This document shows positions 1 through 34,993 of a DNA stretch of 34,993 nt, piece after piece; positions within the stretch are counted from its first letter, which is position 1; each line of letters opens with the position of its first letter. The notes beneath the pieces are model-generated. The model did no database searches. It worked only from the letters and a program-made list of their open reading frames with translations, and had not been told where the DNA came from. The translations under genes and the position numbers were made by a program. This DNA comes from an uncultured Thermoplasmata archaeon (GTDB taxonomy: Archaea; Thermoplasmatota; Thermoplasmata; UBA10834): assembly GCA_964407905.1 (NCBI GenBank), contig CAYOXJ010000001.1, positions 25,752-60,744 on the forward strand, written 5' to 3'.

Positions 1-359
1 GCTGGGAGGTGTACACCTACTCGGGCACTGAGCCGACAGGATTGGACGCAATCGAGTGGGCAAAGGAAGTCTGTGAGCGAGGAGCGGGCGAGCTGCTTTT
101 GACAAGCATGGACGCTGATGGTATGAAAGCAGGATATGACATCGAGCTGACGAGAGAGGTCGTGCATGCGGTGAACGTGCCGGTCATCGCATCGGGTGGC
201 TGCGGAAGGATAGAGCACATAGTCGAGGTCCTGACCAAGGGCGAGGCGGATGCGGCCCTCGCCGCTTCAATATTCCATTATGGAGAACACACGGTAGCAG
301 AAGTGAAGCGAGTTCTCGAGGAAAATGGAGTATCCGTCAGAAGGGGTGAGGTATTATGA
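1..359 (+). CDS. hisF: Imidazole glycerol phosphate synthase cyclase subunit HisF, C-terminal part (5' end lies outside the window)
   Basis: The frame is open from the window edge (WEVYTYSG...). HisF-type C-terminal motifs are present: [24 protein letters not shown] and [12 protein letters not shown]. The TGA stop at 357-359 overlaps the next ATG (ATGA). Confidence 0.9.
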
Positions 360-934
360 GCGAGACACAGAGCCTGACGCCCGTTGTCGTGCAAGACGTG
401 AAGAACAACAATGTCCTCATGCTGGCGTACATGAATGACGAGGCTCTCGGCCTGACCAGGAAGACCGGCTATATGCACTACTGGAGCCGATCGAGGAACG
501 CGATCTGGAAGAAGGGGGAGACCTCGGGCAATGTCCAGAAGGTCGTCGAGCTTATCACGGACTGCGATGGAGACGCCATCCTTGCCCGTGTGGAGCAGAC
601 CGGTGTGGCGTGTCACACCGGAACCTACTCATGCTTTGCGAAGAACCCGATCGGACCAAGTGACATCGTAGCACACCTCTGGCGTGTCTTCGACGAGCGC
701 AAGAAGGTCCAGTCAGAGTCGTCCTATACCTGGAAGCTCCTGAGAAACAGGAACCTGCTTCTCAAGAAGATCGCTGAGGAGAGCTCCGAAGTGATCATAG
801 CGGCGAAGGACAAGAAGCGAGAGGAGATGGTGTACGAGGCAGGCGACCTCCTCTACCACCTCATGGTCCTTCTATATGACGAAGGCATAACGATGGATGA
901 CATCTATAGGGAACTGGAGGGCCGAAAGAAATGA
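356..934 (+). CDS. hisI: Bifunctional phosphoribosyl-AMP cyclohydrolase / phosphoribosyl-ATP pyrophosphatase HisIE
   Basis: 192 aa. The N-terminal half has cyclohydrolase motifs ([36 protein letters not shown]). The C-terminal half is a helical PRA-PH-like region ([12 protein letters not shown]...[13 protein letters not shown]). It is ATGA-coupled to hisF upstream and to the PHP gene downstream. Confidence 0.9.
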
Positions 935-1599
935 GGGCACGGAGATGCGACTTTCACTTGCATACCACGTTTAGCGATGGCGAGCTTCTCCCCATGGAGC
1001 TTATCAGAAGGGCTGCGAAGATGGACCACAGAGCCGTTGCGATAACTGACCATGCATCCTTCTCGAATCTCGAATGGGTCATAGAGGGGGCGGTTCAAGA
1101 CTGTAAAAGAGCCGACGCATGGGGCATCGAGGCGATCCCAGGTATCGAGCTCACACACGTGCCAGTCAAATATATCGATGAGGCCGTTCGAAAATCTAGA
1201 AAGGCTGGTGCAGAGCTCATTGTCATACACGGAGAGACTCCAGTCGAGCCAGTTGAGCGAGGTACAAACCATAAGGCAGTGATGAACCCGGATGTCGACA
1301 TCCTGGCCCACCCGGGAATGATAGCATTGGATGATGTTGAGCTCTCGAGAGGGAACGAAGTATTTCTGGAGGTGACGTGTAGGAGAGGCCACTCGTTGTC
1401 AAACGGGCATGTGGCCGCACTGGCAAGAGAGGCGAGGGCGAAGGTTCTCGTCAACACCGACGCCCACTCTCCCGAGGAACTCAGCACGATGGAGTTCGCC
1501 AACACTGTCGCCCGTGGGGCGGGGATGACACCAGAGGAGGTACGTGCTGCTCTCGTCTCGAATCCTGAGCAGGTATTGAAGAGGCTGAGACGTCTCTGA
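931..1599 (+). CDS. PHP-family metal-dependent phosphoesterase (candidate histidinol-phosphate phosphatase)
   Basis: 222 aa. The N-terminus [16 protein letters not shown]...AVAITDH is the PHP-domain HxH/D-H signature, and further His/Asp positions follow (IVIHGE, ILAHPG, NTDAHS). Its start overlaps the hisIE stop (ATGA at 931-934). Confidence 0.75.
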
Positions 1600-1691
1600 G
1601 GGTCCCTCCCAGACACCTCTTTATTCATTCTCAGCCGACCTCTTAATAAGACAGAAATAGTGCGACCGCCGCTCTTCCTCCTGCTGAGAAC

Positions 1692-2087
1692 ATGACGATA
1701 GTGAGCATATCGGTTCCGAATGAGCTTCTGAACAAGTTCGACGACATCCTGACTGCCAAGGGATATCGGTCCCGCTCAGATGCAATGCGGGAGACCATGC
1801 GATCGTTTGTCGATGAGACTGAGTGGGACAGCACCGAGGGGGAGAACCAAATCGTCATCACGATGATCTATGACGAGGCGGGCCCTAGAGGAGAGCTCTC
1901 GGTGCTCCAGCATCGTTACGAGGAAATTCAGATGATGCTGCATCTCCATCTCGAGAAGGGCCAGTGCATGGAGGTGTTCATCGCGCGCGGGCCGAACAGC
2001 AAGCTGAGAGAGATACTGGGCAAGATCAGAAAGGTCAGGGGCGTGAGGTCGATCAGGTTCATCTCCACTTCGAGGAGTGGTGAGTGA
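1692..2087 (+). CDS. nikR: Nickel-responsive transcriptional regulator NikR (RHH + metal-binding domain)
   Basis: 131 aa. It has an N-terminal ribbon-helix-helix (VSISVPNELLNKFDDI..GYRSRSDAMRETMRSF). The C-terminal domain carries a NikR-type H-x-H-x5-C nickel site (HLHLEKGQC) and an upstream His (LQHRY). Confidence 0.8.
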   Translation: MTIVSISVPNELLNKFDDILTAKGYRSRSDAMRETMRSFVDETEWDSTEGENQIVITMIYDEAGPRGELSVLQHRYEEIQMMLHLHLEKGQCMEVFIARGPNSKLREILGKIRKVRGVRSIRFISTSRSGE

Positions 2088-2160
2088 AGGGAGGCTGACC
2101 GTCCCGCATAGGCGAAGCCTACAACTACCCATGGGCCCCTGTTTCATGTGAGAGAGTTCG

Positions 2161-2574
2161 ATGATAGGCGGCATATCCGAGGAGGGGGTGCTCAAGAGAC
2201 TCCTTCAGCAGATGAACGCTCATGTGCCGTCGAGGAGGCGGAGGCTCAGCGAGCTGGTGGAGATGCAGGACCCCCACTACGACGGCAGAGATGGCCAACG
2301 ATACCTGATATCCAAGGACGAGCTCTATCTCATCAGGGCCGCCCTTGCGAAAGCGGGGCTGAGGGACGTCAAGATACCGATCGTTCTGATGGCCGACCCT
2401 GGTCATGAGCAGTCGACCTGGCGTGTCGAAGGAGAGGAGGAGTGCGCTGTCGTATCTGGGTTGCTCGGCCGCGAGATCACAGGGGGCAAGGAGAGAATGT
2501 TCCTCTACGGGCCTCATATGGCCGACCTCAGGAGGAAGCTCCCGACCACGACGGTCTGCATGTTCTTGGCGTAG
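2161..2574 (+). CDS. UPF0216/DUF61-family archaeal protein of unknown function
   Basis: 137 aa. The C-terminal LRRKLPTTTV motif and the overall layout match my memory of the archaea-specific UPF0216 family. The assignment is by recall only. Confidence 0.6.
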   Translation: MIGGISEEGVLKRLLQQMNAHVPSRRRRLSELVEMQDPHYDGRDGQRYLISKDELYLIRAALAKAGLRDVKIPIVLMADPGHEQSTWRVEGEEECAVVSGLLGREITGGKERMFLYGPHMADLRRKLPTTTVCMFLA

Positions 2575-3078
2575 GTGATTTCGTTGTGGACGATCCTGCT
2601 GGTTGAATTCGATGACGAGAAAAACGTGGATATTGTGGAACCAGCAGTGAGGGCCAGGTTCGGTCTTGTGACCAAGAACCTCAAAGTAGGAATGCCCCGG
2701 ACACGAATGAGAGGATGGCAGTCAAGTGCGGATGACCTTCTCTCAGAGGTCTGCCGCTTGAGAATCGAGCATCAGACGGACTATGTCCTTGGCTTGACCA
2801 AGGAGGACATCTACGTGCCAGACATGAACTTCGTCTTCGGCCTGGCATCTTCTGATGGTGGCTGTGCCATCGTGTCCACCAACAGGCTCAAGTCCAATGA
2901 CCCAGGGACGTTCAAGGAGAGGCTCCTCAAGGAGATCATACATGAGCTCGGACATGTGTTCGGGCTCTCTCATTGTCCGGACAGGAGATGTGTGATGCAC
3001 TTCTCCAATTCGCTCCAGGACACGGATTTCAAGAGCTCAGAGATGTGCAGCAACTGCTCGGCCAGACTGTCGCTTTGA
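2575..3078 (+). CDS. amzA: Archaemetzincin (zinc metalloprotease AmzA)
   Basis: 167 aa with a GTG start directly after the preceding TAG. It has the HELGHVFGLSH zinc motif (HExxHxxGxxH) followed by a Cys4 structural site (HCPDRRCVMH...MCSNCS), which is typical of archaemetzincins. Confidence 0.85.
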   Translation: MISLWTILLVEFDDEKNVDIVEPAVRARFGLVTKNLKVGMPRTRMRGWQSSADDLLSEVCRLRIEHQTDYVLGLTKEDIYVPDMNFVFGLASSDGGCAIVSTNRLKSNDPGTFKERLLKEIIHELGHVFGLSHCPDRRCVMHFSNSLQDTDFKSSEMCSNCSARLSL

Positions 3079-3158
3079 GGCAAGATGGCCTGACTTCTCC
3101 CATCCAGTGGGTTCGTCTAGGTCGTGCACGTTATACATGAGGCGTCCGCCTTCCCGGC

Positions 3159-4589
3159 CTAACCTGAGAGATTCTTCTCATATCTTCTGATGATGTCGTC
3201 ACCCTTCTTTGCGATGTCCGGGTCTAGCTGCGGAACCGCATGTTCTTTGAGGATCTTCCTGACGAGCGCTCGGGCACCCTCTAACATCTTGCTGGCAGGA
3301 TACTTCTGCCACGGTTTCCATCCTTGGTCTCTGATGAAGAGTTCCTTTCGGAAGGTCCTGCCCGTATGCGGATGTGTGAGGAATGTGCCGCCCTGACCAA
3401 CTGCCTTCATCACGTCGAGCGCTATCGTCTCTCTGTCAATCCTGAAGCTCCTGAGGTACGGGCGGACGTCGTCCCACAGCCACGAATCGAGCACGGCCTG
3501 TTCAAGCGATGCGCCCTTGGCCGCGTCGATCGAGCCCATTCCCGAGGCGATATCCGTGTTCGCCATGCTCAACAGTGCTGCACCAAACATGTCAGTGAAC
3601 GCCTCGGGGATGCCTGGCTCCGCACCTCCGACACCCCAGCTTCCAGTCATGCACGGCAACCCGTACCGTTTCGCCATCTGGCCAAGTGCGGCAGCGATTC
3701 CTGGCGTTTCGGGCGCATAATAATTGATGCAACCAGTGGTCATGTCGACCGGGGCTGACTCCGAGCTGTAGATATGTGGAGCACCAGGCGATGCGCACTG
3801 GGTTATCACGAGGCTTGCGAGATTTTCGCTGTTAGCATTCACGATTGTGCCAGCGAGGGTCACAGGGCTGGACATTCCGGCCAGCGACATGGACATTGAG
3901 ACGATCGGGATGCCTGCTTTGGCGAGTTCCACCTGCCCTTCGACCGCCCCTCTCTCGAAGGACAGTGGGGCGATCGTGCAGCAGATCACGGAGAAGTACG
4001 GCTTCCTCCTCAGCTCATCCTTGATTCCCGCAATGCACGCTCCAAGCTCGATCTGCGCCTTTGCGTCATCCGCGCTGATGATTGACACTCCTTGGACATG
4101 CTTCGTGCAGTTCTTCAGCGCGGTCCAGAGTTCATGAAGTGAGTGCGCCCTTTCAGGGACCTCGGAGGCTGTGACAGTCGGCCAGAAGTAGTCGATCGCA
4201 TCCAGCGAGTCCGTTATCTTCCCGAAAGCCGCGATGTCCTTTCTCGTGGAGGGCCGTTTCGTCTGCGTCTCGTGATCGTAGACGTATACCGCGAGGCCGC
4301 TCGTGGCAATGTAAGGAGGCCCGTCAACTGGCAATGGCAAATCGTGTTTAGGATTTCTAGCGTACAAGCGAATTGTCTTCGGAGCTCTTCTAATGGCACC
4401 CTCGATCATGTCTTGTGGCAACTTAGCGATGCCCTTCCTCGGATCTACAATCGCTCCCGATTTCTCCAGCGTCCTCAGGACAACTGGACTGCGAACCAGG
4501 ACGCCGATGTCCTTCAGGCACTCAAGGCTAGCTGAATGAACGAGCTCCTCCTCATCTCTGTCCAAGAATCTCACACGCGCGGCACCCAT
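3159..4589 (-). CDS. MttB-superfamily methyltransferase, non-pyrrolysine member (quaternary or other methylamine:corrinoid methyltransferase-like)
   Basis: 476 aa, uninterrupted. The length and N-terminus (LDRDEEELVHSASLECLKDIGVLV) fit the trimethylamine methyltransferase MttB TIM-barrel family. There is no in-frame TAG. An AGGAGGA sequence lies upstream of the ATG. Confidence 0.8.
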   Translation of the reverse strand: MGAARVRFLDRDEEELVHSASLECLKDIGVLVRSPVVLRTLEKSGAIVDPRKGIAKLPQDMIEGAIRRAPKTIRLYARNPKHDLPLPVDGPPYIATSGLAVYVYDHETQTKRPSTRKDIAAFGKITDSLDAIDYFWPTVTASEVPERAHSLHELWTALKNCTKHVQGVSIISADDAKAQIELGACIAGIKDELRRKPYFSVICCTIAPLSFERGAVEGQVELAKAGIPIVSMSMSLAGMSSPVTLAGTIVNANSENLASLVITQCASPGAPHIYSSESAPVDMTTGCINYYAPETPGIAAALGQMAKRYGLPCMTGSWGVGGAEPGIPEAFTDMFGAALLSMANTDIASGMGSIDAAKGASLEQAVLDSWLWDDVRPYLRSFRIDRETIALDVMKAVGQGGTFLTHPHTGRTFRKELFIRDQGWKPWQKYPASKMLEGARALVRKILKEHAVPQLDPDIAKKGDDIIRRYEKNLSG

Positions 4590-4678
4590 CTCGCATCCTC
4601 CTATTCATTCGCCTTGTCCGAGATCTTCGCCTGGAGACTCTTCCCGTAGATAATACTTGTTTTGACTCGGACAATAGG

Positions 4679-4781
4679 TGCTCCCGCCGGGATTTGAACC
4701 CGGGTATCGAGCTTTCACCGGCCTGCCGCGAGAAGCGGCCGCGAGAGGCTCGAATGATTGGCCGGACTACACTACGGGAGC
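4679..4781 (-). tRNA. tRNA-Glu(CUC) with a ~28-nt intron at the canonical 37/38 position
   Basis: The reverse complement folds as follows: acceptor GCTCCCG/CGGGAGC, D-arm GTGTAGTCCGGCCAATCAT, anticodon stem CGAGC/GCTCG, loop CT-CTC-G (anticodon at 4745-4743), and T-arm CCGGG-TTCAAAT-CCCGG with discriminator A. It is 103 nt versus ~75 expected. The extra 28 nt (about 4714-4741) sit between positions 37 and 38. Only CC of the CCA tail is encoded. Confidence 0.85.
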
Positions 4782-4892
4782 CTGGTGGCTTCCTCCAAAA
4801 GGATGGCCTTACATAAAGGTTTGGGGTTTGACGAATACAGAACAAACTTCTTGTCGCATGTGGCCGATGTCCCATGCCAGCTGGTGCGTGGC

Positions 4893-5768
4893 ATGAGACG
4901 GTTGAGCCGCAAGAAGGCTATCTTCAACTTCTCTCCGGGGAACATTCCAGCGTACACCGTCAGGAACGGAGAGAGAGTAATCGTCGAAACTGGTGACTGC
5001 TTCTCGGGCAAGGCGAAGAGCTCGAAGTGCCTCTTCGAGGACGTTGGCATGGGTGAAGTCAACCCTGCGACTGGGCCGATCGAAGTCGAGGGCCTGCTTG
5101 CTGGTGACGCGCTCTGTGTTTCCATCGAGAGAATCAAGTGCGGCAAGAGAGGGGTCATCATGTGTTCGCCGAATCTGGGGCTGCTCAGCAGGGACGTTCG
5201 AAGATCTCGAACGAGAATCGTTGACATCAGAGGCGGAAAAGCTAGGGTGTCAGAGGATCTTGAGATTGAAATCAATCCTCATGTGGGCGTGATAGGCGTC
5301 TCACCCTTCAAAGGAAGCTACCCGACATCTCATCCCGGCGATTTCGGGGGCAACATGGATACGACGGAGGTGCGCGAAGGCTCGAAGGTCCATCTCCCCA
5401 CGTTCGTGAGCGGTGGGATGGTCGCAATTGGCGATGTTCATGCTGCCATGGGGGATGGAGAAATATGTGGTACGGGCGTTGAAGTGCCGGCGGAGGTGAC
5501 GGTCACGCTGTCCAATGCCGAGGGATTGGACATCAAGCGCCCGATGATTGAAACGCCGACTGAGTGGATCACATATGCGGCTGCAAAGACATTGGACGAA
5601 GCTGCAAAACTCGCAGCATCAGACATGGTCAAGTTCATCGCAGACAGGCGCGGGACAGATTTCGAAGAGGCCTACATTATTGCCAGCGTCGCAGCCAACC
5701 TCAAGATCTCACAAGTGGTCGACCCGTTGATGGCTGCGAAGATGTCAATCTCGAAGCGCTATCTCTAG
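4893..5768 (+). CDS. Acetamidase/formamidase-family amidohydrolase
   Basis: The track ORF 4758-5768 overlaps the tRNA, so I take the internal ATG at 4893 (MRRLSRKKAIF...), giving 291 aa. Features such as GPIEVEGLLAGDAL, GGNMD and GDVHAAMGDGEICGTGVE resemble the FmdA/AmdA family. Confidence 0.7.
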   Translation: MRRLSRKKAIFNFSPGNIPAYTVRNGERVIVETGDCFSGKAKSSKCLFEDVGMGEVNPATGPIEVEGLLAGDALCVSIERIKCGKRGVIMCSPNLGLLSRDVRRSRTRIVDIRGGKARVSEDLEIEINPHVGVIGVSPFKGSYPTSHPGDFGGNMDTTEVREGSKVHLPTFVSGGMVAIGDVHAAMGDGEICGTGVEVPAEVTVTLSNAEGLDIKRPMIETPTEWITYAAAKTLDEAAKLAASDMVKFIADRRGTDFEEAYIIASVAANLKISQVVDPLMAAKMSISKRYL

Positions 5769-5775
5769 AGCCGAC

Positions 5776-6594
5776 TCAGATATCCTCGTCGCCCTCTCTC
5801 CAGTCAAGACCGGGTGTCCTGAACCCAACCTTGGCCGCGGGCTGGAACTTGCGCTTGTGTGATGACAGCCTGACCATTCGTGCGATCCTCTCAACCTCCT
5901 TCCTCGAGGTCTCCGCCCTCTCGGATATCTCTTTCATGTCGAGGCCGAGCTCTATGCCAGACAGGATCGCATCGAGCCTGTCGTACTTGATGCCCATCTC
6001 GCTCTCATCAGTCTGACCTTTCCAGAGACCAGCCGTGGGCACCTTCTTGATGATCTTCTCGGGAATGCCGATCTGCTTAGCGAGCTGACGGACTTCGGTC
6101 TTGTAGAGATCGCCTATGGGTTCCAGGTCCGCGCCCCCGTCGCCGAACTTCGTGAAGTAGCCAATCAAGAGCTCGCTCTTGTTGCTAGTGCCGACTACCA
6201 GGCGCCAGTCCGTGTTGGCGTGGTGGTAGAGAGCGATCATTCTGCATCTCGCCTTGATGTTCGCCATGGATTTCTTGTCGATCCTATCCTTGATTGCCTT
6301 CCTGAAAGCCTCGATGGCAGGTGTGATGTTCACCACCTTGTATGGCACTCCCTCTTGTTCACAGAGTTCCTTGGAGTCCTGCAACTCCTGCTTTGGAGAG
6401 TCTTTCTCAGGCATGAGCAGCGCGAGCACCTTCTGCCTCCCGACCGCCCTCGCGCATAGCCTCAGCACAACTGCGGAATCGAGCCCTCCGCTGACGCCCA
6501 GGACAAGCCCCTTCGCTCCCACCTTCCTGAGCTTCTCTGCAAGGAACTTCTCGATCGTCTGCTCCGTGCCATCCCTGAGCTGTGGCAGTATCAT
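5776..6594 (-). CDS. nadE: NH3-dependent NAD+ synthetase NadE
   Basis: 272 aa. It has the PP-loop ATP pyrophosphatase motif GVSGGLDSAVV, then the NadE-typical TSNKSELLIGYFTKFGDGGADLEPIGDLYKTEV. Confidence 0.9.
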   Translation of the reverse strand: MILPQLRDGTEQTIEKFLAEKLRKVGAKGLVLGVSGGLDSAVVLRLCARAVGRQKVLALLMPEKDSPKQELQDSKELCEQEGVPYKVVNITPAIEAFRKAIKDRIDKKSMANIKARCRMIALYHHANTDWRLVVGTSNKSELLIGYFTKFGDGGADLEPIGDLYKTEVRQLAKQIGIPEKIIKKVPTAGLWKGQTDESEMGIKYDRLDAILSGIELGLDMKEISERAETSRKEVERIARMVRLSSHKRKFQPAAKVGFRTPGLDWREGDEDI

Positions 6595-6693
6595 CGGCGC
6601 TTGAATGGGCAGGTCTGGATTTATCAGTTATGGTAGGCCATGCCTGATGGTTCTTAGTAAACGCTAATCTAGTGCCAAGATGTTGCCCCTCCG

Positions 6694-7524
6694 ATGCCCA
6701 AGACCGTCGTCACACTGGCACAGGTCACATGTCAGCTTCACGATAAGGAGGCCAACCTGAAGCGCATGAGAGACATCGTGAAGAAGACCAATGGCAAGAT
6801 CGTGATCTTTCCGGAACTGAGCCTCACAGGATACCTTCCAAGAGATGACCTCTTCTCGCTGGCCGAGACTGTCGTCGGTCCGACAATAAAGGCCGTCCTC
6901 AGGCTGGCGAAGGAGACGAAGAGAGATATCGTATTCGGCGCCCCGATGAAGGACGAGCGGGTCCGTGGGCTGGTCTACAACTCATGTCTTCTTGCGACGG
7001 GCAGGGGCAGGCTCTACAGATATGACAAGATGTATCTTCCCACTTTTGGCCCGTTCGAGGAACGTGTCTTCTTCGCTTCTGGAAAGGACGTGGTGGTTGC
7101 CCACGGGCTTCACGCAAAGCTTGGGCTCACAATCTGCTATGACATGTTCTTCCCTGAGCTGGCGAGGCTCGAGACTCTCCTTGGGGCACAAATGCTAGTT
7201 AATATTTCAGCCGCCCCGACGACGTCGAGACCGTTCTTCAGAAGGGTCATGCCCGGTCGGGCGGTGGAGAACTCAGTATTCGTCGCCTACAGCAATATGG
7301 TTGGAGTCCATGGAAGCCTCGTATTCGGTGGTGGAAGCGTATTGCTGAGCCCCCGAGGCGAAGAGATCGTGAGGGCGAAAGACCTCGAGGAGGACATCGT
7401 CGAGGCCGAGATAGACCTCGGGGATGTCGAAATCGCTCGACGTCTCAGGCCGACCATCAGAGATATCCGACCTGAGATTCTGGACGAGATAGGCGCGGTT
7501 CTGAGGCGTGGCAACAGGCAGTGA
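6694..7524 (+). CDS. Carbon-nitrogen hydrolase (nitrilase superfamily) amidohydrolase
   Basis: 276 aa. The Glu-Lys-Cys triad contexts are visible: IFPELSLTGY (E), YDKMYLP (K) and LTICYDMFFPE (C). It is divergent from nadE across a 99-nt spacer. Confidence 0.8.
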   Translation: MPKTVVTLAQVTCQLHDKEANLKRMRDIVKKTNGKIVIFPELSLTGYLPRDDLFSLAETVVGPTIKAVLRLAKETKRDIVFGAPMKDERVRGLVYNSCLLATGRGRLYRYDKMYLPTFGPFEERVFFASGKDVVVAHGLHAKLGLTICYDMFFPELARLETLLGAQMLVNISAAPTTSRPFFRRVMPGRAVENSVFVAYSNMVGVHGSLVFGGGSVLLSPRGEEIVRAKDLEEDIVEAEIDLGDVEIARRLRPTIRDIRPEILDEIGAVLRRGNRQ

Positions 7525-7584
7525 ATCGTTCGAACTCTGACAGCCGGATACTCTTAAATATGAACACACTTTTGGTGGTTCTGA

Positions 7585-7693
7585 GCTGAGGTGGCCCAGA
7601 CCGGTAAGGCGCGAGCCTGGAGGCTGTGTTGGTCATGCCAGCAAGCTCGTGGCGCTTTGCGCCTCGGGAGTTCAAATCTCCCCCTCAGCGCCA
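7585..7693 (+). tRNA. tRNA-Ser(GGA), class II, with a ~21-nt intron at 37/38 and a genomically encoded CCA
   Basis: Acceptor GCTGAGG/CCTCAGC, anticodon stem CGAGC (7612-7616)/GCTCG (7645-7649), and loop C-T-GGA-G (anticodon 7619-7621). The intron spans 7623-7643. There is a long variable arm GGCGC-TTT-GCGCC, a T-arm GGGAG-TTCAAAT-CTCCC, discriminator G and CCA at 7691-7693. Confidence 0.85.
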
Positions 7694-7837
7694 TGAGTCC
7701 GTTGTTGGAGGCCCAACTCCTCCTGTGCGTGTTCTTCTCGATGACCTGCGGGACTCGAACAGTTCCGACATAGCTAATAAATACCCTCATGAGCGATTGT
7801 CTTACCCCCTCCGTTTCGATCTCCGAGGATTGTACTG

Positions 7838-10800
7838 ATGATCAACGTACTTCTCGTCGACCACGACCCGCCCATCTTGGAGCTCACTCAATTCTTTCTT
7901 GAGAGGGACGGGAGGTTCAAGGTGGATACGGCGACTTCTGCGCGTTCCGCCCTTGACAAGATGGCAAGAAAGACCTACGATGCCATTGTGGCGGACTATG
8001 CCATGGCCGAGATGAACGGTCTTGAGTTGCTCAAATTGCTCAGGAACCAGGGCAACGACATTCCGTTCGTCTTGTTCACGGGCAAGGGTCGGGAGGACGT
8101 GGCTATCGAGGCACTGAACTGCGGCGCCGACTACTATCTGCAGAAAGGCGGGGATCCGAAATCGCAGTTCGCCGAGCTCGCACACGTGATTTTCCAATCA
8201 GTGAGCCAGAGGACGGCCGTCGAGGAGCTTCGTGAATCGGAGCGAAGGTTCAGGGAGATGCTGCAGAACATAAGGCACATTGCCGTCCTGCTCGATGCTC
8301 GCGGGAGAATCACTTTCTGCAACGATTACTTCTTGTCCGTGACAGGCTGGGAAAGTGACGAAGTGATGGGGGGCGATTGGTTCGATCTCTTCATCTCTCC
8401 AGAACAAAGAGCGGATATGAGAAAGTACTTCGACATTCTTGTGGGAGGAGGCGAGGTTCCACTCGATCTTGGTCATGAGAACGAGATAGCTACGCGCAAG
8501 GGAGAGAAGCTTCTGATCTCCTGGGATAGCACAATCCTGCGCGATAGAAAGAATAACATCATCGGGACGGCCAGCATCGGCGTTGACATGACGCAGAGCA
8601 GGCTCCGCCAGGAGGCCGAGAAGCAGCTTCGGGAGACGACCTCCCAGCTCGAAGCCATTTTCAAATCATACCCTGACCTGCTGTTCCAACTCACGCCAGA
8701 CGGAACGATTGTGGGCTACAGAGCAGGCCGAATGCAGGATCTCTACGTCCCGCCTGAGCAATTCCTTGGAAAGAGGATAGCGAGCGTTCTGCCCAGCGAC
8801 GCCTCTAAGGTTGTCGTGGACGCAGTCGAAAGGGTAGTCAGAACAGGGTCATTGACATCGTGCAGTTACTCCTTGGTGTTGCAGGATGGGCAGGAGCACT
8901 TCTACGAGGCAAGGCTTCTCCCGGTCTCTGAGGCGAAGATACTCGCAATAGTTAGGGAGATCACTGAGATCAGGAAGAAACAGGAGGAGCTGCGCAAAAG
9001 CGACCAACGGTTCCGGATGTTGGCTGAGAACGCTCAGGACCTGATCTTCCGATACAGGTACCTGCCAGAGCGTGGCTTCGAATACGTGAGCCCCTCGGCA
9101 ACGGCAATCACGGGATATACCCCAGAGGAGCATTACGCTGATCCGGAGCTCGGAACGAAGATCGTTCATCCTGACGACCGGCCAATTCTCGAGGCTCTGA
9201 TGCGCCCTCCAATCACCTCCGCGGGCTCCGTGATGCTGCGATGGATTCGTAAAGACGGTCGGGTGCTCTGGACAGAGATGCGATACACCCCCGTCCTGGA
9301 CAAGGATGGCACTCTGGTTGCGATCGATGGCATGTCTCGTGATATCAGTGACAGGAAACTCGCCGAACAGATGATGCAGCAGAACATAAGGAACATGGCG
9401 ACCCTGCTTGACAGTCTTCCAGGCTATGCTTTCCTGAAGGATTCGCGCAGCGTCTACGTTACCGCCAACGAACGGTTTTGCCGCGCTGTTGGCTGTCCCA
9501 AGGAAGAGATACCAGGAAAGACGGACTACGATCTATTTTCCAGACAAATGGCAGAGAAATTTCGCTCCGATGACCAGCGCGTGTTGAGCAGCGGTGGGCC
9601 GATCTATGTCGGGGAAGAGGACATGATCGAGGGAGACAGGCACATCACGGTCGTCACCCGCAAGGTCCCTATGAGAAGCGATACGGATGATGTAGTTGGC
9701 ATCATCGGACTCGGATTTGACATCACTGAGCGCAAGCATTGGGAGGACGAGCTTAGAAAGAGACTCGAATACGAGAACCTCCTGGCCAAGATATCCGCAG
9801 ATGCTGTGAGGGTTGGCCACCTGGGCGTGTTCCTCAACGAGTCGTTGGGGATGATGGGGGAGCTGATGGATGTTTCTCGTGTGTACATTTTCGAGTACAA
9901 TGATGCTCAGAAGACCTTCAGCAACACCTATGAGTGGGTCTCTTCCGGGGTAAAGTCTGAGAGGGCCACGCTGCAGAACATGCCCGTTTCTAGATTCCCG
10001 TTGTGGATGGAGAAGATGCTGAGGAACGAGATTATCGTTTTTGACGACATCGATGACATACGTAGCGAGGTCGATCGCGAACGCCTGGTTCCACAGGGTA
10101 TCAAATCCATACTCGCTATGCCGCTCTACCTCTCCAACGGCACAATGTACGGCTTCATGGGGATTGAGGAGTGCAAGAGGAAGCGGAAGTGGTCGGAGGA
10201 GGACGCGAACATCCTACGCGCTTTCTCCCGGATAATGACCGATGTCGTCGAACGCAAGGCAATGGAGAGCGCCATATCCGAGAGCGAGGCGAGGTATCGT
10301 GCGGTGTTCGAGAACACAGGCACGGCTATCGCGATATTCGAAGAGGACATGACTATCTCGATGATCAATGACGAGTTCACGAGATTGAGCGGATACAGAA
10401 AGGAAGAGATCGTAGGAAGAAAGTGGACTTCGTTCGTCGCCAAGGAGGACTTGGCCAGGTTGAAGCAGTATCATCAGCTTCGAAGGAAGGATTCCGCCTC
10501 GGCGCCAGCGAGCTACGAATTCCACTATGTGGATAGGGAAGGCAATATGAGGCTAATCCAGGCGACGGTCTCGATGATTCCAGGCACGACAAGGAGCATA
10601 GGGTCGTTCGTCGACGTTACCGAGCTCAAGAAGGCCGAGAGAGCTTTGCTTGAAAGCGGGAGATTCCTCGGCTCCGTGTTCGGAAGCATACAAGATGGCA
10701 TAAGCATCCTCGACAGGGACATGAACATAATCCAAGTCAATTCTGCCATGGAGAAATGGTACTCTCACAAGATGCCTCTGGTTGGAAAGAAGTGCTATGA

Positions 10801-11686
10801 CGCATACCACGGCCGGAAGAAGCACTGCGAAGTCTGCCCGACGATCCGCACGATAAAGACCCAGCAGGCGGCACACGAAGTGGTTCCAAGGATAGGTCCA
10901 ATGGGCGAGACTGTTGGGTGGCTGGATCTGTACAGTTTTCCATTGTTGGATTCCGAGACGGGCGAACTCAAGGGCGTCATCGAGTATGTAAGAGACGCGA
11001 CCGACAGAAAGCGGTACGAGGACGCACTCAAACGCGCAAACGAGAAGCTGCAGCTCCTCGGCAGCGTTACGAGGCATGACGCTCTCAACCAATTATCGGT
11101 CCTCGCCGGATGGCTTGAGATTGCTAGAGGAGCGCCAGGGAACGACACGGTCATGGAATACTTGGATAAGATGAAGGGGGCGGTCGACAGCATCAGAAAC
11201 CAGCTGGAGTTCACGGCGGACTATGAGAAGATGGGATTGAACGAGCCTGCCTGGGTAGACGCTGAGGACGCATTTCGGCGGGGGGTATCGGGCCTCGGGT
11301 TCGAGGGAGTAACAGTGATCTGCAAGCTTGGCGGTCTCGAGGTATTCGCCGACCCGATGTTGGACAAGGTCTTCCACAACCTTCTGGACAACTCCCTGAG
11401 ACACGGCGAGAAGGTGAGTGAGATCAAGGTGCACTTCAAGGAGTCCAAGTCCGGCCTCTCGATCATCTACGAAGACAACGGAATCGGGATACCAGACAAG
11501 GAGAAGAAGCTCATCTTCCATCCTGGACGGGGGAAGCACACTGGCTACGGCCTTTTCATGGTGAACTCGATCCTCGGCATTACTGGTCTGTCGGCCGAGG
11601 AGACAGGCACGCCCGGAGAAGGAGCGCGGTTCGAGGTTCATGTCCCACCAGGCAAGTACAAGGTGGCGGCCGAGGACAAGTCCTGA
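7838..11686 (+). CDS. Hybrid sensor histidine kinase: N-terminal receiver domain, about six PAS domains, one GAF domain, HisKA-like and HATPase_c domains
   Basis: 1282 aa. The REC domain has VLLVDHD...AIVADYAMAEMNG...FTGKG. Repeated PAS-type blocks follow coiled linkers (ESERRFREM, SDQRFRMLAENAQD, SEARYRAVFENTG, and others). A GAF-like region is present (VSRVYIFEY...ILAMPL). The H-box is TRHDALNQL (His at 11075-11077). ATPase motifs are HNLLDNSLRHG, YEDNGIGIP and GYGLFMV. Confidence 0.85.
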   Translation: MINVLLVDHDPPILELTQFFLERDGRFKVDTATSARSALDKMARKTYDAIVADYAMAEMNGLELLKLLRNQGNDIPFVLFTGKGREDVAIEALNCGADYYLQKGGDPKSQFAELAHVIFQSVSQRTAVEELRESERRFREMLQNIRHIAVLLDARGRITFCNDYFLSVTGWESDEVMGGDWFDLFISPEQRADMRKYFDILVGGGEVPLDLGHENEIATRKGEKLLISWDSTILRDRKNNIIGTASIGVDMTQSRLRQEAEKQLRETTSQLEAIFKSYPDLLFQLTPDGTIVGYRAGRMQDLYVPPEQFLGKRIASVLPSDASKVVVDAVERVVRTGSLTSCSYSLVLQDGQEHFYEARLLPVSEAKILAIVREITEIRKKQEELRKSDQRFRMLAENAQDLIFRYRYLPERGFEYVSPSATAITGYTPEEHYADPELGTKIVHPDDRPILEALMRPPITSAGSVMLRWIRKDGRVLWTEMRYTPVLDKDGTLVAIDGMSRDISDRKLAEQMMQQNIRNMATLLDSLPGYAFLKDSRSVYVTANERFCRAVGCPKEEIPGKTDYDLFSRQMAEKFRSDDQRVLSSGGPIYVGEEDMIEGDRHITVVTRKVPMRSDTDDVVGIIGLGFDITERKHWEDELRKRLEYENLLAKISADAVRVGHLGVFLNESLGMMGELMDVSRVYIFEYNDAQKTFSNTYEWVSSGVKSERATLQNMPVSRFPLWMEKMLRNEIIVFDDIDDIRSEVDRERLVPQGIKSILAMPLYLSNGTMYGFMGIEECKRKRKWSEEDANILRAFSRIMTDVVERKAMESAISESEARYRAVFENTGTAIAIFEEDMTISMINDEFTRLSGYRKEEIVGRKWTSFVAKEDLARLKQYHQLRRKDSASAPASYEFHYVDREGNMRLIQATVSMIPGTTRSIGSFVDVTELKKAERALLESGRFLGSVFGSIQDGISILDRDMNIIQVNSAMEKWYSHKMPLVGKKCYDAYHGRKKHCEVCPTIRTIKTQQAAHEVVPRIGPMGETVGWLDLYSFPLLDSETGELKGVIEYVRDATDRKRYEDALKRANEKLQLLGSVTRHDALNQLSVLAGWLEIARGAPGNDTVMEYLDKMKGAVDSIRNQLEFTADYEKMGLNEPAWVDAEDAFRRGVSGLGFEGVTVICKLGGLEVFADPMLDKVFHNLLDNSLRHGEKVSEIKVHFKESKSGLSIIYEDNGIGIPDKEKKLIFHPGRGKHTGYGLFMVNSILGITGLSAEETGTPGEGARFEVHVPPGKYKVAAEDKS

Positions 11687-11771
11687 AGGTGGCGCTTCTC
11701 CAATCTCATTCATTGAGTAGCAACGGTTAATAGCATCCAGGGGTTCTTGTTCTGTGCGAGTCTAGGCCTCG

Positions 11772-12428
11772 ATGGAGGCAGAGAGACACATGGGCCGATC
11801 CATCGCTTCTGTAACCCGGGACCAGATACTCGAGGCAGAGCTGTCCTGGATTTCCAGCCTCGTCCTGTTCTATTCCACAGTCTATCTCGTGCTCAGACTC
11901 GATGTCCTGTGGGTTGTGTTCGGCATCGTGGCTCTCTCATTGTACGTGCTGCCGATTGTCACTTCGCGAGACCCTTTCAGGGCGTTGCCGTGGGAGATGA
12001 CCATCGTCCTTTCCCTTCCCATTCTGCTCCATGTGTCCGAAGGTTCCAGAGCCCTTCGCGAGACAGCGGTGTGGTGGGACGATCTGACCTCGCTGGCCTT
12101 TGCGTTCTCAACGTCCACGATTGGATTCCTGCTGACAATCGAACTCAGGATGTTCACAAGTGTTAGGATGAACAGGCCTTTCGCGATCTTCTTCGTCATC
12201 ATGTTCACATTGGCAATATCCGGTTTCTGGCAGGTCGGAGAGTACGTCGGCGATGTCGTCTTCGGGACACAAAGTCAAGCAACCAATGGCGCAGTCATGG
12301 GGATTATGCTGTGGAGCCTCGTTGGCGGCATCGCGATGGGAATAGTGTACGATGTCTATCTCAAGTCGATGTCCGCTAAGCGTATGAAAGCGCTCGGCCT
12401 GGTGAGCTTGTGGGAGGAGCCTGTGTGA
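11772..12428 (+). CDS. Multi-pass membrane protein of unknown function (paralogue of the next gene)
   Basis: 218 aa with several hydrophobic spans. It shares the block RPFAIFFVIMFTLAISGFWQVGEYVGD with the next ORF (RPFLAFFIVMFTMAFGVVWELLEFGND). It may be DUF2238/YjdF-like, but that is from memory only. Confidence 0.6.
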   Translation: MEAERHMGRSIASVTRDQILEAELSWISSLVLFYSTVYLVLRLDVLWVVFGIVALSLYVLPIVTSRDPFRALPWEMTIVLSLPILLHVSEGSRALRETAVWWDDLTSLAFAFSTSTIGFLLTIELRMFTSVRMNRPFAIFFVIMFTLAISGFWQVGEYVGDVVFGTQSQATNGAVMGIMLWSLVGGIAMGIVYDVYLKSMSAKRMKALGLVSLWEEPV

Positions 12429-13069
12429 AGGAACGACTGAAACTTCTCTCCAGAGCGATGCAGGCAGGCATGGTCGCTGTTGTGATGGCCGGACTGATCA
12501 CGGGCAACTTCACATGGATTCCTGCGGCGTTGCTGTCTTTGTTTGTCAGCGAGGTTCCCTCTCTGCTCAGGCGCGATCTCCGGTTGGTCCTCCCTATTGA
12601 GCTCAACTTCTGGATCGTGTTGGCTCTCTTCTTTCATGTCGTGGCCGGGTTTTCAGGGTTCTACGACCGTGTTCCCGGCTGGGACCATATCACGCATGTG
12701 CTATCCGCATCCCTTGTGGCTGCTCTCGGGTTTGTCTTGGTCGTATCCATTGACAAGTACGTCGACAGCATCTATCTCCCTAGGCCTTTCCTTGCATTTT
12801 TCATCGTGATGTTCACAATGGCGTTCGGGGTCGTGTGGGAGCTCCTGGAGTTCGGGAACGACCAGCTCACTGGCAGCAGGCTCCAGTACTCCCTTTCAGA
12901 TTCGATGATTGACATGATGTTCGACGCGTTCGGGGGGACAATAGTCGCGACGGCGGGGGCCCACTACCTGACACACACGAGCCCAGAACGATTTGTCGAG
13001 TCTTTGCAACTCGATCACGCCAGAGAACGGGTGACCAAGCTTGTTGAGAGACGCAGAGGAATGAGCTGA
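12425..13069 (+). CDS. Multi-pass membrane protein of unknown function (paralogue of the previous gene)
   Basis: The track ORF starts at GTG 12410. I prefer GTG 12425 because GGGAGGAG (12412-12419) sits about 6-7 nt upstream and it forms a GTGA overlap with the preceding stop. ATG 12458 is an alternative start. The protein is hydrophobic and paralogous to 11772-12428. Confidence 0.55.
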   Translation: MKERLKLLSRAMQAGMVAVVMAGLITGNFTWIPAALLSLFVSEVPSLLRRDLRLVLPIELNFWIVLALFFHVVAGFSGFYDRVPGWDHITHVLSASLVAALGFVLVVSIDKYVDSIYLPRPFLAFFIVMFTMAFGVVWELLEFGNDQLTGSRLQYSLSDSMIDMMFDAFGGTIVATAGAHYLTHTSPERFVESLQLDHARERVTKLVERRRGMS

Positions 13070-13077
13070 TTCGAATC

Positions 13078-13692
13078 TCAGACATGACCACTAGATAGTT
13101 TCTTCTCAGCCCAGCGCAAGTCCTCAGGATTGTTCAGATTCCGATAGCTTTCCAGCTCGGGGTCTGCTTCTCGGATCTCCTTCTCTTCGACGTATGCGAT
13201 ATTCAGTTCTTGTAGCGCATCCCGCGGTTTCAGCCTTCCTTTGGCAAGAGCGTGCTCGAAAGCGGTGAGGCACACTTCTCTCTTGTACGCGCCGTGGAGG
13301 GTCTCATATTTCCAGCCAATCTTGGGCATGGCTCCATCCCTCCCAATCGCTCTTGAGATGACTAGTCTGCAGAGACGGGCTTTCAAAAAAGGCGTGTCGC
13401 AAGGACTGACCAAGACATATTCCCCAGCAGCGGCCCTGAATGTCCTTGCCAGCCCTTCCAGAGGTCCAATGTTGTCTCTCTGGTCCTCGACGAATATGAA
13501 TTCCTTTCCCAGAATCTCGTCGTACTCCCGGGTTCTCCCTTTGCCAACGGAGACAAGAGTCTCATCCACAATGCCAGACACCGTTCTTGAGACGTGTACG
13601 ATCAGGGGGACCCCGCCGAGCATGGTCAACCCCTTTTCCTGTCCCATTCTGGTGCTCCGGCCTCCCGCTAGTATTACTCCAGAGAGCATCAT
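13078..13692 (-). CDS. mobA: Molybdenum cofactor guanylyltransferase MobA
   Basis: 204 aa. The N-terminus SGVILAGGRSTRMGQEKGL..LGGVPLI is the MobA nucleotide-binding signature. A downstream SPCDTPF motif is also present. Confidence 0.85.
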   Translation of the reverse strand: MMLSGVILAGGRSTRMGQEKGLTMLGGVPLIVHVSRTVSGIVDETLVSVGKGRTREYDEILGKEFIFVEDQRDNIGPLEGLARTFRAAAGEYVLVSPCDTPFLKARLCRLVISRAIGRDGAMPKIGWKYETLHGAYKREVCLTAFEHALAKGRLKPRDALQELNIAYVEEKEIREADPELESYRNLNNPEDLRWAEKKLSSGHV

Positions 13693-13814
13693 TCACTCAG
13701 AACCGAATCCTGGCTAATCAAGATATCTGCAACCGTGATGAAGCGGCATCAAAGCCAGTAAGCCAAAAAGGTTATAACCGGCCAGACTTTTCGCACAGGA
13801 GCCGGTACTGTTCC

Positions 13815-14861
13815 ATGCCCAAGATAACGATGTCTCAAGGCGCTGGTGGCGAGCGAATGCAAGAGTTCATTCGCGAGTTCGTGCTCAAGGAACTCGATCA
13901 CGACTTCGGCGAGATACCGCTGGCGGCGCTTGACGACGCAGCGATAATCGACGGCATCGCTTTCACGACCGACTCGTACACCGTGAAGCCTCTCTTCTTC
14001 CCGGGCGGGGATATCGGTGTTCTGTCAATTGCCGGCACGGTCAACGATTTGTCGGTCATGGGTGCGACGCCTCTTGCTCTCTCATGTGCCATGATAATCC
14101 AGGAGGGCTTTCCAACGGACGACTTGCACAAGATAATGAAGAGCATGAACAACACGGCAAGAAAGGCGGGCGTGAAGGTCGTCACAGGGGATACGAAGGT
14201 CGTGGAAAAAACAGCTGCTGATGGCCTATTCATCAACACGAGCGGAGTGGGAAAGCGTTCTGAGCACCTCGACCACAATATCGAGGTGGTGAGGAGATCT
14301 AGGACATTCAGATGGAAGTGGCCCAACGATTCGGCTGTGGCACCTGGAGATGTGCTCATTGCTTCGGGGCCGATAGGCAACCACGGTGTTGCTCTGCTGT
14401 CTTTCAGGGAGGGCTATGGATTCGATACAGCGGTCAAGAGCGATGCAGCACCAATGAACCACCTCGTCGAGGACGCGCTGAGCGTCGGCGGAATCACCGC
14501 GATGAAGGATCCGACGCGCGGGGGAGTGGCCAACTTGCTGAACGAGTGGGCGGACAAGTCGAAGGTCGGCATGCGTATCAGAGAAGAGGACCTTCCGATC
14601 GATGAGGCGGTGCTCTCGGCCTGCGAGATGCTGGGCATCGACCCATTGGAGATCGGCAACGAGGGCAAAGTCGTCCTCGCAGTCGTCCCGGAAATGGCGG
14701 ATCATGTGCTCAAGACAATAAGGGCCAGGCCAGAGGGAAAGAAGGCGGCAATAATAGGCGAGGCATCAAAGGACTTGCATGGTGTGATGATGGTCACGCA
14801 TACTGGCGGCAAGAGAGTGGTCGAGCCACCCGCCGGCGATCCTGTGCCGCGAATCTGCTGA
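13815..14861 (+). CDS. hypE: [NiFe]-hydrogenase maturation protein HypE
   Basis: The track ORF 13587-14861 overlaps mobA, so I take ATG 13815 (MPKITMSQGAGGERMQEF...), giving 348 aa. It has an AIR-synthase-like fold, motifs such as DDAA..DG.AFTTDSY and GDTKVV, and the diagnostic C-terminal PRIC. Confidence 0.9.
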   Translation: MPKITMSQGAGGERMQEFIREFVLKELDHDFGEIPLAALDDAAIIDGIAFTTDSYTVKPLFFPGGDIGVLSIAGTVNDLSVMGATPLALSCAMIIQEGFPTDDLHKIMKSMNNTARKAGVKVVTGDTKVVEKTAADGLFINTSGVGKRSEHLDHNIEVVRRSRTFRWKWPNDSAVAPGDVLIASGPIGNHGVALLSFREGYGFDTAVKSDAAPMNHLVEDALSVGGITAMKDPTRGGVANLLNEWADKSKVGMRIREEDLPIDEAVLSACEMLGIDPLEIGNEGKVVLAVVPEMADHVLKTIRARPEGKKAAIIGEASKDLHGVMMVTHTGGKRVVEPPAGDPVPRIC

Positions 14862-14871
14862 GGATCGCCAA

Positions 14872-15348
14872 CTAGATGAACTCGGCCTCTATCTTCCTCA
14901 GAATCTTGGGCAGGGCTTTGGAGACCTCAGGCGTGAGATTCTCGCTGACGTTCGTGACGTCCTCTGCCTCTATTGCGAGGAAGACCACCTCCTTTGGCAT
15001 CTGCTCGGGGATGAGCCTCCTGCCAAGCGCAAGCGCAGTTGCCATGTTTATTCCATGAGGAGAGGACCCGTGAATAGCCTTTTCGAAATCCTTCTCATCC
15101 AGCACGTAGAGCTCACCCGGCCTTCCCTGCTTCGTCTGAATAGCATCTATGATAATGACCCTGTCATATCCTCTGACCACGTCGAGGAGTTCCAGGCCAC
15201 TTGCCGCGAGTTCCTCCACGTTGACCCCGGGAATCTCCTTGTCCCTCAGCCTTCTGGCAACATGGATTCCCACGCCGTCGTCAGATAGGATCGGATTGCC
15301 AACTCCAAGCACTAGGGTCTTCACAGATGTCCGTAGATCATTGGCCAT
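14872..15348 (-). CDS. Hydrogenase maturation endopeptidase (HyaD/HybD/FrhD family)
   Basis: 158 aa. The N-terminus LVLGVGNPILSDDGVGIHVA, the later IIIDA, and the His in GSSPHG are typical of Ni-dependent C-terminal processing proteases. It is the last gene of the mvh cluster. Confidence 0.85.
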   Translation of the reverse strand: MANDLRTSVKTLVLGVGNPILSDDGVGIHVARRLRDKEIPGVNVEELAASGLELLDVVRGYDRVIIIDAIQTKQGRPGELYVLDEKDFEKAIHGSSPHGINMATALALGRRLIPEQMPKEVVFLAIEAEDVTNVSENLTPEVSKALPKILRKIEAEFI

Positions 15349-15386
15349 AATAATCCTGACTCAGCGGTGGCAGGAAAAGCATAGTT

Positions 15387-15402
15387 GGGGGCATGCGCCC
15401 CC
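15387..15402 (-). other. GC-rich hairpin (6-bp G/C stem, 4-nt loop) in the 64-nt spacer between mvhA and the protease gene
   Basis: The plus-strand sequence is GGGGGC-ATGC-GCCCCC. The stem is perfectly complementary. Its function is unknown. Confidence 0.4.
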
Positions 15403-15412
15403 GAGCTGTTGT

Positions 15413-16927
15413 TCAGAAGTTTCTCTGGGCAGTGAGGAGCGAGCCGTCCTTCCGCCTCACGTTGACCTCTAGCGCGGGAGCACCGTTCAAAGCGTGCGTG
15501 CCACACGAGTTGCACGGGTCGTAGCACCTGAAGGCCATCTCGACCTTGTTCAGAAGGCCGGGCGAGATTTCGCCGTTCTTGATCAGAGCCTTCGCTGCCT
15601 GTCTCACGCTCGTGTTTGTCGCAGCGTAGTTGTTGGTCGTCGCCACGATCATGTTAATCTTTGTGCACAGTCCGTTCTTGTCCGCTGCGTAGTGGTGAAT
15701 CAGGGTGCCCCTCGGTGCCTCGCATATGCCCACGCCCTCCTTTGGCTCCTTGAAGGGTCCTCTGATGTCGTCGCTGGTGATGCTCCTGTCGCTCGCGAGT
15801 TCGAGCATCCTCTCGGTCGCATATTGGAGCTCGATCACGCGCGCCCAGTGGAACGCGAGCGTGTGATGGACTGGACCCGTGACTCCGAGGTCCTTCATCG
15901 TCTTCTTGAAGATCTCGTACTCAGCCTGCGCCAGCGGGGTCGTGTACCCCGTGCAGACGTTTATCCTGCCCAGCGGACCAACTCTGTATATGCCGCTGGA
16001 GGCGCCGTCCACGAATCCTTTCCAGCCAACCTTCTTCAGGTATGGCATCTTCATGTAGGTCCAGGGCTCAACATGCTCGGCGATGACGTCCAAGTACTCG
16101 CTGGGCTTAAACTTCACGACCTCCTTGCCAGCCTGATCGACAACGCGTATGTCTCCGTCGTAGAAGTTGGTCTTGTTGTTCTTGTCGACCATGCCCATGT
16201 AGTAGGTCTCGAGGTAGTAGGCATCCTTGTTGAGCACGAAGCCCAGATAGTCCTTGTTGCCCAGCACCACGTCGTGGAACAGCTTGATGGTGAACTTGCC
16301 GAACTCGACGCAGGACTTCGCCATGTCCTCCATCTTCGCGCGCTCCTCCTCACTTATTTGCTTCGAGACGCCTCCGGGCAGGCCGAACACTGGGTGCGTT
16401 GCACGGCCGCCGACGATCTCCTGCACCTTCTGGCCGTAGGACCTGTGCTTGATGACCTCGGCACCTATCGGCACGCCCACGGCATCGACCACGCCCAGAA
16501 CGTTCCTCTTGTTCGAGGGCGCCGACGGGCCGAGCACGAAGTCAGGCGCAGCGAGGGCGTAGAAGTGGGCGATGTGGCTGTGGGTGTACTGCCCCATGTA
16601 GAACAGCTCCCTGAGCTTCTTTGCGGTCTCCGTTGGCGTTGCGTCGAACACCGCGTCCAGCGCCTTCGTCGATGCGATGTGATGTGCGGCTGGACAGACA
16701 CCGCAGAGCCTGTTCGTCAGCACGGGCAACTCCATCACGTGTCTGCCTATACAGAACCTCTCGAATCCCCTCAGCTCTGGGATCTGCAGGTACGCATTCT
16801 CGACGTTCCCTGCATCGTCCAGGAATATCTCGATCTTGCCATGTCCCTCTAGCCTCGTGATGGGGTCAATGGTTATCTTCCTCTCCTTCGTCTTCACTGG
16901 TGTGTCGTTGATAATTGGTCCAGCCAT
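15413..16927 (-). CDS. mvhA: [NiFe] hydrogenase large subunit, Mvh/Vhu-like (group 3c by context)
   Basis: 504 aa. It has RLEGHGKIEI and the N-terminal Ni-Fe ligand motif RLCGVCPAAHH. The C-terminal ligand motif DPCNSCGTH is followed by a 26-aa tail (ALNGAPALEV...), as expected for a protease-cleaved extension. Confidence 0.9.
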   Translation of the reverse strand: MAGPIINDTPVKTKERKITIDPITRLEGHGKIEIFLDDAGNVENAYLQIPELRGFERFCIGRHVMELPVLTNRLCGVCPAAHHIASTKALDAVFDATPTETAKKLRELFYMGQYTHSHIAHFYALAAPDFVLGPSAPSNKRNVLGVVDAVGVPIGAEVIKHRSYGQKVQEIVGGRATHPVFGLPGGVSKQISEEERAKMEDMAKSCVEFGKFTIKLFHDVVLGNKDYLGFVLNKDAYYLETYYMGMVDKNNKTNFYDGDIRVVDQAGKEVVKFKPSEYLDVIAEHVEPWTYMKMPYLKKVGWKGFVDGASSGIYRVGPLGRINVCTGYTTPLAQAEYEIFKKTMKDLGVTGPVHHTLAFHWARVIELQYATERMLELASDRSITSDDIRGPFKEPKEGVGICEAPRGTLIHHYAADKNGLCTKINMIVATTNNYAATNTSVRQAAKALIKNGEISPGLLNKVEMAFRCYDPCNSCGTHALNGAPALEVNVRRKDGSLLTAQRNF

Positions 16928-16931
16928 GTGA

Positions 16932-17948
16932 TCACCCCTTCCTTTTCTTCTTCTCGGTCACAGCCCTCTTCAGCGGGGACTTGGGTAGTGTGAAAGCGTA
17001 GAAGGTCCCAAGCGGGTCTTTGACCTGCATCATCATCTCCATGATCTGTTCCTCACTTAGCTTTGACTCCGAATCCGTGATGTTGAGGAGCGACGACAGT
17101 GCGCTCAGCATGCTAGCGCCCTGGTCGGTCACCGCCTTCGTCGGGCCCATGCAGCCTCTGCACGGCATATTCGCGTTCGGGCACATCGCGCCGCAGCCAG
17201 CCCGCGTCGCCGGGCCGATGCATATTATGCCCTGATCGAGCAAGCACTTCTTCGGGTCGGGCTTGATCTCGTAGGCCTGGTAGATCTTCTCAATCCTCCT
17301 GCCTTTCTCGACCCGCTCCCTCTTGCACTCGTCGCAGAGGGTCTTGTCCGAAGCGATGACCGTCCCCTTCGGCGGAAGAGGCGCTCCCTTCGTCACGTGC
17401 TGTGCCACCGCATCCACGGCCATGGCGATCAGGTTGACCGTGGGCGGGCAACCTGGCATGAAGTAATCGACGTCGACCACCTCGTCGAGCGTCTTGACTG
17501 TGTCGTAGAACTCGGGCAGTTCCAGCTCCCCCTCGGGAACCTTCAGATGCGACTGCGGGGTCACGAAACCTGGATTGTCGGTCGACACGGTATTCTTGTA
17601 GACCGTCTCGAAGACTTCCTTTCTGTTCGTCACGTTCGCTAGCCCGGGCGTCCCGCCGTAGCACGCGCACGAGCCGAAGGCAATCATGACAGCAGACTTC
17701 TCGCGCAGAATCTTGGCCACGTGCTCGTTTTCGGAGTTGCGAATCGCGCCATTGTAGAAGCTCACGGTTATGGACTTGTCCGGCATTGCCTCGATTTCCT
17801 TCAGCTTGCCGTCGAACCCGATCGGCCAGAACACGACCTCTGCGATCGCGTGGACGTCCAGGATCCTCGCATCGATGTCCAAGAGCGCGACGTCGCATCC
17901 TCCGCACCCCGCGCCCCAGTACTGTGCGATCTTGATCTTGTCTGCCAT
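16932..17948 (-). CDS. mvhG: [NiFe] hydrogenase small (Fe-S) subunit, MvhG-like
   Basis: 338 aa. It has the proximal-cluster motif YWGAGCGGCDVALLD, then GSCACYGG and MPGCPP. C-terminal Cys clusters are also present (CDECKRE, CIGPATRAGCGAMCPNANMPCRGC). Confidence 0.85.
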   Translation of the reverse strand: MADKIKIAQYWGAGCGGCDVALLDIDARILDVHAIAEVVFWPIGFDGKLKEIEAMPDKSITVSFYNGAIRNSENEHVAKILREKSAVMIAFGSCACYGGTPGLANVTNRKEVFETVYKNTVSTDNPGFVTPQSHLKVPEGELELPEFYDTVKTLDEVVDVDYFMPGCPPTVNLIAMAVDAVAQHVTKGAPLPPKGTVIASDKTLCDECKRERVEKGRRIEKIYQAYEIKPDPKKCLLDQGIICIGPATRAGCGAMCPNANMPCRGCMGPTKAVTDQGASMLSALSSLLNITDSESKLSEEQIMEMMMQVKDPLGTFYAFTLPKSPLKRAVTEKKKRKG

Positions 17949-17949
17949 C

Positions 17950-18342
17950 TCAGTTCACCTCTACCTTCTCAGGCTGTGCCCTGCTTGGCGCGGCCCTGTA
18001 CTGCGGCGACTGACCCTTCATGCCGACCTGGTCAACCAGCCTCCATCTCTTGAGGGCGATTATGTGCTTCACGATCTCAGGCTTCGGTATGCCTGTGATG
18101 TCGTGCAGCTCGTGAACGGTCCTCGGGCCTTCCTCCATTTCCTGCAGCAAGAGGTTTCTCTCCAGCTCCACGCCTGCGGCCTTCTGCACTATGAAGCTGT
18201 ATCTCGCGTCAGTGATGGCCTCTCCGAAGACGTTTCCCTGTGTCGTCAGCTGGCCCTTCTTTCCCAGAAGCCATCTGACCCTCTCTCCCTCGACTGTTCT
18301 CAGTGCCGCGCGTATCTTGGCCTCCCTGATGGACATCCTCAT
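17950..18342 (-). CDS. Free-standing homologue of the winged-helix-like C-terminal extension that is fused to MvhD in the two upstream modules; function unknown
   Basis: 130 aa, ATGA-coupled to mvhD-d. TQGNVFGEAI and ERNLLLQEMEEGPRTVHELHDITGIPKPEIVKHIIALKRWRLV align by eye with EEGNVYGDKL...ERSLILLLTKNNNMSVKDLSKKMNVPTDRVLEHIVVLRQKNLI in ORF 21838-22602. Confidence 0.6.
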   Translation of the reverse strand: MRMSIREAKIRAALRTVEGERVRWLLGKKGQLTTQGNVFGEAITDARYSFIVQKAAGVELERNLLLQEMEEGPRTVHELHDITGIPKPEIVKHIIALKRWRLVDQVGMKGQSPQYRAAPSRAQPEKVEVN

Positions 18343-18803
18343 TCACCACCTACCATGGGGGACGGTCCAAGTTCCTTAATCGTGTTGGTGAAGGAGATGA
18401 TGGTCTTCTGGAACTTCTCGCCCTCGCCTGCTGATACCCATTCCAGGCGCAGCCTGTCAGGGTCGAATCCGAACTGCTGTATGAGCATCTTCAGCAGCGC
18501 CATCCTCCTGCGGGTCCTGTAGTTGCCGCCTATGTAGTGGCAGTCCGCGGGATGGCAGCCTGCAACGAGGATTCCATCGGCCCCCCTGTTGAACGCCCTC
18601 AGGACGAACTCGGGGTCCACTCTTGCGGAGCACATTACCCTGATCACCCTGAAGTAGGGGGGCATCTGCAGCCTGCTGACCCCAGCAAGGTCGGCGCCTG
18701 CGTACGAGCACCAGTTGCAACAGAACACGAGAATCTTGGGCTCGAACTGCCCGCCTGTCTCCTCGCCCTGGTGCGCGGAAGTGTGCGTCGCCTCGCTGCT
18801 CAT
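18339..18803 (-). CDS. mvhD: MvhD-type [2Fe-2S] iron-sulfur protein (copy d, stand-alone domain)
   Basis: The track ORF extends to 19037 inside hdrA, so I take ATG 18803 (MSSEATHT...), which overlaps the hdrA-d stop (ATGA), giving 154 aa. It has FCCNWCSYAGADLAG, VMCSARVDP and GCHPADCHY, the MvhD/FlpD signature. Confidence 0.85.
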   Translation of the reverse strand: MSSEATHTSAHQGEETGGQFEPKILVFCCNWCSYAGADLAGVSRLQMPPYFRVIRVMCSARVDPEFVLRAFNRGADGILVAGCHPADCHYIGGNYRTRRRMALLKMLIQQFGFDPDRLRLEWVSAGEGEKFQKTIISFTNTIKELGPSPMVGGE

Positions 18804-21800
18804 TGCTTCGCCTCCTGCTTCGGGTTTTCCCCCACGAGCGCAGCATCGATCATCGCGTAGATCTGCTCGTCCCTGTACCCCTTCTGTGTCAGCGCGCCAG
18901 ACGGGCATGCGCCTACACAGGCTCCGCAGCCCTTGCAGAGGCCGACGTTGATCTCGACAAGCTTCTTGTCTTTGTTCTTCTTGTCGGGTACGATCTCCAT
19001 GGCCTTGTACTCGCAGATGGGAACGCATATGCCACATCCGTCGCAGAAGGTCTCGTCGACGCTCGCGACGATGCCCTCAGCCTCGAGCGTCGTCTTCGAC
19101 AGCACGGTGGTCGCCCTCGAGACAGCAGCCAACGCCTGCGCGATGCTCTCGTCGACGAACTTCGGGCCATGCGCGAGACCCGCGAGGTATATGCCCTCCG
19201 TGGCGAAGTCAACCGGCCTGAGCTTCATGTGCGCCTCGAGGAAGAATCCCTCCTTTGTCTGGGGAACTTTGCACATGGGCGCCAGCTCACCGGCATCCTC
19301 CTGAGGCCTCGTGCCTGCAGCGAGGACCAGGTGGTCCGGCTTCAGGACGATCTCCTTGCCAGTGTCCTCGTCGGTCACGCTGACCTCGAGCTTTCCAGCC
19401 TTATCCTCGACACGTGGCTTGACCTTGTCATCAAATCGGACGAATATCACTCCTTTCGAGCCGGCTTCCTTGTAGTACTTCTCTCTGAATCCGTAGGTCC
19501 TGATGTCTCTGTAGAGCACGAAGACCTTCGCGTTGGGGTCCCTCTCCTTGATCTTCATCGCCGCGGTCATCGTGCCAGTGCAGCAGACGCGGGAGCAGTT
19601 CGGATTCTTATCCTCCCTCGAGCCTACGCACTGTATGAACACGTACTCCTTGCCCTTGGCCTCGCCCTTCGCAAGCTTGTCCTTGAGCTCGAGCAGAGTC
19701 ATGACTTTCTTGTTCTTGCCGTAGAGATACTCGCCCTCGGGCTTGTGCTCCTCGCCGCCTATGGCGACGATCACGATACCATGTTCGATCTCCTCGCCCG
19801 TCGTGAGCTTGGTCTTGAAGTTGCCAACATAGCCGTCCAGCGACTTGACCTTCGAGCCAAGGTAGACAGTTATATTCGGGCTCGAGGTGACCTTCTTGTC
19901 GAGCTCTCTCACGTACGCTGCGGGGTCGTCGCCCGATGGCAGGTAGTGAAGCTTCTTTGCATTTCCTCCGAGCTCCTTCTCTCTCTCGACCAGGTGCACT
20001 TTAAAGCCCTGCTTCGCGAGCTCGAGTGCTGCGACCATGCCAGAAACCCCTCCGCCGACTACCAATGCCTGCTGGTTGACGTTCATTGTCAGATTCTGCA
20101 GCGGCTCGAGTAGCCTCGCCTTCGCGACCGCCATCCTGACTAGGTCCTTCGCCTTCTTGGTGGCGGCCTTCGGCTCATGCATGTGTATCCACGAGCACTG
20201 GTCCCTGATGTTTGCCATCTCGAAAAGATAGGCATTGAGGCCCGCTTCTTTGATGGTGTTCTGGAACAGTGGCTCGTGAGTCCTTGGCGTGCAGCTCGCC
20301 ACCACCACCCTGTTCAGCTTCAGCTCCTTGACCTTCTCCTTGATCTTCTCCTGCGTGTCCTGGGAACAGGTGTATAGGTTCTGCTCAGCGTAAGCCACGT
20401 TGGGCAACGTCTTCGCATACTCCATGACCTCTGGAACCTTCACGACGCCGCCGATGTTGATCCCGCAGTGGCAGACGAAGACGCCTATCCTGGGCTCCTG
20501 GCCCTCGACACTCGTCTCGGGCGGGTATTCCTTCTTTGTGACAAGGGTGTTCCTCGCCCCAGCGATCTCGGTGCCGGCCTTCGCAGCTGCACCCGACGCC
20601 TCCGCGACTGTCATCGGGATGTCCTTTGGTGAAGAGAACGCGCCGCTGACGAATACCCCCGGCCTGGTGGTCTCGACCGGCGCGAACACGCTCGTCTGTG
20701 CGAACCCGTCGTCGTTCAGCTTGAACTCCATGATCTTGCTCAGGTTCTCGGCGTCCGCAGGTGGCCTGAGTCCAACGGCCAGGACGACGAGGTTGAACTC
20801 CTCCTCCTTCGGTTCGCCGTTCTCGACGTACTTGAGCTTCAGGTTCTTCGTCCTCGAATCCTCCGAGACGGCAGCGATCCTCGACCTGACGAACTTGATT
20901 CCATACTCGTTCTGTGCTCTGTTGTAGTACTCGTCGAACTCCTTGCCGAAAGCCCTCATGTCCATGAAGAATATTGAGGGCTTGATGTCACCGCCATGCT
21001 CCTTGGCGATGACCGCCTCCTTTATGGAGTACATGCAGCATACGCTCGAGCAGTATTCGTTTCCGCAGTGCTCGTCCCTGGATCCGACGCACTGGATGAA
21101 CGCGACCTTCTCCGGTATGTCGCCATCGGAAGGCCTCAGAACAGTGCCCATGTACGGTCCCGTGGCCGAGAGCATCCTCTCGAACTCGATGCTCGTGACG
21201 ACGTTCTTGTACACGCCATACCCGTACTCTGTCTTCAGCCGCGCATTGAACTCGTCGAAGCCTGGGGAGACGATGACAGAGCCGACCTTGATCTCAAGCA
21301 CCTTCTCCTTCTGGTCGTATTCCACAGCCTTCGCCTTGCACTCCTCAGCACATATCCCGCAGCCGATGCACTTGTCCGGGTCGATCGAGTAGACCAACGG
21401 AACGGCCTGCGGGTATCTCACGTAGATCGCCTTCCTCACCTTGGTGTTCTCGTCGAACTCGTTGGACGCTTCGATCGGACATTTCTGCGCACAGCTGCCG
21501 CAGCCAGTACACTTCTTCGGGTCCACTCTGAAGGCATGCTGCTTCACTATCACGCTGAAGTTGCCCGCCTCACCGTCGAGCTTCGCGATCTCTGCGTTTG
21601 TTATCAGCTCGATGTTGTGGTGCCTGCCCGTCGCGACCAGCTTCGGAGCCATGATGCACATGGCGCAGTCGTTGGTGGGGAAGGTCTTGTCGAGCTGTGC
21701 CATCACTCCGCCTATGCTCGGCTGCTTCTCGACCAGGTACACCCTGTATCCGGAGTCAGCAAGATCGAGAGCGGACTGCATCCCTGAGATGCCGCCGCCG

Positions 21801-21838
21801 ACGACCATGACCGCTCCGATCTTGTCGGTCGCTGCCAT
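18800..21838 (-). CDS. hdrA: Double-module HdrA-like flavoprotein, copy d (about 1012 aa)
   Basis: N-module (aa 1 to ~430): VVGGGISGM, DKTFPTNDCAMC, an inserted 2x[4Fe-4S] ferredoxin (CTGCGSCAQKCP, CIGCGICAEEC) and CVGSRD..YCSSVCC. C-module (aa ~450 to end): HdrA N-domain RIGVFVCHCGINIGG..ASCTPRTH, a second VVGGGVSGM, CVGSRED..CSRVCC, and a C-terminal 2x[4Fe-4S] (CDGCGICVPIC, CKGCGACVGACP). The start is ATG 21838 or GTG 21841, both overlapping the upstream TGA. Confidence 0.9.
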   Translation of the reverse strand: MAATDKIGAVMVVGGGISGMQSALDLADSGYRVYLVEKQPSIGGVMAQLDKTFPTNDCAMCIMAPKLVATGRHHNIELITNAEIAKLDGEAGNFSVIVKQHAFRVDPKKCTGCGSCAQKCPIEASNEFDENTKVRKAIYVRYPQAVPLVYSIDPDKCIGCGICAEECKAKAVEYDQKEKVLEIKVGSVIVSPGFDEFNARLKTEYGYGVYKNVVTSIEFERMLSATGPYMGTVLRPSDGDIPEKVAFIQCVGSRDEHCGNEYCSSVCCMYSIKEAVIAKEHGGDIKPSIFFMDMRAFGKEFDEYYNRAQNEYGIKFVRSRIAAVSEDSRTKNLKLKYVENGEPKEEEFNLVVLAVGLRPPADAENLSKIMEFKLNDDGFAQTSVFAPVETTRPGVFVSGAFSSPKDIPMTVAEASGAAAKAGTEIAGARNTLVTKKEYPPETSVEGQEPRIGVFVCHCGINIGGVVKVPEVMEYAKTLPNVAYAEQNLYTCSQDTQEKIKEKVKELKLNRVVVASCTPRTHEPLFQNTIKEAGLNAYLFEMANIRDQCSWIHMHEPKAATKKAKDLVRMAVAKARLLEPLQNLTMNVNQQALVVGGGVSGMVAALELAKQGFKVHLVEREKELGGNAKKLHYLPSGDDPAAYVRELDKKVTSSPNITVYLGSKVKSLDGYVGNFKTKLTTGEEIEHGIVIVAIGGEEHKPEGEYLYGKNKKVMTLLELKDKLAKGEAKGKEYVFIQCVGSREDKNPNCSRVCCTGTMTAAMKIKERDPNAKVFVLYRDIRTYGFREKYYKEAGSKGVIFVRFDDKVKPRVEDKAGKLEVSVTDEDTGKEIVLKPDHLVLAAGTRPQEDAGELAPMCKVPQTKEGFFLEAHMKLRPVDFATEGIYLAGLAHGPKFVDESIAQALAAVSRATTVLSKTTLEAEGIVASVDETFCDGCGICVPICEYKAMEIVPDKKNKDKKLVEINVGLCKGCGACVGACPSGALTQKGYRDEQIYAMIDAALVGENPKQEAKQ

Positions 21839-22602
21839 CACTGCTCACCCCCGATCTCTATCGTTCGGTATGTCGGTGTGAACCCCTCTGGGTGGTCCAT
21901 GGCTATGAGATTCTTCTGCCTCAGGACGACTATGTGCTCCAGCACTCGATCCGTTGGAACATTCATCTTCTTCGAGAGGTCCTTCACGGACATGTTGTTG
22001 TTCTTCGTAAGCAGAAGGATCAATGATCTCTCGAATTCCTGCTTTGTGGCATTGTATATGATGTCCAGAAGCTTCTCCTTGCCTAGTTTGTCCCCGTAGA
22101 CATTTCCCTCTTCGACAATCTTCAGCTCATTGCTCACAAGGGCCCTCAATCTGAAATCGCTGAGGGCATTGCGTACTGCCACCAAGCCATTCATTATCTT
22201 GCCCGCGTTGCTTGGGCCCAGTTTCTCGAGTTCTCCTGTGAAGTCTCTGATGAGATCGGCGAATCGTTGTCCTTCAGAAGCACTCACCCACTCAAGCCGC
22301 ACTCGCCGTGGGTCAGAACCTGCGAGCTCAAGGATCCTCTTTGCGAGGCCAATCTTGCAATCAGCCTGGAGGTTGCCGGTCAGATAATGGCAGTCTCCGG
22401 GATGGCATCCTCCGACGAGGACACCATCTGCGCCCTGAATCAGAGCTTCAACTATGAGGACAGGATCAACCCTGCCTGAGCACATCACGCGAATTGTCCT
22501 GATGTTCGGCGGGTACTGGAACCTCGAGACTCCAGCCAGATCCGCACCTGCATAGCTGCACCAGTTGCAGAGAAAGCCCACAATGCGTGGTTCGAAGGCC
22601 AT
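21838..22602 (-). CDS. mvhD: MvhD-type [2Fe-2S] protein fused to a ~115-aa winged-helix-like C-terminal extension (copy c)
   Basis: 254 aa. The N-terminus has FLCNWCSYAGADLAG, VMCSGRVDP and GCHPGDCHY. The C-terminus has MSVKDLSKKMNVPTDRVLEHIVVLRQKNLIAMD, an HTH/wing-like pattern. Its start abuts the hdrA-c stop. Confidence 0.85.
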   Translation of the reverse strand: MAFEPRIVGFLCNWCSYAGADLAGVSRFQYPPNIRTIRVMCSGRVDPVLIVEALIQGADGVLVGGCHPGDCHYLTGNLQADCKIGLAKRILELAGSDPRRVRLEWVSASEGQRFADLIRDFTGELEKLGPSNAGKIMNGLVAVRNALSDFRLRALVSNELKIVEEGNVYGDKLGKEKLLDIIYNATKQEFERSLILLLTKNNNMSVKDLSKKMNVPTDRVLEHIVVLRQKNLIAMDHPEGFTPTYRTIEIGGEQ

Positions 22603-25600
22603 CTAGACCCCCTCCTTCACGCCATTGATTTCCTTGACAGCGTTTGCTACCTGAGCAGTGAGTTGCTCATCGGTGAAACCGGGCAGCCGTATGGCTCTCT
22701 CGGGACATGATGCAACACAGGTGCCACAGCCCTTGCACAGGACGATGTTAGTCTTCGCAATACCCTCTGCATTCTTTTCCATTGCACCGTATGGGCAGAT
22801 TGTTATGCAAGTGCCGCAGCCCGTGCATTTCTCTTCGTTCACCTGGGAGACTATTCCCTCGACCTCGTAGGTGTCTTTCGAGAGAATAGTTGAGGCACGT
22901 GCAACTGCGCCGGATGCCTGCGCGATGCATTCCTCTATGAACTTGGGCGAGTGAGCCAGTCCGCAGAGATAGATGCCGTCCGTGGCAAAATCCACGGGAC
23001 GTAGTTTCATGTGTGCCTCAAGGAAGAACTTGTCCTTGCTAAGCGGTACCTTGAGAATCTTTGCGAGAGCCTCATTGTCGGGGTTGGGAAGAGTCGCAGC
23101 CGCAAGCATCAGTATGTCCGGTCTCACGACAACGTGCTCGCCCAGGAAATGCTCAAACACCTCTACCCGCAACTTCCCCTTTTCCATTGTCACGATGGGC
23201 AAGGAGTCATCATAGTATCTGACAAACATTATTCCCTTCTCTGCGGCCTCCGAGTAGAAATCCTCGCGGAATCCATATGTGCGGACATCCTTGTGCAGGA
23301 TGTACACGTTCGCGGCCGGGTTCAGCTCTTTCAGCTTGAGTGCATTCTTGATCGTCTCGGTACAGCATACACGGGAACAGTAGGGCCGCTCTCTTGTTCT
23401 GCAGCCGACGCATTGAATCATCACGACGTTCCTCATCTTCTTGGCTGCGGCCGAGTCCTTGGCGAGGAGTTCTTCGAACTCCAATTGAGTCTTGACCCCG
23501 TCATGCTTACCATACAGGTACTCTTCCGGCTTGTATTCCACTCCGCCAGTTGCAACTACGACTACGCCAGAATCTATCTTCTCTTCCTTTCCATTGACGG
23601 TGACAGTGGCAACGAAGTTGCCGACATAGCCGCTCAATTCCCTGAGAAGCGCATTCGTATGAACATGAATCCTCTCGTTGCCTTTCACACTCTCGATCAT
23701 CTTCTTCAGTTCTCTCTGCGTATCTTCTCCGGTCAATGTGTAGCGTATGCGTCTGAGGATTCCACCGAGCTCCTTCTCTTTCTCGATTATGTGCACTTCA
23801 TAGCCTTCTTCCGCAAGTTGAACTGCGCAAGTCATTCCCGACAGCCCGCCGCCGAGTATGAGCGCGCTCTTCTTCACGGGAACAGTGATGCGGGGCAGTT
23901 GCTCGAGCAATCTCGCTTTTGCCACGGCCATCCGGACGAGATCCTTGGCCTTCTCCGTTGCCTTGTCCGGCTCGTGGGTGTGAACCCATGAGCACTGGTC
24001 TCGTATGTTCGCCATTTCGAAGAGATGCATGTTGAGCCCCGCTTGGCGAACAGTGTTCTGGAACAGTGGTGCATGGGTTCTCGGAGTACACGACGCTACG
24101 ATCACACGGTTCAGGTTGTGCTCCTTTATCCTCTGCTTTATCTTTTCGTTGGTGTCCTGGGAGCATGTGTATAGGTTCTCCTCGGCGTAGACGACGTTTG
24201 GGAGCTTTCTTGCATACTCTGCGACCTCTGGGACGCGCACAACACCGCCTATGTTGATGCCACAGTGACAGACGAACACGCCAATACGAGGTTCCTGCCC
24301 AACAGTGTCCGTCTCGGGCGGGAAGACGCGCTCAGTCACGAGCGTTCCTCGCGCGCTCGAAATCAGAGATGATGCCTTCGCTGCTGCGCCGCTTGCCTGC
24401 GAGACTGAGTCAGGGATGTCCTTTGGCGCTGAAAATGCTCCGCAGACGTATATCCCCGGCACGTTTGTCTCCAGCGGGGAGAAAATGCTCGTGCTCGCGA
24501 AGCCGTATTTGTTGAGGTTGATGCCAAAAACACGGTTCATCCGATCCGAATCCTTGGGAGGCGATGTGCCAACGGAAAGGACCACCATGTCAAACTCTTC
24601 GCTCTTGAGGTCCTCGCCATCCAGGTACCAAACAGTCAGATTCTTCGTCGCTGGGTCTTCTTCCACTTTGGCGATGCGGTTGTTCTTGACGAACTTTATG
24701 CTGTGGGCCTCTTCCGCACGGATGTAGTATTCGTCAAATTCCTTTCCGAATGCCCGGATGTCAAGGAAGAATATGTAGGGCTTCAAGCCGGGCGTGTGCT
24801 CCTGTGCGATTATTGCCTCTTTTATTGCGAACATGCAACAGACAGAAGAGCAGTATGTATTTCCTATCTGCTTGTCGCGCGATCCTATGCACTGGATAAA
24901 CGCGATTTTCCGAGGGAGTTCTCCGTCGCTCGGCCTGAGGACGAGGCCACCATAAGGCCCGGTTGCCGACAGCATTCTCTCAAGGTCCAGAGAAGAGATC
25001 ACGTTCGGAAATCTGCCGTAGCCGTATTCGGGCTTGAGATTCAGATTGAACTCCTCATACCCTGGAGCGAGAACGATTGCGCCCACTCTCATCTCCACGA
25101 TTGTCTCCTTCTGAGAGTACTCTATCGCCTCGGCCTCACATTGGGTTGCACAGATTCCGCAGCCAATGCAGTGATCCTGATCGATCACATGCGTCGGCGG
25201 TATCGCCTGAGAGTATTTCACATAAATGGCCTTTCTGAGCTTCAGACCCTTGTTGTACTCATCCGGAACCTCTATTGGGCAGCGCTGCGTACAAACCCCA
25301 CAGCCGGTGCATTTGTCCTCCAGTACTCGTCTCGTGCGCCTTCTGATCGTTGCCCTGAAATCTCCCGGAGCCCCTTCGACCAACTCGACCTCGGCGTTTG
25401 ATATTATTTGGATGTTGTGATGTCTTCCCGTTTCCACAAGTTTGGGTGCCATAATGCACATGGCGCAGTCGTTCGTGGGGAAGGTCTTGTCGAGCTGCGC
25501 CATCGCGCCACCGATGTTTGGACTCCTGTCCACAAGATAGACTTTGAATCCCGAGTCAGCCAAGTCGAGAGATGCCTGCATACCAGCAATGCCACCGCCA

Positions 25601-25635
25601 ACTACGAGGACTGCACCGACAGGATTGTCCGTCAT
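22603..25635 (-). CDS. hdrA: Double-module HdrA-like flavoprotein, copy c (about 1010 aa)
   Basis: It has the same architecture as copy d: VVGGGIAGM, DKTFPTNDCAMC, CTGCGVCTQRCP/CIGCGICATQC, RIGVFVCHCGINIGG, ILGGGLSGM, CVGCRTRE..CSRVCC, CTGCGTCITICP/CKGCGTCVASCP. I prefer ATG 25635 because AGGAGG lies 8 nt upstream. The track's GTG 25644 abuts that Shine-Dalgarno sequence. Confidence 0.9.
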   Translation of the reverse strand: MTDNPVGAVLVVGGGIAGMQASLDLADSGFKVYLVDRSPNIGGAMAQLDKTFPTNDCAMCIMAPKLVETGRHHNIQIISNAEVELVEGAPGDFRATIRRRTRRVLEDKCTGCGVCTQRCPIEVPDEYNKGLKLRKAIYVKYSQAIPPTHVIDQDHCIGCGICATQCEAEAIEYSQKETIVEMRVGAIVLAPGYEEFNLNLKPEYGYGRFPNVISSLDLERMLSATGPYGGLVLRPSDGELPRKIAFIQCIGSRDKQIGNTYCSSVCCMFAIKEAIIAQEHTPGLKPYIFFLDIRAFGKEFDEYYIRAEEAHSIKFVKNNRIAKVEEDPATKNLTVWYLDGEDLKSEEFDMVVLSVGTSPPKDSDRMNRVFGINLNKYGFASTSIFSPLETNVPGIYVCGAFSAPKDIPDSVSQASGAAAKASSLISSARGTLVTERVFPPETDTVGQEPRIGVFVCHCGINIGGVVRVPEVAEYARKLPNVVYAEENLYTCSQDTNEKIKQRIKEHNLNRVIVASCTPRTHAPLFQNTVRQAGLNMHLFEMANIRDQCSWVHTHEPDKATEKAKDLVRMAVAKARLLEQLPRITVPVKKSALILGGGLSGMTCAVQLAEEGYEVHIIEKEKELGGILRRIRYTLTGEDTQRELKKMIESVKGNERIHVHTNALLRELSGYVGNFVATVTVNGKEEKIDSGVVVVATGGVEYKPEEYLYGKHDGVKTQLEFEELLAKDSAAAKKMRNVVMIQCVGCRTRERPYCSRVCCTETIKNALKLKELNPAANVYILHKDVRTYGFREDFYSEAAEKGIMFVRYYDDSLPIVTMEKGKLRVEVFEHFLGEHVVVRPDILMLAAATLPNPDNEALAKILKVPLSKDKFFLEAHMKLRPVDFATDGIYLCGLAHSPKFIEECIAQASGAVARASTILSKDTYEVEGIVSQVNEEKCTGCGTCITICPYGAMEKNAEGIAKTNIVLCKGCGTCVASCPERAIRLPGFTDEQLTAQVANAVKEINGVKEGV

Positions 25636-25636
25636 C

Positions 25637-26425
25637 TCACGCACCTCCTATCCCAAAGCTCTGTGCGCTCCGGTAGAGGGGCGTTGCGCCTTCTATGCGA
25701 GAGAGCCTCACCAAATCGCGATCCTTGAGCGTCACAATATGCTGCAAGATCTTTGTTGCGGGCAGATTCAGAGTTGCTGCAAGTTCTTTCACAGAAACTG
25801 GCCTATCAGATGCGGCGAGCAATATCTCTATTCGCGCAAATTCGTCATCCATTACTGAGTCGAGCAATGCATCCAGTTCCTCTTCGGGTATCTTCTTTCC
25901 GAAGACATTCCCCTTCTCGGAGAACTCGACATATTTGCCGAGCAGAGACCGAATCCTGACGTCTTCGACAACATTTTTCGCTGCGAACAGAAGCCTGAGT
26001 TTCTTGATGTCAGGATGTTCACCACTCACTGGACTTGGACCGAGCTCAGAGATCTGCTTTGTGAACTCCGTCATGAGCTTTGCAAAACGTTCTCCTTCTG
26101 ATGCACTCACCCATTCGAGCCTCAAGCGCTCCGGCTCGAAGCCGCATTTTGCCAGAAGTCTCCTGGCGACCTTCATGCGCTGCTGCGCGAAATAGTTGCC
26201 CTTGATGTAGTGGCAGTCGCCAATATGACATCCGCCAACAAACACACCGTCCGCGCCCTGAATGAACATTTCTAGGACGATGTCCGGGTCAACGCGTGCG
26301 CTGCACATGACCTTGACAATTCTTATTTCTGGCGGATATTGGTACCTGCTCACTCCAGCGAGATCCGCGCCAGCATAGCTGCACCAATTGCACATGAAAC
26401 CTATGAGTTTCGGTTCGAAGGGCAT
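25637..26425 (-). CDS. mvhD: MvhD-type [2Fe-2S] protein fused to a winged-helix-like C-terminal extension (copy b)
   Basis: 262 aa. It has FMCNWCSYAGADLAG, VMCSARVDP and GCHIGDCHY. The C-terminus has EKGNVFGKKI...VSVKELAATLNLPATKILQHIVTLKDRDLVRL. Confidence 0.85.
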   Translation of the reverse strand: MPFEPKLIGFMCNWCSYAGADLAGVSRYQYPPEIRIVKVMCSARVDPDIVLEMFIQGADGVFVGGCHIGDCHYIKGNYFAQQRMKVARRLLAKCGFEPERLRLEWVSASEGERFAKLMTEFTKQISELGPSPVSGEHPDIKKLRLLFAAKNVVEDVRIRSLLGKYVEFSEKGNVFGKKIPEEELDALLDSVMDDEFARIEILLAASDRPVSVKELAATLNLPATKILQHIVTLKDRDLVRLSRIEGATPLYRSAQSFGIGGA

Positions 26426-26429
26426 CTTT

Positions 26430-26702
26430 CTACCTCCCTATTGTGCCTGACATGAGCCCACGCACGCAGAGCATGAAATTGCACTCGTCGGTCAGTCTTC
26501 GTTCGCAAGTGTGACAGCGCAACGCGATGAGGAGGTTCCTCAGTATCAGACTCTTTGTCTCAGCATCTACATTGGGCAGCGAGGTCTCTGCCATCTCCAA
26601 GCTCTCATGCTGGACTCTCCCCCAACGCGGCAGAGTTGAGAAGTGTTTCTTGAACAGCCAAGCGGTCCTTATTGCGTTCACCTCGTCCTTCTCGTTCTTC
26701 AC
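26430..26702 (-). CDS. Hypothetical 90-aa protein with a C-terminal CxxC...C-x5-C motif (coding status uncertain)
   Basis: The ORF exactly fills the space between hdrA-b(C) and mvhD-b. Its GTG start forms a GTGA overlap with the hdrA-b(C) stop, and it ends 4 nt before the mvhD-b ATG. It contains RCHTCERRLTDECNFMLC. I recognise no homologue. Confidence 0.4.
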   Translation of the reverse strand: MKNEKDEVNAIRTAWLFKKHFSTLPRWGRVQHESLEMAETSLPNVDAETKSLILRNLLIALRCHTCERRLTDECNFMLCVRGLMSGTIGR

Positions 26703-28576
26703 AGGACCACCTCTTTGATCCCCGCCAAACCTTCGACGATGAGTTGTTCATCTGTATAGTGCAGCATTGTGATGGCCTTCTCAGGACACCCTGCTCCGCA
26801 CGCACCACAGCCCTTGCATGCAGCCTTGATCACCTTTGCCTTCATACCTTTGGGACCGCGTTCCACCGTGATTGCCGAGTACGGGCAAAGCGTTGCACAG
26901 ATTCCGCACCCTACACACGAGTCTGTGTCCACATCTGAGGCAATTGCCTCAGCGAGAACGTAGCCTTTGCTGAGAGGTATCGCAGCCCTTGACGCCGCTG
27001 CGGCCGCCTGCGTCACACATTCCGTGATATCGGATGGACCTCTGCAAGTCCCGCAGACATAGATGCCGTCCGTCGCGAAGTCAACTGGTCTCAGCTTCAC
27101 ATGCGCCTCCAGGAAGAACCCTTCCTGGCCCAGGGGTACCTTGAGCTTCTGCGACAGCTCGCCGGCATCTGGCTGGGCGACCAATGGTGTCGACAGGATG
27201 ACCATGTCGACAGCCATCGTCCTCTCGAGCTTCAGGGTCTCGTGGAAGTAGCCCACTGTCAGCTGGTTTCCTTCCATGAAGACCTTGGGCGCGTTTTCCG
27301 GGATGTATCTGACGAACTTGATTCTCTTCTCCCTCGCCTTGTTGTAGGTCAGCTCGTGCTCGACGCCGTAGGCCATGACGTCCCTGTTGAACACGGTGAT
27401 TTCTATTTTCTCAGAAGGCCCGAGCTTGACCTCCTCAGCCCCAGCTTCCTCACCTCTCTCGCGTCCGCGCCTTCTGCGCCTGCGCTCAAGGATCTCCTCG
27501 GGGGCCTTCTGCTCGACAGGTATCTTCTCGACGACCGTGCCCTCCTTCTCCATCAGGCCGAGCATGTTCTCGTAGTTGTCCACTATGTTCATCGCGTTTT
27601 TGACAGCGACGTTGCAGCAGATTCTTGAGCAGTAGCTCTTGACCTGGCCCCTCGAGCCGACGCATTGAATGAATGCGACGTTCTTGAGCTTCGGGAGCGT
27701 CTTCTTCTTGCAGAGTATCTCGAACTCGGTCAGCGTGACGACGTTGGGGTATTGGTTGTATCCGTACAGGCCCTCAGGAACGAACTCGAGGGCACCCGTT
27801 GCGACTATGATTGTTCCGACCTTCGCCTTCGTGTCCTCTGCGCCCTTGGTTCCTATGACGATGTCGTAATTGCCGATGAACCCCTGAACCGCCTTGAGCG
27901 TGGAGTTCATGTAGAGCTTGATGTTCTTGTGCGCCCCGACCTCCTCGATGAGCGGCTTGATGGTCTCGGTTGCGCTCTTCTCTGTGACGTAGAGGTTGTT
28001 CAGATTCCTCACGAAGCCGCCAAGCTCGTTCTCTTTCTCGATCAGATGAACCGGAAATCCCATGTCTGCCAGAGACAACGCGGCAGTCATGCCAGATACC
28101 CCACCACCTATCACCAGTGCTGCGGCGGTCACATCGACTTTCTCCTCTTCCTGCGGCTCGAGCAGCCTCGCCCTGGCGACGCCCATCCTGATCAGATCCC
28201 TGGCCTTCTTGGTCGCCTTGTCCTTCTCCTTCATGTGCACCCAAGAGCACTGCTCGCGGATGTTGACGAATGTGAACAGATACTTGTTCAGGCCTGCGCT
28301 CTCACAGGTCGCCTGGAATAGCGGCGCGTGGGTTCTTGGAGTGCAGCTGGCCACTATCACCCTGTTCAGGTTGTGCTTCTTGATCCCTTCCCTTATGTCG
28401 TTCAGACCATCCTCGGCGCAAGTGTAAAGATTGTCAGTAGCGTAGACAACGTCAGGGAGCGTCTTCGCGTACTCCGCGACCGACGGAACATCGACAAATC
28501 CACCGATGTTCGAACCACAATGGCATACGAACACGCCGATTCTCGGCCCTTGCTTGCTCTCAGTCTTCTCAGCCAT
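26699..28576 (-). CDS. hdrA: HdrA-like flavoprotein, copy b C-module as a separate gene (625 aa)
   Basis: It starts MAEKTESKQGPRIGVFVCHCGSNIGG, the HdrA N-domain. It continues with ASCTPRTH, VIGGGVSGM, CVGSRGQVKSYCSRICC and a C-terminal CVGCGICATLCP/CKGCGACGAGCP. GGAGGGG lies about 10 nt upstream of the ATG. Confidence 0.9.
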   Translation of the reverse strand: MAEKTESKQGPRIGVFVCHCGSNIGGFVDVPSVAEYAKTLPDVVYATDNLYTCAEDGLNDIREGIKKHNLNRVIVASCTPRTHAPLFQATCESAGLNKYLFTFVNIREQCSWVHMKEKDKATKKARDLIRMGVARARLLEPQEEEKVDVTAAALVIGGGVSGMTAALSLADMGFPVHLIEKENELGGFVRNLNNLYVTEKSATETIKPLIEEVGAHKNIKLYMNSTLKAVQGFIGNYDIVIGTKGAEDTKAKVGTIIVATGALEFVPEGLYGYNQYPNVVTLTEFEILCKKKTLPKLKNVAFIQCVGSRGQVKSYCSRICCNVAVKNAMNIVDNYENMLGLMEKEGTVVEKIPVEQKAPEEILERRRRRRGRERGEEAGAEEVKLGPSEKIEITVFNRDVMAYGVEHELTYNKAREKRIKFVRYIPENAPKVFMEGNQLTVGYFHETLKLERTMAVDMVILSTPLVAQPDAGELSQKLKVPLGQEGFFLEAHVKLRPVDFATDGIYVCGTCRGPSDITECVTQAAAAASRAAIPLSKGYVLAEAIASDVDTDSCVGCGICATLCPYSAITVERGPKGMKAKVIKAACKGCGACGAGCPEKAITMLHYTDEQLIVEGLAGIKEVVL

Positions 28577-28582
28577 CTGAAA

Positions 28583-29893
28583 TCACGCCCCTCCCGCCTG
28601 GGCAGTGGCCTGTGCCATGACCTCAACCGCCTTTGCGGCAGCGCTCGAGCCCTGGGCGACGCTTTCTGGTATGTCCGCTGGTCCTGCGCAGTAGCCGGCC
28701 AAGTACATGCCGGGGACGACGGTCCTGCCGAAGTCAAGTATCCTGTCGGTTGATTCCAGGAATCCGAATTCGTCGGTCTTCAGTCCCAGGATCTTGGCAA
28801 GCTCCAATGTCTCCTTTCTCGGGACGAGAGTGGTCGCGAGGACTACCATGTCGAACTCCTCGGACTGTTGCCTCCCGCCCACGTCGAACACAACAATCGG
28901 GTTATGGGTTTCGGGGTTCTCCTGAACGGTAGCGTCTGAGTTGATGTATCTCACACCGTAGTCGCGCTTGGCCCTTTCGATGTACTCGTAGAATCCCTTG
29001 GCGCACGCTCGCATGTCCTTGTAGAAGATGGTCGACTCCATGTCGTCGTGGTGCTCGCGTGCCAACATTGACTCCTTGGTGGAGTGCATGCAGCACACCG
29101 AACAGCAGTACGGATGTCCAACCTGCGGGTTTCTCGAGCCCACGCACTGGATGAACGCCATCTTCATGGGTCTCTTCTTGTCTGATCTGCGCTCGATGTG
29201 TCCATGGGTCGGGCCCGCGGCATTGATCATCCGCTCGTATTCCATCGCCGTGAAGACGTTCGGGTACTTGCCGTACCCGTACTCCGTCGACGAGGAGGGG
29301 TCCCAGACGTCATAGCCAGTTGCGACTATTATCGCGCCGACCTCGATCTCCAGCATCTGGTCCTTCATCTCGTAGTCGATCGCCTCTCTCTTGCAGGCCT
29401 TCTTGCAGTTCCCGCACTTGCCCTTGGTGAACATGATGCAGTTCTCTTTGTCGATCGTCATGACTCTGGGCACTGCCTGCATGAAGGGCATGTATATCGC
29501 CTTCCTGTTGGCGAGCCCCATCTCGAACTCGTTCGGGACCTTGCTCGGGCACTTCTCGAGGCATTCTCCGCAGCCAGTGCATTTCGTCTCGTCCACGAAC
29601 CTGGCCTTCTTAAGCACCTTGACTCTGAATCCGCCAGCCTTCCCCTCGACTCCGACCGCCTCCGCGTATGTGATGACGTTTGTGTTTGGGTGGCTGAAGC
29701 AGTCCGCCATCTTCGGTGCCAGAATGCATATCGAACAGTCGTTCGTCGGGAACGTCTTGTCCAGCTGTGCCATTCGTCCGCCGATGCTGGGCGTCTTCTC
29801 GATTAAGTGGACTATTATTCCCTTGTCAGCGAGGTCAAGGGCCGCCTGTATCCCAGCGACTCCTCCCCCGATCACCATCACAGACCTCTCCAT
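28583..29893 (-). CDS. hdrA: HdrA-like flavoprotein, copy b N-module as a separate gene (436 aa)
   Basis: VIGGGVAGIQAALDLADKG, DKTFPTNDCSICILAPKM, an inserted ferredoxin-like region (CTGCGECLEKCP, then the divergent CIMFTKGKCGNCKKAC) and CVGSRNPQVGHPYCCSVCC. It ends at the position that is the inter-module linker in the fused copies. AAGGAGG lies upstream of the ATG. Confidence 0.9.
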   Translation of the reverse strand: MERSVMVIGGGVAGIQAALDLADKGIIVHLIEKTPSIGGRMAQLDKTFPTNDCSICILAPKMADCFSHPNTNVITYAEAVGVEGKAGGFRVKVLKKARFVDETKCTGCGECLEKCPSKVPNEFEMGLANRKAIYMPFMQAVPRVMTIDKENCIMFTKGKCGNCKKACKREAIDYEMKDQMLEIEVGAIIVATGYDVWDPSSSTEYGYGKYPNVFTAMEYERMINAAGPTHGHIERRSDKKRPMKMAFIQCVGSRNPQVGHPYCCSVCCMHSTKESMLAREHHDDMESTIFYKDMRACAKGFYEYIERAKRDYGVRYINSDATVQENPETHNPIVVFDVGGRQQSEEFDMVVLATTLVPRKETLELAKILGLKTDEFGFLESTDRILDFGRTVVPGMYLAGYCAGPADIPESVAQGSSAAAKAVEVMAQATAQAGGA

Positions 29894-30014
29894 CCAAAGA
29901 CCTCCTTAGACCCTTGCTTGTCAGATTCTCATTATCTTGCCAGTCACAGTTGCGAGTCAGGGCAGCCTCTTTCCGTAAACCATACTTTGTAATATGTGTT
30001 TCGTTGAATGGCTG

Positions 30015-30392
30015 TCACTTCGCGAGTAGGCTCTGCACCTCCTTTCCCTTCTCGATTTCCGTGACCTTCACTTTGAACGGCGCCTTCTTCTTCTGCACCT
30101 CTCTTGCGAACCTCTGGCAGTTCGGATAGGTACATGGGGAGCACTTCTTGTCCTTGCAGGAGAGCTCGATCAGGACCAAACGCTCTCTCGTGTCCTGAGG
30201 CTTCGTCATCGGCTTCTTGATCTCGAACGTCTTCGTCATTCGGGTCTCGAAAGGCACCTTCTTGGGGACCGTTCTGACAAATCTCTGGCAGTTAGGATAG
30301 GTGCACGGGGAGCACTTCCGGTCTTTGCACGAGAGCTCGACCAGGAGATACCTATCCACTTCTCCCTCCGTTTTCTGTGCTTGCGGGTTCAT
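30015..30392 (-). CDS. Small basic protein made of two tandem ~57-aa repeats, each with a C-x4-C-x2-C-x4-C motif; function unknown
   Basis: 125 aa. Repeat 1 is LLVELSCKDRKCSPCTYPNCQRFVRTVPKKVPFE. Repeat 2 is LVLIELSCKDKKCSPCTYPNCQRFAREVQKKKAPFK. GGAG lies 8 nt upstream of the ATG. It starts 18 nt downstream of the mvhD-hdrCB stop. Confidence 0.65.
   Translation of the reverse strand: MNPQAQKTEGEVDRYLLVELSCKDRKCSPCTYPNCQRFVRTVPKKVPFETRMTKTFEIKKPMTKPQDTRERLVLIELSCKDKKCSPCTYPNCQRFAREVQKKKAPFKVKVTEIEKGKEVQSLLAK
30112..30175 (-). repeat. Intragenic direct repeat, unit 2 (encodes the second Cys4 motif)
   Basis: This 64-nt block matches 30283-30346 at about 56 of 64 positions in my hand alignment. 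The offset is 171 nt, which is 57 codons. Confidence 0.8.
30283..30346 (-). repeat. Intragenic direct repeat, unit 1 (encodes the first Cys4 motif)
   Basis: See 30112-30175. CTCTGGCAGTTAGGATAGGTGCACGGGGAGCACTTCCGGTCTTTGCACGAGAGCTCGACCAGGA aligns with CTCTGGCAGTTCGGATAGGTACATGGGGAGCACTTCTTGTCCTTGCAGGAGAGCTCGATCAGGA. Confidence 0.8.
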
Positions 30393-30410
30393 AGTATTTC
30401 TCCGTACTGC

Positions 30411-32012
30411 TCATTCGAGCGCTTCTGCGACGACCACGCTCAGGTCCTTGATCGGGATCTCGATCTGCTCCTTTGGCGTCTGCGTCTTGTTGTTCACGAT
30501 GGCACAGCTCAGGTGTATCAGGCACTTGTAGCAGCCTGTCACGAGACATCCCGCGCCGGACTTCTTGGCCTCTTTGAGCCTCTCGACCTGGAGCTTCCGG
30601 GATATCTCATCGCAGGTGGCCCACGCGCTGACGCCGCAGCACACAGCCTTGTCCCTCGTGTTCTCCATCTCCACTAGCTGCGTGCCCTCGACAGCCTTCA
30701 GAGCATTCCTGGGCGCGTCGAAGATGCCAAGGTGTCTGCCCAGCCTGCATGAATCCTGAAAGGTGAATTTCCCGGTGCCCTTCTTGAACCTCAGCTTGCC
30801 CTCTTGCACGAGATCGTCGATCAGTTCTGAAATATGCATCATCTCGAAGTCGAAGTCCCCCATGAAGTCCTGGTAGTCCAAGTTGAAAGTGCGCATGCAC
30901 TCAGGGCACGAGAACACGACCTTCTTCGCGCCCGAAGCCTTTATGAGCTCGACATTCTTCTTCATCAGTTTCTGAAGGCTGGCCTCGTCGCCTATCCAGT
31001 TGAGGTCATGTCCGCAGCATACTTCGTCGTTGCTGACGACCGGGACAATGCCCGCCCTGTTCATAATCTTTACTGCAGCCTGGGGTATGCCAGCGAGTTT
31101 GAGATCTTCCCTGTCCTTGAATATTGAATCGTAATAGGATACGCAGCCCGTGAAGTAGAAGACATCGCCCTTGTCGGATATCTTGAGCTCGGGCGTCATC
31201 CAGCCGATGCGGTTCTGCTTCAGTTTGCTGTTCGCCTGGATGCGCATGACCGCTTGGATGATACCTCCCTGAGAACAAACGGCCTCATTCCCCAACGCAG
31301 AGGCCTCGGCTCTCATGCCCCTGATGAAGCCCGAGTAATCGACCTTGTAGGGACACATCGCGTTGCACTGTTCACAGGTCACGCAGGTCCAAACATCGCG
31401 ATTCGTCGCGACATTGTCAACGATGCCCTCCATGGCCTTGAGCACGATTGTCCTCGGGGCGAAGTTCGGGTTGTATTTCGCGACTGGGCACACGGTAGTG
31501 CACTTGCCGCACTCGACACAGTCGAACGCACCAGTGTCTTCAATCAGCTGGTCAATCTTCTTCTTCAGGTTGGCGGGATTGCTCTTTCTCGACTGCGCCC
31601 TTGGGAGCGGATTCGGTCCGATGACCCGGATCTGCTCAGTGAACTCCCTCATTGTGGCAGCGAACTTCTGCCCCTCCGAGGCGGATATCCATTCGAGCCT
31701 CATGCGGTTCCTGCCGAGGCCTAGTTTGTCCAAGACTTCCATCGTAGAGGCCATTCGCTTCTCGGCCTCGACATTCCCCTTGACGTAGTGACAGTCCCCT
31801 ATGTGACAGCCGGCGACAAGAACGCCATCCGCTCCAAGTTCGAGCGCCTTCAGGACGAAGTACGGTTCCACGCGGCCCGAGCACATGACTCTGATGATCC
31901 TCGCATTGGCAGGATACTGCATCCTGGAGACGCCCGCGAGGTCTGCACCTGCGTATGAGCACCAGTTGCAGCAGAAGGCGACTATGTTCGGCTCGAACTT
32001 CGCGTCCGTCAT
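30411..32012 (-). CDS. Triple fusion MvhD-HdrC-HdrB (MvhD [2Fe-2S] domain + 2x[4Fe-4S] ferredoxin + two CCG domains)
   Basis: 533 aa. The MvhD part has FCCNWCSYAGADLAG, VMCSGRVEP and GCHIGDCHY. The HdrC-like part has CVECGKCTTVCP and CVTCEQCNAMCP. The HdrB-like CCG motifs are GCVSYYD...EVCCGHD...SCPECM and DSCRLGRH...AVCCGVS...GCYKCL. The ATG overlaps the hdrA-a stop (ATGA). Confidence 0.85.
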   Translation of the reverse strand: MTDAKFEPNIVAFCCNWCSYAGADLAGVSRMQYPANARIIRVMCSGRVEPYFVLKALELGADGVLVAGCHIGDCHYVKGNVEAEKRMASTMEVLDKLGLGRNRMRLEWISASEGQKFAATMREFTEQIRVIGPNPLPRAQSRKSNPANLKKKIDQLIEDTGAFDCVECGKCTTVCPVAKYNPNFAPRTIVLKAMEGIVDNVATNRDVWTCVTCEQCNAMCPYKVDYSGFIRGMRAEASALGNEAVCSQGGIIQAVMRIQANSKLKQNRIGWMTPELKISDKGDVFYFTGCVSYYDSIFKDREDLKLAGIPQAAVKIMNRAGIVPVVSNDEVCCGHDLNWIGDEASLQKLMKKNVELIKASGAKKVVFSCPECMRTFNLDYQDFMGDFDFEMMHISELIDDLVQEGKLRFKKGTGKFTFQDSCRLGRHLGIFDAPRNALKAVEGTQLVEMENTRDKAVCCGVSAWATCDEISRKLQVERLKEAKKSGAGCLVTGCYKCLIHLSCAIVNNKTQTPKEQIEIPIKDLSVVVAEALE

Positions 32013-34993
32013 GCCTTGGCTTCCTCCTGCTCAAGCTCCTTCCTGAGCGCAGCTTCTATCATCGTGAGTATCTGTTCTGTCTTGAAGTGCTTCGGCCTTA
32101 TCGCGCGGGAGCAGCAAGCGACTGCACATGATCCGCAGCCCTTGCAGAGAGCCTCGTTGATCTTCGACTTGAACACCCCTGGAGCGACCTCCTCGACCCG
32201 TGGCGCTCCGTACTCGCAGATCTCCTCACACCTGCCGCAGGCGATGCACTTCTCCTCGTCGACGACGCTCACGACGCCCTCGGCCTCGATGAAGGATTTC
32301 GACAGAACCGTGTTCACCCTTGCGGCTGCCGCAAGTGCCTGCGAGATGCTCTCGTCGATAAGCCTCGGCGAGTGCGCCAGTCCGCAGAGGAATATGCCAT
32401 CCGTGGCGAAGTCAATCGGCCTTAGCTTCATGTGCGCCTCGAGGAAGAACCCCTCCTTCGTCAGAGGCACCTTCAGCAACTTGGCCAGCTCACTGTTGTC
32501 TGGGTTTGGGTGCACCGCAGCGTTCAGGACCAGGTAGTCTGTCTTGATCTTGACGGGCTGTTCGATGAACTGTTCCTCGACTTCAACCATCACATGGTTG
32601 TGGTCCGCAGTCACCTTTGGCGGGGACGCGGGATCATATCTCAGGAATGTCACTCCAAGCCTCGCGGCCTCGTTGTAGTGTTCCTCTGCAAACCCATAGG
32701 TCCTGATGTCTCTGTAAAGCACGAACACGTTGGTGTTCGGATGCTCCGTCTTGATCTTGACTGCGTTGGCCATCGCTGTAGAGCAGCAGATTCGGGAGCA
32801 GCTCGGGTGCTCCTCGTTCCTGGAGCCAACACACTGTATGAACACGACGTTGTTGGCCTCGAACTTACCATCGTGCAAGAGCATTCCGAGGTCTGTCTGC
32901 TTGATGACCTTCGGGTGCTTTCCGTGCAAGTATTCGGTCGGGCTGTACTCGATCGCGCCTGTGGCCACAACAATGGCACCGTGCTTGATTTTCTCGCCGC
33001 TCTTGAGTGTCGTCTCGAAGTTGCCGATGTAGCCCTTGAGCTCCGCAACCTGGTCAGAAAGATGGATTTTGACATTCTTGTGATCTTCGAGGTCCTTCTT
33101 CAGTCTCTTGAGAGTGTCCTGCGGATCAACGCCAGCAAGGGTATGGTAGATGTTCTTGAGATGTCCACCAAGATCTCCGTCCTTGTCGACCAAATGCACT
33201 TCATAGCCAGCCTTTGCGATCTCCAGAGCGGCTGACATGCCGCTCAGCCCACCTCCGATCACAAGCGCGGACGGTGTCACAGGTATCTTTGGCTGAGGCA
33301 GGGGCTCGAGCATCGCGGCCTTCGCCACGGCCATGCGCACGAGGTCCTTCGACTTCTCTGTCGCCCTCTCGGGCTCCAGCCTATGCACCCACGAGCATTG
33401 ATCTCTGATGTTGGCCATCTCGAAGAGGTACTTGTTCAGGCCAGCCTCCCTTACTGTGTTCTGGAACAGGGGCTCGTGGGTCCTAGGAGTGCAGCTCGCG
33501 ACCACGACCCTGTTGAGGTCGTGCTTCTCGATCATCTCCTTGATCTTCTTCTGAGTGTCCTGTGAGCACGTGTACAGATTCCTCTCAGTGTACACCACGC
33601 GGGGAAGCTTTGAGGCGTACTCGACGACCTCTGGGACGTTCACAACTGCACCTATGTTTATGCCGCAGTGGCAGACGAACACGCCTATCCTCGGCTCCTT
33701 CTTGGAGACGTCCTTCTCCTCTGGATACTCCTTCTTCGTGACGAGCTTCCCGCGCTCCTCCGAGAGAAGAGCAGCGACCTTTCCGGCCGCTCCGCTGGCC
33801 TGCGCCACCGAGTCCGGGATATCCTTCGGGCCAGAGAATGCCCCGCAAACGAAAATCCCTGGCACCGAAGAATCCACGGGCGTCAGATCGTCCGTCTCGC
33901 AGAAACCAAACTTGTTGAGCTTGATTCCGAGGGTCCTGGCCATCGCCTCGGCGCTCGCAGGTGGCCTCGCTCCCGCAGAGAGGATGACCATGTCGAAGGT
34001 CTCCTCTAGGATTTCTGGACCCGAGTGATAGATGAGAACGAGCTCGTTGGTCTTGGGGTCCTCTTGGACCTTCGGGACCCTATTGTTCCTGCGAATGGTG
34101 ACGCCGTACTCGTTCTCTGCCCTGTTAAGGTACTCCTCGAACTCCTTTCCGAAGGCACGCGTGTCCATGAAGAATATGGTGGCCTTCAGACCAGGGACGT
34201 GCTCCTGGGCTATGACTGCCTGCTTCAGTGCAGCCATGCAGCAGTATGACGAGCAGTATGTGTTCGGCGTCTGAGCGTCCCTGGAACCGACGCACTGGAC
34301 GAAGGCGATCTTCCTTGGCACGTCGCCATCCGATGGCCTTATCACATGTCCTTCAGTCGGTCCAGAAGCACTCAACATCCGTTCGAACTCGATGTTTGTG
34401 AGAACGTTCGGGAACACGCCATGGCCGTACTCGACCTTCTTGGCAGCGTCGTAAACCTCGTATCCCGGGCTTATTATAATCGCGCCGACCTCGATGACCT
34501 CTTCCTTGTCAGGCTCCATGCTGTACTGGATTGCCTTGGCCTCGCAGAACTTCTCACAGACTCCGCAGCCGATGCAAAGGCCACGGTCTATCGTGTAGAT
34601 CAAAGGCACTGCCTGGGGGAAGGGCACATAGATCGCCTTGCTCGGAGCCATGTCCCTGTCAAATACGTTCGTTCCTTCGATGGGACAGTGCTCTGCGCAC
34701 ACTCCGCAGCCCGTGCACTTGTCCTCGAGGATGTACCTCGAGCGCCTTGAGAGCGTGACCTTGAAGTTGCCTGCCTCGCCCTCCACCTTCTTGAGTTCGG
34801 CATGGGTCAACATCGTGATGTTCTCGTGCCTGCCGGTCGCAACGAGCTTGGGCGAGAGAATGCACATGGAGCAGTCGTTGGTGGGGAAGGTCTTGTCGAG
34901 CTGGGCCATCGTCCCTCCGATGCTCGCTCCGGCCTCGAGGATGTAGACCTTGAACCCGGAGTCCGCGAGGTCCAGCGCAGCTTGCATTCCCGC
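32009..34993 (-). CDS. hdrA: Double-module HdrA-like flavoprotein, copy a (N-terminus truncated by the window edge)
   Basis: The frame is open to the window end (..AGMQAALDLADSG lies inside the Rossmann motif). It has DKTFPTNDCSMC, CTGCGVCAEHCP/CIGCGVCEKFC, RIGVFVCHCGINIGA, VIGGGLSGM, CVGSRNEEHPSCSRICC and CIACGRCEEIC/CKGCGSCAVACC. Confidence 0.9.
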   Translation of the reverse strand, partial: AGMQAALDLADSGFKVYILEAGASIGGTMAQLDKTFPTNDCSMCILSPKLVATGRHENITMLTHAELKKVEGEAGNFKVTLSRRSRYILEDKCTGCGVCAEHCPIEGTNVFDRDMAPSKAIYVPFPQAVPLIYTIDRGLCIGCGVCEKFCEAKAIQYSMEPDKEEVIEVGAIIISPGYEVYDAAKKVEYGHGVFPNVLTNIEFERMLSASGPTEGHVIRPSDGDVPRKIAFVQCVGSRDAQTPNTYCSSYCCMAALKQAVIAQEHVPGLKATIFFMDTRAFGKEFEEYLNRAENEYGVTIRRNNRVPKVQEDPKTNELVLIYHSGPEILEETFDMVILSAGARPPASAEAMARTLGIKLNKFGFCETDDLTPVDSSVPGIFVCGAFSGPKDIPDSVAQASGAAGKVAALLSEERGKLVTKKEYPEEKDVSKKEPRIGVFVCHCGINIGAVVNVPEVVEYASKLPRVVYTERNLYTCSQDTQKKIKEMIEKHDLNRVVVASCTPRTHEPLFQNTVREAGLNKYLFEMANIRDQCSWVHRLEPERATEKSKDLVRMAVAKAAMLEPLPQPKIPVTPSALVIGGGLSGMSAALEIAKAGYEVHLVDKDGDLGGHLKNIYHTLAGVDPQDTLKRLKKDLEDHKNVKIHLSDQVAELKGYIGNFETTLKSGEKIKHGAIVVATGAIEYSPTEYLHGKHPKVIKQTDLGMLLHDGKFEANNVVFIQCVGSRNEEHPSCSRICCSTAMANAVKIKTEHPNTNVFVLYRDIRTYGFAEEHYNEAARLGVTFLRYDPASPPKVTADHNHVMVEVEEQFIEQPVKIKTDYLVLNAAVHPNPDNSELAKLLKVPLTKEGFFLEAHMKLRPIDFATDGIFLCGLAHSPRLIDESISQALAAAARVNTVLSKSFIEAEGVVSVVDEEKCIACGRCEEICEYGAPRVEEVAPGVFKSKINEALCKGCGSCAVACCSRAIRPKHFKTEQILTMIEAALRKELEQEEAKA

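Follow-up and report, generated by a model that had tools for sequence, protein, structure and literature searches.

Fused or tandem 'heterodimeric' HdrA proteins are known from ANME archaea (HdrA3/4, HdrA5/6 and HdrA12/13), and a fused HdrA is also reported for the MetFV-HdrABC-MvhD complex of Moorella thermoacetica (PMC9012536, citing Mock et al. 2014). The architecture of the fused HdrA has been described for both ANME and Moorella, together with the proposal of a pseudo-heterodimer, and the unit of a fused double HdrA and a following MvhD has been published and is very widespread (PMC9012536). Alternative input modules bind to Hdr through MvhD/VhuD (PMC13518236). Desulfobacterium autotrophicum HRM2 encodes many hdrA/hdrL genes, nearly each of them followed by mvhD, with one tandem locus (PMC2702500).

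The array described here belongs to an uncultured member of the Thermoplasmata whose closest named relative is RBG_19FT_COMBO_56_21, from the order UBA10834/Ca. Gimiplasmatales. The lineage is reported to be devoid of MCR and has been proposed to live as a methylotrophic acetogen whose H4F branch includes MTHFR (10.1101/2020.03.09.984617; PMC11264602). Given the reported absence of MCR, CoM-S-S-CoB is doubtful as a substrate.

Organization of the gene array

The window, that is, the whole stretch of 34,993 nucleotides that was analysed, contains 15 co-directional, closely spaced minus-strand ORFs between positions 14872 and 34993, according to the ORF listing and junction coordinates, and a convergent accessory gene:

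32009..34993, minus: hdrAA-a, fused double HdrA (Pfam, two Pyr_redox_2 and Fer4)
30411..32012, minus: mvhD::hdrC::hdrB triple fusion, 533 aa (FlpD 2.3e-54, Fer4_8, two CCG)
30015..30392, minus: Cys125, putative metal or Fe-S mini-protein (repeat motif; sub-threshold PF04060)
28583..29893, minus: hdrA-bN, N-half type as its own gene (TrxR, Cys194/197, inserted ferredoxin; alignment with 5ODC HdrA)
26699..28576, minus: hdrA-bC, C-half type as its own gene (HdrA N-domain, TrxR, C-terminal ferredoxin)
26430..26702, minus: orf90, small conserved four-Cys protein (motif LRCHxCERxxxDxCNFxxCxRGLxSG)
25637..26425, minus: mvhD::wH-b (FlpD 6.6e-54; weak HTH_20)
22603..25644, minus: hdrAA-c, fused double HdrA (1013 aa from a GTG start; the database record has 1010 aa)
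21838..22602, minus: mvhD::wH-c (FlpD 4.9e-52)
18800..21841, minus: hdrAA-d, fused double HdrA adjoining the hydrogenase genes (domain profiles, motifs, HdrA alignment)
18339..18803, minus: mvhD-d, stand-alone, 154 aa (FlpD 1.2e-55)
17950..18342, minus: wH-d, winged-helix extension as its own gene (HTH_5 25.1 bits)
16932..17948, minus: mvhG, [NiFe]-hydrogenase small subunit (Oxidored_q6 2e-20)
15413..16927, minus: mvhA, Mvh/Vhu-type (group 3c-like) [NiFe]-hydrogenase large subunit (NiFeSe_Hases)
14872..15348, minus: HycI-type hydrogenase maturation protease (HycI 2.7e-16)
13815..14861, plus: hypE, hydrogenase maturation accessory gene, convergent with the array (AIRS, AIRS_C domains)

All ORFs named in the original prediction are found at the minus-strand positions given there, although it counted 14 where its own list, as ours, amounts to 15. 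The close spacing that it described agrees with the coordinates: neighbouring genes overlap by 4-8 nt or are 0-18 nt apart, with, for example, a 4 nt overlap between hdrAA-a and mvhD::hdrC::hdrB, a 6 nt gap between hdrA-bN and hdrA-bC, and a 4 nt overlap of the mvhD-d ATG with the hdrAA-d stop, save for two larger spacers of 121 nt (29894-30014) and 64 nt (15349-15412). Pfam and NCBIfam profile searches uphold every gene assignment of the array, including the eight flavin modules of TrxR type and the four MvhD domains counted in the original prediction, and Pfam searches of the window ORFs likewise disclosed no mvhB, fdh or mcr. A non-Pyl MttB homologue was detected elsewhere in the window by profile search.

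The array comprises four double HdrA units, three of about 1000 residues and one split at the half boundary, with one MvhD domain directly 3' of each core (four cores, four MvhD). The MvhD domain is fused to HdrC-HdrB in module a and to a winged-helix-like (wH) extension in modules b and c, and is encoded by a separate gene in module d, where hdrAA-d is followed by stand-alone mvhD-d, a separate wH-d, mvhG and mvhA, the array terminating in mvhG, mvhA and the HycI-type protease. The opposite end is cut by the window boundary, leaving hdrAA-a without ca. 19 N-terminal residues. Every component is of a known kind; what is unusual is the number of units and some of the gene fusions.

The double HdrA cores

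Each double HdrA unit contains two Pyr_redox_2/GGGxxG domains (Pfam), and three of the four units preserve four ferredoxin-type Cys motifs, the second being altered in copy b; the second inserted-ferredoxin motif of hdrA-bN shows a 5-residue insertion, and hdrA-bC a 53-aa charged insertion. Alignment with 5ODC HdrA reveals that the N-half comprises a TrxR/FAD domain, Cys194/Cys197, the HA3 cluster motif and an inserted 2x[4Fe-4S] ferredoxin. The C-half is devoid of both Cys194/197 and the inserted ferredoxin; it carries the N-terminal cluster domain of HdrA, another TrxR/FAD domain with an HA3 motif, and a C-terminal 2x[4Fe-4S] ferredoxin. In hdrAA-a the corresponding motifs are NDCSMC, CHCGINI and two HA3. 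These alignments make every double HdrA look like an asymmetric pseudo-heterodimer in fused form; AF2 modelled the full-length double HdrA with only moderate confidence (pLDDT 72, pTM 0.69, from a 10-sequence alignment).

Pairwise identity among hdrAA-a, -c and -d is 56-58%, with 56-57% for a against c and d, and 58% for c against d, within the 55-65% previously estimated by eye; copy b is more distant (44-49%). HdrA is likewise split into An+Ac pairs in loci from Asgard, Bathyarchaeia, Desulfobacterota and ANME-2, and the fused architecture is found across many archaeal and bacterial phyla. The contrast with textbook methanogen loci drawn in the original prediction thus overstated novelty, since the double HdrA-MvhD unit is published (PMC9012536) and widespread.

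Three independent assemblies are at least 99.85% identical across the paralogue junctions, which rules out the mis-assembly that the original prediction wished to see excluded. All 15 genes evolve under purifying selection (dN/dS 0.05-0.19), including hdrAA-a (0.084), mvhD::hdrC::hdrB (0.099), Cys125 (0.068), hdrA-bN (0.051), hdrA-bC (0.059), orf90 (0.077), hdrAA-c (0.069), mvhD::wH-c (0.104), hdrAA-d (0.108), mvhD-d (0.128) and wH-d (0.193), so that no copy is a relic. In the paralogue tree, the a-, c- and d-type clades each hold orthologues from other genomes, which, together with the dN/dS values, bears out the proposal of old, maintained paralogues. Within this tree hdrAA-c groups with modules of other Thermoplasmata lineages, and its GC3 is 0.65 compared with 0.74-0.83 in adjoining genes; from this composition, its different clade and its absence from sister genomes, module c looks like a later addition.

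The MvhD adaptors and associated small proteins

The four FlpD/MvhD domains (Pfam, E 1e-52 to 1e-56) are 57-62% identical among themselves and thus about equally alike; sequence does not single out the one that binds MvhAG. The wH parts give weak ArsR-type HTH matches, mostly under family cut-offs, with only wH-d passing in Pfam (HTH_5, 25.1 bits against 22). wH-d shares 26-34% identity with the C-terminal parts of mvhD::wH-b and mvhD::wH-c, the latter two being 48% identical over their full length. The AF2 model of mvhD::wH-b (pLDDT 87, pTM 0.84) is a single body with the extension packed on the MvhD domain; residues 1-130 resemble MvhD of 5ODC/8RVU/7BKB (Foldseek, E 1e-14), and the C-terminus yields weak ArsR/SmtB fold matches (E 5e-3 and above). 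Homologues of mvhD::wH-b exceed 7000 at E<=1e-10, and the MvhD-wH fusion is encoded 3' of double HdrA in many phyla. Automatic JGI names of these homologues include 'delta subunit/ArsR family regulator'.

The triple fusion displays the MvhD motifs CNWCSY/MCSGR/GCHIGDCH, two CxxCxxCxxxCP motifs (HdrC), and two CCG plus CPEC/CYKC (HdrB). Full-length homologues are common in Thermoplasmata, and the best 120 matches are nearly all 530-558 aa long. The neighbouring Cys125 consists of two copies of L(V/I)ELSCKDxKCSPCTYPNCQRF, each with four Cys; its sole Pfam match is the sub-threshold PF04060 'FeS' (22.2 bits against a cut-off of 23), and the gene is kept 3' of the triple fusion in relatives L001, L008, L014 and L089. 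By comparison, orf90 has no Pfam or NCBIfam match and only 8 representatives among 1.84 billion clusters; it is kept in loci L001-L007, where one array may hold as many as three copies, and a natural MvhD-wH-orf90 fusion (P0365) associates it with the MvhD-wH adaptor.

Hydrogenase genes and variation among relatives

MvhA contains the motifs L1 RLCGVCPAAH and L2 DPCNSCGTH and has a C-terminal tail like those that the maturation protease cleaves off. The best NCBIfam matches of MvhA and MvhG are VhuA (413 bits, under the cut-off of 800) and VhuG (234 bits, under the cut-off of 450), respectively. The most widely conserved block is hdrAA-d-mvhD-mvhG-mvhA, which recurs in L025, L009 and L010, the last locus being cut at mvhG.

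The gene order, which the original prediction proposed to seek in relatives, is kept in L001, L008, L014 and L089, with proteins 74-91% identical (74-85% for hdrAA-a). The number of modules is nevertheless variable: three in L008, L014 and L089, four here and in L001, and five in L004 and L005, with orf90 in some arrays only. In four complete genomes of more distant Thermoplasmata relatives (L004-L007), 4-5 modules of the form [MvhD-wH, orf~100, double HdrA] are arrayed; in L004 and L005 mvhGA lies on the other strand and an AIRS/AIRS_C gene again adjoins the cluster, and in L006 and L007 mvhGA was not found within the 23-kb locus examined. This variation in module number and in the placement of mvhGA fits modular, separable units. 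The HdrCB, double HdrA and MvhD(-wH) unit also recurs in many phyla beside differing input modules, such as NuoE/NuoF-like genes in L086 and an FrhB/FdhB-like gene in L006; in L001, a molybdopterin oxidoreductase gene lies 3' of hycI.

Upstream of hdrA-a, the 81%-identical relative L089 encodes hypFCAD, a canonical 696-aa hdrA, hdrC, hdrB and an extra mvhD, and in L001 hdrB and mvhD are visible before the locus ends. The single HdrB/HdrC unit of the original prediction is therefore probably an artefact of the window end, and, to judge from these relatives, a fifth set, a canonical HdrABC-MvhD, may lie just past it.

Proposed mode of action and alternatives

The array codes for a cytoplasmic [NiFe] hydrogenase of Mvh type plus four paralogous HdrA-type cores, and we consider it reasonably probable that these cores are separable units and not obligate parts of a fixed giant complex. 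Each core would fold as an intramolecular pseudo-heterodimer, the N-domain cluster being completed by Cys197 of the other half within one chain, and would thus possess one MvhD entry point and one complete low-potential branch, running from FAD through the N-domain cluster and the inserted ferredoxin to ferredoxin. H2 would be oxidised by MvhAG and the electrons passed via MvhD-d to core d, and core a would hand electrons of high potential to its tethered HdrCB disulfide reductase. Cores b and c most likely act in parallel, as alternative units for electron bifurcation or confurcation, and their MvhD-wH adaptors would either bind further partners or use MvhAG/HdrBC in common; no gene of the window points to such partners. 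From the original prediction, this reading retains a real single-strand Hdr/Mvh-type cluster of old paralogues, but not the single HdrBC or the textbook contrast. The convergence on one MvhAG is an inference from gene order only, and mvhGA is on the other strand in L004 and L005 and was not found in the 23-kb loci of L006 and L007.

Tight overlaps suggest translational coupling and would equally fit one fixed multi-subunit complex, in which all four or five HdrA cores, the MvhD adaptors, the small Cys proteins and HdrBC are assembled around the single MvhAG, with wH and orf90/Cys125 as connectors or electron relays. The 15 co-directional genes with their 4-8 nt overlaps, the natural fusion tying orf90 to MvhD-wH and the ArsR/SmtB-like fold of wH speak for such an assembly. 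ArsR/SmtB proteins are typically dimers. Very large Hdr assemblies also have precedent in methanogens (PMC13518236), but the MvhB/VhuB polyferredoxin that links the methanogen super-assembly is not encoded in the window, the module count shifts between 3 and 5 among relatives, orf90 occurs in some only, mvhGA in L004-L007 is on the opposite strand or was not found in the locus examined, and module c looks later-added, so we regard a fixed assembly as distinctly unlikely. A regulatory role, with the MvhD-wH proteins and wH-d as redox-sensing ArsR-type transcription factors of the cluster instead of enzyme subunits, could account for the ArsR/SmtB-like fold, the weak HTH_5/HTH_20 matches and the automatic JGI names; it is highly improbable when set against three wH copies in one array, each tied to a double HdrA gene, the recurrence of the fusion 3' of double HdrA in many phyla, HTH scores mostly under family cut-offs, the single-body AF2 model (pTM 0.84) and the natural fusion with orf90.

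The clustering with mvhAG could also be mostly a matter of history: the hydrogenase would then be served by module d alone, or by it and the upstream canonical HdrABC, while a, b and c serve unlinked dehydrogenases (for example MetF/MTHFR, formate dehydrogenase-like, NAD(P)H or F420 modules), mainly in confurcating or other directions. The NuoE/NuoF-like (L086) and FrhB/FdhB-like (L006) neighbours of HdrCB-double HdrA-MvhD units, the molybdopterin oxidoreductase of L001, the non-Pyl MttB homologue of the window, the fused HdrA of the Moorella MetFV-HdrABC-MvhD complex (PMC9012536) and the proposal, for the genus, of methylotrophic acetogenesis and an H4F branch that includes MTHFR (PMC11264602) are in line with this. 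No such dehydrogenase gene occurs in the window, however, and the modules and mvhGA are packed in apparently one or two transcription units; we judge it unlikely, and it overlaps with the favoured parallel-unit reading, differing mainly in the extent of MvhAG sharing.

Comparison with known systems

All cofactor motifs of HdrA, MvhD, HdrC, HdrB and MvhA L1/L2 of the methanogen HdrABC-MvhAGD complexes (5ODC, 8RVU, 7BKB) are present here, and the MvhD domain is 59% identical to, and superimposes on, 5ODC chain D (TM-score 0.85, normalised to the target), yet the NCBIfam equivalog cut-offs are unreached. Canonical methanogen HdrA, of about 650 aa, is a symmetric homodimer, whereas here the two halves lie in one chain and are not equivalent, so that each pair has a single N-domain, a single inserted ferredoxin and a single C-terminal ferredoxin. 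The top NCBIfam model for all HdrA halves and MvhD domains is HdrA2 of Methanosarcina acetivorans HdrA2B2C2 (HdrA::MvhD fusion, NF040770), which matches hdrAA-c in three separate stretches with 1001 bits, under the cut-off of 1100; HdrA2 is a single HdrA unit fused to MvhD, whereas MvhD here is unfused to HdrA. The split copy b resembles the QmoA/QmoB layout of sulfate reducers, in which a short flavoprotein, HdrA-like and about 430 aa long, precedes a longer HdrA-like Fe-S flavoprotein with an MvhD domain. In contrast to Qmo, there is no QmoC/HdrE-type membrane haem subunit here (the HdrC part scores 38 bits against the qmoC cut-off of 300), and the MvhD of copy b is a separate protein with a winged-helix domain.

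The ANME and Moorella proteins are a close likeness: they too have about 1000 aa and a pair of HdrA-like TrxR units, with Cys197 and the N-terminal cluster domain on complementary halves, their genes stand beside those for MvhD and an HdrBC/HdrD-like protein, and there are several hdrA per cluster; full-length double HdrA matches in ANME-2 and Methanoperedens contigs are 48-51% identical. The half order differs, the Cys197 half preceding the N-domain half here and the opposite being stated for ANME HdrA3/4 (PMC9012536). Compared with these systems, the present array has no FdhAB-like or MetFV gene in the window, belongs to a host that, unlike ANME, is a non-methane-metabolising member of the Thermoplasmata, and comprises four head-to-tail units, each with its own MvhD, ending in mvhGA. 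Finally, the HRM2 sets are distributed over nine loci in a bacterium, whereas here four or five units stand in one archaeal array.

Organization of the Array

The minus-strand array between 34993 and 14872 comprises 15 ORFs; the original prediction counted 14, although its own list, whose gene order stands, contains 15. Neighboring genes overlap by 4-8 nt or lie 0-18 nt apart, in agreement with the tight packing claimed for the array, except at two spacers, where a Shine-Dalgarno-like AGGAGG ahead of hdrA-bN is the sole signal seen by eye:

29894-30014: 121-nt spacer between array genes
15349-15412: 64-nt spacer between array genes

HMM domain annotation (Pfam, NCBIfam) upheld all gene assignments, including the four double HdrA units and the four MvhD domains. 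Two pyridine-nucleotide-disulfide-oxidoreductase/FAD units are present in each of the three ~1000-aa ORFs (hdrAA-a, hdrAA-c, and hdrAA-d) and in the 436 + 625 aa pair that constitutes copy b (hdrA-bN and hdrA-bC), accompanied by four FlpD/MvhD domains (Pfam, E 1e-52 to 1e-56). The array ends with MvhG, MvhA, and a HycI-type protease, and the same annotation found no mvhB, fdh, or mcr in the window, as had been stated. At the opposite end, hdrAA-a lacks ~19 N-terminal residues, cut off by the window end.

The cut bears on the gene count. In a homologous locus (L089, JGI 3300044798, ~81% identity), the genes upstream of hdrAA-a are, in order, hypF, hypC, hypA, hypD, hdrA, hdrC, hdrB, and mvhD, the last four encoding a canonical HdrA of 696 aa, an HdrC of 196 aa, an HdrB of 306 aa, and an MvhD of 150 aa. 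This HdrA displays the N-domain, the equivalent of Cys194/197, the inserted ferredoxin, and the C-terminal ferredoxin. In the locus of Euryarchaeota archaeon RBG_19FT_COMBO_56_21 (L001, GCA_001800815.1), hdrB and mvhD also precede hdrAA-a. Because these relatives carry further hdr genes upstream, the claim of a single HdrB/HdrC unit probably reflects the window end; judging from them, the full locus most likely encodes two HdrBC units and five each of HdrA-type units and MvhD domains.

The remaining window genes comprise housekeeping genes, a MobA-like gene, hypE, and the following elements:

1692-2087, plus strand: NikR-like nickel-responsive regulator with a NikR_C domain
3159-4589, minus strand: MttB-superfamily methyltransferase, 476 aa, without in-frame stop
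4679-4781, minus strand: tRNA of 103 nt with an intron of ~31 nt (Rfam 46 bits; missed by ARAGORN)
7838-11686, plus strand: large PAS histidine kinase, a hybrid sensor kinase of 1282 aa with a receiver domain, multiple PAS domains, GAF, and HATPase_c

The NikR-like gene shares the window with the [NiFe]-hydrogenase and hypE genes. The MttB-superfamily gene has no in-frame stop and is therefore a non-pyrrolysine member, in keeping with the proposal that the lineage is methylotrophic; the 103-nt tRNA, whose anticodon read by eye is probably CUC (Glu), lies directly upstream of it. The two ORFs behind the sensor kinase (11772-12428 and 12410-13069) gave no Pfam matches.

Authenticity, Age, and Selection

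Three contigs from independent assemblies match the window at 99.85-99.97% identity, including (i) a 9.4-kb Logan contig of SRR9661821 (25475-34891), (ii) an 8.2-kb contig of JGI 3300031877 (19315-27546), and (iii) a 3.1-kb contig of ENA ERZ781360 (24123-27208). Jointly they cover the junctions of hdrAA-a, the MvhD::HdrC::HdrB fusion gene, the small Cys-rich ORF Cys125, hdrA-bN, hdrA-bC, the small Cys-rich ORF orf90, MvhD-wH-b, hdrAA-c, MvhD-wH-c, and hdrAA-d, where wH denotes a winged-helix-like extension. Since these contigs cross the paralogue junctions, mis-assembly is excluded for the a-to-d stretch, and the array, as had been argued, is not an assembly artefact. A recent duplication is ruled out as well, the paralogues being merely 44-58% identical: copies a, c, and d share 56-58% pairwise, in line with the ~55-65% estimated for c against d, copy b shares 44-49% with the others, and the MvhD domains are 57-62% identical to one another.

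A search of related genomes disclosed an identical gene order in RBG_19FT_COMBO_56_21, where 14 of the 15 proteins have orthologues at 76-91% identity, HycI reaching 62%. Against these orthologues, dN/dS is 0.05-0.19 for all 15 genes, including the small unannotated ORFs Cys125 (0.068) and orf90 (0.077), so that no copy is a decaying relic. In a neighbor-joining distance tree, the a-, c-, and d-type proteins fall into separate clades, each holding orthologues of other genomes; the duplications therefore took place before these lineages split. Authentic, ancient, and subject to selection, the array bears out the view of old, maintained paralogues.

Module c stands apart in composition and distribution. 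GC3 is 0.58-0.65 across 21838-26425 (mvhD::wH-b, hdrAA-c, and mvhD::wH-c) compared with 0.74-0.83 in the flanking hdr/mvh genes, hdrAA-c groups in the tree with modules from other lineages of Thermoplasmata, and three sister genomes (L008, L014, and L089) carry neither module c nor orf90 (26430-26702). The low GC3, the different clade, and the absence from these genomes together suggest that the region may have been acquired later or replaced by recombination, or else that it is differently expressed.

Architecture of the Double HdrA Cores

A sequence search of solved structures returned methanogen HdrA (5ODC, 8RVU, 9SFI, and 7BKB) as the best matches of hdrAA-c, each aligning as three separate segments; the solved structures include no double HdrA. 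The correspondence with 5ODC HdrA is as follows:

hdrAA-c residues 12-376: 5ODC residues 146-511, TrxR domain with inserted ferredoxin
hdrAA-c residues 450-603: 5ODC residues 2-155, N-terminal cluster domain
hdrAA-c residues 861-1001: 5ODC residues 505-648, end of TrxR and C-terminal ferredoxin

All eight halves were aligned to the 5ODC sequence rebuilt from the structure-search alignments, and a complementary pattern common to all four copies emerged, copy b being split exactly at the half boundary. The N-half comprises GGGxxG, LDKTFPTNDC194xxC197, both inserted-ferredoxin Cys motifs, and the HA3 motif, and lacks the N-domain and the C-terminal ferredoxin; in hdrAA-c, the residue equivalent to Cys197 is Cys63 (1013-aa numbering). 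The C-half comprises the N-domain with its conserved Cys (CHCGxNI), GGGxxG, the HA3 motif, FFLEAHxKLRPVDFAT, and the C-terminal ferredoxin, and lacks Cys194/197 and the inserted ferredoxin. The HA3 [4Fe-4S] motif C386-x(n)-C399-x3-C403-C404 is found in all eight halves, and the C-terminal FAD segment PKDIP / SP(K/R)xI aligns in both halves. GGGxxG occurs in both halves of b, c, and d; copy a retains it in the C-half alone, its N-half motif having been lost at the window end. Each of the three fused proteins contains four ferredoxin-type Cys motifs, the second of which is altered in copy b. Read in this way, each core would have a single low-potential exit and a single entry at MvhD, compared with two of each in the canonical homodimer.

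The AF2 model of hdrAA-c is of moderate quality (pLDDT 72, pTM 0.69), and the curated NCBIfam equivalog cutoffs were missed (HdrA2, 1001 vs 1100; HdrA, 745 vs 1400; hdrA_Methbact, 701 vs 1300). Among the four C-halves, copy b alone displays a 53-residue, highly charged insertion (…EILERRRRRRGRERGEEAGAEE…) behind the HA3 motif of hdrA-bC (~27400-27560, residues ~337-389).

MvhD Adaptors, Small Cys Proteins, and Hydrogenase

Each core is followed by an MvhD domain in a different setting: (i) MvhD::HdrC::HdrB after a, (ii) orf90 and then MvhD::wH after b, (iii) MvhD::wH after c, and (iv) MvhD after d, with wH as a separate gene behind it. All four MvhD domains preserve the [2Fe-2S]-type Cys pattern CNWCSY, MCSxR, and GCHxxDCH, the last motif reading GCHPADCH in mvhD-d. 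MvhD::wH-b gave a confident AF2 model (pLDDT 87, pTM 0.84), in which Foldseek places residues 1-130 onto MvhD from solved Hdr complexes (5ODC_D, E 1e-14, 59% identity) and finds weak matches of the C-terminus to ArsR/SmtB winged-helix proteins (E 5e-3 to 4e-2). In Pfam, wH-d exceeds the HTH_5 cutoff (25.1 against 22), whereas the wH parts of b and c stay below theirs (HTH_20, 25.7 vs 27; HTH_5, 20.9 vs 22; HTH_24, 17.1 vs 21.9), and NCBIfam HTH_metalloreg scores 23-26 on the wH parts against a cutoff of 55. The MvhD::wH fusion has >7000 homologues at E<=1e-10 and adjoins, on the 3' side, double HdrA genes in many phyla.

The orf90 family counts 8 representatives among 1.84 billion protein cluster representatives, with an invariant four-Cys motif, CxxC-x8-C-x4-C. 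Up to three copies occur per array in related genomes, and in one protein (P0365) orf90 is fused naturally to the C-terminus of MvhD-wH. On account of this motif, the recurrence in arrays, and the natural fusion, orf90 most likely associates physically with the MvhD-wH adaptor. Cys125 (30015-30392) is internally duplicated, with two copies of L(V/I)ELSCKDxKCSPCTYPNCQRF, and its sole family match is a sub-threshold Pfam 'FeS' domain; relatives keep it behind the MvhD::HdrCB gene, and purifying selection acts on it.

The HdrC part of the fusion gene contains two CxxCxxCxxxCP motifs and the HdrB part two CCG domains, each with C...CC...CxxC, both parts being fused to one MvhD; this triple fusion is common in Thermoplasmata. 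MvhA displays the L1 motif RLCGVCPAAH at residue 73 and the L2 motif DPCNSCGTH at residue 470, the latter followed by a 26-residue cleavable tail, and the HycI gene lies downstream of mvhA. The best curated NCBIfam matches, VhuA (413 against a cutoff of 800) and VhuG (234 against 450), both fall below threshold, which fits a distant Mvh/Vhu-type (group 3c) member rather than an equivalog.

Relatives and Distribution

Four complete Thermoplasmata genomes (CP070751, CP070739, CP070672, and CP070726) encode homologues at 62-67% identity in arrays of up to five modules, the module being [MvhD-wH, orf~100, double HdrA]. In two of them mvhGA is nearby on the opposite strand; in the fetched 23-kb locus of the other two it was not seen.

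Breadth was surveyed by a pattern scan with one genome per GTDB species, which gave >600 matches; those listed are at <=59% identity, and the closest relatives are not among them. Among the matches listed, full-length double HdrA at 47-59% identity occurs in a wide range of lineages, including archaea (Thermoplasmata, Bathyarchaeia, Asgard, Archaeoglobi, Methanoperedens, ANME-2, and Altiarchaeales) and bacteria (such as Dehalococcoidia, Desulfobacterota, Clostridia/Bacillota, and Planctomycetes). The ORFs of 80 loci were labeled by BLAST against the window proteins, and units were counted within 10 kb on either side. The commonest unit is HdrCB + double HdrA + MvhD(-wH); among these listed matches, 59 of the 80 loci hold one unit, 15 hold two, and 6 hold three, and four or five units are confined to Thermoplasmata among the matches listed and the loci examined.

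The neighborhoods vary. A molybdopterin oxidoreductase gene lies behind hycI in RBG_19FT_COMBO_56_21, an FrhB/FdhB-like gene lies beside an HdrCB/double HdrA/MvhD unit in locus L006, and in a Desulfoscipio geothermicus MAG (L086, 3619-14645) HdrCB-double HdrA-MvhD is flanked by aldehyde:ferredoxin oxidoreductase and NuoE/NuoF/2Fe-2S-type genes. The last arrangement illustrates the combination of the HdrCB-double HdrA-MvhD unit with varying electron-input modules in other phyla.

Proposed Mechanism and Significance

RBG_19FT_COMBO_56_21 belongs to the order UBA10834, described as non-methanogenic, with no mcr and with CODH/ACS, Wood-Ljungdahl, non-Pyl MttB homologues, and hdr retained (10.1101/2020.03.09.984617). 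A later study named the order Ca. Gimiplasmatales (genus COMBO-56-21) and proposed that the lineage carries out anaerobic methylotrophic acetogenesis, MTHFR being part of an H4F branch (PMC11264602). In the literature covered on the MAG, UBA10834, and Gimiplasmatales, the presence of Hdr/Mvh is stated and the array is not described.

The best-supported reading is that the array would encode parallel, modular bifurcating or confurcating cores. MvhAG, MvhD-d, and HdrAA-d, the most widely conserved block, would form the H2-linked unit; HdrAA-a would be tied to a disulfide-reductase head through the MvhD::HdrCB fusion; and b and c would use MvhD-wH adaptors, for partners that the window does not encode. 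A giant complex of all modules in fixed stoichiometry has a precedent in the very large Hdr assemblies of methanogens (PMC13518236), but these are built on polyferredoxin, which is absent from the window, and such a complex is disfavored because the number of modules varies among close relatives, the position of mvhGA varies, and module c apparently arrived later. It is also improbable that the lineage-specific adaptors (MvhD-wH, orf90, Cys125, and MvhD-HdrCB) string four or five asymmetric HdrA cores together on a single hydrogenase, as a multi-core bifurcation machine of a kind not seen before; if they did, several bifurcating flavins of a non-methanogenic archaeon would draw, serially or in parallel, on one H2-oxidizing site.

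HdrA-type bifurcating flavoproteins beyond methanogens are abundant and almost uncharacterized in function. In the locus and its relatives, nature supplies a small set of asymmetric HdrA cores in several builds (fused or split, with HdrCB tethered, or with wH/small-Cys adaptors), situated beside a defined electron donor, and this in a lineage for which MCR is reported missing (10.1101/2020.03.09.984617; PMC11264602). Purified cores could reveal (i) whether the fused HdrA functions as a one-sided pseudo-dimer, (ii) the role of the MvhD extensions, and (iii) the acceptor that replaces CoM-S-S-CoB.

Comparison with Known Systems

Qmo membership was rejected on the membrane subunit: QmoABC includes the membrane protein QmoC, an HdrC-like part fused to an HdrE-like haem b domain, whereas the window encodes no such gene, and the qmoC model reaches 38 bits against a cutoff of 300, restricted to the HdrC part. 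In 5ODC-type HdrA, the N-domain, Cys197, and both ferredoxins reside on one polypeptide that forms a symmetric homodimer; in the array HdrA, by contrast, these features are spread over two non-identical halves, encoded by two genes in copy b.

Complementary halves have been described for the fused/tandem HdrA of ANME and for the HdrA of Moorella MetFV-HdrABC-MvhD, and were read as an intramolecular heterodimer (Chadwick et al., PMC9012536). These fused proteins and the array share two HdrA-like units per polypeptide, with the N-domain and Cys197 on complementary halves, and full-length matches of hdrAA-a, -c, and -d, at 48-51% identity, exist in ANME-2 and Methanoperedens. The order of the halves differs: according to the text of PMC9012536, ANME HdrA3/4 has the N-domain first and Cys197 second, whereas hdrAA-a, -c, and -d are reversed.

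The locus alone overturns nothing, because its building blocks and the idea of a multi-HdrA cluster are already published: its components belong to known families, as members or as variants, and the fused asymmetric HdrA + MvhD unit is published and widespread. What is unusual is (i) the concatenation of four (probably five) units with a hydrogenase in a lineage reported without MCR, (ii) the MvhD::HdrCB and MvhD::wH fusions, and (iii) the lineage-restricted orf90, a putative partner.

Follow-up and report, generated by a model that had tools for sequence, protein, structure and literature searches.

Fused two-module HdrA proteins of an uncultured Thermoplasmata archaeon are probable intramolecular pseudo-dimers of a known type

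An uncultured Thermoplasmata archaeon possesses, on the 34,993-nucleotide stretch of DNA analysed here (the window), three minus-strand genes (copies d, c and a) for proteins of ~1010 aa, each of which contains two HdrA-like flavin modules. Each of these proteins is probably an intramolecular HdrA pseudo-dimer of the type represented by BamE, MetFV-Hdr and the HdrA of Methanomassiliicoccales. The fused two-module design has already been published, and a cryo-EM structure of a bacterial relative exists; the archaeal proteins are further members of this known fused-HdrA type. Copy d, which is linked to mvhDGA, is orthologous to the HdrA of Methanomassiliicoccales. The other copies, a, b and c (b being a fourth copy with the same design laid out as two genes), are paralogous cassettes, each with its own MvhD-family adaptor.

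Table 1. HdrA copies, domains of copy d and neighbouring genes in the window (nucleotide positions counted from its first letter; Cys and aa numbers are those of the respective product).
Feature	Position	Strand	Size or residues	Basis and remarks
mvhA, [NiFe] hydrogenase large subunit	15413-16927	minus		Pfam NiFeSe_Hases; synteny
mvhG, [NiFe] hydrogenase small subunit	16932-17948	minus		Pfam Oxidored_q6; synteny
Short MvhD	18339..18803	minus	154 aa	Pfam FlpD, E 3.6e-55; ATG overlaps the copy d stop as ATGA
Fused HdrA, copy d	18800..21838	minus	1012 aa	ORF, from ATG at 21838
Copy d, C-terminal 2x[4Fe-4S] ferredoxin	18842..19096	minus	aa 916-1000	matches 5odc_A 567-648
Copy d, module 2, flavin domain 2	19097..20068	minus	aa 592-915	GGGVSG; cluster Cys738/749/753/754
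Copy d, module 2, N-domain	20114..20497	minus	aa 449-576	Cys457/459/492/517/549; 65% identity to 5odc_A 2-130
Copy d, inter-module linker IAGARNTLVTKKEYPPETSVEGQ	20498..20560	minus	aa 428-448	
Copy d, module 1, TrxR-like flavin domain 1	20561..21811	minus	aa 11-100 + 183-427	matches 5odc_A 146-566
Copy d, inserted 2x[4Fe-4S] ferredoxin	21296..21541	minus	aa 101-182	Pfam Fer4 matches
Copy d, Cys59-x-x-Cys62	21656..21667	minus		alignment; corresponds to HdrA Cys194/Cys197 and BamE Cys59-Cys62
Long MvhD with C-terminal winged helix	21838..22602	minus	254 aa	Pfam FlpD + HTH; between c and d
Fused HdrA, copy c	22603..25635	minus		ORF; same architecture as d; 58% identity to d
Second long MvhD with winged helix	25637..26425	minus	262 aa	Pfam FlpD + HTH_20; between split b and c
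Split copy b, module-2 gene	26699..28576	minus	625 aa	N-domain, flavin domain 2, C-terminal ferredoxin
Split copy b, module-1 gene	28583..29893	minus	436 aa	Cys pair, inserted ferredoxin, flavin-domain cluster
MvhD-HdrC-HdrB triple fusion	30411..32012	minus	533 aa	directly downstream of copy a
Fused HdrA, copy a	32009..34993	minus		ORF; N-terminus cut by window end; 56% identity to d

Copy d is identical to the database protein P0001 (1012 aa); an alternative GTG start would give an ORF of 18800-21841. The ORF of copy c extends over 22603-25644 (ATG at 25635), and copy a misses ~18 aa at the window end, its first GGGxxG among them. HdrA of M. thermolithotrophicus (5odc_A) was used as the reference in phmmer comparisons with PDB sequences, and the cysteine map against it was rebuilt from alignments of copies d, c, a and the split pair b. 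Copy d matches the reference in three collinear pieces (E 8.7e-218): aa 11-427 (module 1) align with residues 146-566 (E 1e-136), and in module 2 aa 450-683 align with residues 2-235 and aa 684-1000 with residues 318-648 (E 3e-135); 5odc 236-317, the inserted ferredoxin, is cleanly missing between them. The linker (aa 428-448) has no aligned counterpart in 5odc 146-566 or in 5odc 2-130. The canonical layout, i.e., a single module of four domains and ~650 aa, is not found in the alignments of d, c and a.

The cofactor-binding elements are divided between the two modules. Module 1 retains the equivalents of C194/C197 (C59/C62 in copy d), the eight Cys of the inserted ferredoxin (Cys111/114/117/121 and Cys158/161/164/168 in copy d, between the two parts of flavin domain 1) and the cluster ligands C251/264/268/269; it has neither the N-domain nor the C-terminal ferredoxin of 5odc_A. 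Module 2 retains five N-domain Cys, its own flavin-domain cluster Cys and the eight Cys of the C-terminal ferredoxin (C933-C979 in copy d), and in the alignment to 5odc_A its residues at the C194/C197 positions are not Cys. Copies c and a and the two genes of split copy b show this pattern as well, so that domains and ligands are strictly complementary between the modules in all four copies. Furthermore, none of the 33 cofactor-associated Cys varies among 48 aligned homologues, whose mean column identity is 69%; the 33 comprise 28 ligands for seven [4Fe-4S] clusters, the Cys59/Cys62 pair and the fifth Cys of the N-domain. Each chain has two TrxR-like FAD domains with GxGxxG and a Cx12Cx3CC [4Fe-4S] site. 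The motifs, two GGGxxG included, predict two FAD sites and seven [4Fe-4S] clusters per chain: two in the inserted ferredoxin, one in each flavin domain, one in the N-domain and two in the C-terminal ferredoxin.

ORFs, phmmer matches to 5odc_A and the cysteine map thus agree with the two-module architecture that the first-pass annotation had described for copies d, c and a. The inventory of parts that it gave for each module was correct, the alignment to canonical HdrA mapping every cluster ligand, and the alignment bears out its statement that module 2 has neither FPTNDC nor an inserted ferredoxin. The linker, expected around 20490-20550, was found at nt ~20498-20560. As for the cysteine that would be donated to the N-domain cluster by the partner, its location in the FPTxDC region was right, but not the exact residue: the literature names Cys197, the second Cys of NDCxxC, and the Cys of FPTNDC is Cys194. 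The equivalents of both are confined to module 1. The further idea that the fusion provides exactly one N-domain and one donor-Cys module and so breaks the two-fold symmetry is supported by the complementarity of the modules, the split pair b, the AlphaFold2 model, Chadwick 2022 and BamE.

The split of copy b, whose two genes are divided by a stop codon plus 6 nt, is kept in at least 15 related loci/genomes. As b is always split there, each half also occurs as a polypeptide of its own, with the other as its partner. In its inserted ferredoxin the second motif is atypical (Cx7CxxCxxxC), and its flavin domain 2 bears a 54-aa charged insert (nt 27401-27562). This pair was absent from the finding of the first-pass annotation.

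Among the flavin cores, identity is 46-61% between modules 1, 41-52% between modules 2, and 28-34% between module 1 and module 2; compared with canonical HdrA, it is 47-53% for module 1 and 34-41% for module 2. This pattern indicates one old duplication before the expansion of the paralogues, and stronger degeneration of the second flavin domain. HdrA would have been duplicated long ago, and the modules would afterwards have lost complementary parts.

Taking the BamE structure and canonical HdrA as models, modules 1 and 2 would pack like an HdrA homodimer, the N-domain cluster of module 2 docking on the Cys pair of module 1 beside the module 1 FAD. We infer that module 1 binds FAD because it carries the dinucleotide-binding motif, and this FAD would be the single bifurcating flavin. 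[quoted passage not shown] The high-potential electron would then pass through the module 1 cluster to an HdrC/HdrB unit, which, going by gene adjacency only, is probably the MvhD-HdrC-HdrB fusion, and the low-potential electron would reach ferredoxin by way of the Cys pair, the N-domain cluster and the inserted ferredoxin. The flavin of module 2 would be mainly structural. The residue corresponding to HdrA Lys409 bears on this point: proteins of the fused type are expected to have a Lys at flavin N5 in module 1 and another residue (Gln768 in BamE) in module 2. In module 1 it is a Lys (K274 of copy d) that is invariant in the 48 homologues; in module 2 the position is occupied by Thr/Ser in d-type proteins (Thr759 in copy d) and by Ala/Thr in a-type proteins (Ala in copy a). 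A structural-only role of the second flavin appears less secure for copies c and b and for most other subfamilies, because these retain Lys at this position of module 2.

The same Lys counts among the arguments for a different reading, in which both flavins are catalytic and the module 2 FAD is a second active site, at least in the c-/b-type paralogues, e.g. a second site of bifurcation or a point of entry at which NAD(P)H or F420H2 is oxidised. Also in its favour, GxGxxG, the C-terminal flavin-fold motif and the adjacent [4Fe-4S] ligands of module 2 are all invariant, the Moorella complex uses NADH, and a review lists two FAD in its HdrA. However, module 2 has no Cys pair, no inserted ferredoxin and no N-domain cluster directed at it, and therefore would have no low-potential branch; moreover, its flavin core is more diverged than that of module 1. 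We regard a catalytic second flavin as unlikely.

AlphaFold2 modelled the whole chain with a pLDDT of 83 and a pTM of 0.84. A Foldseek search with this model retrieved the HdrA core 8rwn_A (TMt 0.95) and the full protomer 5odc_A (TMt 0.76); in the predicted structure, the former match fits module 1 and the latter fits module 2 as an HdrA protomer minus the inserted ferredoxin. The single-chain pTM implies a confident intrachain arrangement and speaks against the pairing of module 1 of one chain with module 2 of another in a symmetric domain-swapped dimer. Although the halves of split pair b can associate without a covalent link and the BCRII complex is dimeric overall, the fused HdrA dimer that BamE represents is described as lying inside a single protomer, the 'BamED protomer' having been refined locally, and the linker length of ~20 aa is conserved across homologues. 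Such interchain pairing is accordingly very improbable compared with the intrachain pseudo-dimer. The long ORFs could also be artefacts (mis-assembly, decaying duplicates or read-through of two neighbouring hdrA genes), for which one could invoke that copy b truly consists of two genes; we reject this reading, which has hardly any probability left, in view of the numerous database homologues, the independent loci, the invariant Cys and the conservation of the b split itself.

Indeed, the database contains over 100 proteins of 1000-1016 aa that are 61-87% identical to the fused HdrA, and full-length collinear matches were found at 77 loci from independent assemblies, closed chromosomes and cultured Desulforamulus among them. 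The nearest relatives (79-87% identity) are from MAGs labelled 'Thermoplasmata archaeon'. Proteins of ~1002 aa from Methanomassiliicoccales MAGs have a full-length identity of 60-65% to copy d. Bacterial homologues show 54% identity, are collinear over residues 21-1010 and belong to clusters with metV, metF and hdrCB (locus L067).

A FlpD/MvhD gene follows every HdrA cassette of the window. Downstream of copy d, the short MvhD gene (homologues have 150-154 aa and the same 4-nt overlap) is accompanied by mvhG and mvhA (15413..17948). The long MvhD encoded at 21838..22602 has 43-47% full-length identity to the bacterial 251-aa MvhD proteins encoded beside fused HdrA. The MvhD-HdrC-HdrB fusion, with Pfam matches to FlpD, Fer4_8/17 and two CCG domains, is conserved in synteny.

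All six cofactor-binding elements of canonical HdrA (5ODC, 8RVU, 7BKB) are present with conserved ligands, the identity to 5odc_A being 47-53% for the module 1 flavin core, 61-66% for the N-domain and 41-44% for the C-terminal ferredoxin. In canonical HdrA a chain of ~650 aa has each element once, and two such chains make up a symmetric homodimer, which contains 12 clusters and two bifurcating FAD; here, the elements are distributed over two unequal modules, with seven predicted clusters and probably one bifurcating FAD.

The first-pass annotation mentioned modified or fused HdrA paralogues from comparative genomics of ANME and related archaea. [quoted passage not shown] Their tandem class is the counterpart of the split pair b. 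In ANME HdrA3/4, according to the text description, the half with the N-domain comes first, whereas in the window and in all retrieved homologues the half with the Cys pair leads. The description of the architecture as biochemically uncharacterised no longer holds at the family level, as the Moorella complex and BCRII/BamE have both been purified, the structure of the latter has been solved, and Methanomassiliicoccales use such an HdrA.

The HdrA of Methanomassiliicoccales is longer than other HdrAs, has two FAD-binding sites and adjoins mvhDGA (Borrel 2014, PMC4153887). Copy d shares this context; the window differs in belonging to another Thermoplasmata lineage and in combining four HdrA cassettes in one array. 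For the MetFV-HdrABC-MvhD complex of Moorella, Buckel and Thauer 2018 list '2 FAD in HdrA', and complementary loss of Cys197 and the N-domain was noted for its HdrA (Chadwick 2022, PMC9012536). Sequence similarity to this Moorella thermoacetica type was assessed through the bacterial homologues with 251-aa MvhD, metV, metF and an hdrCB fusion. No metFV genes are present in the window, where H2, and not NADH, is presumably the electron donor.

BamE of the class II benzoyl-CoA reductase of Geobacter metallireducens (BamBCDEFGHI) has been called a 'fused HdrA dimer' (cryo-EM preprint of 2026, 10.64898/2026.04.10.717634). In this structure the bifurcating FAD (Lys280) is located in the N-terminal flavin domain, the second FAD is non-bifurcating (Gln768), the Cys59-Cys62 pair is 3.4 A from cluster E3 of the clusters E1-E7, and the partners are BamF, an MvhD-family adaptor with a winged helix, and BamD, an HdrBC-like fusion (10.64898/2026.04.10.717634). 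The systems differ in electron input ([NiFe] Mvh hydrogenase here, BamGHI there), in the archaeal host and in the Lys kept in module 2 of copies c and b; BamBC tungsten modules are not encoded in the window. Collinearity with BamE is judged from residue numbers: C59/C62 are numbered alike in both proteins, and K274 and position 759 are compared with Lys280 and Gln768, respectively. The proteins share with BamE the module order, the inserted and C-terminal ferredoxins, seven cluster motifs and two flavin domains, and the window likewise has long MvhD genes with winged helix and an MvhD-HdrCB fusion.

From ~14.9 kb to the end of the window, all ORFs called lie on the minus strand in tight packing; the table lists them in the order of transcription. 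This array comprises four paralogous HdrA pseudo-dimer cassettes, three with fused HdrAs (copies a, c and d, ~1010 aa each) and one, b, with a conserved split pair in which the same design is distributed over two genes (b_M1 and b_M2). The first-pass annotation had listed the fused copies, all of which are present, and had left out the fourth, split one. Each cassette has its own MvhD adaptor: two are winged-helix proteins like BamF (the MvhD homologue of class II benzoyl-CoA reductase, BCRII), one is fused to HdrCB, and one is short and would be fed by MvhAG.

Hdr/Mvh array of the window, in the order of transcription
Feature	Position (nt)	Strand	Remark
Fused HdrA copy a	32009-34993	minus	N-terminus cut off by window end
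MvhD-HdrC-HdrB triple fusion, single 533-aa protein	30411-32012	minus	directly downstream of copy a
Small Cys-rich ORF, 125 aa	30015-30392	minus	
Split HdrA b_M1	28583-29893	minus	
Split HdrA b_M2	26699-28576	minus	
Long MvhD with C-terminal winged-helix domain	25637-26425	minus	Pfam
Fused HdrA copy c	22603-25635	minus	
Second long MvhD with C-terminal winged-helix domain	21838-22602	minus	Pfam
Fused HdrA copy d	18800-21838	minus	
Short MvhD	18339-18803	minus	start overlaps copy d stop as ATGA
mvhG	16932-17948	minus	Pfam
mvhA	15413-16927	minus	Pfam
HycI-type maturation protease	14872-15348	minus	Pfam

Pfam divides the triple fusion into MvhD, a di-cluster ferredoxin of the HdrC type and two CCG domains that make up an HdrB-like unit; the syntenic position of this gene is kept in related Thermoplasmata MAGs. 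The 125-aa ORF contains an internally duplicated Cys-rich motif (ELSCKDxKCSPCTYPNCQRF, two copies), has only a faint Pfam match ("FeS") and is conserved in related MAGs (53-79% identity) in the same slot between MvhD-HdrCB and b_M1. Upstream of the array, on the opposite strand, lies a gene for a 1282-aa hybrid sensor (7838-11686, plus) with an N-terminal receiver, many PAS, GAF and C-terminal HATPase domains. The window also encodes a protein of 131 aa with the C-terminal nickel-binding domain of NikR (1692-2087, plus; ~13 kb from the [NiFe] hydrogenase genes) and an uninterrupted 476-aa MttB-family methyltransferase (3159-4589, minus; Pfam MTTB, E 9e-68), which looks like a non-pyrrolysine member of its family, as it has no in-frame stop.

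In phmmer searches of PDB sequences, copy d covers canonical HdrA of M. thermolithotrophicus (5odc_A) in three collinear pieces. With the halves run separately, aa 11-427 matched 5odc_A 146-566 (E 1e-136), and the second half alone matched with aa 450-683 to residues 2-235 and with aa 684-1000 to residues 318-648 (E 3e-135), omitting exactly residues 236-317, i.e. the inserted ferredoxin. Residues 2-648 of 5odc_A were rebuilt from the printed alignments and aligned to all eight modules of the window. [quoted passage not shown] Module 2 retains the five N-domain Cys, four flavin-domain cluster Cys of its own and the eight Cys of the C-terminal ferredoxin; it has no Cys at positions 194 and 197 and lacks the inserted ferredoxin. 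None of these Cys varies in an alignment of 48 sequences. Each copy d chain has seven cluster motifs and two dinucleotide-binding motifs, from which cofactor occupancy is predicted.

The phmmer pieces and the Cys map bear out the asymmetric two-module HdrA that the first-pass annotation had read in a, c and d, including a second module devoid of the FPTNDC Cys pair and of the inserted ferredoxin. The inter-module linker of copy d (aa 428-448, nt ~20498-20560) lies close to where it had been placed. The Cys donated to the N-domain cluster had been sought in the FPTxDC region; the Cys197 of the literature is the second Cys of NDCxxC and not the Cys of FPTNDC. The split copy has a highly charged insert of 54 aa in b_M2 (nt 27401-27562; ...ERRRRRRGRERGEE...) and an atypical second motif in the inserted ferredoxin of b_M1 (Cx7CxxCxxxC, nt 29393-29440).

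Flavin cores are 46-61% identical among the first modules and 41-52% among the second ones, compared with only 28-34% between the two modules of the same protein; identity to canonical HdrA is 47-53% for module 1 and 34-41% for module 2. These values imply that the duplication and the complementary losses are older than the a/b/c/d expansion and that the second flavin domain is the more diverged one. The position of Lys409 (HdrA numbering) is occupied in module 1 by an invariant Lys (K274 in copy d). In module 2, it is Thr/Ser in d-type and Ala/Thr in a-type proteins, and Lys in c, b and most other subfamilies.

AlphaFold2 modelled copy d from the 48-sequence alignment with a mean pLDDT of 83 and a pTM of 0.84; the least confident residues (51-59, 461-464 and 870-880) belong to loops expected near the cofactors. 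Foldseek comparison with the PDB retrieved 8rwn_A, an HdrA core without the N- and C-terminal domains (TMt 0.95, 49% identity), and the whole HdrA protomers 5odh_A and 5odc_A (TMt 0.76, ~656 columns, 39% identity). Judging from lengths and identities, the former match would fit module 1 and the latter module 2, taken as a whole protomer from which the inserted ferredoxin is missing. No fused HdrA was found by sequence search or by Foldseek (up to 2026-04-08) in the PDB copies searched, which do not include the BamE entries 29QY, 29RC and 29RN; the matches were to canonical ~650-aa HdrA and to sHdrA 6TJR only.

Identity to copy d is 61-87% in more than 100 proteins of 1000-1016 aa from the database, and the named ones among them come from Thermoplasmata or Methanomassiliicoccales MAGs. 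A scan with one genome per species revealed 77 loci with full-length collinear matches, in Thermoplasmata (79-87% identity) and Methanomassiliicoccales MAGs (~60%), in one Bathyarchaeia MAG (59%) and in bacteria (50-55%; Syntrophales, Syntrophobacterales, Desulfobacteraceae and Bacillota, including the cultured Desulforamulus aeronauticus). This conservation across homologues and loci excludes mis-assembly or read-through as the origin of the fused HdrA. At least 15 Thermoplasmata loci share the order a, MvhD-HdrCB, small ORF, b_M1, b_M2, long MvhD, d, MvhD, MvhG, MvhA, HycI, and similar arrays are present in Methanomassiliicoccales MAGs. The b pair is split in every related locus examined. 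Besides the window, one close relative (L005, RBG_19FT_COMBO_56_21) has the cassette of HdrA_c and the second long MvhD (window 22603-26425), whereas in most other close relatives (loci L002, L007 and L012-L031 compared) b_M2 and the long MvhD are directly followed by HdrA_d; members of the lineage thus differ in how many cassettes they have.

Some relatives have a b_M1 orthologue of ~896 aa with an NfnB/GltD-like domain (Fer4_20 and Pyr_redox_2; e.g., L013:4122-6812), resembling ANME-1 HdrA9-11 and bacterial HdrL-type proteins. HdrA relatives of ~1480-1500 aa, which share the two-module scaffold and have an NfnB/GltD-like flavoprotein unit inserted in module 1, adjoin the ~1010-aa fused HdrA in bacterial loci (L068, 4782-9233 and 14450-18898; L067, 3759-8237), and D. 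aeronauticus possesses two such genes no more than 15 kb apart. Locus L067 encodes a fused HdrA with a 251-aa MvhD, metV, metF and an hdrCB fusion, and also a 1492-aa HdrA with the NfnB/GltD-like insert; it is a Moorella-type MetFV-Hdr cluster. When a genuine bam cluster was sought among the bacterial loci, L067 proved to have metFV-hdrCB-mvhD and the HdrL-like neighbour and not bamBC, and no AOR-size neighbour was found in L076.

MvhD-family pairing of the fused HdrA is conserved, in copy d together with the Mvh hydrogenase genes. The C-terminal winged-helix/ArsR-like domain of both long MvhD (FlpD) proteins comprises ~120 aa, and the proteins are 43-47% identical over the full length to the 251-aa MvhDs adjoining fused HdrA in bacterial MetFV-Hdr clusters. 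At the N-terminus they have the motif F(L/M)CNWC, as opposed to FCCNWC in the short MvhD and the MvhD-HdrCB fusion and to a selenocysteine (Sec19) in BamF. They resemble BamF as described, i.e. an MvhD homologue >100 aa longer than usual with a winged helix (2026 preprint, 10.64898/2026.04.10.717634).

The cryo-EM structure of G. metallireducens BCRII in the same preprint (10.64898/2026.04.10.717634) provides the closest guide to the function of the two modules. The HdrA-type subunit BamE has seven clusters (E1-E7); its bifurcating FAD sits in the N-terminal flavin domain with Lys280 at N5, and the second FAD (Gln768) does not bifurcate and has a mainly structural role. Distances from the Cys59-Cys62 pair are 3.4 Å to cluster E3 and 13.3 Å to the bifurcating FAD. 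The partner BamD is an HdrBC-like fusion. By the published residue numbers, copy d is collinear with BamE in C59/C62, K274 and T759, and it also has seven cluster motifs; genes for long winged-helix MvhDs and for an MvhD-HdrCB fusion are likewise among its neighbours.

By analogy with BamE and canonical HdrA, modules 1 and 2, two flavin modules with complementary accessory domains, would pack like an HdrA dimer. [quoted passage not shown] The FAD of module 2 would be mainly structural. We consider this mechanism as a whole quite probable. The main rival, that the module 2 flavin is also catalytic in the paralogues c and b that retain the lysine, is unlikely, and a domain-swapped, intermolecular pairing of modules is more improbable still. 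If the intramolecular pseudo-dimer holds, fused HdrAs lock the bifurcating dimer into an asymmetric unit with one complete path, which makes them useful for finding which flavin and clusters bifurcation needs; with the split version b, a genetic control would be at hand for what the covalent link contributes. It is doubtful that the cassettes of the Thermoplasmata array would form one multi-flavin supercomplex, with several bifurcation/confurcation sites and inputs beyond H2, as an archaeal counterpart to the two-module coupling of BCRII; the host might then be a non-methanogen that uses some disulfide or another acceptor.

The first-pass observation is correct and its interpretation as a covalent pseudo-heterodimer is sound; published work already contains both, and they have now been shown structurally for a homologue, BamE. 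Indeed, Methanomassiliicoccales HdrA was described as longer than others, with two predicted FAD-binding sites and adjoining mvhDGA (Borrel et al. 2014, PMC4153887), which is exactly the context of copy d. The MetFV-HdrABC-MvhD complex purified from Moorella was entered with two FAD in HdrA (Buckel and Thauer 2018, PMC5861303). In the HdrA dimer, the N-domain cluster of a protomer is completed by Cys197 of its partner, and the presence of Cys197 and of the N-domain is complementary in the tandem and fused HdrAs of ANME and in Moorella HdrA, for which a heterodimer breaking the two-fold symmetry, intramolecular in fusions, was proposed (Chadwick et al. 2022, PMC9012536). Furthermore, HdrA-HdrA fusions occur in many archaeal phyla (2024 survey of archaeal fusions, PMC11237513). 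The point having been made by comparative genomics (2014, 2022, 2024) and by the BamE structure (2026 preprint), the window adds archaeal examples and no new principle: its fused HdrAs are a further case of a known type, from an uncultured Thermoplasmata lineage, and only the conserved array of several cassettes with their distinct MvhD adaptors may be undescribed.

The order of the modules differs from one published account. In ANME HdrA3/4, the N-domain half is reported to come first and the Cys197 half second, with Moorella HdrA "much like" them (Chadwick et al. 2022, PMC9012536), whereas the Cys-pair half comes first in every fused HdrA retrieved here, including the bacterial MetFV-linked ones, and, judged by residue numbering, in BamE; either ANME differ or that text is imprecise. 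The hydrogenase-linked HdrA of the Methanomassiliicoccales type shares the Cys-pair-first design, the long winged-helix MvhD travels with fused HdrA in archaea and bacteria alike, and Thermoplasmata retain three or four such cassettes in a conserved array, a natural split version included.

Follow-up and report, generated by a model that had tools for sequence, protein, structure and literature searches.

The C-terminal extension (EXT, ~120 residues) that follows the [2Fe-2S] domain of MvhD-type proteins in a 34,993-nucleotide stretch of DNA from an uncultured Thermoplasmata archaeon (the window) belonged to a large family of archaeal and bacterial proteins, and MvhD with a winged-helix (wH) tail is a widespread architecture rather than a rare one. 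Gene fusion and fission, synteny and a precedent in a class II benzoyl-CoA reductase indicated that EXT is probably a protein-docking adaptor and not a transcription factor.

Extended and split MvhD genes in the window

Residues 7-129 of MvhD-c and 8-129 of MvhD-b (Table 1) matched PF02662/FlpD over its full length, with 175.6 and 181.6 bits, respectively (gathering score 22.3, exceeded by copies a, b, and c). In an alignment of MvhD-a, -b, and -c, the cysteines of the [2Fe-2S] site (CNWC ... MCS ... GCHxGDCHY) were retained in all three. The MvhD domain of MvhD-c was 55% identical to chain D of 5ODC/5ODH (TM 0.83, rmsd 2.4 Å), and Foldseek comparison of the MvhD-c model with 5ODH_D, 7BKB_F, and 8RVU_F yielded an E-value of 1.9e-14, target-normalised TM-scores of 0.83-0.88 and an rmsd of 2.4 Å.

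Beyond this domain, the extensions comprised residues 133-254 of MvhD-c (21841-22206) and 132-262 of MvhD-b (25640-26032); the limits of 21841-22185 and 25640-26008 given in the initial annotation of this DNA fell inside these ranges but were slightly short. Together with the open reading frames and the PF02662 matches, the 36% identity between the two extensions (E = 4e-27) confirmed the claim of that annotation that both proteins continue after the [2Fe-2S] domain, and the peptides that it had quoted after the GNV block were found verbatim in both copies. Its consensus (E/Q)GNV(Y/F)G was correct for copy c (EGNVYG) but not for copy b, which carries KGNVFG. The Q form occurred in a third copy, EXT-a (17950-18342), which had been missed when two copies were counted.

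Table 1. Positions of MvhD, EXT and neighboring genes in the window
Feature	Coordinates	Strand	Description
MvhD-c	21838..22602	-	254 aa: MvhD [2Fe-2S] domain, then extension
MvhD domain of copy c	22207..22602	-	residues 1-132; cysteines CNWC...MCS...GCHPGDCHY
Copy c extension, sub-domain 1	22081..22206	-	residues 133-174: 3 short helices and GNVYG loop (22093-22107)
Copy c extension, sub-domain 2	21853..22080	-	residues 175-250: winged helix
MvhD-b	25637..26425	-	262 aa: MvhD domain (26033-26425) and extension (25640-26032), GNVFG at 25898-25912
EXT-a, standalone extension gene	17950..18342	-	130 aa (128 aa from second ATG); QGNVFG and same wH segment
MvhD-a, partner of EXT-a	18339..18803	-	154 aa; plain MvhD without extension; PF02662 187.3 bits
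Type II HdrA (double TrxR-domain)	18800..21841	-	1013 aa; directly downstream of MvhD-c
Type II HdrA	22603..25644	-	1013 aa; follows MvhD-b directly; 58% identity with the HdrA at 18800-21841
mvhG (16932-17948) and mvhA (15413-16927)	15413..17948	-	PF01058 and PF00374
90-aa Cys-motif ORF	26430..26702	-	just upstream of MvhD-b

The start of EXT-a overlaps the stop of MvhD-a by ATGA, while its end lies 1 nt short of mvhG. MvhD-a itself terminates (...LGPSPMVGGE*) at the exact domain boundary past which copies b and c continue. The identity of 34% between ext-b and EXT-a (E = 2e-18), like that between ext-c and ext-b, indicated a similarity well beyond chance. One module was present in two forms, fused to MvhD in copies b and c and encoded by a separate, translationally coupled gene after a plain MvhD in copy a. 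The EXT-a gene was conserved at the matching position in the relatives L004, L005, L007, and L069-L072.

Four type II HdrA proteins and four MvhD domains were encoded in the window. EXT accompanied three of the four MvhD domains, and the fourth was fused, at that C-terminal position, to HdrC-HdrB. The stop of MvhD-c overlaps by 4 nt the start of the downstream HdrA. In this HdrA, which scored 1028 bits against NCBIfam HdrA2, Pyr_redox_2/NAD_binding_8 matches lay in two regions, near residues 12 and 593, and Fer4 was present as well; the HdrA that follows MvhD-b likewise had two FAD/TrxR regions. The genes for the small and large subunits of a [NiFe] hydrogenase (mvhG and mvhA) were located immediately downstream of EXT-a. 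The 90-aa Cys-motif ORF was called as a gene in L001 and L007, and a homologous sequence was fused to the C-terminus of P0171, an MvhD-EXT protein; this ORF may possibly encode an accessory subunit.

Predicted fold and conservation of the extension

The AF2 model of MvhD-c (pLDDT 88.6, pTM 0.86) was a single compact body in which the extension had a pLDDT of 91-97. In sub-domain 1, helices at residues 137-147, 150-157, and 159-164 were predicted to precede a loop, and sub-domain 2 consisted of helices 175-198, 206-213, and 217-229 followed by a beta-hairpin at 233-247 (pLDDT >90). EXT-a was modelled with a pLDDT of 81. When EXT was modelled alone, the pLDDT of its N-terminal sub-domain fell to 64-75, consistent with packing of this sub-domain on MvhD.

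A profile of the family matched HlyU (6e-7), PH1932 (2e-6), and SmtB (4.5e-5) in the PDB, and Foldseek matches for the wH half included Z-alpha, NolR, SqrR, HlyU, CzrA, and SmtB. These results, and the three helices and beta-hairpin wing seen in the model, support the assignment of the C-terminal half as a predicted ArsR/SmtB-type winged helix, in agreement with the initial annotation. No match to sub-domain 1 was found in profile searches of Pfam and PDB, and no Pfam or NCBIfam model covered the module as a whole. Scores against Pfam HTH_5 (cut-off 22) were 25.1 bits for EXT-a, 20.9 for copy b, and 14.6 for copy c. In MvhD-c, HTH_24 and TrmB were sub-threshold, as was HTH_5, and MvhD-b matched HTH_20 with 25.7 bits (E = 1.1e-5). 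Scores against NCBIfam HTH_metalloreg were 21.8-25.5 bits, below its cut-off of 55.

With the ArsR/SmtB repressors HlyU, SmtB, CzrA, NolR, and SqrR, EXT shared an alpha-alpha-alpha-beta-beta core (profile E-values of 6e-7 to 1e-3, Foldseek probability 1.0). However, it lacked both their alpha5 dimerisation helix, its chain stopping 7-13 residues past the wing, and their metal- or redox-sensing residues (alpha3 Cys; alpha5 His/Asp/Glu). It further differed from these repressors by the additional N-terminal GNVYGE sub-domain, by scores below the NCBIfam family cut-off and by being encoded always within hdr/mvh clusters, often in fusion with MvhD. Cysteine was absent from the extensions of the three window copies and from 79% of family members. 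The third helix of the HTH had a mean net charge of +2.5, the wing had a mean charge of -0.14 and was positive in only 23% of members, and the wH as a whole was approximately neutral. The most conserved positions of the family were R23, R25, and G38-N39-V40-Y41-G42-E43 (GNVYGE) in sub-domain 1, together with E61 and the P-x-Y of the wing, whereas exposed positions of the recognition helix were poorly conserved (0.7-1.5 bits). As the conservation maximum fell outside the HTH, it was counted in favor of a docking role.

Distribution of the family and comparison with known systems

An exhaustive profile search for the extension retrieved 335 clusters at 50% identity, 203 of them at E <= 1e-10, and an N-terminal MvhD was present in about half of the best 150 clusters. 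Hosts were Thermoplasmatota, Bathyarchaeia, Methanomassiliicoccales, Hadarchaeota, Odinarchaeota, Archaeoglobi, Bacillota, Chloroflexi, and Thermodesulfobacteriota. Some proteins carried EXT internally, with MvhD before it and a GltD-like NAD(P)H module after it, as in P0197 (1737 aa; HdrA-FlpD(598-720)-EXT(724-841)-Fer4-GltD-like) and P0229 (FlpD-EXT(57-171)-GltD-like), and P0123, P0188, and P0231 were HdrA-FlpD-EXT fusions. A transcription factor would not be expected in the middle of such oxidoreductase polypeptides.

Family loci in other genomes were sought with a degenerate DNA pattern for EGNVYGEK, which gave 56 matches; 22 of these, in unrelated proteins or non-coding DNA, were dropped. 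All 34 genuine loci, from named genomes, were inside hdr gene clusters. MvhD-EXT was encoded immediately upstream of a type II HdrA of ~1000 aa at at least 22 of the 34, with a plain MvhD next at 19. Family members were nearly always part of a cassette in the order HdrA, MvhD-EXT, double (type II) HdrA and MvhD. Cassettes occurred in Bathyarchaeia, Thermoplasmata, Methanomassiliicoccales, Hadarchaeota, Odinarchaeota, Archaeoglobi, Bacillota, and Chloroflexi. A bacterial, selenocysteine-containing version of MvhD-EXT was located before a GltD-like gene; genuine Sec, with TGA replacing a Cys codon of GGCHxGxCHY, was confirmed only at loci L009-L012. Family members of ~210 aa ('MCSGRVDP...') were considered as Sec-truncated forms and rejected as such, since their clusters held full-length members of 256-263 aa, which indicated that most of the short forms are alternative start calls.

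Canonical MvhD/VhuD proteins of MvhAGD-HdrABC and Fdh-Hdr complexes (5ODC_D, 7BKB_F, 8RVU_F, 9SW2_D) were 52-55% identical to the window protein over the N-terminal 132 residues (TM 0.83-0.88), with the same Cys ligands and likewise with HdrA and MvhAG as genomic partners. However, the MvhD chains of solved structures all have 129-141 aa and lack the C-terminal module, and the canonical partner is a type I HdrA; sequence and fold searches of the PDB identified no long MvhD chain. In HdrA2-type HdrA-MvhD fusions (type Ia HdrA; Methanosarcina HdrA2B2C2), MvhD is covalently tied to its redox partners, as it is in P0123, P0188, and P0231, but the described type Ia HdrA stops at the MvhD domain where these three proteins continue into EXT. 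Papers on HdrA diversity (PMC12054007; PMC11237513) mention neither the module nor a wH tail.

The closest described counterpart was BamF (Gmet_2083) of the Geobacter metallireducens BamBCDEFGHI complex, which was annotated in 2007 as 'hydrogenase, delta subunit; HTH mo[tif]' (PMC1924859). In class II benzoyl-CoA reductase (BCRII), BamF serves as an MvhD-like adaptor; it exceeds MvhD in length by >100 aa, and its partner BamE is a fused HdrA dimer. According to a 2026 cryo-EM preprint, the BamF wHTH docks onto BamI, and the BCRII arm with BamF rotates by ~28 degrees between states (bioRxiv 10.64898/2026.04.10.717634). This preprint was the only hit of a literature search for MvhD with a winged helix or a C-terminal extension. 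BamF and the window proteins share an MvhD-type [2Fe-2S] domain followed by an extension of >100 aa that contains a wHTH, BamE resembles the type II HdrA of the window, and the contact of the BamF wHTH with BamI connects the HdrA core with an electron-input module. The likeness of EXT to BamF is one of described architecture. The BamF system combines an aromatic ring reductase with HydBC-like NADH/Fd input, whereas the window encodes a [NiFe] hydrogenase with arrays of type II HdrA. BamF has Sec19 where the window proteins have Cys, and the window module, unlike that of BamF, also occurs as a separate gene. [quoted passage not shown] Cluster members of 20 family representatives carried only the names 'NC10' and 'Thermodesulfobacteriota', and none was Geobacter-named.

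The family size, its spread over several archaeal and bacterial phyla and the 2007 annotation of BamF contradicted the novelty implied by the initial annotation. The structural docking role of the BamF wHTH (bioRxiv 10.64898/2026.04.10.717634) went part of the way to what the initial annotation had named as a refutation, a known MvhD extension with an assigned structural role; the wH fold itself was supported.

Candidate functions and their implications

In the preferred reading, EXT would be a structural module dedicated to HdrA/MvhD assemblies for electron bifurcation, in which a small helical sub-domain with the GNV(Y/F)GE loop is combined with an ArsR-like wH that was recruited for protein-protein contact. 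Whether fused to MvhD or translated alongside it, EXT would sit at the C-terminal face of this subunit and help to dock the [2Fe-2S] relay of MvhD to an adjoining module. This module would be type II (fused-dimer) HdrA for copies b and c, the MvhAG hydrogenase for split copy a or, in other lineages, a GltD-like NAD(P)H module. This reading is suggested by the break between fused and split forms exactly at the domain boundary and the retention of the split form in relatives, by the size of the family and the fusion to MvhD in about half of its best 150 clusters, by the position of EXT inside larger enzymes and in the conserved type II HdrA cassette, and by the compact AF2 packing, the BamF precedent, and the 4:4 stoichiometry of HdrA and MvhD. 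The contact partners were assigned from gene order only, and fusion, fission and synteny point to the wH as a candidate inter-subunit interface; the matching of EXT surfaces to partners is putative. Among the three functional ideas of the initial annotation, its docking adaptor, or wH repurposed for protein contact, was favored.

A functional DNA-binding domain, by which MvhD-EXT or standalone EXT would regulate or autoregulate the hdr/mvh operon and possibly report the redox state of the [2Fe-2S] cluster as a 'trigger-enzyme', is an unlikely alternative. The ArsR/SmtB-like character of the wH by both profile and fold, the score of EXT-a above the HTH_5 gathering threshold, the label 'ArsR family transcriptional regulator' on its homologues, and the positive third helix (+2.5) are in its favor, and the similarity, score and charge also count against docking. 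However, the protein stops right past the wing, without the alpha5 dimerisation helix, and the lack of Cys in most of the family and in all window copies implies that ArsR-type sensing sites are missing. The wing is neutral to acidic, conservation is weak at the exposed recognition-helix residues and near invariant in the non-HTH motif, and, at 22-25 bits, the NCBIfam ArsR/SmtB scores fall well short of the cut-off. Moreover, EXT is internal to large oxidoreductases, three copies are translationally coupled in one operon, synteny is identical across archaea and bacteria despite differing promoters, and no operator-like inverted repeat was found in the 121-nt spacer (29894-30014). EXT presumably does not bind DNA, and the missing Cys/His sensing sites and alpha5 helix, the wing charge, and the spacer likewise spoke against the redox-responsive regulator that the initial annotation had raised. 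It is very improbable that the wH is DNA-competent and that the subunit or free EXT-a shuttles between the enzyme and the operon promoter; if true, transcription would be coupled directly to the redox state or assembly state of the complex, in a trigger-enzyme circuit common to archaea and bacteria.

Slightly more room, although still little, can be given to EXT as a regulatory latch or gate, in which the wH and the GNVYGE loop would bind a small ligand or mobile domain and thereby govern a conformational switch that gates electron flow through MvhD. Candidates for the bound item are the C-terminal ferredoxin domain of HdrA, ferredoxin, and a thiol/disulfide carrier. The near-invariant loop and the R-x-R motif would suit a specific binding site better than a general scaffold, EXT always adjoins the [2Fe-2S] relay and the BCRII arm containing BamF is mobile, but the N-terminal sub-domain matched no ligand-binding family in Pfam, PDB, or NCBIfam. 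It is highly unlikely that EXT merely stabilizes MvhD intramolecularly, or is what is left of a neighboring regulator gene that became fused to it, with no specific partner. While tight packing against MvhD in the AF2 model and the functioning of canonical MvhD without EXT would fit such a role, the strong purifying conservation across the divergence of archaea and Bacillota, the persistence of EXT as an independent gene after fission, and its strict linkage to type II HdrA cassettes argue against it.

Type II HdrA clusters, for which any biochemistry is lacking (PMC12054007), are abundant in uncultured archaea (Bathyarchaeia, Thermoplasmatota, Asgard) and in anaerobic bacteria. By analogy, the present results suggest that the docking principle of the BamF wHTH is general and not peculiar to benzoyl-CoA reductase. 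They also correct a recurring mis-annotation, in which hundreds of standalone copies embedded between mvhD and mvhG bear the label 'ArsR family transcriptional regulator'. EXT is conserved and easy to recognise. It singles out a specific MvhD in each cassette, is placed where the next redox module adjoins, and gives a concrete handle for predicting the wiring of multi-HdrA assemblies.

Organization of the extension-bearing operon

The initial annotation, made from sequence alone, reported a winged-helix-like extension on two [2Fe-2S] subunits, MvhD-c and MvhD-b. Both proteins indeed comprised a full PF02662 domain (176 and 182 bits, respectively) with C-terminal extensions of 122 and 131 residues, in which the peptides quoted in that annotation were recovered. 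None of the solved MvhD chains in the PDB (129–141 aa) carried such a tail. Extensions c and b were 36% identical (E = 4e-27). The count of two copies was correct for fused copies but missed a third, split one: the 130-aa ORF behind MvhD-a matched extension b (34% identity, E = 2e-18) and, since it represents the same module (hereafter EXT), the window contains three copies, two of them fused to MvhD and the third split off as its own gene. MvhD-a terminates exactly where MvhD-b and MvhD-c run on. The start of the standalone copy, EXT-a, overlaps the mvhD-a stop (ATGA), and its end lies one base before mvhG.

The EXT-bearing genes were part of a long minus-strand operon in which neighbors abut or overlap by 1–8 nt. 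Positions 18800-34987 (-) encode four type II HdrA proteins (fused dimers with two TrxR domains) and four MvhD domains. One type II HdrA was split into 436-aa and 625-aa genes and contained an insert rich in Arg and Glu (EEILERRRRRRGRERGEEAGAEE). The MvhD-EXT/HdrA unit was tandemly duplicated, with HdrA copies that were 58% identical; related loci had one unit (L004, L005) or two (L007). Identical proteins were found on metagenome contigs, and near-identical operons in Thermoplasmatota MAGs (e.g., contig CP070732.1, 1.97 Mb).

Features of the operon, in order of transcription, and of its surroundings
Feature	Position	Strand	Placement
Type II HdrA	32009-34987	-	first
MvhD-HdrC-HdrB fusion	30411-32012	-	second
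125-aa Cys-rich ORF	30015-30392	-	third
Split type II HdrA	28583-29893 + 26699-28576	-	after 125-aa ORF
90-aa ORF	26430-26702	-	between split HdrA and MvhD-b
MvhD-b	25637-26425	-	after 90-aa ORF
Type II HdrA	22603-25644	-	after MvhD-b
MvhD-c	21838-22602	-	after type II HdrA 22603-25644
Type II HdrA	18800-21841	-	after MvhD-c
Plain MvhD-a	18339-18803	-	after type II HdrA 18800-21841
130-aa ORF (EXT-a)	17950-18342	-	between MvhD-a and MvhG
MvhG	16932-17948	-	after 130-aa ORF
MvhA	15413-16927	-	after MvhG
HycI-type maturation protease	14872-15348	-	last listed
121-nt spacer	29894-30014
Hybrid sensor kinase	7838-11686	+
MttB-superfamily methyltransferase	3159-4589	-

In the 533-aa fusion protein (MvhD (FlpD), HdrC-like Fer4 and HdrB-like with two CCG), which also occurred in L004 and L005 (531 aa), HdrC-HdrB holds the C-terminal position taken by EXT in MvhD-b and MvhD-c. 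The 90-aa ORF, with C-terminal motif LRCHTCERR..C.F..C.RGLMSG, had no match in Pfam or NCBIfam. Gene calls include it in L001 and L007, and it probably forms a further small subunit of the assembly. The 125-aa ORF, without a Pfam match, is built from an ELSCKD(R/K)KCSPCTYPNCQRF segment that is present twice; similar ORFs (blastp, E ≤ 1e-5) adjoin HdrCB-type genes in Methanomassiliicoccales (L051, L055), and the equivalent position in L005 and L006 is taken by an unannotated gene of 137 aa. The MttB-superfamily protein (476 aa) was uninterrupted by in-frame stops and is therefore a non-pyrrolysine member, which fits non-methanogenic Thermoplasmatota relatives of Methanomassiliicoccales.

Fold of the extension

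Single EXT sequences gave sub-threshold matches to many wHTH families in Pfam, except for EXT-a, which matched HTH_5 with 25.1 bits (cut-off 22); neither Pfam nor NCBIfam contained a model covering the module. A profile built from 50 diverse members matched ArsR/SmtB proteins in the PDB over positions 56-118 (HlyU, 6e-7; PH1932, 2e-6; SmtB, 4.5e-5), while positions 1-55 matched nothing. In an AlphaFold2 model of MvhD-c (pLDDT 88.6, pTM 0.86; extension block 91–97), the extension showed three short helices (137-164) and a GNVYG loop (166-170), followed by a long helix (175-198), a helix-turn-helix (206-213 and 217-229) and a beta-hairpin wing (233-247). Foldseek matched the N-terminal domain to MvhD (TM 0.83–0.88) and the C-terminal domain to Z-alpha, NolR, SqrR, HlyU, CzrA, and SmtB, a set of winged-helix matches identical to that of the EXT-a model; no matched chain combined both domains. 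These profile, model and Foldseek results supported the proposed winged helix. The N-terminal sub-domain had a pLDDT of 64–75 when modeled alone versus 91–97 in the MvhD fusion, consistent with its packing on MvhD.

Family size and gene neighborhood

HMMER, run exhaustively against 1.84 billion representatives (E ≤ 1e-3), yielded 335 EXT clusters at 50% identity (203 at E ≤ 1e-10). Among the best 150, about half had an N-terminal MvhD domain and the others were standalone (ca. 110–135 aa). A few larger fusions comprised HdrA-MvhD-EXT (P0123, P0188, P0231), HdrA-MvhD-EXT-GltD-like (P0197, 1737 aa), MvhD-EXT-GltD-like (P0229), and MvhD-EXT with a C-terminal homologue of the 90-aa ORF (P0171). 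A different context for EXT was provided by two members without an MvhD domain, P0221 (516 aa) and P0204 (756 aa), the latter with two EXT-profile stretches and a C-terminal Fer4 dicluster domain (Pfam scan of P0204). In Thermoplasmatota, standalone copies were annotated at source as 'ArsR family transcriptional regulator' and were flanked by mvhD and mvhG in all loci inspected.

When one genome from each GTDB species was scanned for the motif EGNVYGEK in back-translated form, 34 of the 56 loci obtained had true EXT members, from Bathyarchaeia, Thermoplasmata, Methanomassiliicoccales, Hadarchaeota, Odinarchaeota, and Archaeoglobi and, among bacteria, Bacillota/Clostridia, Chloroflexi, and one proteobacterial MAG. 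Gene order was strikingly constant: HdrA (often split into N and C parts), MvhD-EXT, a ca. 1000-aa type II HdrA, plain MvhD, and then HdrC/B or MvhG/MvhA. In bacterial loci L009-L012, MvhD-EXT (7695-8519 in L009) contained an in-frame TGA at the Cys of GG[C]HLGECHY, which probably encodes selenocysteine; the upstream HdrA, likewise split (66 + 917 aa), also had a probable selenocysteine codon, and a GltD-like gene (Fer4_20 + Pyr_redox_2) followed.

Docking versus DNA binding

Across 119 representatives at <60% identity, conservation was highest at R23, R25, G38-N39-V40-Y41-G42-E43, E61, I67, L99, and the wing P115-x-Y117; solvent-facing positions of the recognition helix reached only 0.7–1.5 bits. 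The winged helix was about neutral (mean net charge +0.26) and its wing neutral to acidic (mean -0.14), the third helix alone being basic (+2.5). Of the members, 79% had no cysteine, the three window copies among them, and the ArsR alpha5 dimerization and sensing helix is missing because the chain stops just past the wing in the AlphaFold2 models. No inverted repeat was present in the 121-nt spacer singled out by the initial annotation. DNA binding by EXT is unsupported, and we consider it improbable. A structural role in protein contact is favored over that of a regulator by the fusion of EXT to MvhD and its fission from it, its location inside large oxidoreductases, its translational coupling, its presence three times in one operon, and synteny that is identical between archaea and bacteria. 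EXT would most likely act as an adaptor that places the MvhD [2Fe-2S] cluster against a neighboring module in multi-HdrA assemblies, a mechanism we regard as reasonably probable. More conventional as a candidate regulator of the locus is the hybrid sensor kinase (1282 aa; receiver, multiple PAS, GAF, HATPase), whose place beside the hdr/mvh operon is conserved in L004 and L005.

The closest precedent for MvhD-EXT is BamF of class II benzoyl-CoA reductase, listed as 'hydrogenase, delta subunit; HTH mo[tif]' (Gmet_2083) in a 2007 genome paper (PMC1924859). In a 2026 cryo-EM preprint (bioRxiv 10.64898/2026.04.10.717634), BamF is described as an MvhD-homologous adaptor that exceeds known MvhD proteins by more than 100 aa and whose winged helix-turn-helix contacts BamI and joins the BamGHI input module to BamE, a fused HdrA dimer. 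In architecture and partner type, the MvhD-EXT/type II HdrA pairs agree with this description. Surveys published recently on the diversity of HdrA and on fusions in archaea (PMC12054007, PMC11237513) cover type II HdrA and MvhD fusions; they do not describe the EXT tail. Contrary to the suggestion of the initial annotation, the attachment is not unprecedented: EXT is a widespread module overlooked by curation, and a docking role has already been ascribed to BamF, its probable counterpart. The split third copy, two-part anatomy and large family are new beyond that annotation. These findings correct the 'ArsR regulator' annotation, and EXT offers a testable clue to how uncharacterized type II HdrA complexes are wired.

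Follow-up and report, generated by a model that had tools for sequence, protein, structure and literature searches.

A conserved tandem Cys4 mini-protein family encoded between HdrCB and HdrA genes in Thermoplasmata archaea

Bifurcating complexes of the Hdr/Mvh type are widespread in non-methanogens, and the electron acceptor they use there is a long-standing question. A small gene in the DNA analysed here (a stretch of 34,993 nt from an uncultured Thermoplasmata archaeon of the lineage UBA10834, referred to below as the window) raises this question at a single locus, as it encodes a protein with two Cys4 units and directly follows a gene for an MvhD-HdrC-HdrB fusion. What could such a mini-protein do beside an Hdr complex? 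The order UBA10834, or Ca. Gimiplasmatales, has been described as MCR-less and non-methanogenic, with the Wood-Ljungdahl pathway, a non-pyrrolysine MttB, HdrA-D and MvhAGD, and the literature on this order names the substrate of Hdr an 'unknown heterodisulphide'. A first-pass annotation of the window, made from its letters, had found nothing in it that indicates CoM-S-S-CoB metabolism, which agrees with the MCR-less state of the lineage in the literature.

The same annotation put forward two candidate functions for the mini-protein, namely a protein dithiol/disulfide substrate and a novel metal-binding subunit. The family to which it belongs is compact and unannotated and has an invariant Cys4 core. 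Its genes nearly always have HdrCB on one side and HdrA on the other, in an unusual supercluster that combines several long HdrA and MvhD paralogues with MvhAG. As an easily expressed protein of 14.6 kDa, the mini-protein is a candidate for the role of an additional redox subunit, of a private carrier for electrons or of a protein substrate, and it offers a cheaply testable lead on the partner or substrate of Hdr in non-methanogens.

The gene, its internal duplication and its family

The mini-protein gene is real, conserved and under coding constraint (Table 1). The first-pass annotation, which described it as an internally duplicated Cys4 protein of 125 aa, had placed it correctly and left its strand unstated; it lies on the minus strand and starts 18 nt past the stop codon of the MvhD-HdrC-HdrB gene. 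The predicted product has a pI of 9.6 and contains 20 Lys, 9 Arg and 8 Cys. In a comparison with seven close orthologues, the differences at codon positions 1, 2 and 3 numbered 86, 80 and 316, respectively, and the codon changes comprised 262 synonymous and 131 non-synonymous ones. All eight Cys were kept in 42 of 42 aligned sequences (the window protein and 41 orthologues), with switching between TGC and TGT. The possibility of an RNA element or of a gene on the opposite strand was rejected, as no Rfam family was matched on either strand of the locus and both the codon periodicity and the conservation of the family fit the minus-strand frame. A scan for bacterial-type promoters and terminators, which is of little value for an archaeon, found no terminator.

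Table 1. Coordinates in the window of the mini-protein gene, its parts and the neighbouring hdr/mvh genes
Feature	Position	Strand	Evidence
125-aa tandem Cys4 mini-protein gene	30015..30392	minus	ATG-to-stop ORF, translation, 221 homologues, codon-position constraint
Unit 1 (residues 13-61), DRYLLVELSC...PFETRMTKTFEIKKP	30210..30356	minus	Internal repeat alignment; tails group with unit-1 tails of other genomes
Unit 2 (residues 70-119), ERLVLIELSC...PFKVKVTEIEKGKEV	30036..30185	minus	Internal repeat alignment; tail grouping; AlphaFold unit model
Cys core 1, C22-x4-C27-x2-C30-x4-C35	30288..30329	minus	Columns invariant in three family alignments (A1, A2, A4)
Cys core 2, C79-x4-C84-x2-C87-x4-C92	30117..30158	minus	Alignments; sole source of the sub-threshold PF04060 match
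GGAG ribosome-binding site	30400..30403	minus	Junction sequence; 7 nt upstream of the ATG, within the 18 nt that follow the HdrCB stop
MvhD-HdrC-HdrB fusion, 533 aa, upstream partner	30411..32012	minus	Pfam FlpD, Fer4_8 and CCG matches; motif inspection
N-part of split 'long HdrA', 436 aa, downstream partner	28583..29893	minus	NCBIfam HdrA2, residues 139-565
C-part of split long HdrA, 625 aa	26699..28576	minus	Domain matches and gene order in relatives
Long HdrA, truncated by the window end (992 aa or more)	32009..34987	minus	ORF list; same order in loci L001-L005 and L088
MvhA, MvhG, HycI	14872-17948	minus	Domain matches

The protein is made of two units of ~57 aa, which align with each other with a BLOSUM62 local score of 164 and which both contain (L/V)xELSCKD(R/K)KCSPCTYPNCQRF. 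Their Cys cores are 57 residues apart in the window protein, as they are in 107 of 121 family members. An identity of about 87% between the DNA of the two cores had been estimated by hand, and this was borne out: positions 30112-30175 and 30283-30346 are identical at 56 of 64 nucleotides (87.5%), compared with only 33-50% identity in the flanks and with 35 of 64 for the best 64-nt self-match among 300 shuffles of the ORF. This identity had been read as a sign of either constraint on the Cys core or gene conversion. Gene conversion between the repeats was rejected on two grounds. The tails of unit 1 (PFETRMTKMFEVKKP type) cluster with the unit-1 tails of other genomes, as do those of unit 2 (PFKVKVTEIEKG type) with unit-2 tails, the mean tail scores being 63 and 64 by position across genomes versus 38 for unit 1 against unit 2 within a genome. 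At identical core residues, moreover, the same codon is used in a fraction of 0.64 within genomes and 0.575 between genomes. Because the tails group by position and codon identity within genomes is barely above that between genomes, the duplication is old, and the repeats have been kept by selection. The DNA identity of the cores reflects near-invariant residues together with a shared codon bias.

The first-pass annotation recognised no homologue of the mini-protein, which turned out to have more than 200 in the databases, none of them annotated. A search of 5.8 billion proteins returned 221, all labelled 'hypothetical protein', and every one that carries an organism name comes from Thermoplasmata-type archaea. 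Exactly two C-x4-C-x2-C-x4-C motifs were present in each of the 120 homologues listed. When 1.84 billion representative proteins were searched exhaustively with an HMMER profile, only 29 clusters were found at E<=1e-3, and a search of the 5.8 billion proteins with a profile of the unit gave 110 proteins of 43-103 aa without a Pfam domain. Domain fusions of the 'Rosetta stone' kind, which could have pointed to a partner, were absent from the matches of both profile searches, all of which are 43-151 aa long and have no other domain.

In species-representative genomes, 69 loci were found, all of them in Thermoplasmata or Methanomassiliicoccales MAGs save one on a contig labelled 'Paceibacterota'. 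The ORF on that contig differs by only two or three residues in 149 aa from an ORF of a Thermoplasmatota contig, therefore the contig is probably mis-binned. The closest genomes are RBG_19FT_COMBO_56_21, RBG_13_57_23, UBA10834 and UBA9653, whose order is UBA10834 (Ca. Gimiplasmatales), and some family members come from MAGs that bear the label Methanomassiliicoccaceae and may represent methanogens. Membership of the family is confined to Thermoplasmata that are relatives of Methanomassiliicoccales. It is a previously undescribed small-protein family; neither the mini-protein nor its exact Cys spacing is described in the searchable literature.

Gene order at the hdr/mvh locus

In the window, the mini-protein gene sits between the MvhD-HdrC-HdrB fusion and the split HdrA, and it ends a transcription unit that is headed by the long HdrA at the window's edge. 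The cluster contains three fused 'long HdrA' genes of ~1,000 aa and one split copy (436 + 625 aa), and a gene with an MvhD domain comes after each of these copies. The MvhD-HdrC-HdrB fusion contains two CxxCxxCxxxCP motifs, and both of its CCG domains are complete. The cluster also encodes redox-domain/HTH fusions.

Coupling of the mini-protein to the HdrB-containing gene, which had been proposed from this locus, holds across genomes. Among the informative type-A loci of species-representative genomes, 43 of 45 have a co-directional HdrCB as the immediate upstream gene, and in 43 of 44 the N-part of HdrA comes directly downstream, at 70-91% identity. The distance from HdrCB to the mini-protein gene ranges in most loci from -22 to about +30 nt and never exceeds 250 nt. 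The same slot is filled in a relative with 68% identity, in a two-unit relative with ~45% identity that follows an unfused HdrCB and overlaps hdrCB by 8 nt (L009), and by single-unit proteins of 70-82 aa. Synteny and coupling of the mini-protein gene with HdrCB and HdrA are tight, and the gene thereby shows the conserved place in the operon and the translational coupling to hdr genes that would be expected of a subunit of an HdrABC-type complex.

There are two exceptions. At L049, a second paralogue is present without Hdr neighbours, and at L047 the HdrCB gene is missing and the mini-protein gene is kept between two HdrA genes. Since the mini-protein persists without HdrCB at L047, its link is to the HdrA/HdrCB module and not to HdrB alone. 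The adjacent HdrB had been called the only one, which is correct inside the window. In syntenic relatives, however, a separate HdrC+HdrB+MvhD set is located upstream of the first long HdrA, just beyond the point at which the window ends, and the single HdrB is therefore a window-edge effect.

A small basic protein encoded in such a cluster could also be a regulator, that is, a Cys4 micro-protein of the nucleic-acid-binding zinc-finger kind that controls expression of the hdr/mvh genes. The mini-protein is small, very basic and Lys-rich, paralogues of ~50 aa are scattered at other loci, and the redox-domain/HTH fusions of the cluster would be in keeping with regulation at this locus. However, an internal slot between structural genes, which sometimes overlaps hdrCB, is typical of subunits, and no DNA- or RNA-binding family was matched by the mini-protein. 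We regard a regulatory role as very improbable.

Other systems also encode dedicated carriers within the operons of their partners; mvh operons, for example, carry the gene for the MvhB polyferredoxin, and isc operons that for Fdx. Both MvhB and the mini-protein are small, repeated Cys-cluster modules inside an mvh/hdr cluster, which makes a role for the latter as a private electron relay or acceptor plausible. Unlike MvhB, the mini-protein has no CxxCxxCxxxCP motif, carries one Cys4 site per ~57-aa unit and is basic, not acidic.

The Cys4 unit compared with known domains

Across 47-61 diverged units, the core E-x2-C-x4(5)-C-x-P-C-x-Y-P-x-C is invariant, with T, Q and R nearly so. The eight invariant positions of each unit (E, 4 Cys, 2 Pro and Tyr) are shared by Hdr-linked and Hdr-independent members. 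The Cys2-x2-Cys3-x4-Cys4 spacing never varies, and Cys1 and Cys2 are separated by 4 residues, or by 5 in some stand-alone members. As the four Cys, the two Pro, the Tyr and the Glu are invariant in every unit, a four-ligand metal site would fit better than a two-Cys redox pair, and four conserved ligands in a rigid loop suggest such a site. On the basis of these alignments, the metal-binding subunit is favoured over the dithiol/disulfide substrate among the two functions first proposed. If the unit does bind a metal, as we infer, C-x4-C-x2-C-x4-C would be a new Cys4 motif for the catalogue of metal-binding mini-domains.

For a single unit, AlphaFold predicted a helix (residues 2-15), a Cys loop (16-26), a second helix (27-35) and a basic tail of low confidence, and it placed the Cys in the loop and at the ends of the helices; the pLDDT was 65 overall and 70-75 over residues 1-40. 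The full-length model, with a pLDDT of 34.7, was unusable. No analogue of the single-unit model was found in the PDB by Foldseek, and sequence searches of the PDB with the full-length and unit profiles gave nothing or matches at chance level (E 0.5-1), the sole profile matches, at that level, being zinc fingers. Neither RnfB nor CFeSP was retrieved by the PDB sequence and fold searches.

The best and only Pfam/NCBIfam signal came from PF04060 ('Putative Fe-S cluster'), which is the N-terminal [4Fe-4S] domain of RnfB/RsxB and of the large subunit of the corrinoid Fe-S protein, and weak RnfB matches were present in NCBIfam. In hmmscan, the full mini-protein scored 22.2 bits and unit 2 alone 18.6 bits, below the gathering threshold of 23. 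Only 1 of 47 diverged units, namely unit 2 of the window protein, matched PF04060 at E<=0.01, and a precomputed match was present in 4 of the 120 homologues listed. When family alignments were compared by hhalign with an alignment of genuine RsxB/RnfB proteins (A3, built from E. coli RsxB), the probability was 35.7% (A2) and 38.1% (A1), with P 3-4e-4, over only 19-24 columns. The mini-protein could be placed in no known family.

The mini-protein and PF04060 have in common the loop C-x2-C-x-Y-P-x-C-x2-[FY]-A, after which a helix is predicted. The C-x2-C-x4-C triad of PF04060 is present and invariant in the mini-protein units, and the aligned stretch in RnfB/RsxB holds three of the cluster ligands. 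However, the fourth Cys is 4-5 residues upstream in the mini-protein and ~16 residues downstream in PF04060, and there is no downstream Cys in the mini-protein. The mini-protein is also free-standing and tandem, whereas PF04060 forms the N-terminus of a larger Fe-S protein. With a score below threshold, one matching unit in 47 and a fourth Cys on the opposite side, membership of PF04060 was not established and a motif-level resemblance is kept, which appears to be at the level of the cluster-binding loop.

Other families fared no better. The spacing had been said to be neither that of a ferredoxin nor that of a classical zinc ribbon, and this held: the mini-protein has no CxxCxxCxxxCP motif and no Fer4 Pfam match, as would be expected of 2x[4Fe-4S] ferredoxins or polyferredoxins, and it has one CxxC per unit instead of the two knuckles of zinc ribbons and rubredoxins, with no such family above threshold in Pfam. 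A C-S-P-C is present, but the thioredoxin fold has its CxxC at a helix N-terminus and needs at least ~80 aa, whereas the ~50-aa unit is predicted to be helix-loop-helix, and no thioredoxin family was matched in Pfam or NCBIfam. There was no Pfam/NCBIfam match to DsrC/TusE, and the C-terminus of the mini-protein is Lys-rich and without Cys. The TusA, rhodanese, lipoyl and lipoate-binding families gave no signal in Pfam or NCBIfam.

Sites with closely spaced ligands are known from other proteins. Endonuclease III holds a [4Fe-4S] cluster on four closely spaced Cys (C-x6-C-x2-C-x5-C), and the retroviral zinc knuckle has the form C-x2-C-x4-H-x4-C. In these two, as in the mini-protein unit, the four ligands are within 14-17 residues, which shows that ligands this close together can bind a cubane cluster or Zn. 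The 4-2-4 arrangement of the mini-protein differs from both in order and in spacing, with no detectable homology.

Our tentative reading, which we hold to be quite possible, is that the mini-protein is a Cys4 metal-centre protein, probably with Fe or Fe-S, that serves the HdrA/MvhD-HdrCB module as an accessory subunit or as a relay for electrons. The building block would be a unit of ~50 aa, in which a helix ending in E-L-S-C is followed by a rigid C-x-P-C-x-Y-P-x-C loop and a second helix. The four invariant Cys of each unit would present ligands to one metal centre, most likely iron or iron-sulfur, and the basic tail after each unit, probably disordered in isolation, could dock onto the large subunits. 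The Hdr-linked form, with one or two units, would be translated together with the MvhD-HdrC-HdrB protein and would join the flavin-based electron-bifurcating module of long HdrA and MvhD-HdrCB as a small accessory subunit. Each unit could bring one redox or metal centre to this module and serve as a relay for electrons or as a dedicated mini-carrier. In this scheme we infer that the protein binds a metal, which metal this is, that the protein is physically associated with the complex and that it transfers electrons. Fe or Fe-S is judged likelier than Zn because of the RnfB-like loop and of the NifS/NifU contexts of the paralogues described below. Several observations count against the scheme: the resemblance to PF04060 is short and below threshold, with the fourth Cys on the other side, a Cys4 span of 14 residues would suit Zn too, the full-length model gives no information, the mini-protein is strongly basic, unlike typical acidic ferredoxins, and the adjacency of the genes fits a substrate as well as a subunit.

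The metal could also be purely structural. Zn(II) would then fold each Cys4 unit, the tails would staple together the subunits of a multi-HdrA/MvhD-HdrCB complex, and the two units could bridge two equivalent sites, without a redox role. Four invariant Cys within 14 residues and a Pro-rich, rigid spacing suit Zn as well, for example in zinc-knuckle-like sites, and a small basic protein with low-confidence tails could serve as such a clamp. The gene order is conserved as tightly as that of a subunit gene, with one or two units interchangeable in the same slot, and robust homology to an Fe-S family is lacking, the chance-level zinc fingers being the sole PDB profile matches. Yet zinc ribbons and rubredoxins differ from the unit, which has only a single CxxC knuckle, none of the Pfam zinc-finger families scores above threshold, and both the local match to the RnfB Fe-S loop and the paralogues adjacent to NifS/NifU point more to Fe/S. 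A structural zinc clamp is possible, though we think it rather doubtful.

Stand-alone paralogues and the question of a protein substrate

Many of the same genomes encode a further protein of ~50 aa that consists of a single unit, of the type WNxxYExIE[TS]SC...CxPCTYPNCQR...AFGK. Hdr neighbours were found at 0 of 22 loci of these single-unit paralogues. In 18-20 of 21 loci, the unit follows NifS-NifU-PyrD-PyrK and is convergent with a gene for an HMGL-like synthase. Another stand-alone unit immediately precedes a set of genes for TusA, a DsrE-like protein, a cysteine desulfurase and NifU, another is between NifU and an HdrC-like gene, and another is upstream of ThiI; the gene context of one further unit is uninformative. 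Because of these neighbours, sulfur mobilisation and Fe-S assembly form a second recurring theme of the family. The contexts are suggestive of a protein that handles Fe or Fe-S, bearing in mind that they may share ancestry. Small ORFs like those of the ~50-aa paralogues may often escape genome annotation.

The same neighbours bear on the proposal that the mini-protein is a protein-borne sulfur or disulfide substrate, which would gain a little from paralogues next to TusA, DsrE, NifS and NifU. According to this proposal, its Cys, for example those of C-x-P-C, would cycle between dithiol and disulfide or would carry a persulfide or polysulfide, to be processed at the non-cubane clusters of HdrB. 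The mini-protein would replace CoM-S-S-CoB in an MCR-less lineage, in analogy with DsrC for DsrK or TusA-DsrE-LbpA for sHdr. C-x-P-C is a motif of the thioredoxin/ResA type and is counted in favour of this possibility, as are an HdrB with both complete CCG domains, the near-constant adjacency of the gene to hdrCB and a host order in which the Hdr substrate is still called unknown. It is established that cascades of sulfur transferases feed Hdr-like complexes (PMC11094781). DsrC, which is the substrate of the HdrD-like DsrK, the TusA-DsrE-LbpA proteins, which feed sHdr, and the mini-protein are all small, are genetically linked to an Hdr-type catalytic subunit and occur in hosts without CoM-S-S-CoB.

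More specifically, the mini-protein could be the missing physiological partner of HdrB in MCR-less Thermoplasmata, in the form of a protein-borne disulfide, a persulfide or an Fe-S-linked sulfur carrier, which we consider distinctly unlikely. This would be the most consequential outcome: H2-driven flavin-based electron bifurcation would run on a protein substrate instead of CoM-S-S-CoB, and the stand-alone paralogues near NifS/NifU/TusA/DsrE would link the same module to sulfur mobilisation.

A substrate role in general also appears unlikely when the unit itself is considered. Known carriers of sulfur and protein substrates of Hdr-type enzymes use one or two Cys on a flexible arm, whereas the mini-protein has four invariant Cys that are embedded in its core together with invariant Pro, Tyr and Pro. 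Its sequence resembles none of DsrC, TusA, DsrE and the lipoate-binding proteins and lacks a lipoyl-lysine motif, and rhodanese and thioredoxin signals were equally absent from the family searches. The occurrence of the family in Methanomassiliicoccaceae-labelled MAGs, some perhaps of methanogens, also speaks against a replacement for CoM-S-S-CoB. The substrate half of the original proposal is weakened because the Cys4 core with its Pro and Tyr is invariant even in the Hdr-independent paralogues, and because the gene persists at L047, where HdrCB is absent.

Four-cysteine modules and a second small Cys-rich ORF

In the same genomes (loci L059-L080, L006-L008 and L087 of the relatives), paralogues of the Cys4 unit, the four-cysteine module of about 50 aa, stand alone after NifS-NifU-PyrD-PyrK. 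Further stand-alone units occur in three other settings: the one at L083 lies upstream of genes for TusA, a DsrE-like protein, a cysteine desulfurase and NifU; the one at L085 has NifU on one side and an HdrC-like gene on the other; and the one at L084 is located upstream of ThiI. Several of these units, as obtained by ORF extraction, lack an ATG start. Between L070 and L066, the 149-aa ORFs are near-identical, with two or three residue differences; one of the two contigs is binned as 'Candidatus Paceibacterota bacterium' and the other as Thermoplasmatota, and the former is probably a mis-binned archaeal contig.

A second small Cys-rich ORF (90 aa) fits exactly into the 273-nt gap between the C-terminal part of the split HdrA and the MvhD-HTH gene, and carries the motif RC-x2-C-ERRL-x2-EC-x4-C-x-RGL. 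It belongs to no Pfam family. Using tblastn, orthologues were identified in L012 (88%), L017, L082, L088, L053 and L050, and the ORF is not present in L001-type relatives.

HdrA and MvhD gene organisation

The long HdrA genes consist of an HdrA flavoprotein part joined to a full HdrA. An MvhD-domain gene comes after every HdrA copy, the three fused ones and the split one, and this arrangement resembles a QmoA/QmoB-like pairing. The 232-aa MvhD ORF, as mechanically called, overlaps the long HdrA that precedes it (18800-21841) where that gene ends; its real start is therefore probably further downstream, giving about 150 aa as in L001. For the 254-aa MvhD protein, the C-terminal ~125 aa gave no Pfam match. 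Relatives share the MvhD-HTH fusion: the L001 protein has 263 aa, and the one in L082 has 262 aa and carries PF12840. It might act as a redox-sensing regulator; alternatively, the HTH might be reused independently of DNA.

Features of the window
Feature	Position	Strand	Remarks
NikR-like nickel regulator	1692-2087	+	
MttB-superfamily methyltransferase	3159-4589	-	no in-frame stop
Multi-PAS/GAF histidine kinase with receiver domain	7838-11686	+	1282 aa
Two neighbouring ORFs	11772-12428, 12410-13069	+	~218 aa each
MvhG, MvhA, HycI	14872-17948	-	after HdrA-MvhD array
MvhD ORF	18339-19037	-	232 aa
HdrA-MvhD array	18800-34987	-	three long HdrA genes of the fused type (~1013 aa) and a further copy split in two (436 + 625 aa)
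MvhD protein	21838-22602	-	254 aa
MvhD-HTH fusion	25637-26425	-	262 aa; MvhD ([2Fe-2S]-type FlpD) and ArsR/HTH_20 winged-helix domains in one protein
Small Cys-rich ORF	26430-26702	-	90 aa; GTG start; conserved in relatives

Other genes in the window

The two ~218-aa ORFs matched no Pfam family at E<=1e-4. As an in-frame stop is absent, the MttB-superfamily methyltransferase is assigned as non-pyrrolysine, which fits the prediction of a methylotrophic acetogen for the genus.

Follow-up and report, generated by a model that had tools for sequence, protein, structure and literature searches.

A single uninterrupted reading frame in the 34,993-nucleotide stretch of DNA that we analysed (hereafter the window) joins an MvhD domain, an HdrC-like dicluster ferredoxin and two CCG domains in one protein (Table 1). 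To judge from the sequences compared here, this fusion is a common repackaging of neighbouring genes within a known enzyme system. With moderate confidence we read the whole as an HdrD-type unit fused to MvhD that partners the upstream HdrA and works in the canonical way. Electron bifurcation by HdrA-based complexes has a central place in anaerobic energy metabolism, and clusters with several HdrA proteins and uncharacterised partners or substrates are frequent in uncultured archaea and bacteria. The Pfam domain boundaries bear out the three units (MvhD/FlpD, Fer4 dicluster, two CCG) that an initial annotation of this DNA had placed in one polypeptide, and the two peptides named there, CVECGKCTTVCP and CVTCEQCNAMCP, are both found in the protein.

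Table 1. The fusion gene, its domains and the neighbouring genes of the window
Feature	Position	Strand	Basis
mvhD-hdrD fusion gene, complete, 533 aa, ATG start	30411..32012	minus	ORF; Pfam FlpD + Fer4 + 2x CCG; AF2
MvhD ([2Fe-2S]) domain, aa 1-136, Cys14/15/18/44/69/74	31605..32012	minus	PF02662, 5odc_D match
Linker, aa 137-150	31563..31604	minus	Alignment of homologues, AF2 pLDDT
HdrC-like ferredoxin domain, aa 151-250, two CX2CX2CX3CP motifs	31263..31562	minus	Pfam Fer4_8/Fer4_17, HdrC chain matches
CCG domain 1, aa 284-380: C290, C332C333 (CCGH), C369-P-E-C372	30873..31163	minus	Pfam CCG, conservation
CCG domain 2, aa 415-503: C422, C458C459, C494-Y-K-C497, H500, C503	30504..30770	minus	Pfam CCG, best stretch 417-501
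hdrA_a, tandem (type II) HdrA; stop overlaps fusion start (ATGA)	32009..34987	minus	Pfam; orthologues
cys125, small basic protein, two CX4CSPCTYPNC repeats	30015..30392	minus	ORF; 18 nt downstream of fusion
Split tandem HdrA: hdrA_N (28583-29893, 436 aa) + hdrA_C (26699-28576, 625 aa)	26699..29893	minus	
mvhD with C-terminal winged-HTH extension, 262 aa	25637..26425	minus	Pfam FlpD + HTH_20/HTH_5; NCBIfam ArsR-like HTH
hdrA_c, tandem HdrA, 1013 aa	22603..25644	minus	ORF, Pfam
mvhD with C-terminal extension, 254 aa, 48% identical to 262-aa copy	21838..22602	minus	
hdrA_d, tandem HdrA, 1013 aa	18800..21841	minus	ORF, Pfam
Plain mvhD	18339..18803	minus	FlpD at aa 102-224 of listed 232-aa ORF
mvhG (16932-17948), mvhA (15413-16927), hydrogenase maturation protease hycI (14872-15348)	14872..17948	minus	Pfam Oxidored_q6, NiFeSe_Hases, HycI

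The N-terminal domain, residues 5–138, belongs to the MvhD/FlpD family by profile score, cysteine set and similarity to solved MvhD: residues 10–132 match the complete PF02662 profile (positions 1–123 of 123; E 2e-54, 183.1 bits against a cut-off of 22.3), the domain is ~58% identical to 5odc_D (E 2e-51), and Foldseek aligns it to MvhD chains with TM(target) values of 0.84–0.89. Pfam places the Fer4 dicluster at residues 164–225, where the two motifs C165xxC168xxC171xxxC175P and C210xxC213xxC216xxxC220P, together with matches to the HdrC chains 8rvu_c and 5odc_C (E 1e-10 to 1e-13), identify an HdrC-like domain; NCBIfam HdrC models also match the protein, with scores under their equivalog cut-offs. 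The CCG family is matched twice (E 3e-21). HdrB is characterised by two CCG motifs of the form CX31-39CCX35-36CXXC. Both motifs are present in the fusion, as C290-x41-C332C333-x35-C369xxC372 and C422-x35-C458C459-x34-C494xxC497, the first spacer (x41) lying two residues and the last (x34) one residue beyond the consensus ranges. In an alignment of 59 homologues all these ferredoxin and CCG cysteines are invariant except C372 (58/59), and both CCG motifs are therefore intact, as had been supposed, and the possibility of degenerate motifs could be rejected; for CCG domain 2, conservation was judged across 49 family members. In the MvhD domain C15, C18, C44, C69 and C74 are invariant in the 59 homologues, and position 14 is C in 30, T in 27 and A in two of them. 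The linker is variable in sequence, the segment 136–163 spanning 26–31 residues among homologues. An AF2 model of the monomer reached a pLDDT of 83.4 and a pTM of 0.88, with 10-residue means of 87 (residues 131–140) and 70 (141–150) at the linker.

The third unit had initially been taken for HdrB, of which the two five-cysteine CCG motifs stand while membership of the HdrB family does not; the unit is of the HdrD type instead. Canonical HdrB identity is ruled out by the E-values of only 1e-3 to 3e-3 to PDB HdrB chains, by the far better match of residues 206–505 to mycobacterial EtfD (9ojn), the best solved match (E 5e-26 by sequence and 5e-41 by profile; 358 aligned columns in Foldseek), and by differing local motifs, which are CCGH/CPEC/CYKC in the fusion and CCP/CNGC/CPFC in HdrB of loci L001, L002, L033 and L035. 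No HdrB model occurs among the matches listed (25 of 27 NCBIfam hits). With HdrC-like and HdrB-like domains in one polypeptide, the ferredoxin and CCG part is, by sequence, an HdrD-type HdrC+HdrB fusion, itself a known arrangement, and several homologues are labelled "heterodisulfide reductase subunit D" by JGI. HdrC and HdrB are likewise found in one chain in HdrD of HdrDE and in soluble HdrD-like proteins (PMC9012536, PMC2702500; ANME/Asgard HdrA clusters, Desulfobacterium HdrD), and the ANME-2, Methanoperedens and Asgard homologues, at 30–35% identity, have the signature CCGH / CxE(C/G) / CxKCxxH in common with the fusion. Unlike HdrD of HdrDE, the fusion carries an additional N-terminal MvhD domain and is without an HdrE partner, no such membrane cytochrome b being found among the annotated ORFs of the window (a set without those at 13078–13692 and 13587–14861).

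Because EtfD is the best PDB match, we also considered a non-catalytic identity of the EtfD/BamD kind. Mycobacterial EtfD (9OJN; PMC13083937) is membrane-anchored, has a linear [3Fe-4S] cluster and is rendered non-catalytic by two features, C-T where the first CC dyad would stand and a His ligand in C-P-H-C (PMC13083937); in BamD, too, a His serves as ligand, and a Cys is replaced by Ser (bioRxiv 10.64898/2026.04.10.717634). In the alignment, the fusion retains C332C333 opposite EtfD C538-T539 and C369-P-E371-C372 opposite EtfD C581-P-H583-C584, Glu371 is invariant at the position of the His ligand, and all ten CCG cysteines are kept. The diagnostic substitutions (loss of a CCG cysteine, His ligand) are thus absent and this identity was rejected; as far as the alignment can tell, the CCG part keeps the catalytic Hdr cysteine pattern. 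Among solved structures the CCG part is closest to EtfD, whose own function is electron transfer rather than disulfide reduction, and this counts against the disulfide-reductase explanation.

Gene order points to the origin of the fusion. An hdrA gene lies directly upstream at every fused and unfused locus examined; it is tandem in L001–L003, L011, L016, L018 and L065, encodes ~590 aa in L004–L010, L013, L015 and L017, and 1136–1142 aa in Ca. Alkanophaga and Desulfobacteraceae. Separate but adjacent mvhD and hdrD genes are present in L012, L014, L016, L019, L020, L021, L063 and L065, and the unfused order hdrA-mvhD-hdrD occurs in sister lineages and bacteria. Since the order is the same with separate genes, the fusion joins neighbouring genes. 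A neighbour-joining tree built on the HdrD part groups the fused forms sampled as loci in a single clade, to which the unfused pairs are sister. The fusion would thus have arisen once, within Thermoplasmata, from adjacent mvhD and hdrD genes of a conserved hdrA-mvhD-hdrD module. In one bacterial MAG (L022), hdrA and mvhD are fused and followed by a separate hdrD.

The sequences establish which domains are present, how well their ligands are conserved, how the genes are ordered and coupled, and where fused and unfused forms occur; complex formation, electron path, catalysis and substrate are our inference. We read the protein as a soluble thiol/disulfide oxidoreductase unit of the HdrD type with an MvhD [2Fe-2S] adaptor covalently attached to its N-terminus. 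Its HdrC-like domain would hold two cubane [4Fe-4S] sites and its HdrB-like domain two CCG sites for non-cubane [4Fe-4S] clusters, and the product of the adjoining upstream hdrA would be its partner. HdrA and fusion together would supply the cofactor-binding domains of HdrABC plus MvhD, or of Methanosarcina HdrA2(-MvhD)B2C2, split differently among polypeptides. On the model of HdrABC-MvhAGD and BamDEF, MvhD would dock on the mobile part of HdrA (C-terminal ferredoxin / N-terminal region) and relay mid-potential electrons to the bifurcating FAD, while the high-potential electron would pass from the cluster of the HdrA thioredoxin-reductase domain to the HdrC-like cubanes and from there to the two non-cubane clusters, the site of disulfide reduction. 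MvhD and HdrC would both be near the FAD-binding domain, which makes a short tether plausible. The fusion would be a natural tether of this kind, placing the MvhD C-terminus and the HdrC-like N-terminus within reach of a ~14-residue linker in the assembled complex, a constraint that bears on the proposed gating movement of MvhD. The pTM of the AF2 model suggests a fixed packing of MvhD on the HdrD part, a point against canonical docking: packed in this way, the two parts might fail to fit the canonical docking sites, which are separate, and MvhD might lose some of the mobility known from characterised complexes. As for the substrate, relatives in UBA10834/Gimiplasmatales are without MCR and non-methanogenic according to published MAG analyses, and CoM-S-S-CoB may therefore not exist in the host. 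The host, an uncultured archaeon of the Thermoplasmata, resembles order UBA10834 (Ca. Gimiplasmatales).

Among characterised systems, that of hydrogenotrophic methanogens, HdrABC-MvhAGD (5ODC and relatives), resembles the present one in its closely similar MvhD, its HdrC-like dicluster domain and its two five-cysteine CCG motifs, and the fusion is encoded with hdrA and mvhGA in the same operon. Whereas MvhD, HdrC and HdrB are separate there, a single chain carries them here; the similarity of the CCG part to that HdrB is remote (E ~1e-3) and the local motifs differ, the partner HdrA is tandem (type II), and the host lineage is reported to be without MCR. HdrA2B2C2 of Methanosarcina acetivorans (PMC5296606) has the inventory of HdrA, MvhD, HdrC and HdrB without a dedicated hydrogenase, as in two-gene modules of the L004 type, but carries MvhD on the C-terminus of HdrA2 with HdrB2 and HdrC2 separate, whereas here MvhD is joined to the HdrC/HdrB part. 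BamDEF of class II benzoyl-CoA reductase, the closest solved analogue, is reported to be wired like HdrABC (bioRxiv 10.64898/2026.04.10.717634). Its tandem HdrA is BamE, its MvhD-like adaptor BamF and its HdrD-like subunit BamD. Unlike the corresponding parts of the fusion, BamF and BamD are distinct polypeptides; the distal cluster of BamD is degraded, its substrate site is blocked and its electrons go to ETF, whereas the fusion keeps both complete CCG motifs. Judged by domain content, the long mvhD genes with winged-HTH tails in the window resemble the published description of BamF; among PDB chains, only ordinary MvhD chains were matched and BamF was not.

The HdrD-like part might alternatively act as an electron-transfer terminus rather than as a disulfide reductase, delivering the high-potential electron to another protein in the way that BamD and EtfD serve ETF, and this partner could be cys125; we consider this unlikely. 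EtfD being the best match in sequence and fold, the reported non-methanogenic nature of related lineages and the example of BamD, which is HdrD-like, stands beside a tandem HdrA and binds ETF rather than heterodisulfide, all fit such a role. So does the position of cys125 immediately downstream, kept in eight loci (L001, L002, L003, L011, L014, L016, L081 and L082); the protein matches PF04060 "FeS" weakly (22.2 bits, cut-off 23) and is a possible small Fe-S partner. The traits that make EtfD and BamD non-catalytic are, however, absent from the fusion, which keeps its ten CCG cysteines and an invariant Glu371 at the His position; Pfam annotation of the ORFs reveals no etf genes in the window, and no cys125 accompanies the two-gene modules or the bacterial loci.

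Alternatively, MvhD might sit rigidly on the HdrC-like domain and pass electrons from its [2Fe-2S] cluster directly to the HdrC-like cubanes. The path thus opened between the HdrA ferredoxin arm, or a donor module, and the disulfide site would either circumvent the bifurcating FAD or gate it. This different wiring, which the initial annotation had taken the fusion to imply, strikes us as rather improbable. The pTM of 0.88 and the pLDDT of 70–88 at the junction are, by our estimate, above what random placement of a 135-aa against a 390-aa part would give, the linker of ~14 variable residues is short, and two-gene modules of hdrA and fusion exist without any hydrogenase (L004-type loci), so that MvhD has no obvious external donor there. 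Yet the nearest relatives have MvhD and HdrD separate, or MvhD fused to HdrA, so that any particular contact between MvhD and HdrD would be older than the fusion rather than a product of it, and BamDEF keeps the canonical wiring. We hold it to be decidedly improbable that MvhD in this family is fixed rigidly against the HdrC-like cubanes, either as a direct MvhD-to-HdrCB route or as a fixed replacement of the swinging MvhD gate, and that the four tandem HdrA modules of the operon, each with its own adaptor, build a cascade of coupled bifurcation modules that is linked to the hydrogenase and acts on a non-CoM/CoB disulfide in a non-methanogenic archaeon.

That a frameshift, mis-assembly or read-through merged separate mvhD and hdrD genes has practically no probability left: related genomes do have the two genes apart and the MAG of L011 shows a frame break in the HdrD part, but the identical 533-aa protein is encoded on contigs from two independent JGI metagenomes (samples 3300031877 and 3300010324), the fused frame is unbroken in 14 loci, at least 120 full-length homologues (56–100% identity) have the same Pfam architecture, and full-length matches extend to ~20 representatives of 50%-identity clusters. 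The independent contigs and the homologues thus exclude the artefact, and the splitting frameshift or stop that the initial annotation had set as a test did not materialise. Both JGI contigs are smaller than the window and neither reaches past its end. The frame break in L011 is probably a sequencing error. The database search for the MvhD+Fer4+CCG+CCG architecture that had been suggested likewise revealed that it is not rare, its homologues occurring in archaea and bacteria; beyond the host lineage, Ca. Alkanophaga, MAGs of Desulfobacteraceae and other bacteria have fused forms, which lie directly after a large hdrA wherever examined. In the literature we found no report of an explicit MvhD-HdrD, MvhD-HdrCB or MvhD-HdrBC fusion. 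The supplements of an archaeal fusion survey, the Methanoperedens BLZ2 genome note, a Methanomassiliicoccales comparative paper and the Desulfobacterium genome paper contain no fusion of the MvhD-HdrD type, their accounts being limited to HdrA-MvhD fusions, tandem HdrA and hdrA/hdrL-mvhD adjacency. In other respects the gene is unremarkable within a populous protein family that has been annotated automatically, and its compact two-gene form, HdrA plus MvhD-HdrD, would be a convenient minimal system for heterologous expression.

Within the window, the coupling of the fusion to hdrA that had been described is seen in the ATGA overlap of ...GCATGACG..., and hdrA_a is predicted to be its cognate upstream partner. 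About 20 N-terminal residues of hdrA_a are lost at the window end; full-length orthologues have 1008–1015 aa (L002, L003). The count of four HdrA modules (hdrA_a, split hdrA_N/hdrA_C, hdrA_c and hdrA_d) was confirmed. That the fusion is the only disulfide-reductase unit for all four holds inside the window but not beyond its edge in syntenic relatives: the window ends within hdrA_a, and in L001, L002, L016 and L018 a canonical hdrA-hdrC-hdrB-mvhD set is the immediate upstream neighbour of that gene. Because these four carry it just past the window end, the status of only unit is probably a window-edge effect. In L003, the closest relative, tblastn and the ORF list gave no hdrCB within 7 kb upstream. 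The fused MvhD is not adjacent to mvhG/mvhA, lying instead between hdrA_a and cys125, and it is the plain mvhD that precedes mvhGA, whose best NCBIfam matches are VhuG and VhuA, both under the curated cut-offs. The true start of the plain mvhD is likely Met79 of its listed ORF, overlapping the hdrA_d stop. The MvhD-type adaptors of the operon hence differ in what is attached to them: an HdrD tail, a winged-HTH tail (twice), and nothing in the plain copy.

The MvhD-HdrD fusion is a genuine, intact and conserved partner of HdrA. The open reading frame named in the initial annotation begins with ATG, encodes 533 aa and is ATGA-coupled, its start codon overlapping the stop codon of the upstream hdrA. 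The three proposed units do occur in one polypeptide, as Pfam assigns an FlpD/MvhD domain (aa 10-132, E 2e-54), a 4Fe-4S dicluster domain (aa 164-225) and two CCG domains. The cysteine map gives C165xxCxxCxxxCP and C210xxCxxCxxxCP for the ferredoxin, C290-x41-C332C333-x35-C369xxC372 for CCG1 and C422-x35-C458C459-x34-C494xxC497 for CCG2. In an alignment of 59 homologues the cluster-binding cysteines are invariant except for C372, which is kept in 58, and C14, where the position varies (Cys 30, Thr 27, Ala 2); the CCG motifs are thus intact and not degenerate. A frameshift or split reading frame was ruled out by an identical 533-aa protein on two contigs, each from a different JGI metagenome, by at least 120 full-length homologues (56-100% identity) with the same Pfam architecture, and by an uninterrupted fused frame in 14 loci. 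The AF2 model predicted from the 59 homologues is confident (mean pLDDT 83.4, pTM 0.88), and a Foldseek search with it retrieves all three units, namely EtfD/HdrB-type CCG domains, HdrC and MvhD, the MvhD chains with a TM to target of 0.84-0.89.

The C-terminal part of the fusion is HdrD-like and not a canonical HdrB. The latter identity was rejected because PDB HdrB chains match with an E of only about 1e-3, compared with 5e-26 (sequence) and 5e-41 (profile) for mycobacterial EtfD (9ojn), and because the local motifs differ: canonical HdrB of related loci has CCP / CNGC / CCGAGGG / CPFC, the fusion CCGH / CPEC / CCGVSAW / CYKC. A signature is kept across the wider HdrD-like family, with homologues in ANME-2, Methanoperedens, Asgard archaea and bacteria. 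No NCBIfam equivalog scored above cut-off for the fusion, the best matches being TfrB, LdhH, GlpC and DsrK. EtfD and BamD are non-catalytic, having lost one CCG cysteine and using a His to complete cluster coordination (PMC13083937; bioRxiv 10.64898/2026.04.10.717634). In a residue-level alignment, EtfD has C-T at the position of C332C333 and C-P-H583-C at that of C-P-E371-C, E371 being invariant among the 59 homologues; by its residues, the fusion pattern looks Hdr-like, that is, like an open, potentially catalytic site.

No observation requires the different wiring that the initial annotation had read from the fusion. In gene order mvhD lies between hdrA and hdrD, fusion to either neighbour occurs, and HdrA-MvhD fusions are well known in the literature. 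The solved BCRII complex contains a tandem HdrA (BamE), an MvhD-like adaptor (BamF) on the C-terminal ferredoxin-like domain and an HdrD-like BamD on the TrxR-domain cluster, a wiring that mirrors HdrA according to the authors (bioRxiv 10.64898/2026.04.10.717634). We infer that MvhD and HdrC both lie near the FAD domain, and a short tether is therefore plausible. Against this speak the monomer pTM of 0.88 and a linker (aa 137-150) that is short and variable in sequence, both suggestive of a fixed packing of the MvhD and HdrD parts; if true, MvhD movement could be restricted and its cluster could come close to the HdrC-like cubanes. The fusion packages in a new way a cofactor set already known from HdrABC + MvhD, HdrA2B2C2 and BamDEF. 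Sequence databases contain many examples, with automatic names such as "hydrogenase iron-sulfur subunit" and "heterodisulfide reductase subunit D", and no explicit discussion of the fusion was found in the searchable literature. Of modest weight by itself, the fusion has more to offer as a structural constraint and as a minimal expression target.

The fusion had also been called the only catalytic unit for four HdrA modules. This holds inside the window, where no further CCG protein was found, but cannot be relied on beyond it. The window ends about 20 codons into hdrA_a, the tandem HdrA gene preceding the fusion. In the homologous locus L002, positions 1207-6976 directly upstream of the hdrA_a orthologue carry hypD, a 697-aa canonical hdrA, a 194-aa HdrC-like ferredoxin, a 305-aa double-CCG HdrB and a 138-aa mvhD, and the same hdrC and hdrB lie upstream of the orthologue in L001, L016 and L018; in these four loci the super-operon therefore extends past the point at which the window ends. 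In L003, the closest relative, no hdrC or hdrB match was found within 7 kb upstream of the hdrA_a position.

Features of the window, with the gene array in order from hdrA_a to hycI
Feature	Coordinates	Strand	Description
hdrA_a	32009-34987	-	tandem HdrA, truncated by window end
mvhD-hdrD	30411-32012	-	fusion
cys125	30015-30392	-	small Cys-repeat protein
hdrA_N, hdrA_C	26699-29893	-	split tandem HdrA, 436 + 625 aa
90-aa ORF	26430-26702	-	no Pfam match
mvhD-wHTH	25637-26425	-	long MvhD, 262 aa
hdrA_c		-	HdrA
mvhD-ext	21838-22602	-	long MvhD, 254 aa
hdrA_d, mvhD		-	HdrA, then plain MvhD
mvhG, mvhA, hycI		-	end of array
MttB-family methyltransferase	3159-4589	-	476 aa
Receiver-PAS-GAF-histidine kinase	7838-11686	+	1282 aa, upstream of Hdr/Mvh array

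One long minus-strand array holds four tandem-HdrA modules and four MvhD domains, each hdrA being followed by an mvhD-containing gene. Across 14872-34987 (-) this 1:1 pairing comes with differing attachments on MvhD: an HdrD unit once, a wHTH tail twice and none on the plain copy before mvhGA. At 44-58% pairwise identity, the HdrA paralogues are, judged from sequence, old duplicates. Synteny is kept in L001, L002, L003, L011, L014, L016, L018 and L065; among these loci and the window, the extra mvhD-wHTH + hdrA_c unit is present only in the window and absent from the closest relatives, L001-L003. The C-terminal piece of the split HdrA bears an Arg/Glu-rich insert (…EEILERRRRRRGRERGEEAGAEE…), and L016 has a single ORF of ~1000 aa at this position. 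The 90-aa ORF, in the 270-bp gap between hdrA_C and mvhD-wHTH, has no counterpart seen in L001-L003 and may therefore be a non-coding leftover from insertion of the extra unit. The MttB-family ORF is uninterrupted and thus apparently without in-frame amber codon.

The loci closest to the fusion are uncultured Thermoplasmata MAGs (L003, 81% identity; L001 and L002, 76%), and isolate UBA10834 (L011) shows 74%. According to published MAG analyses, UBA10834 (Ca. Gimiplasmatales) and the orders next to it are sister lineages of Methanomassiliicoccales that lack MCR and carry "HdrA-D, MvhAGD"; these analyses make no comment about the fusion. Separate mvhD (138-168 aa) and hdrD (380-445 aa) genes, adjacent or overlapping and in conserved hdrA-mvhD-hdrD order, occur in Thermoplasmata/Methanomassiliicoccales MAGs (L014, L016, L021, L065) and in bacteria (L012, L019, L020, L063). 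In MAG SpSt-1159 the two states coexist, the fused one in L006 and the separate pair in L016. When the HdrD parts are placed in a neighbour-joining tree, the fused forms among the sampled loci make up one clade, and the unfused Thermoplasmata pairs are its sister group, which points to a single fusion of neighbouring genes within this lineage. In a Glassbacteria MAG (L022, 6113-10405) mvhD sits instead on the hdrA C-terminus (1430-aa ORF), followed by a separate hdrD, so that hdrA is an alternative partner for the middle gene. The Cytophagia locus L012 has mvhD and, downstream in the same frame after a TAA, hdrD; an in-frame TGA (10193-10195) falls exactly at the Cys69 position of mvhD (VLVAT*HFEDCHY) and is therefore a probable selenocysteine.

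A library-wide HMMER search for the architecture, as initially proposed, gave ~20 50%-identity cluster representatives matching both parts, with identity down to 32%. Among them are Ca. Alkanophaga liquidiphilum (WP_456487555.1), a 96-member cluster from Desulfobacteraceae and Deltaproteobacteria MAGs, and unclassified bacteria. On Alkanophaga and Desulfobacteraceae contigs the fused gene directly follows an hdrA-like gene of 1136-1142 aa. In the Desulfobacteraceae-type L084/L085 (1582-12024) this 1136-aa gene is HdrL-like and its N-terminus is of the GltD-type Fer4_20 kind; the fused gene has as neighbours 2-oxoacid:ferredoxin oxidoreductase genes and a further gene joining HdrA fragments with MvhD. 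Thermoplasmata also have the fusion in another setting, a bare module of two genes (hdrA, 593 aa; fusion, 542 aa) that lacks a hydrogenase in its vicinity.

Lastly, cys125 encodes a basic 125-aa protein with two repeats, each with CX4CSPCTYPNC, and a weak Pfam match to PF04060 'putative Fe-S cluster' (22.2 bits, threshold 23). It lies directly 3' of (mvhD-)hdrD in L001, L002, L003, L011, L014, L016, L081 and L082; neither the two-gene modules nor the bacterial loci examined have it. The protein may act as a small Fe-S carrier or as a partner to the HdrD-like unit. The two long MvhDs, 48% identical to each other, are extended at the C-terminus by ~125 aa that bear a winged-HTH (ArsR-like) signature, and resemble BamF, the long MvhD adaptor of class II benzoyl-CoA reductase. 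As the BamF wHTH docks a partner module (bioRxiv 10.64898/2026.04.10.717634), their HTH probably serves, by analogy, in docking and not in regulation through DNA binding.
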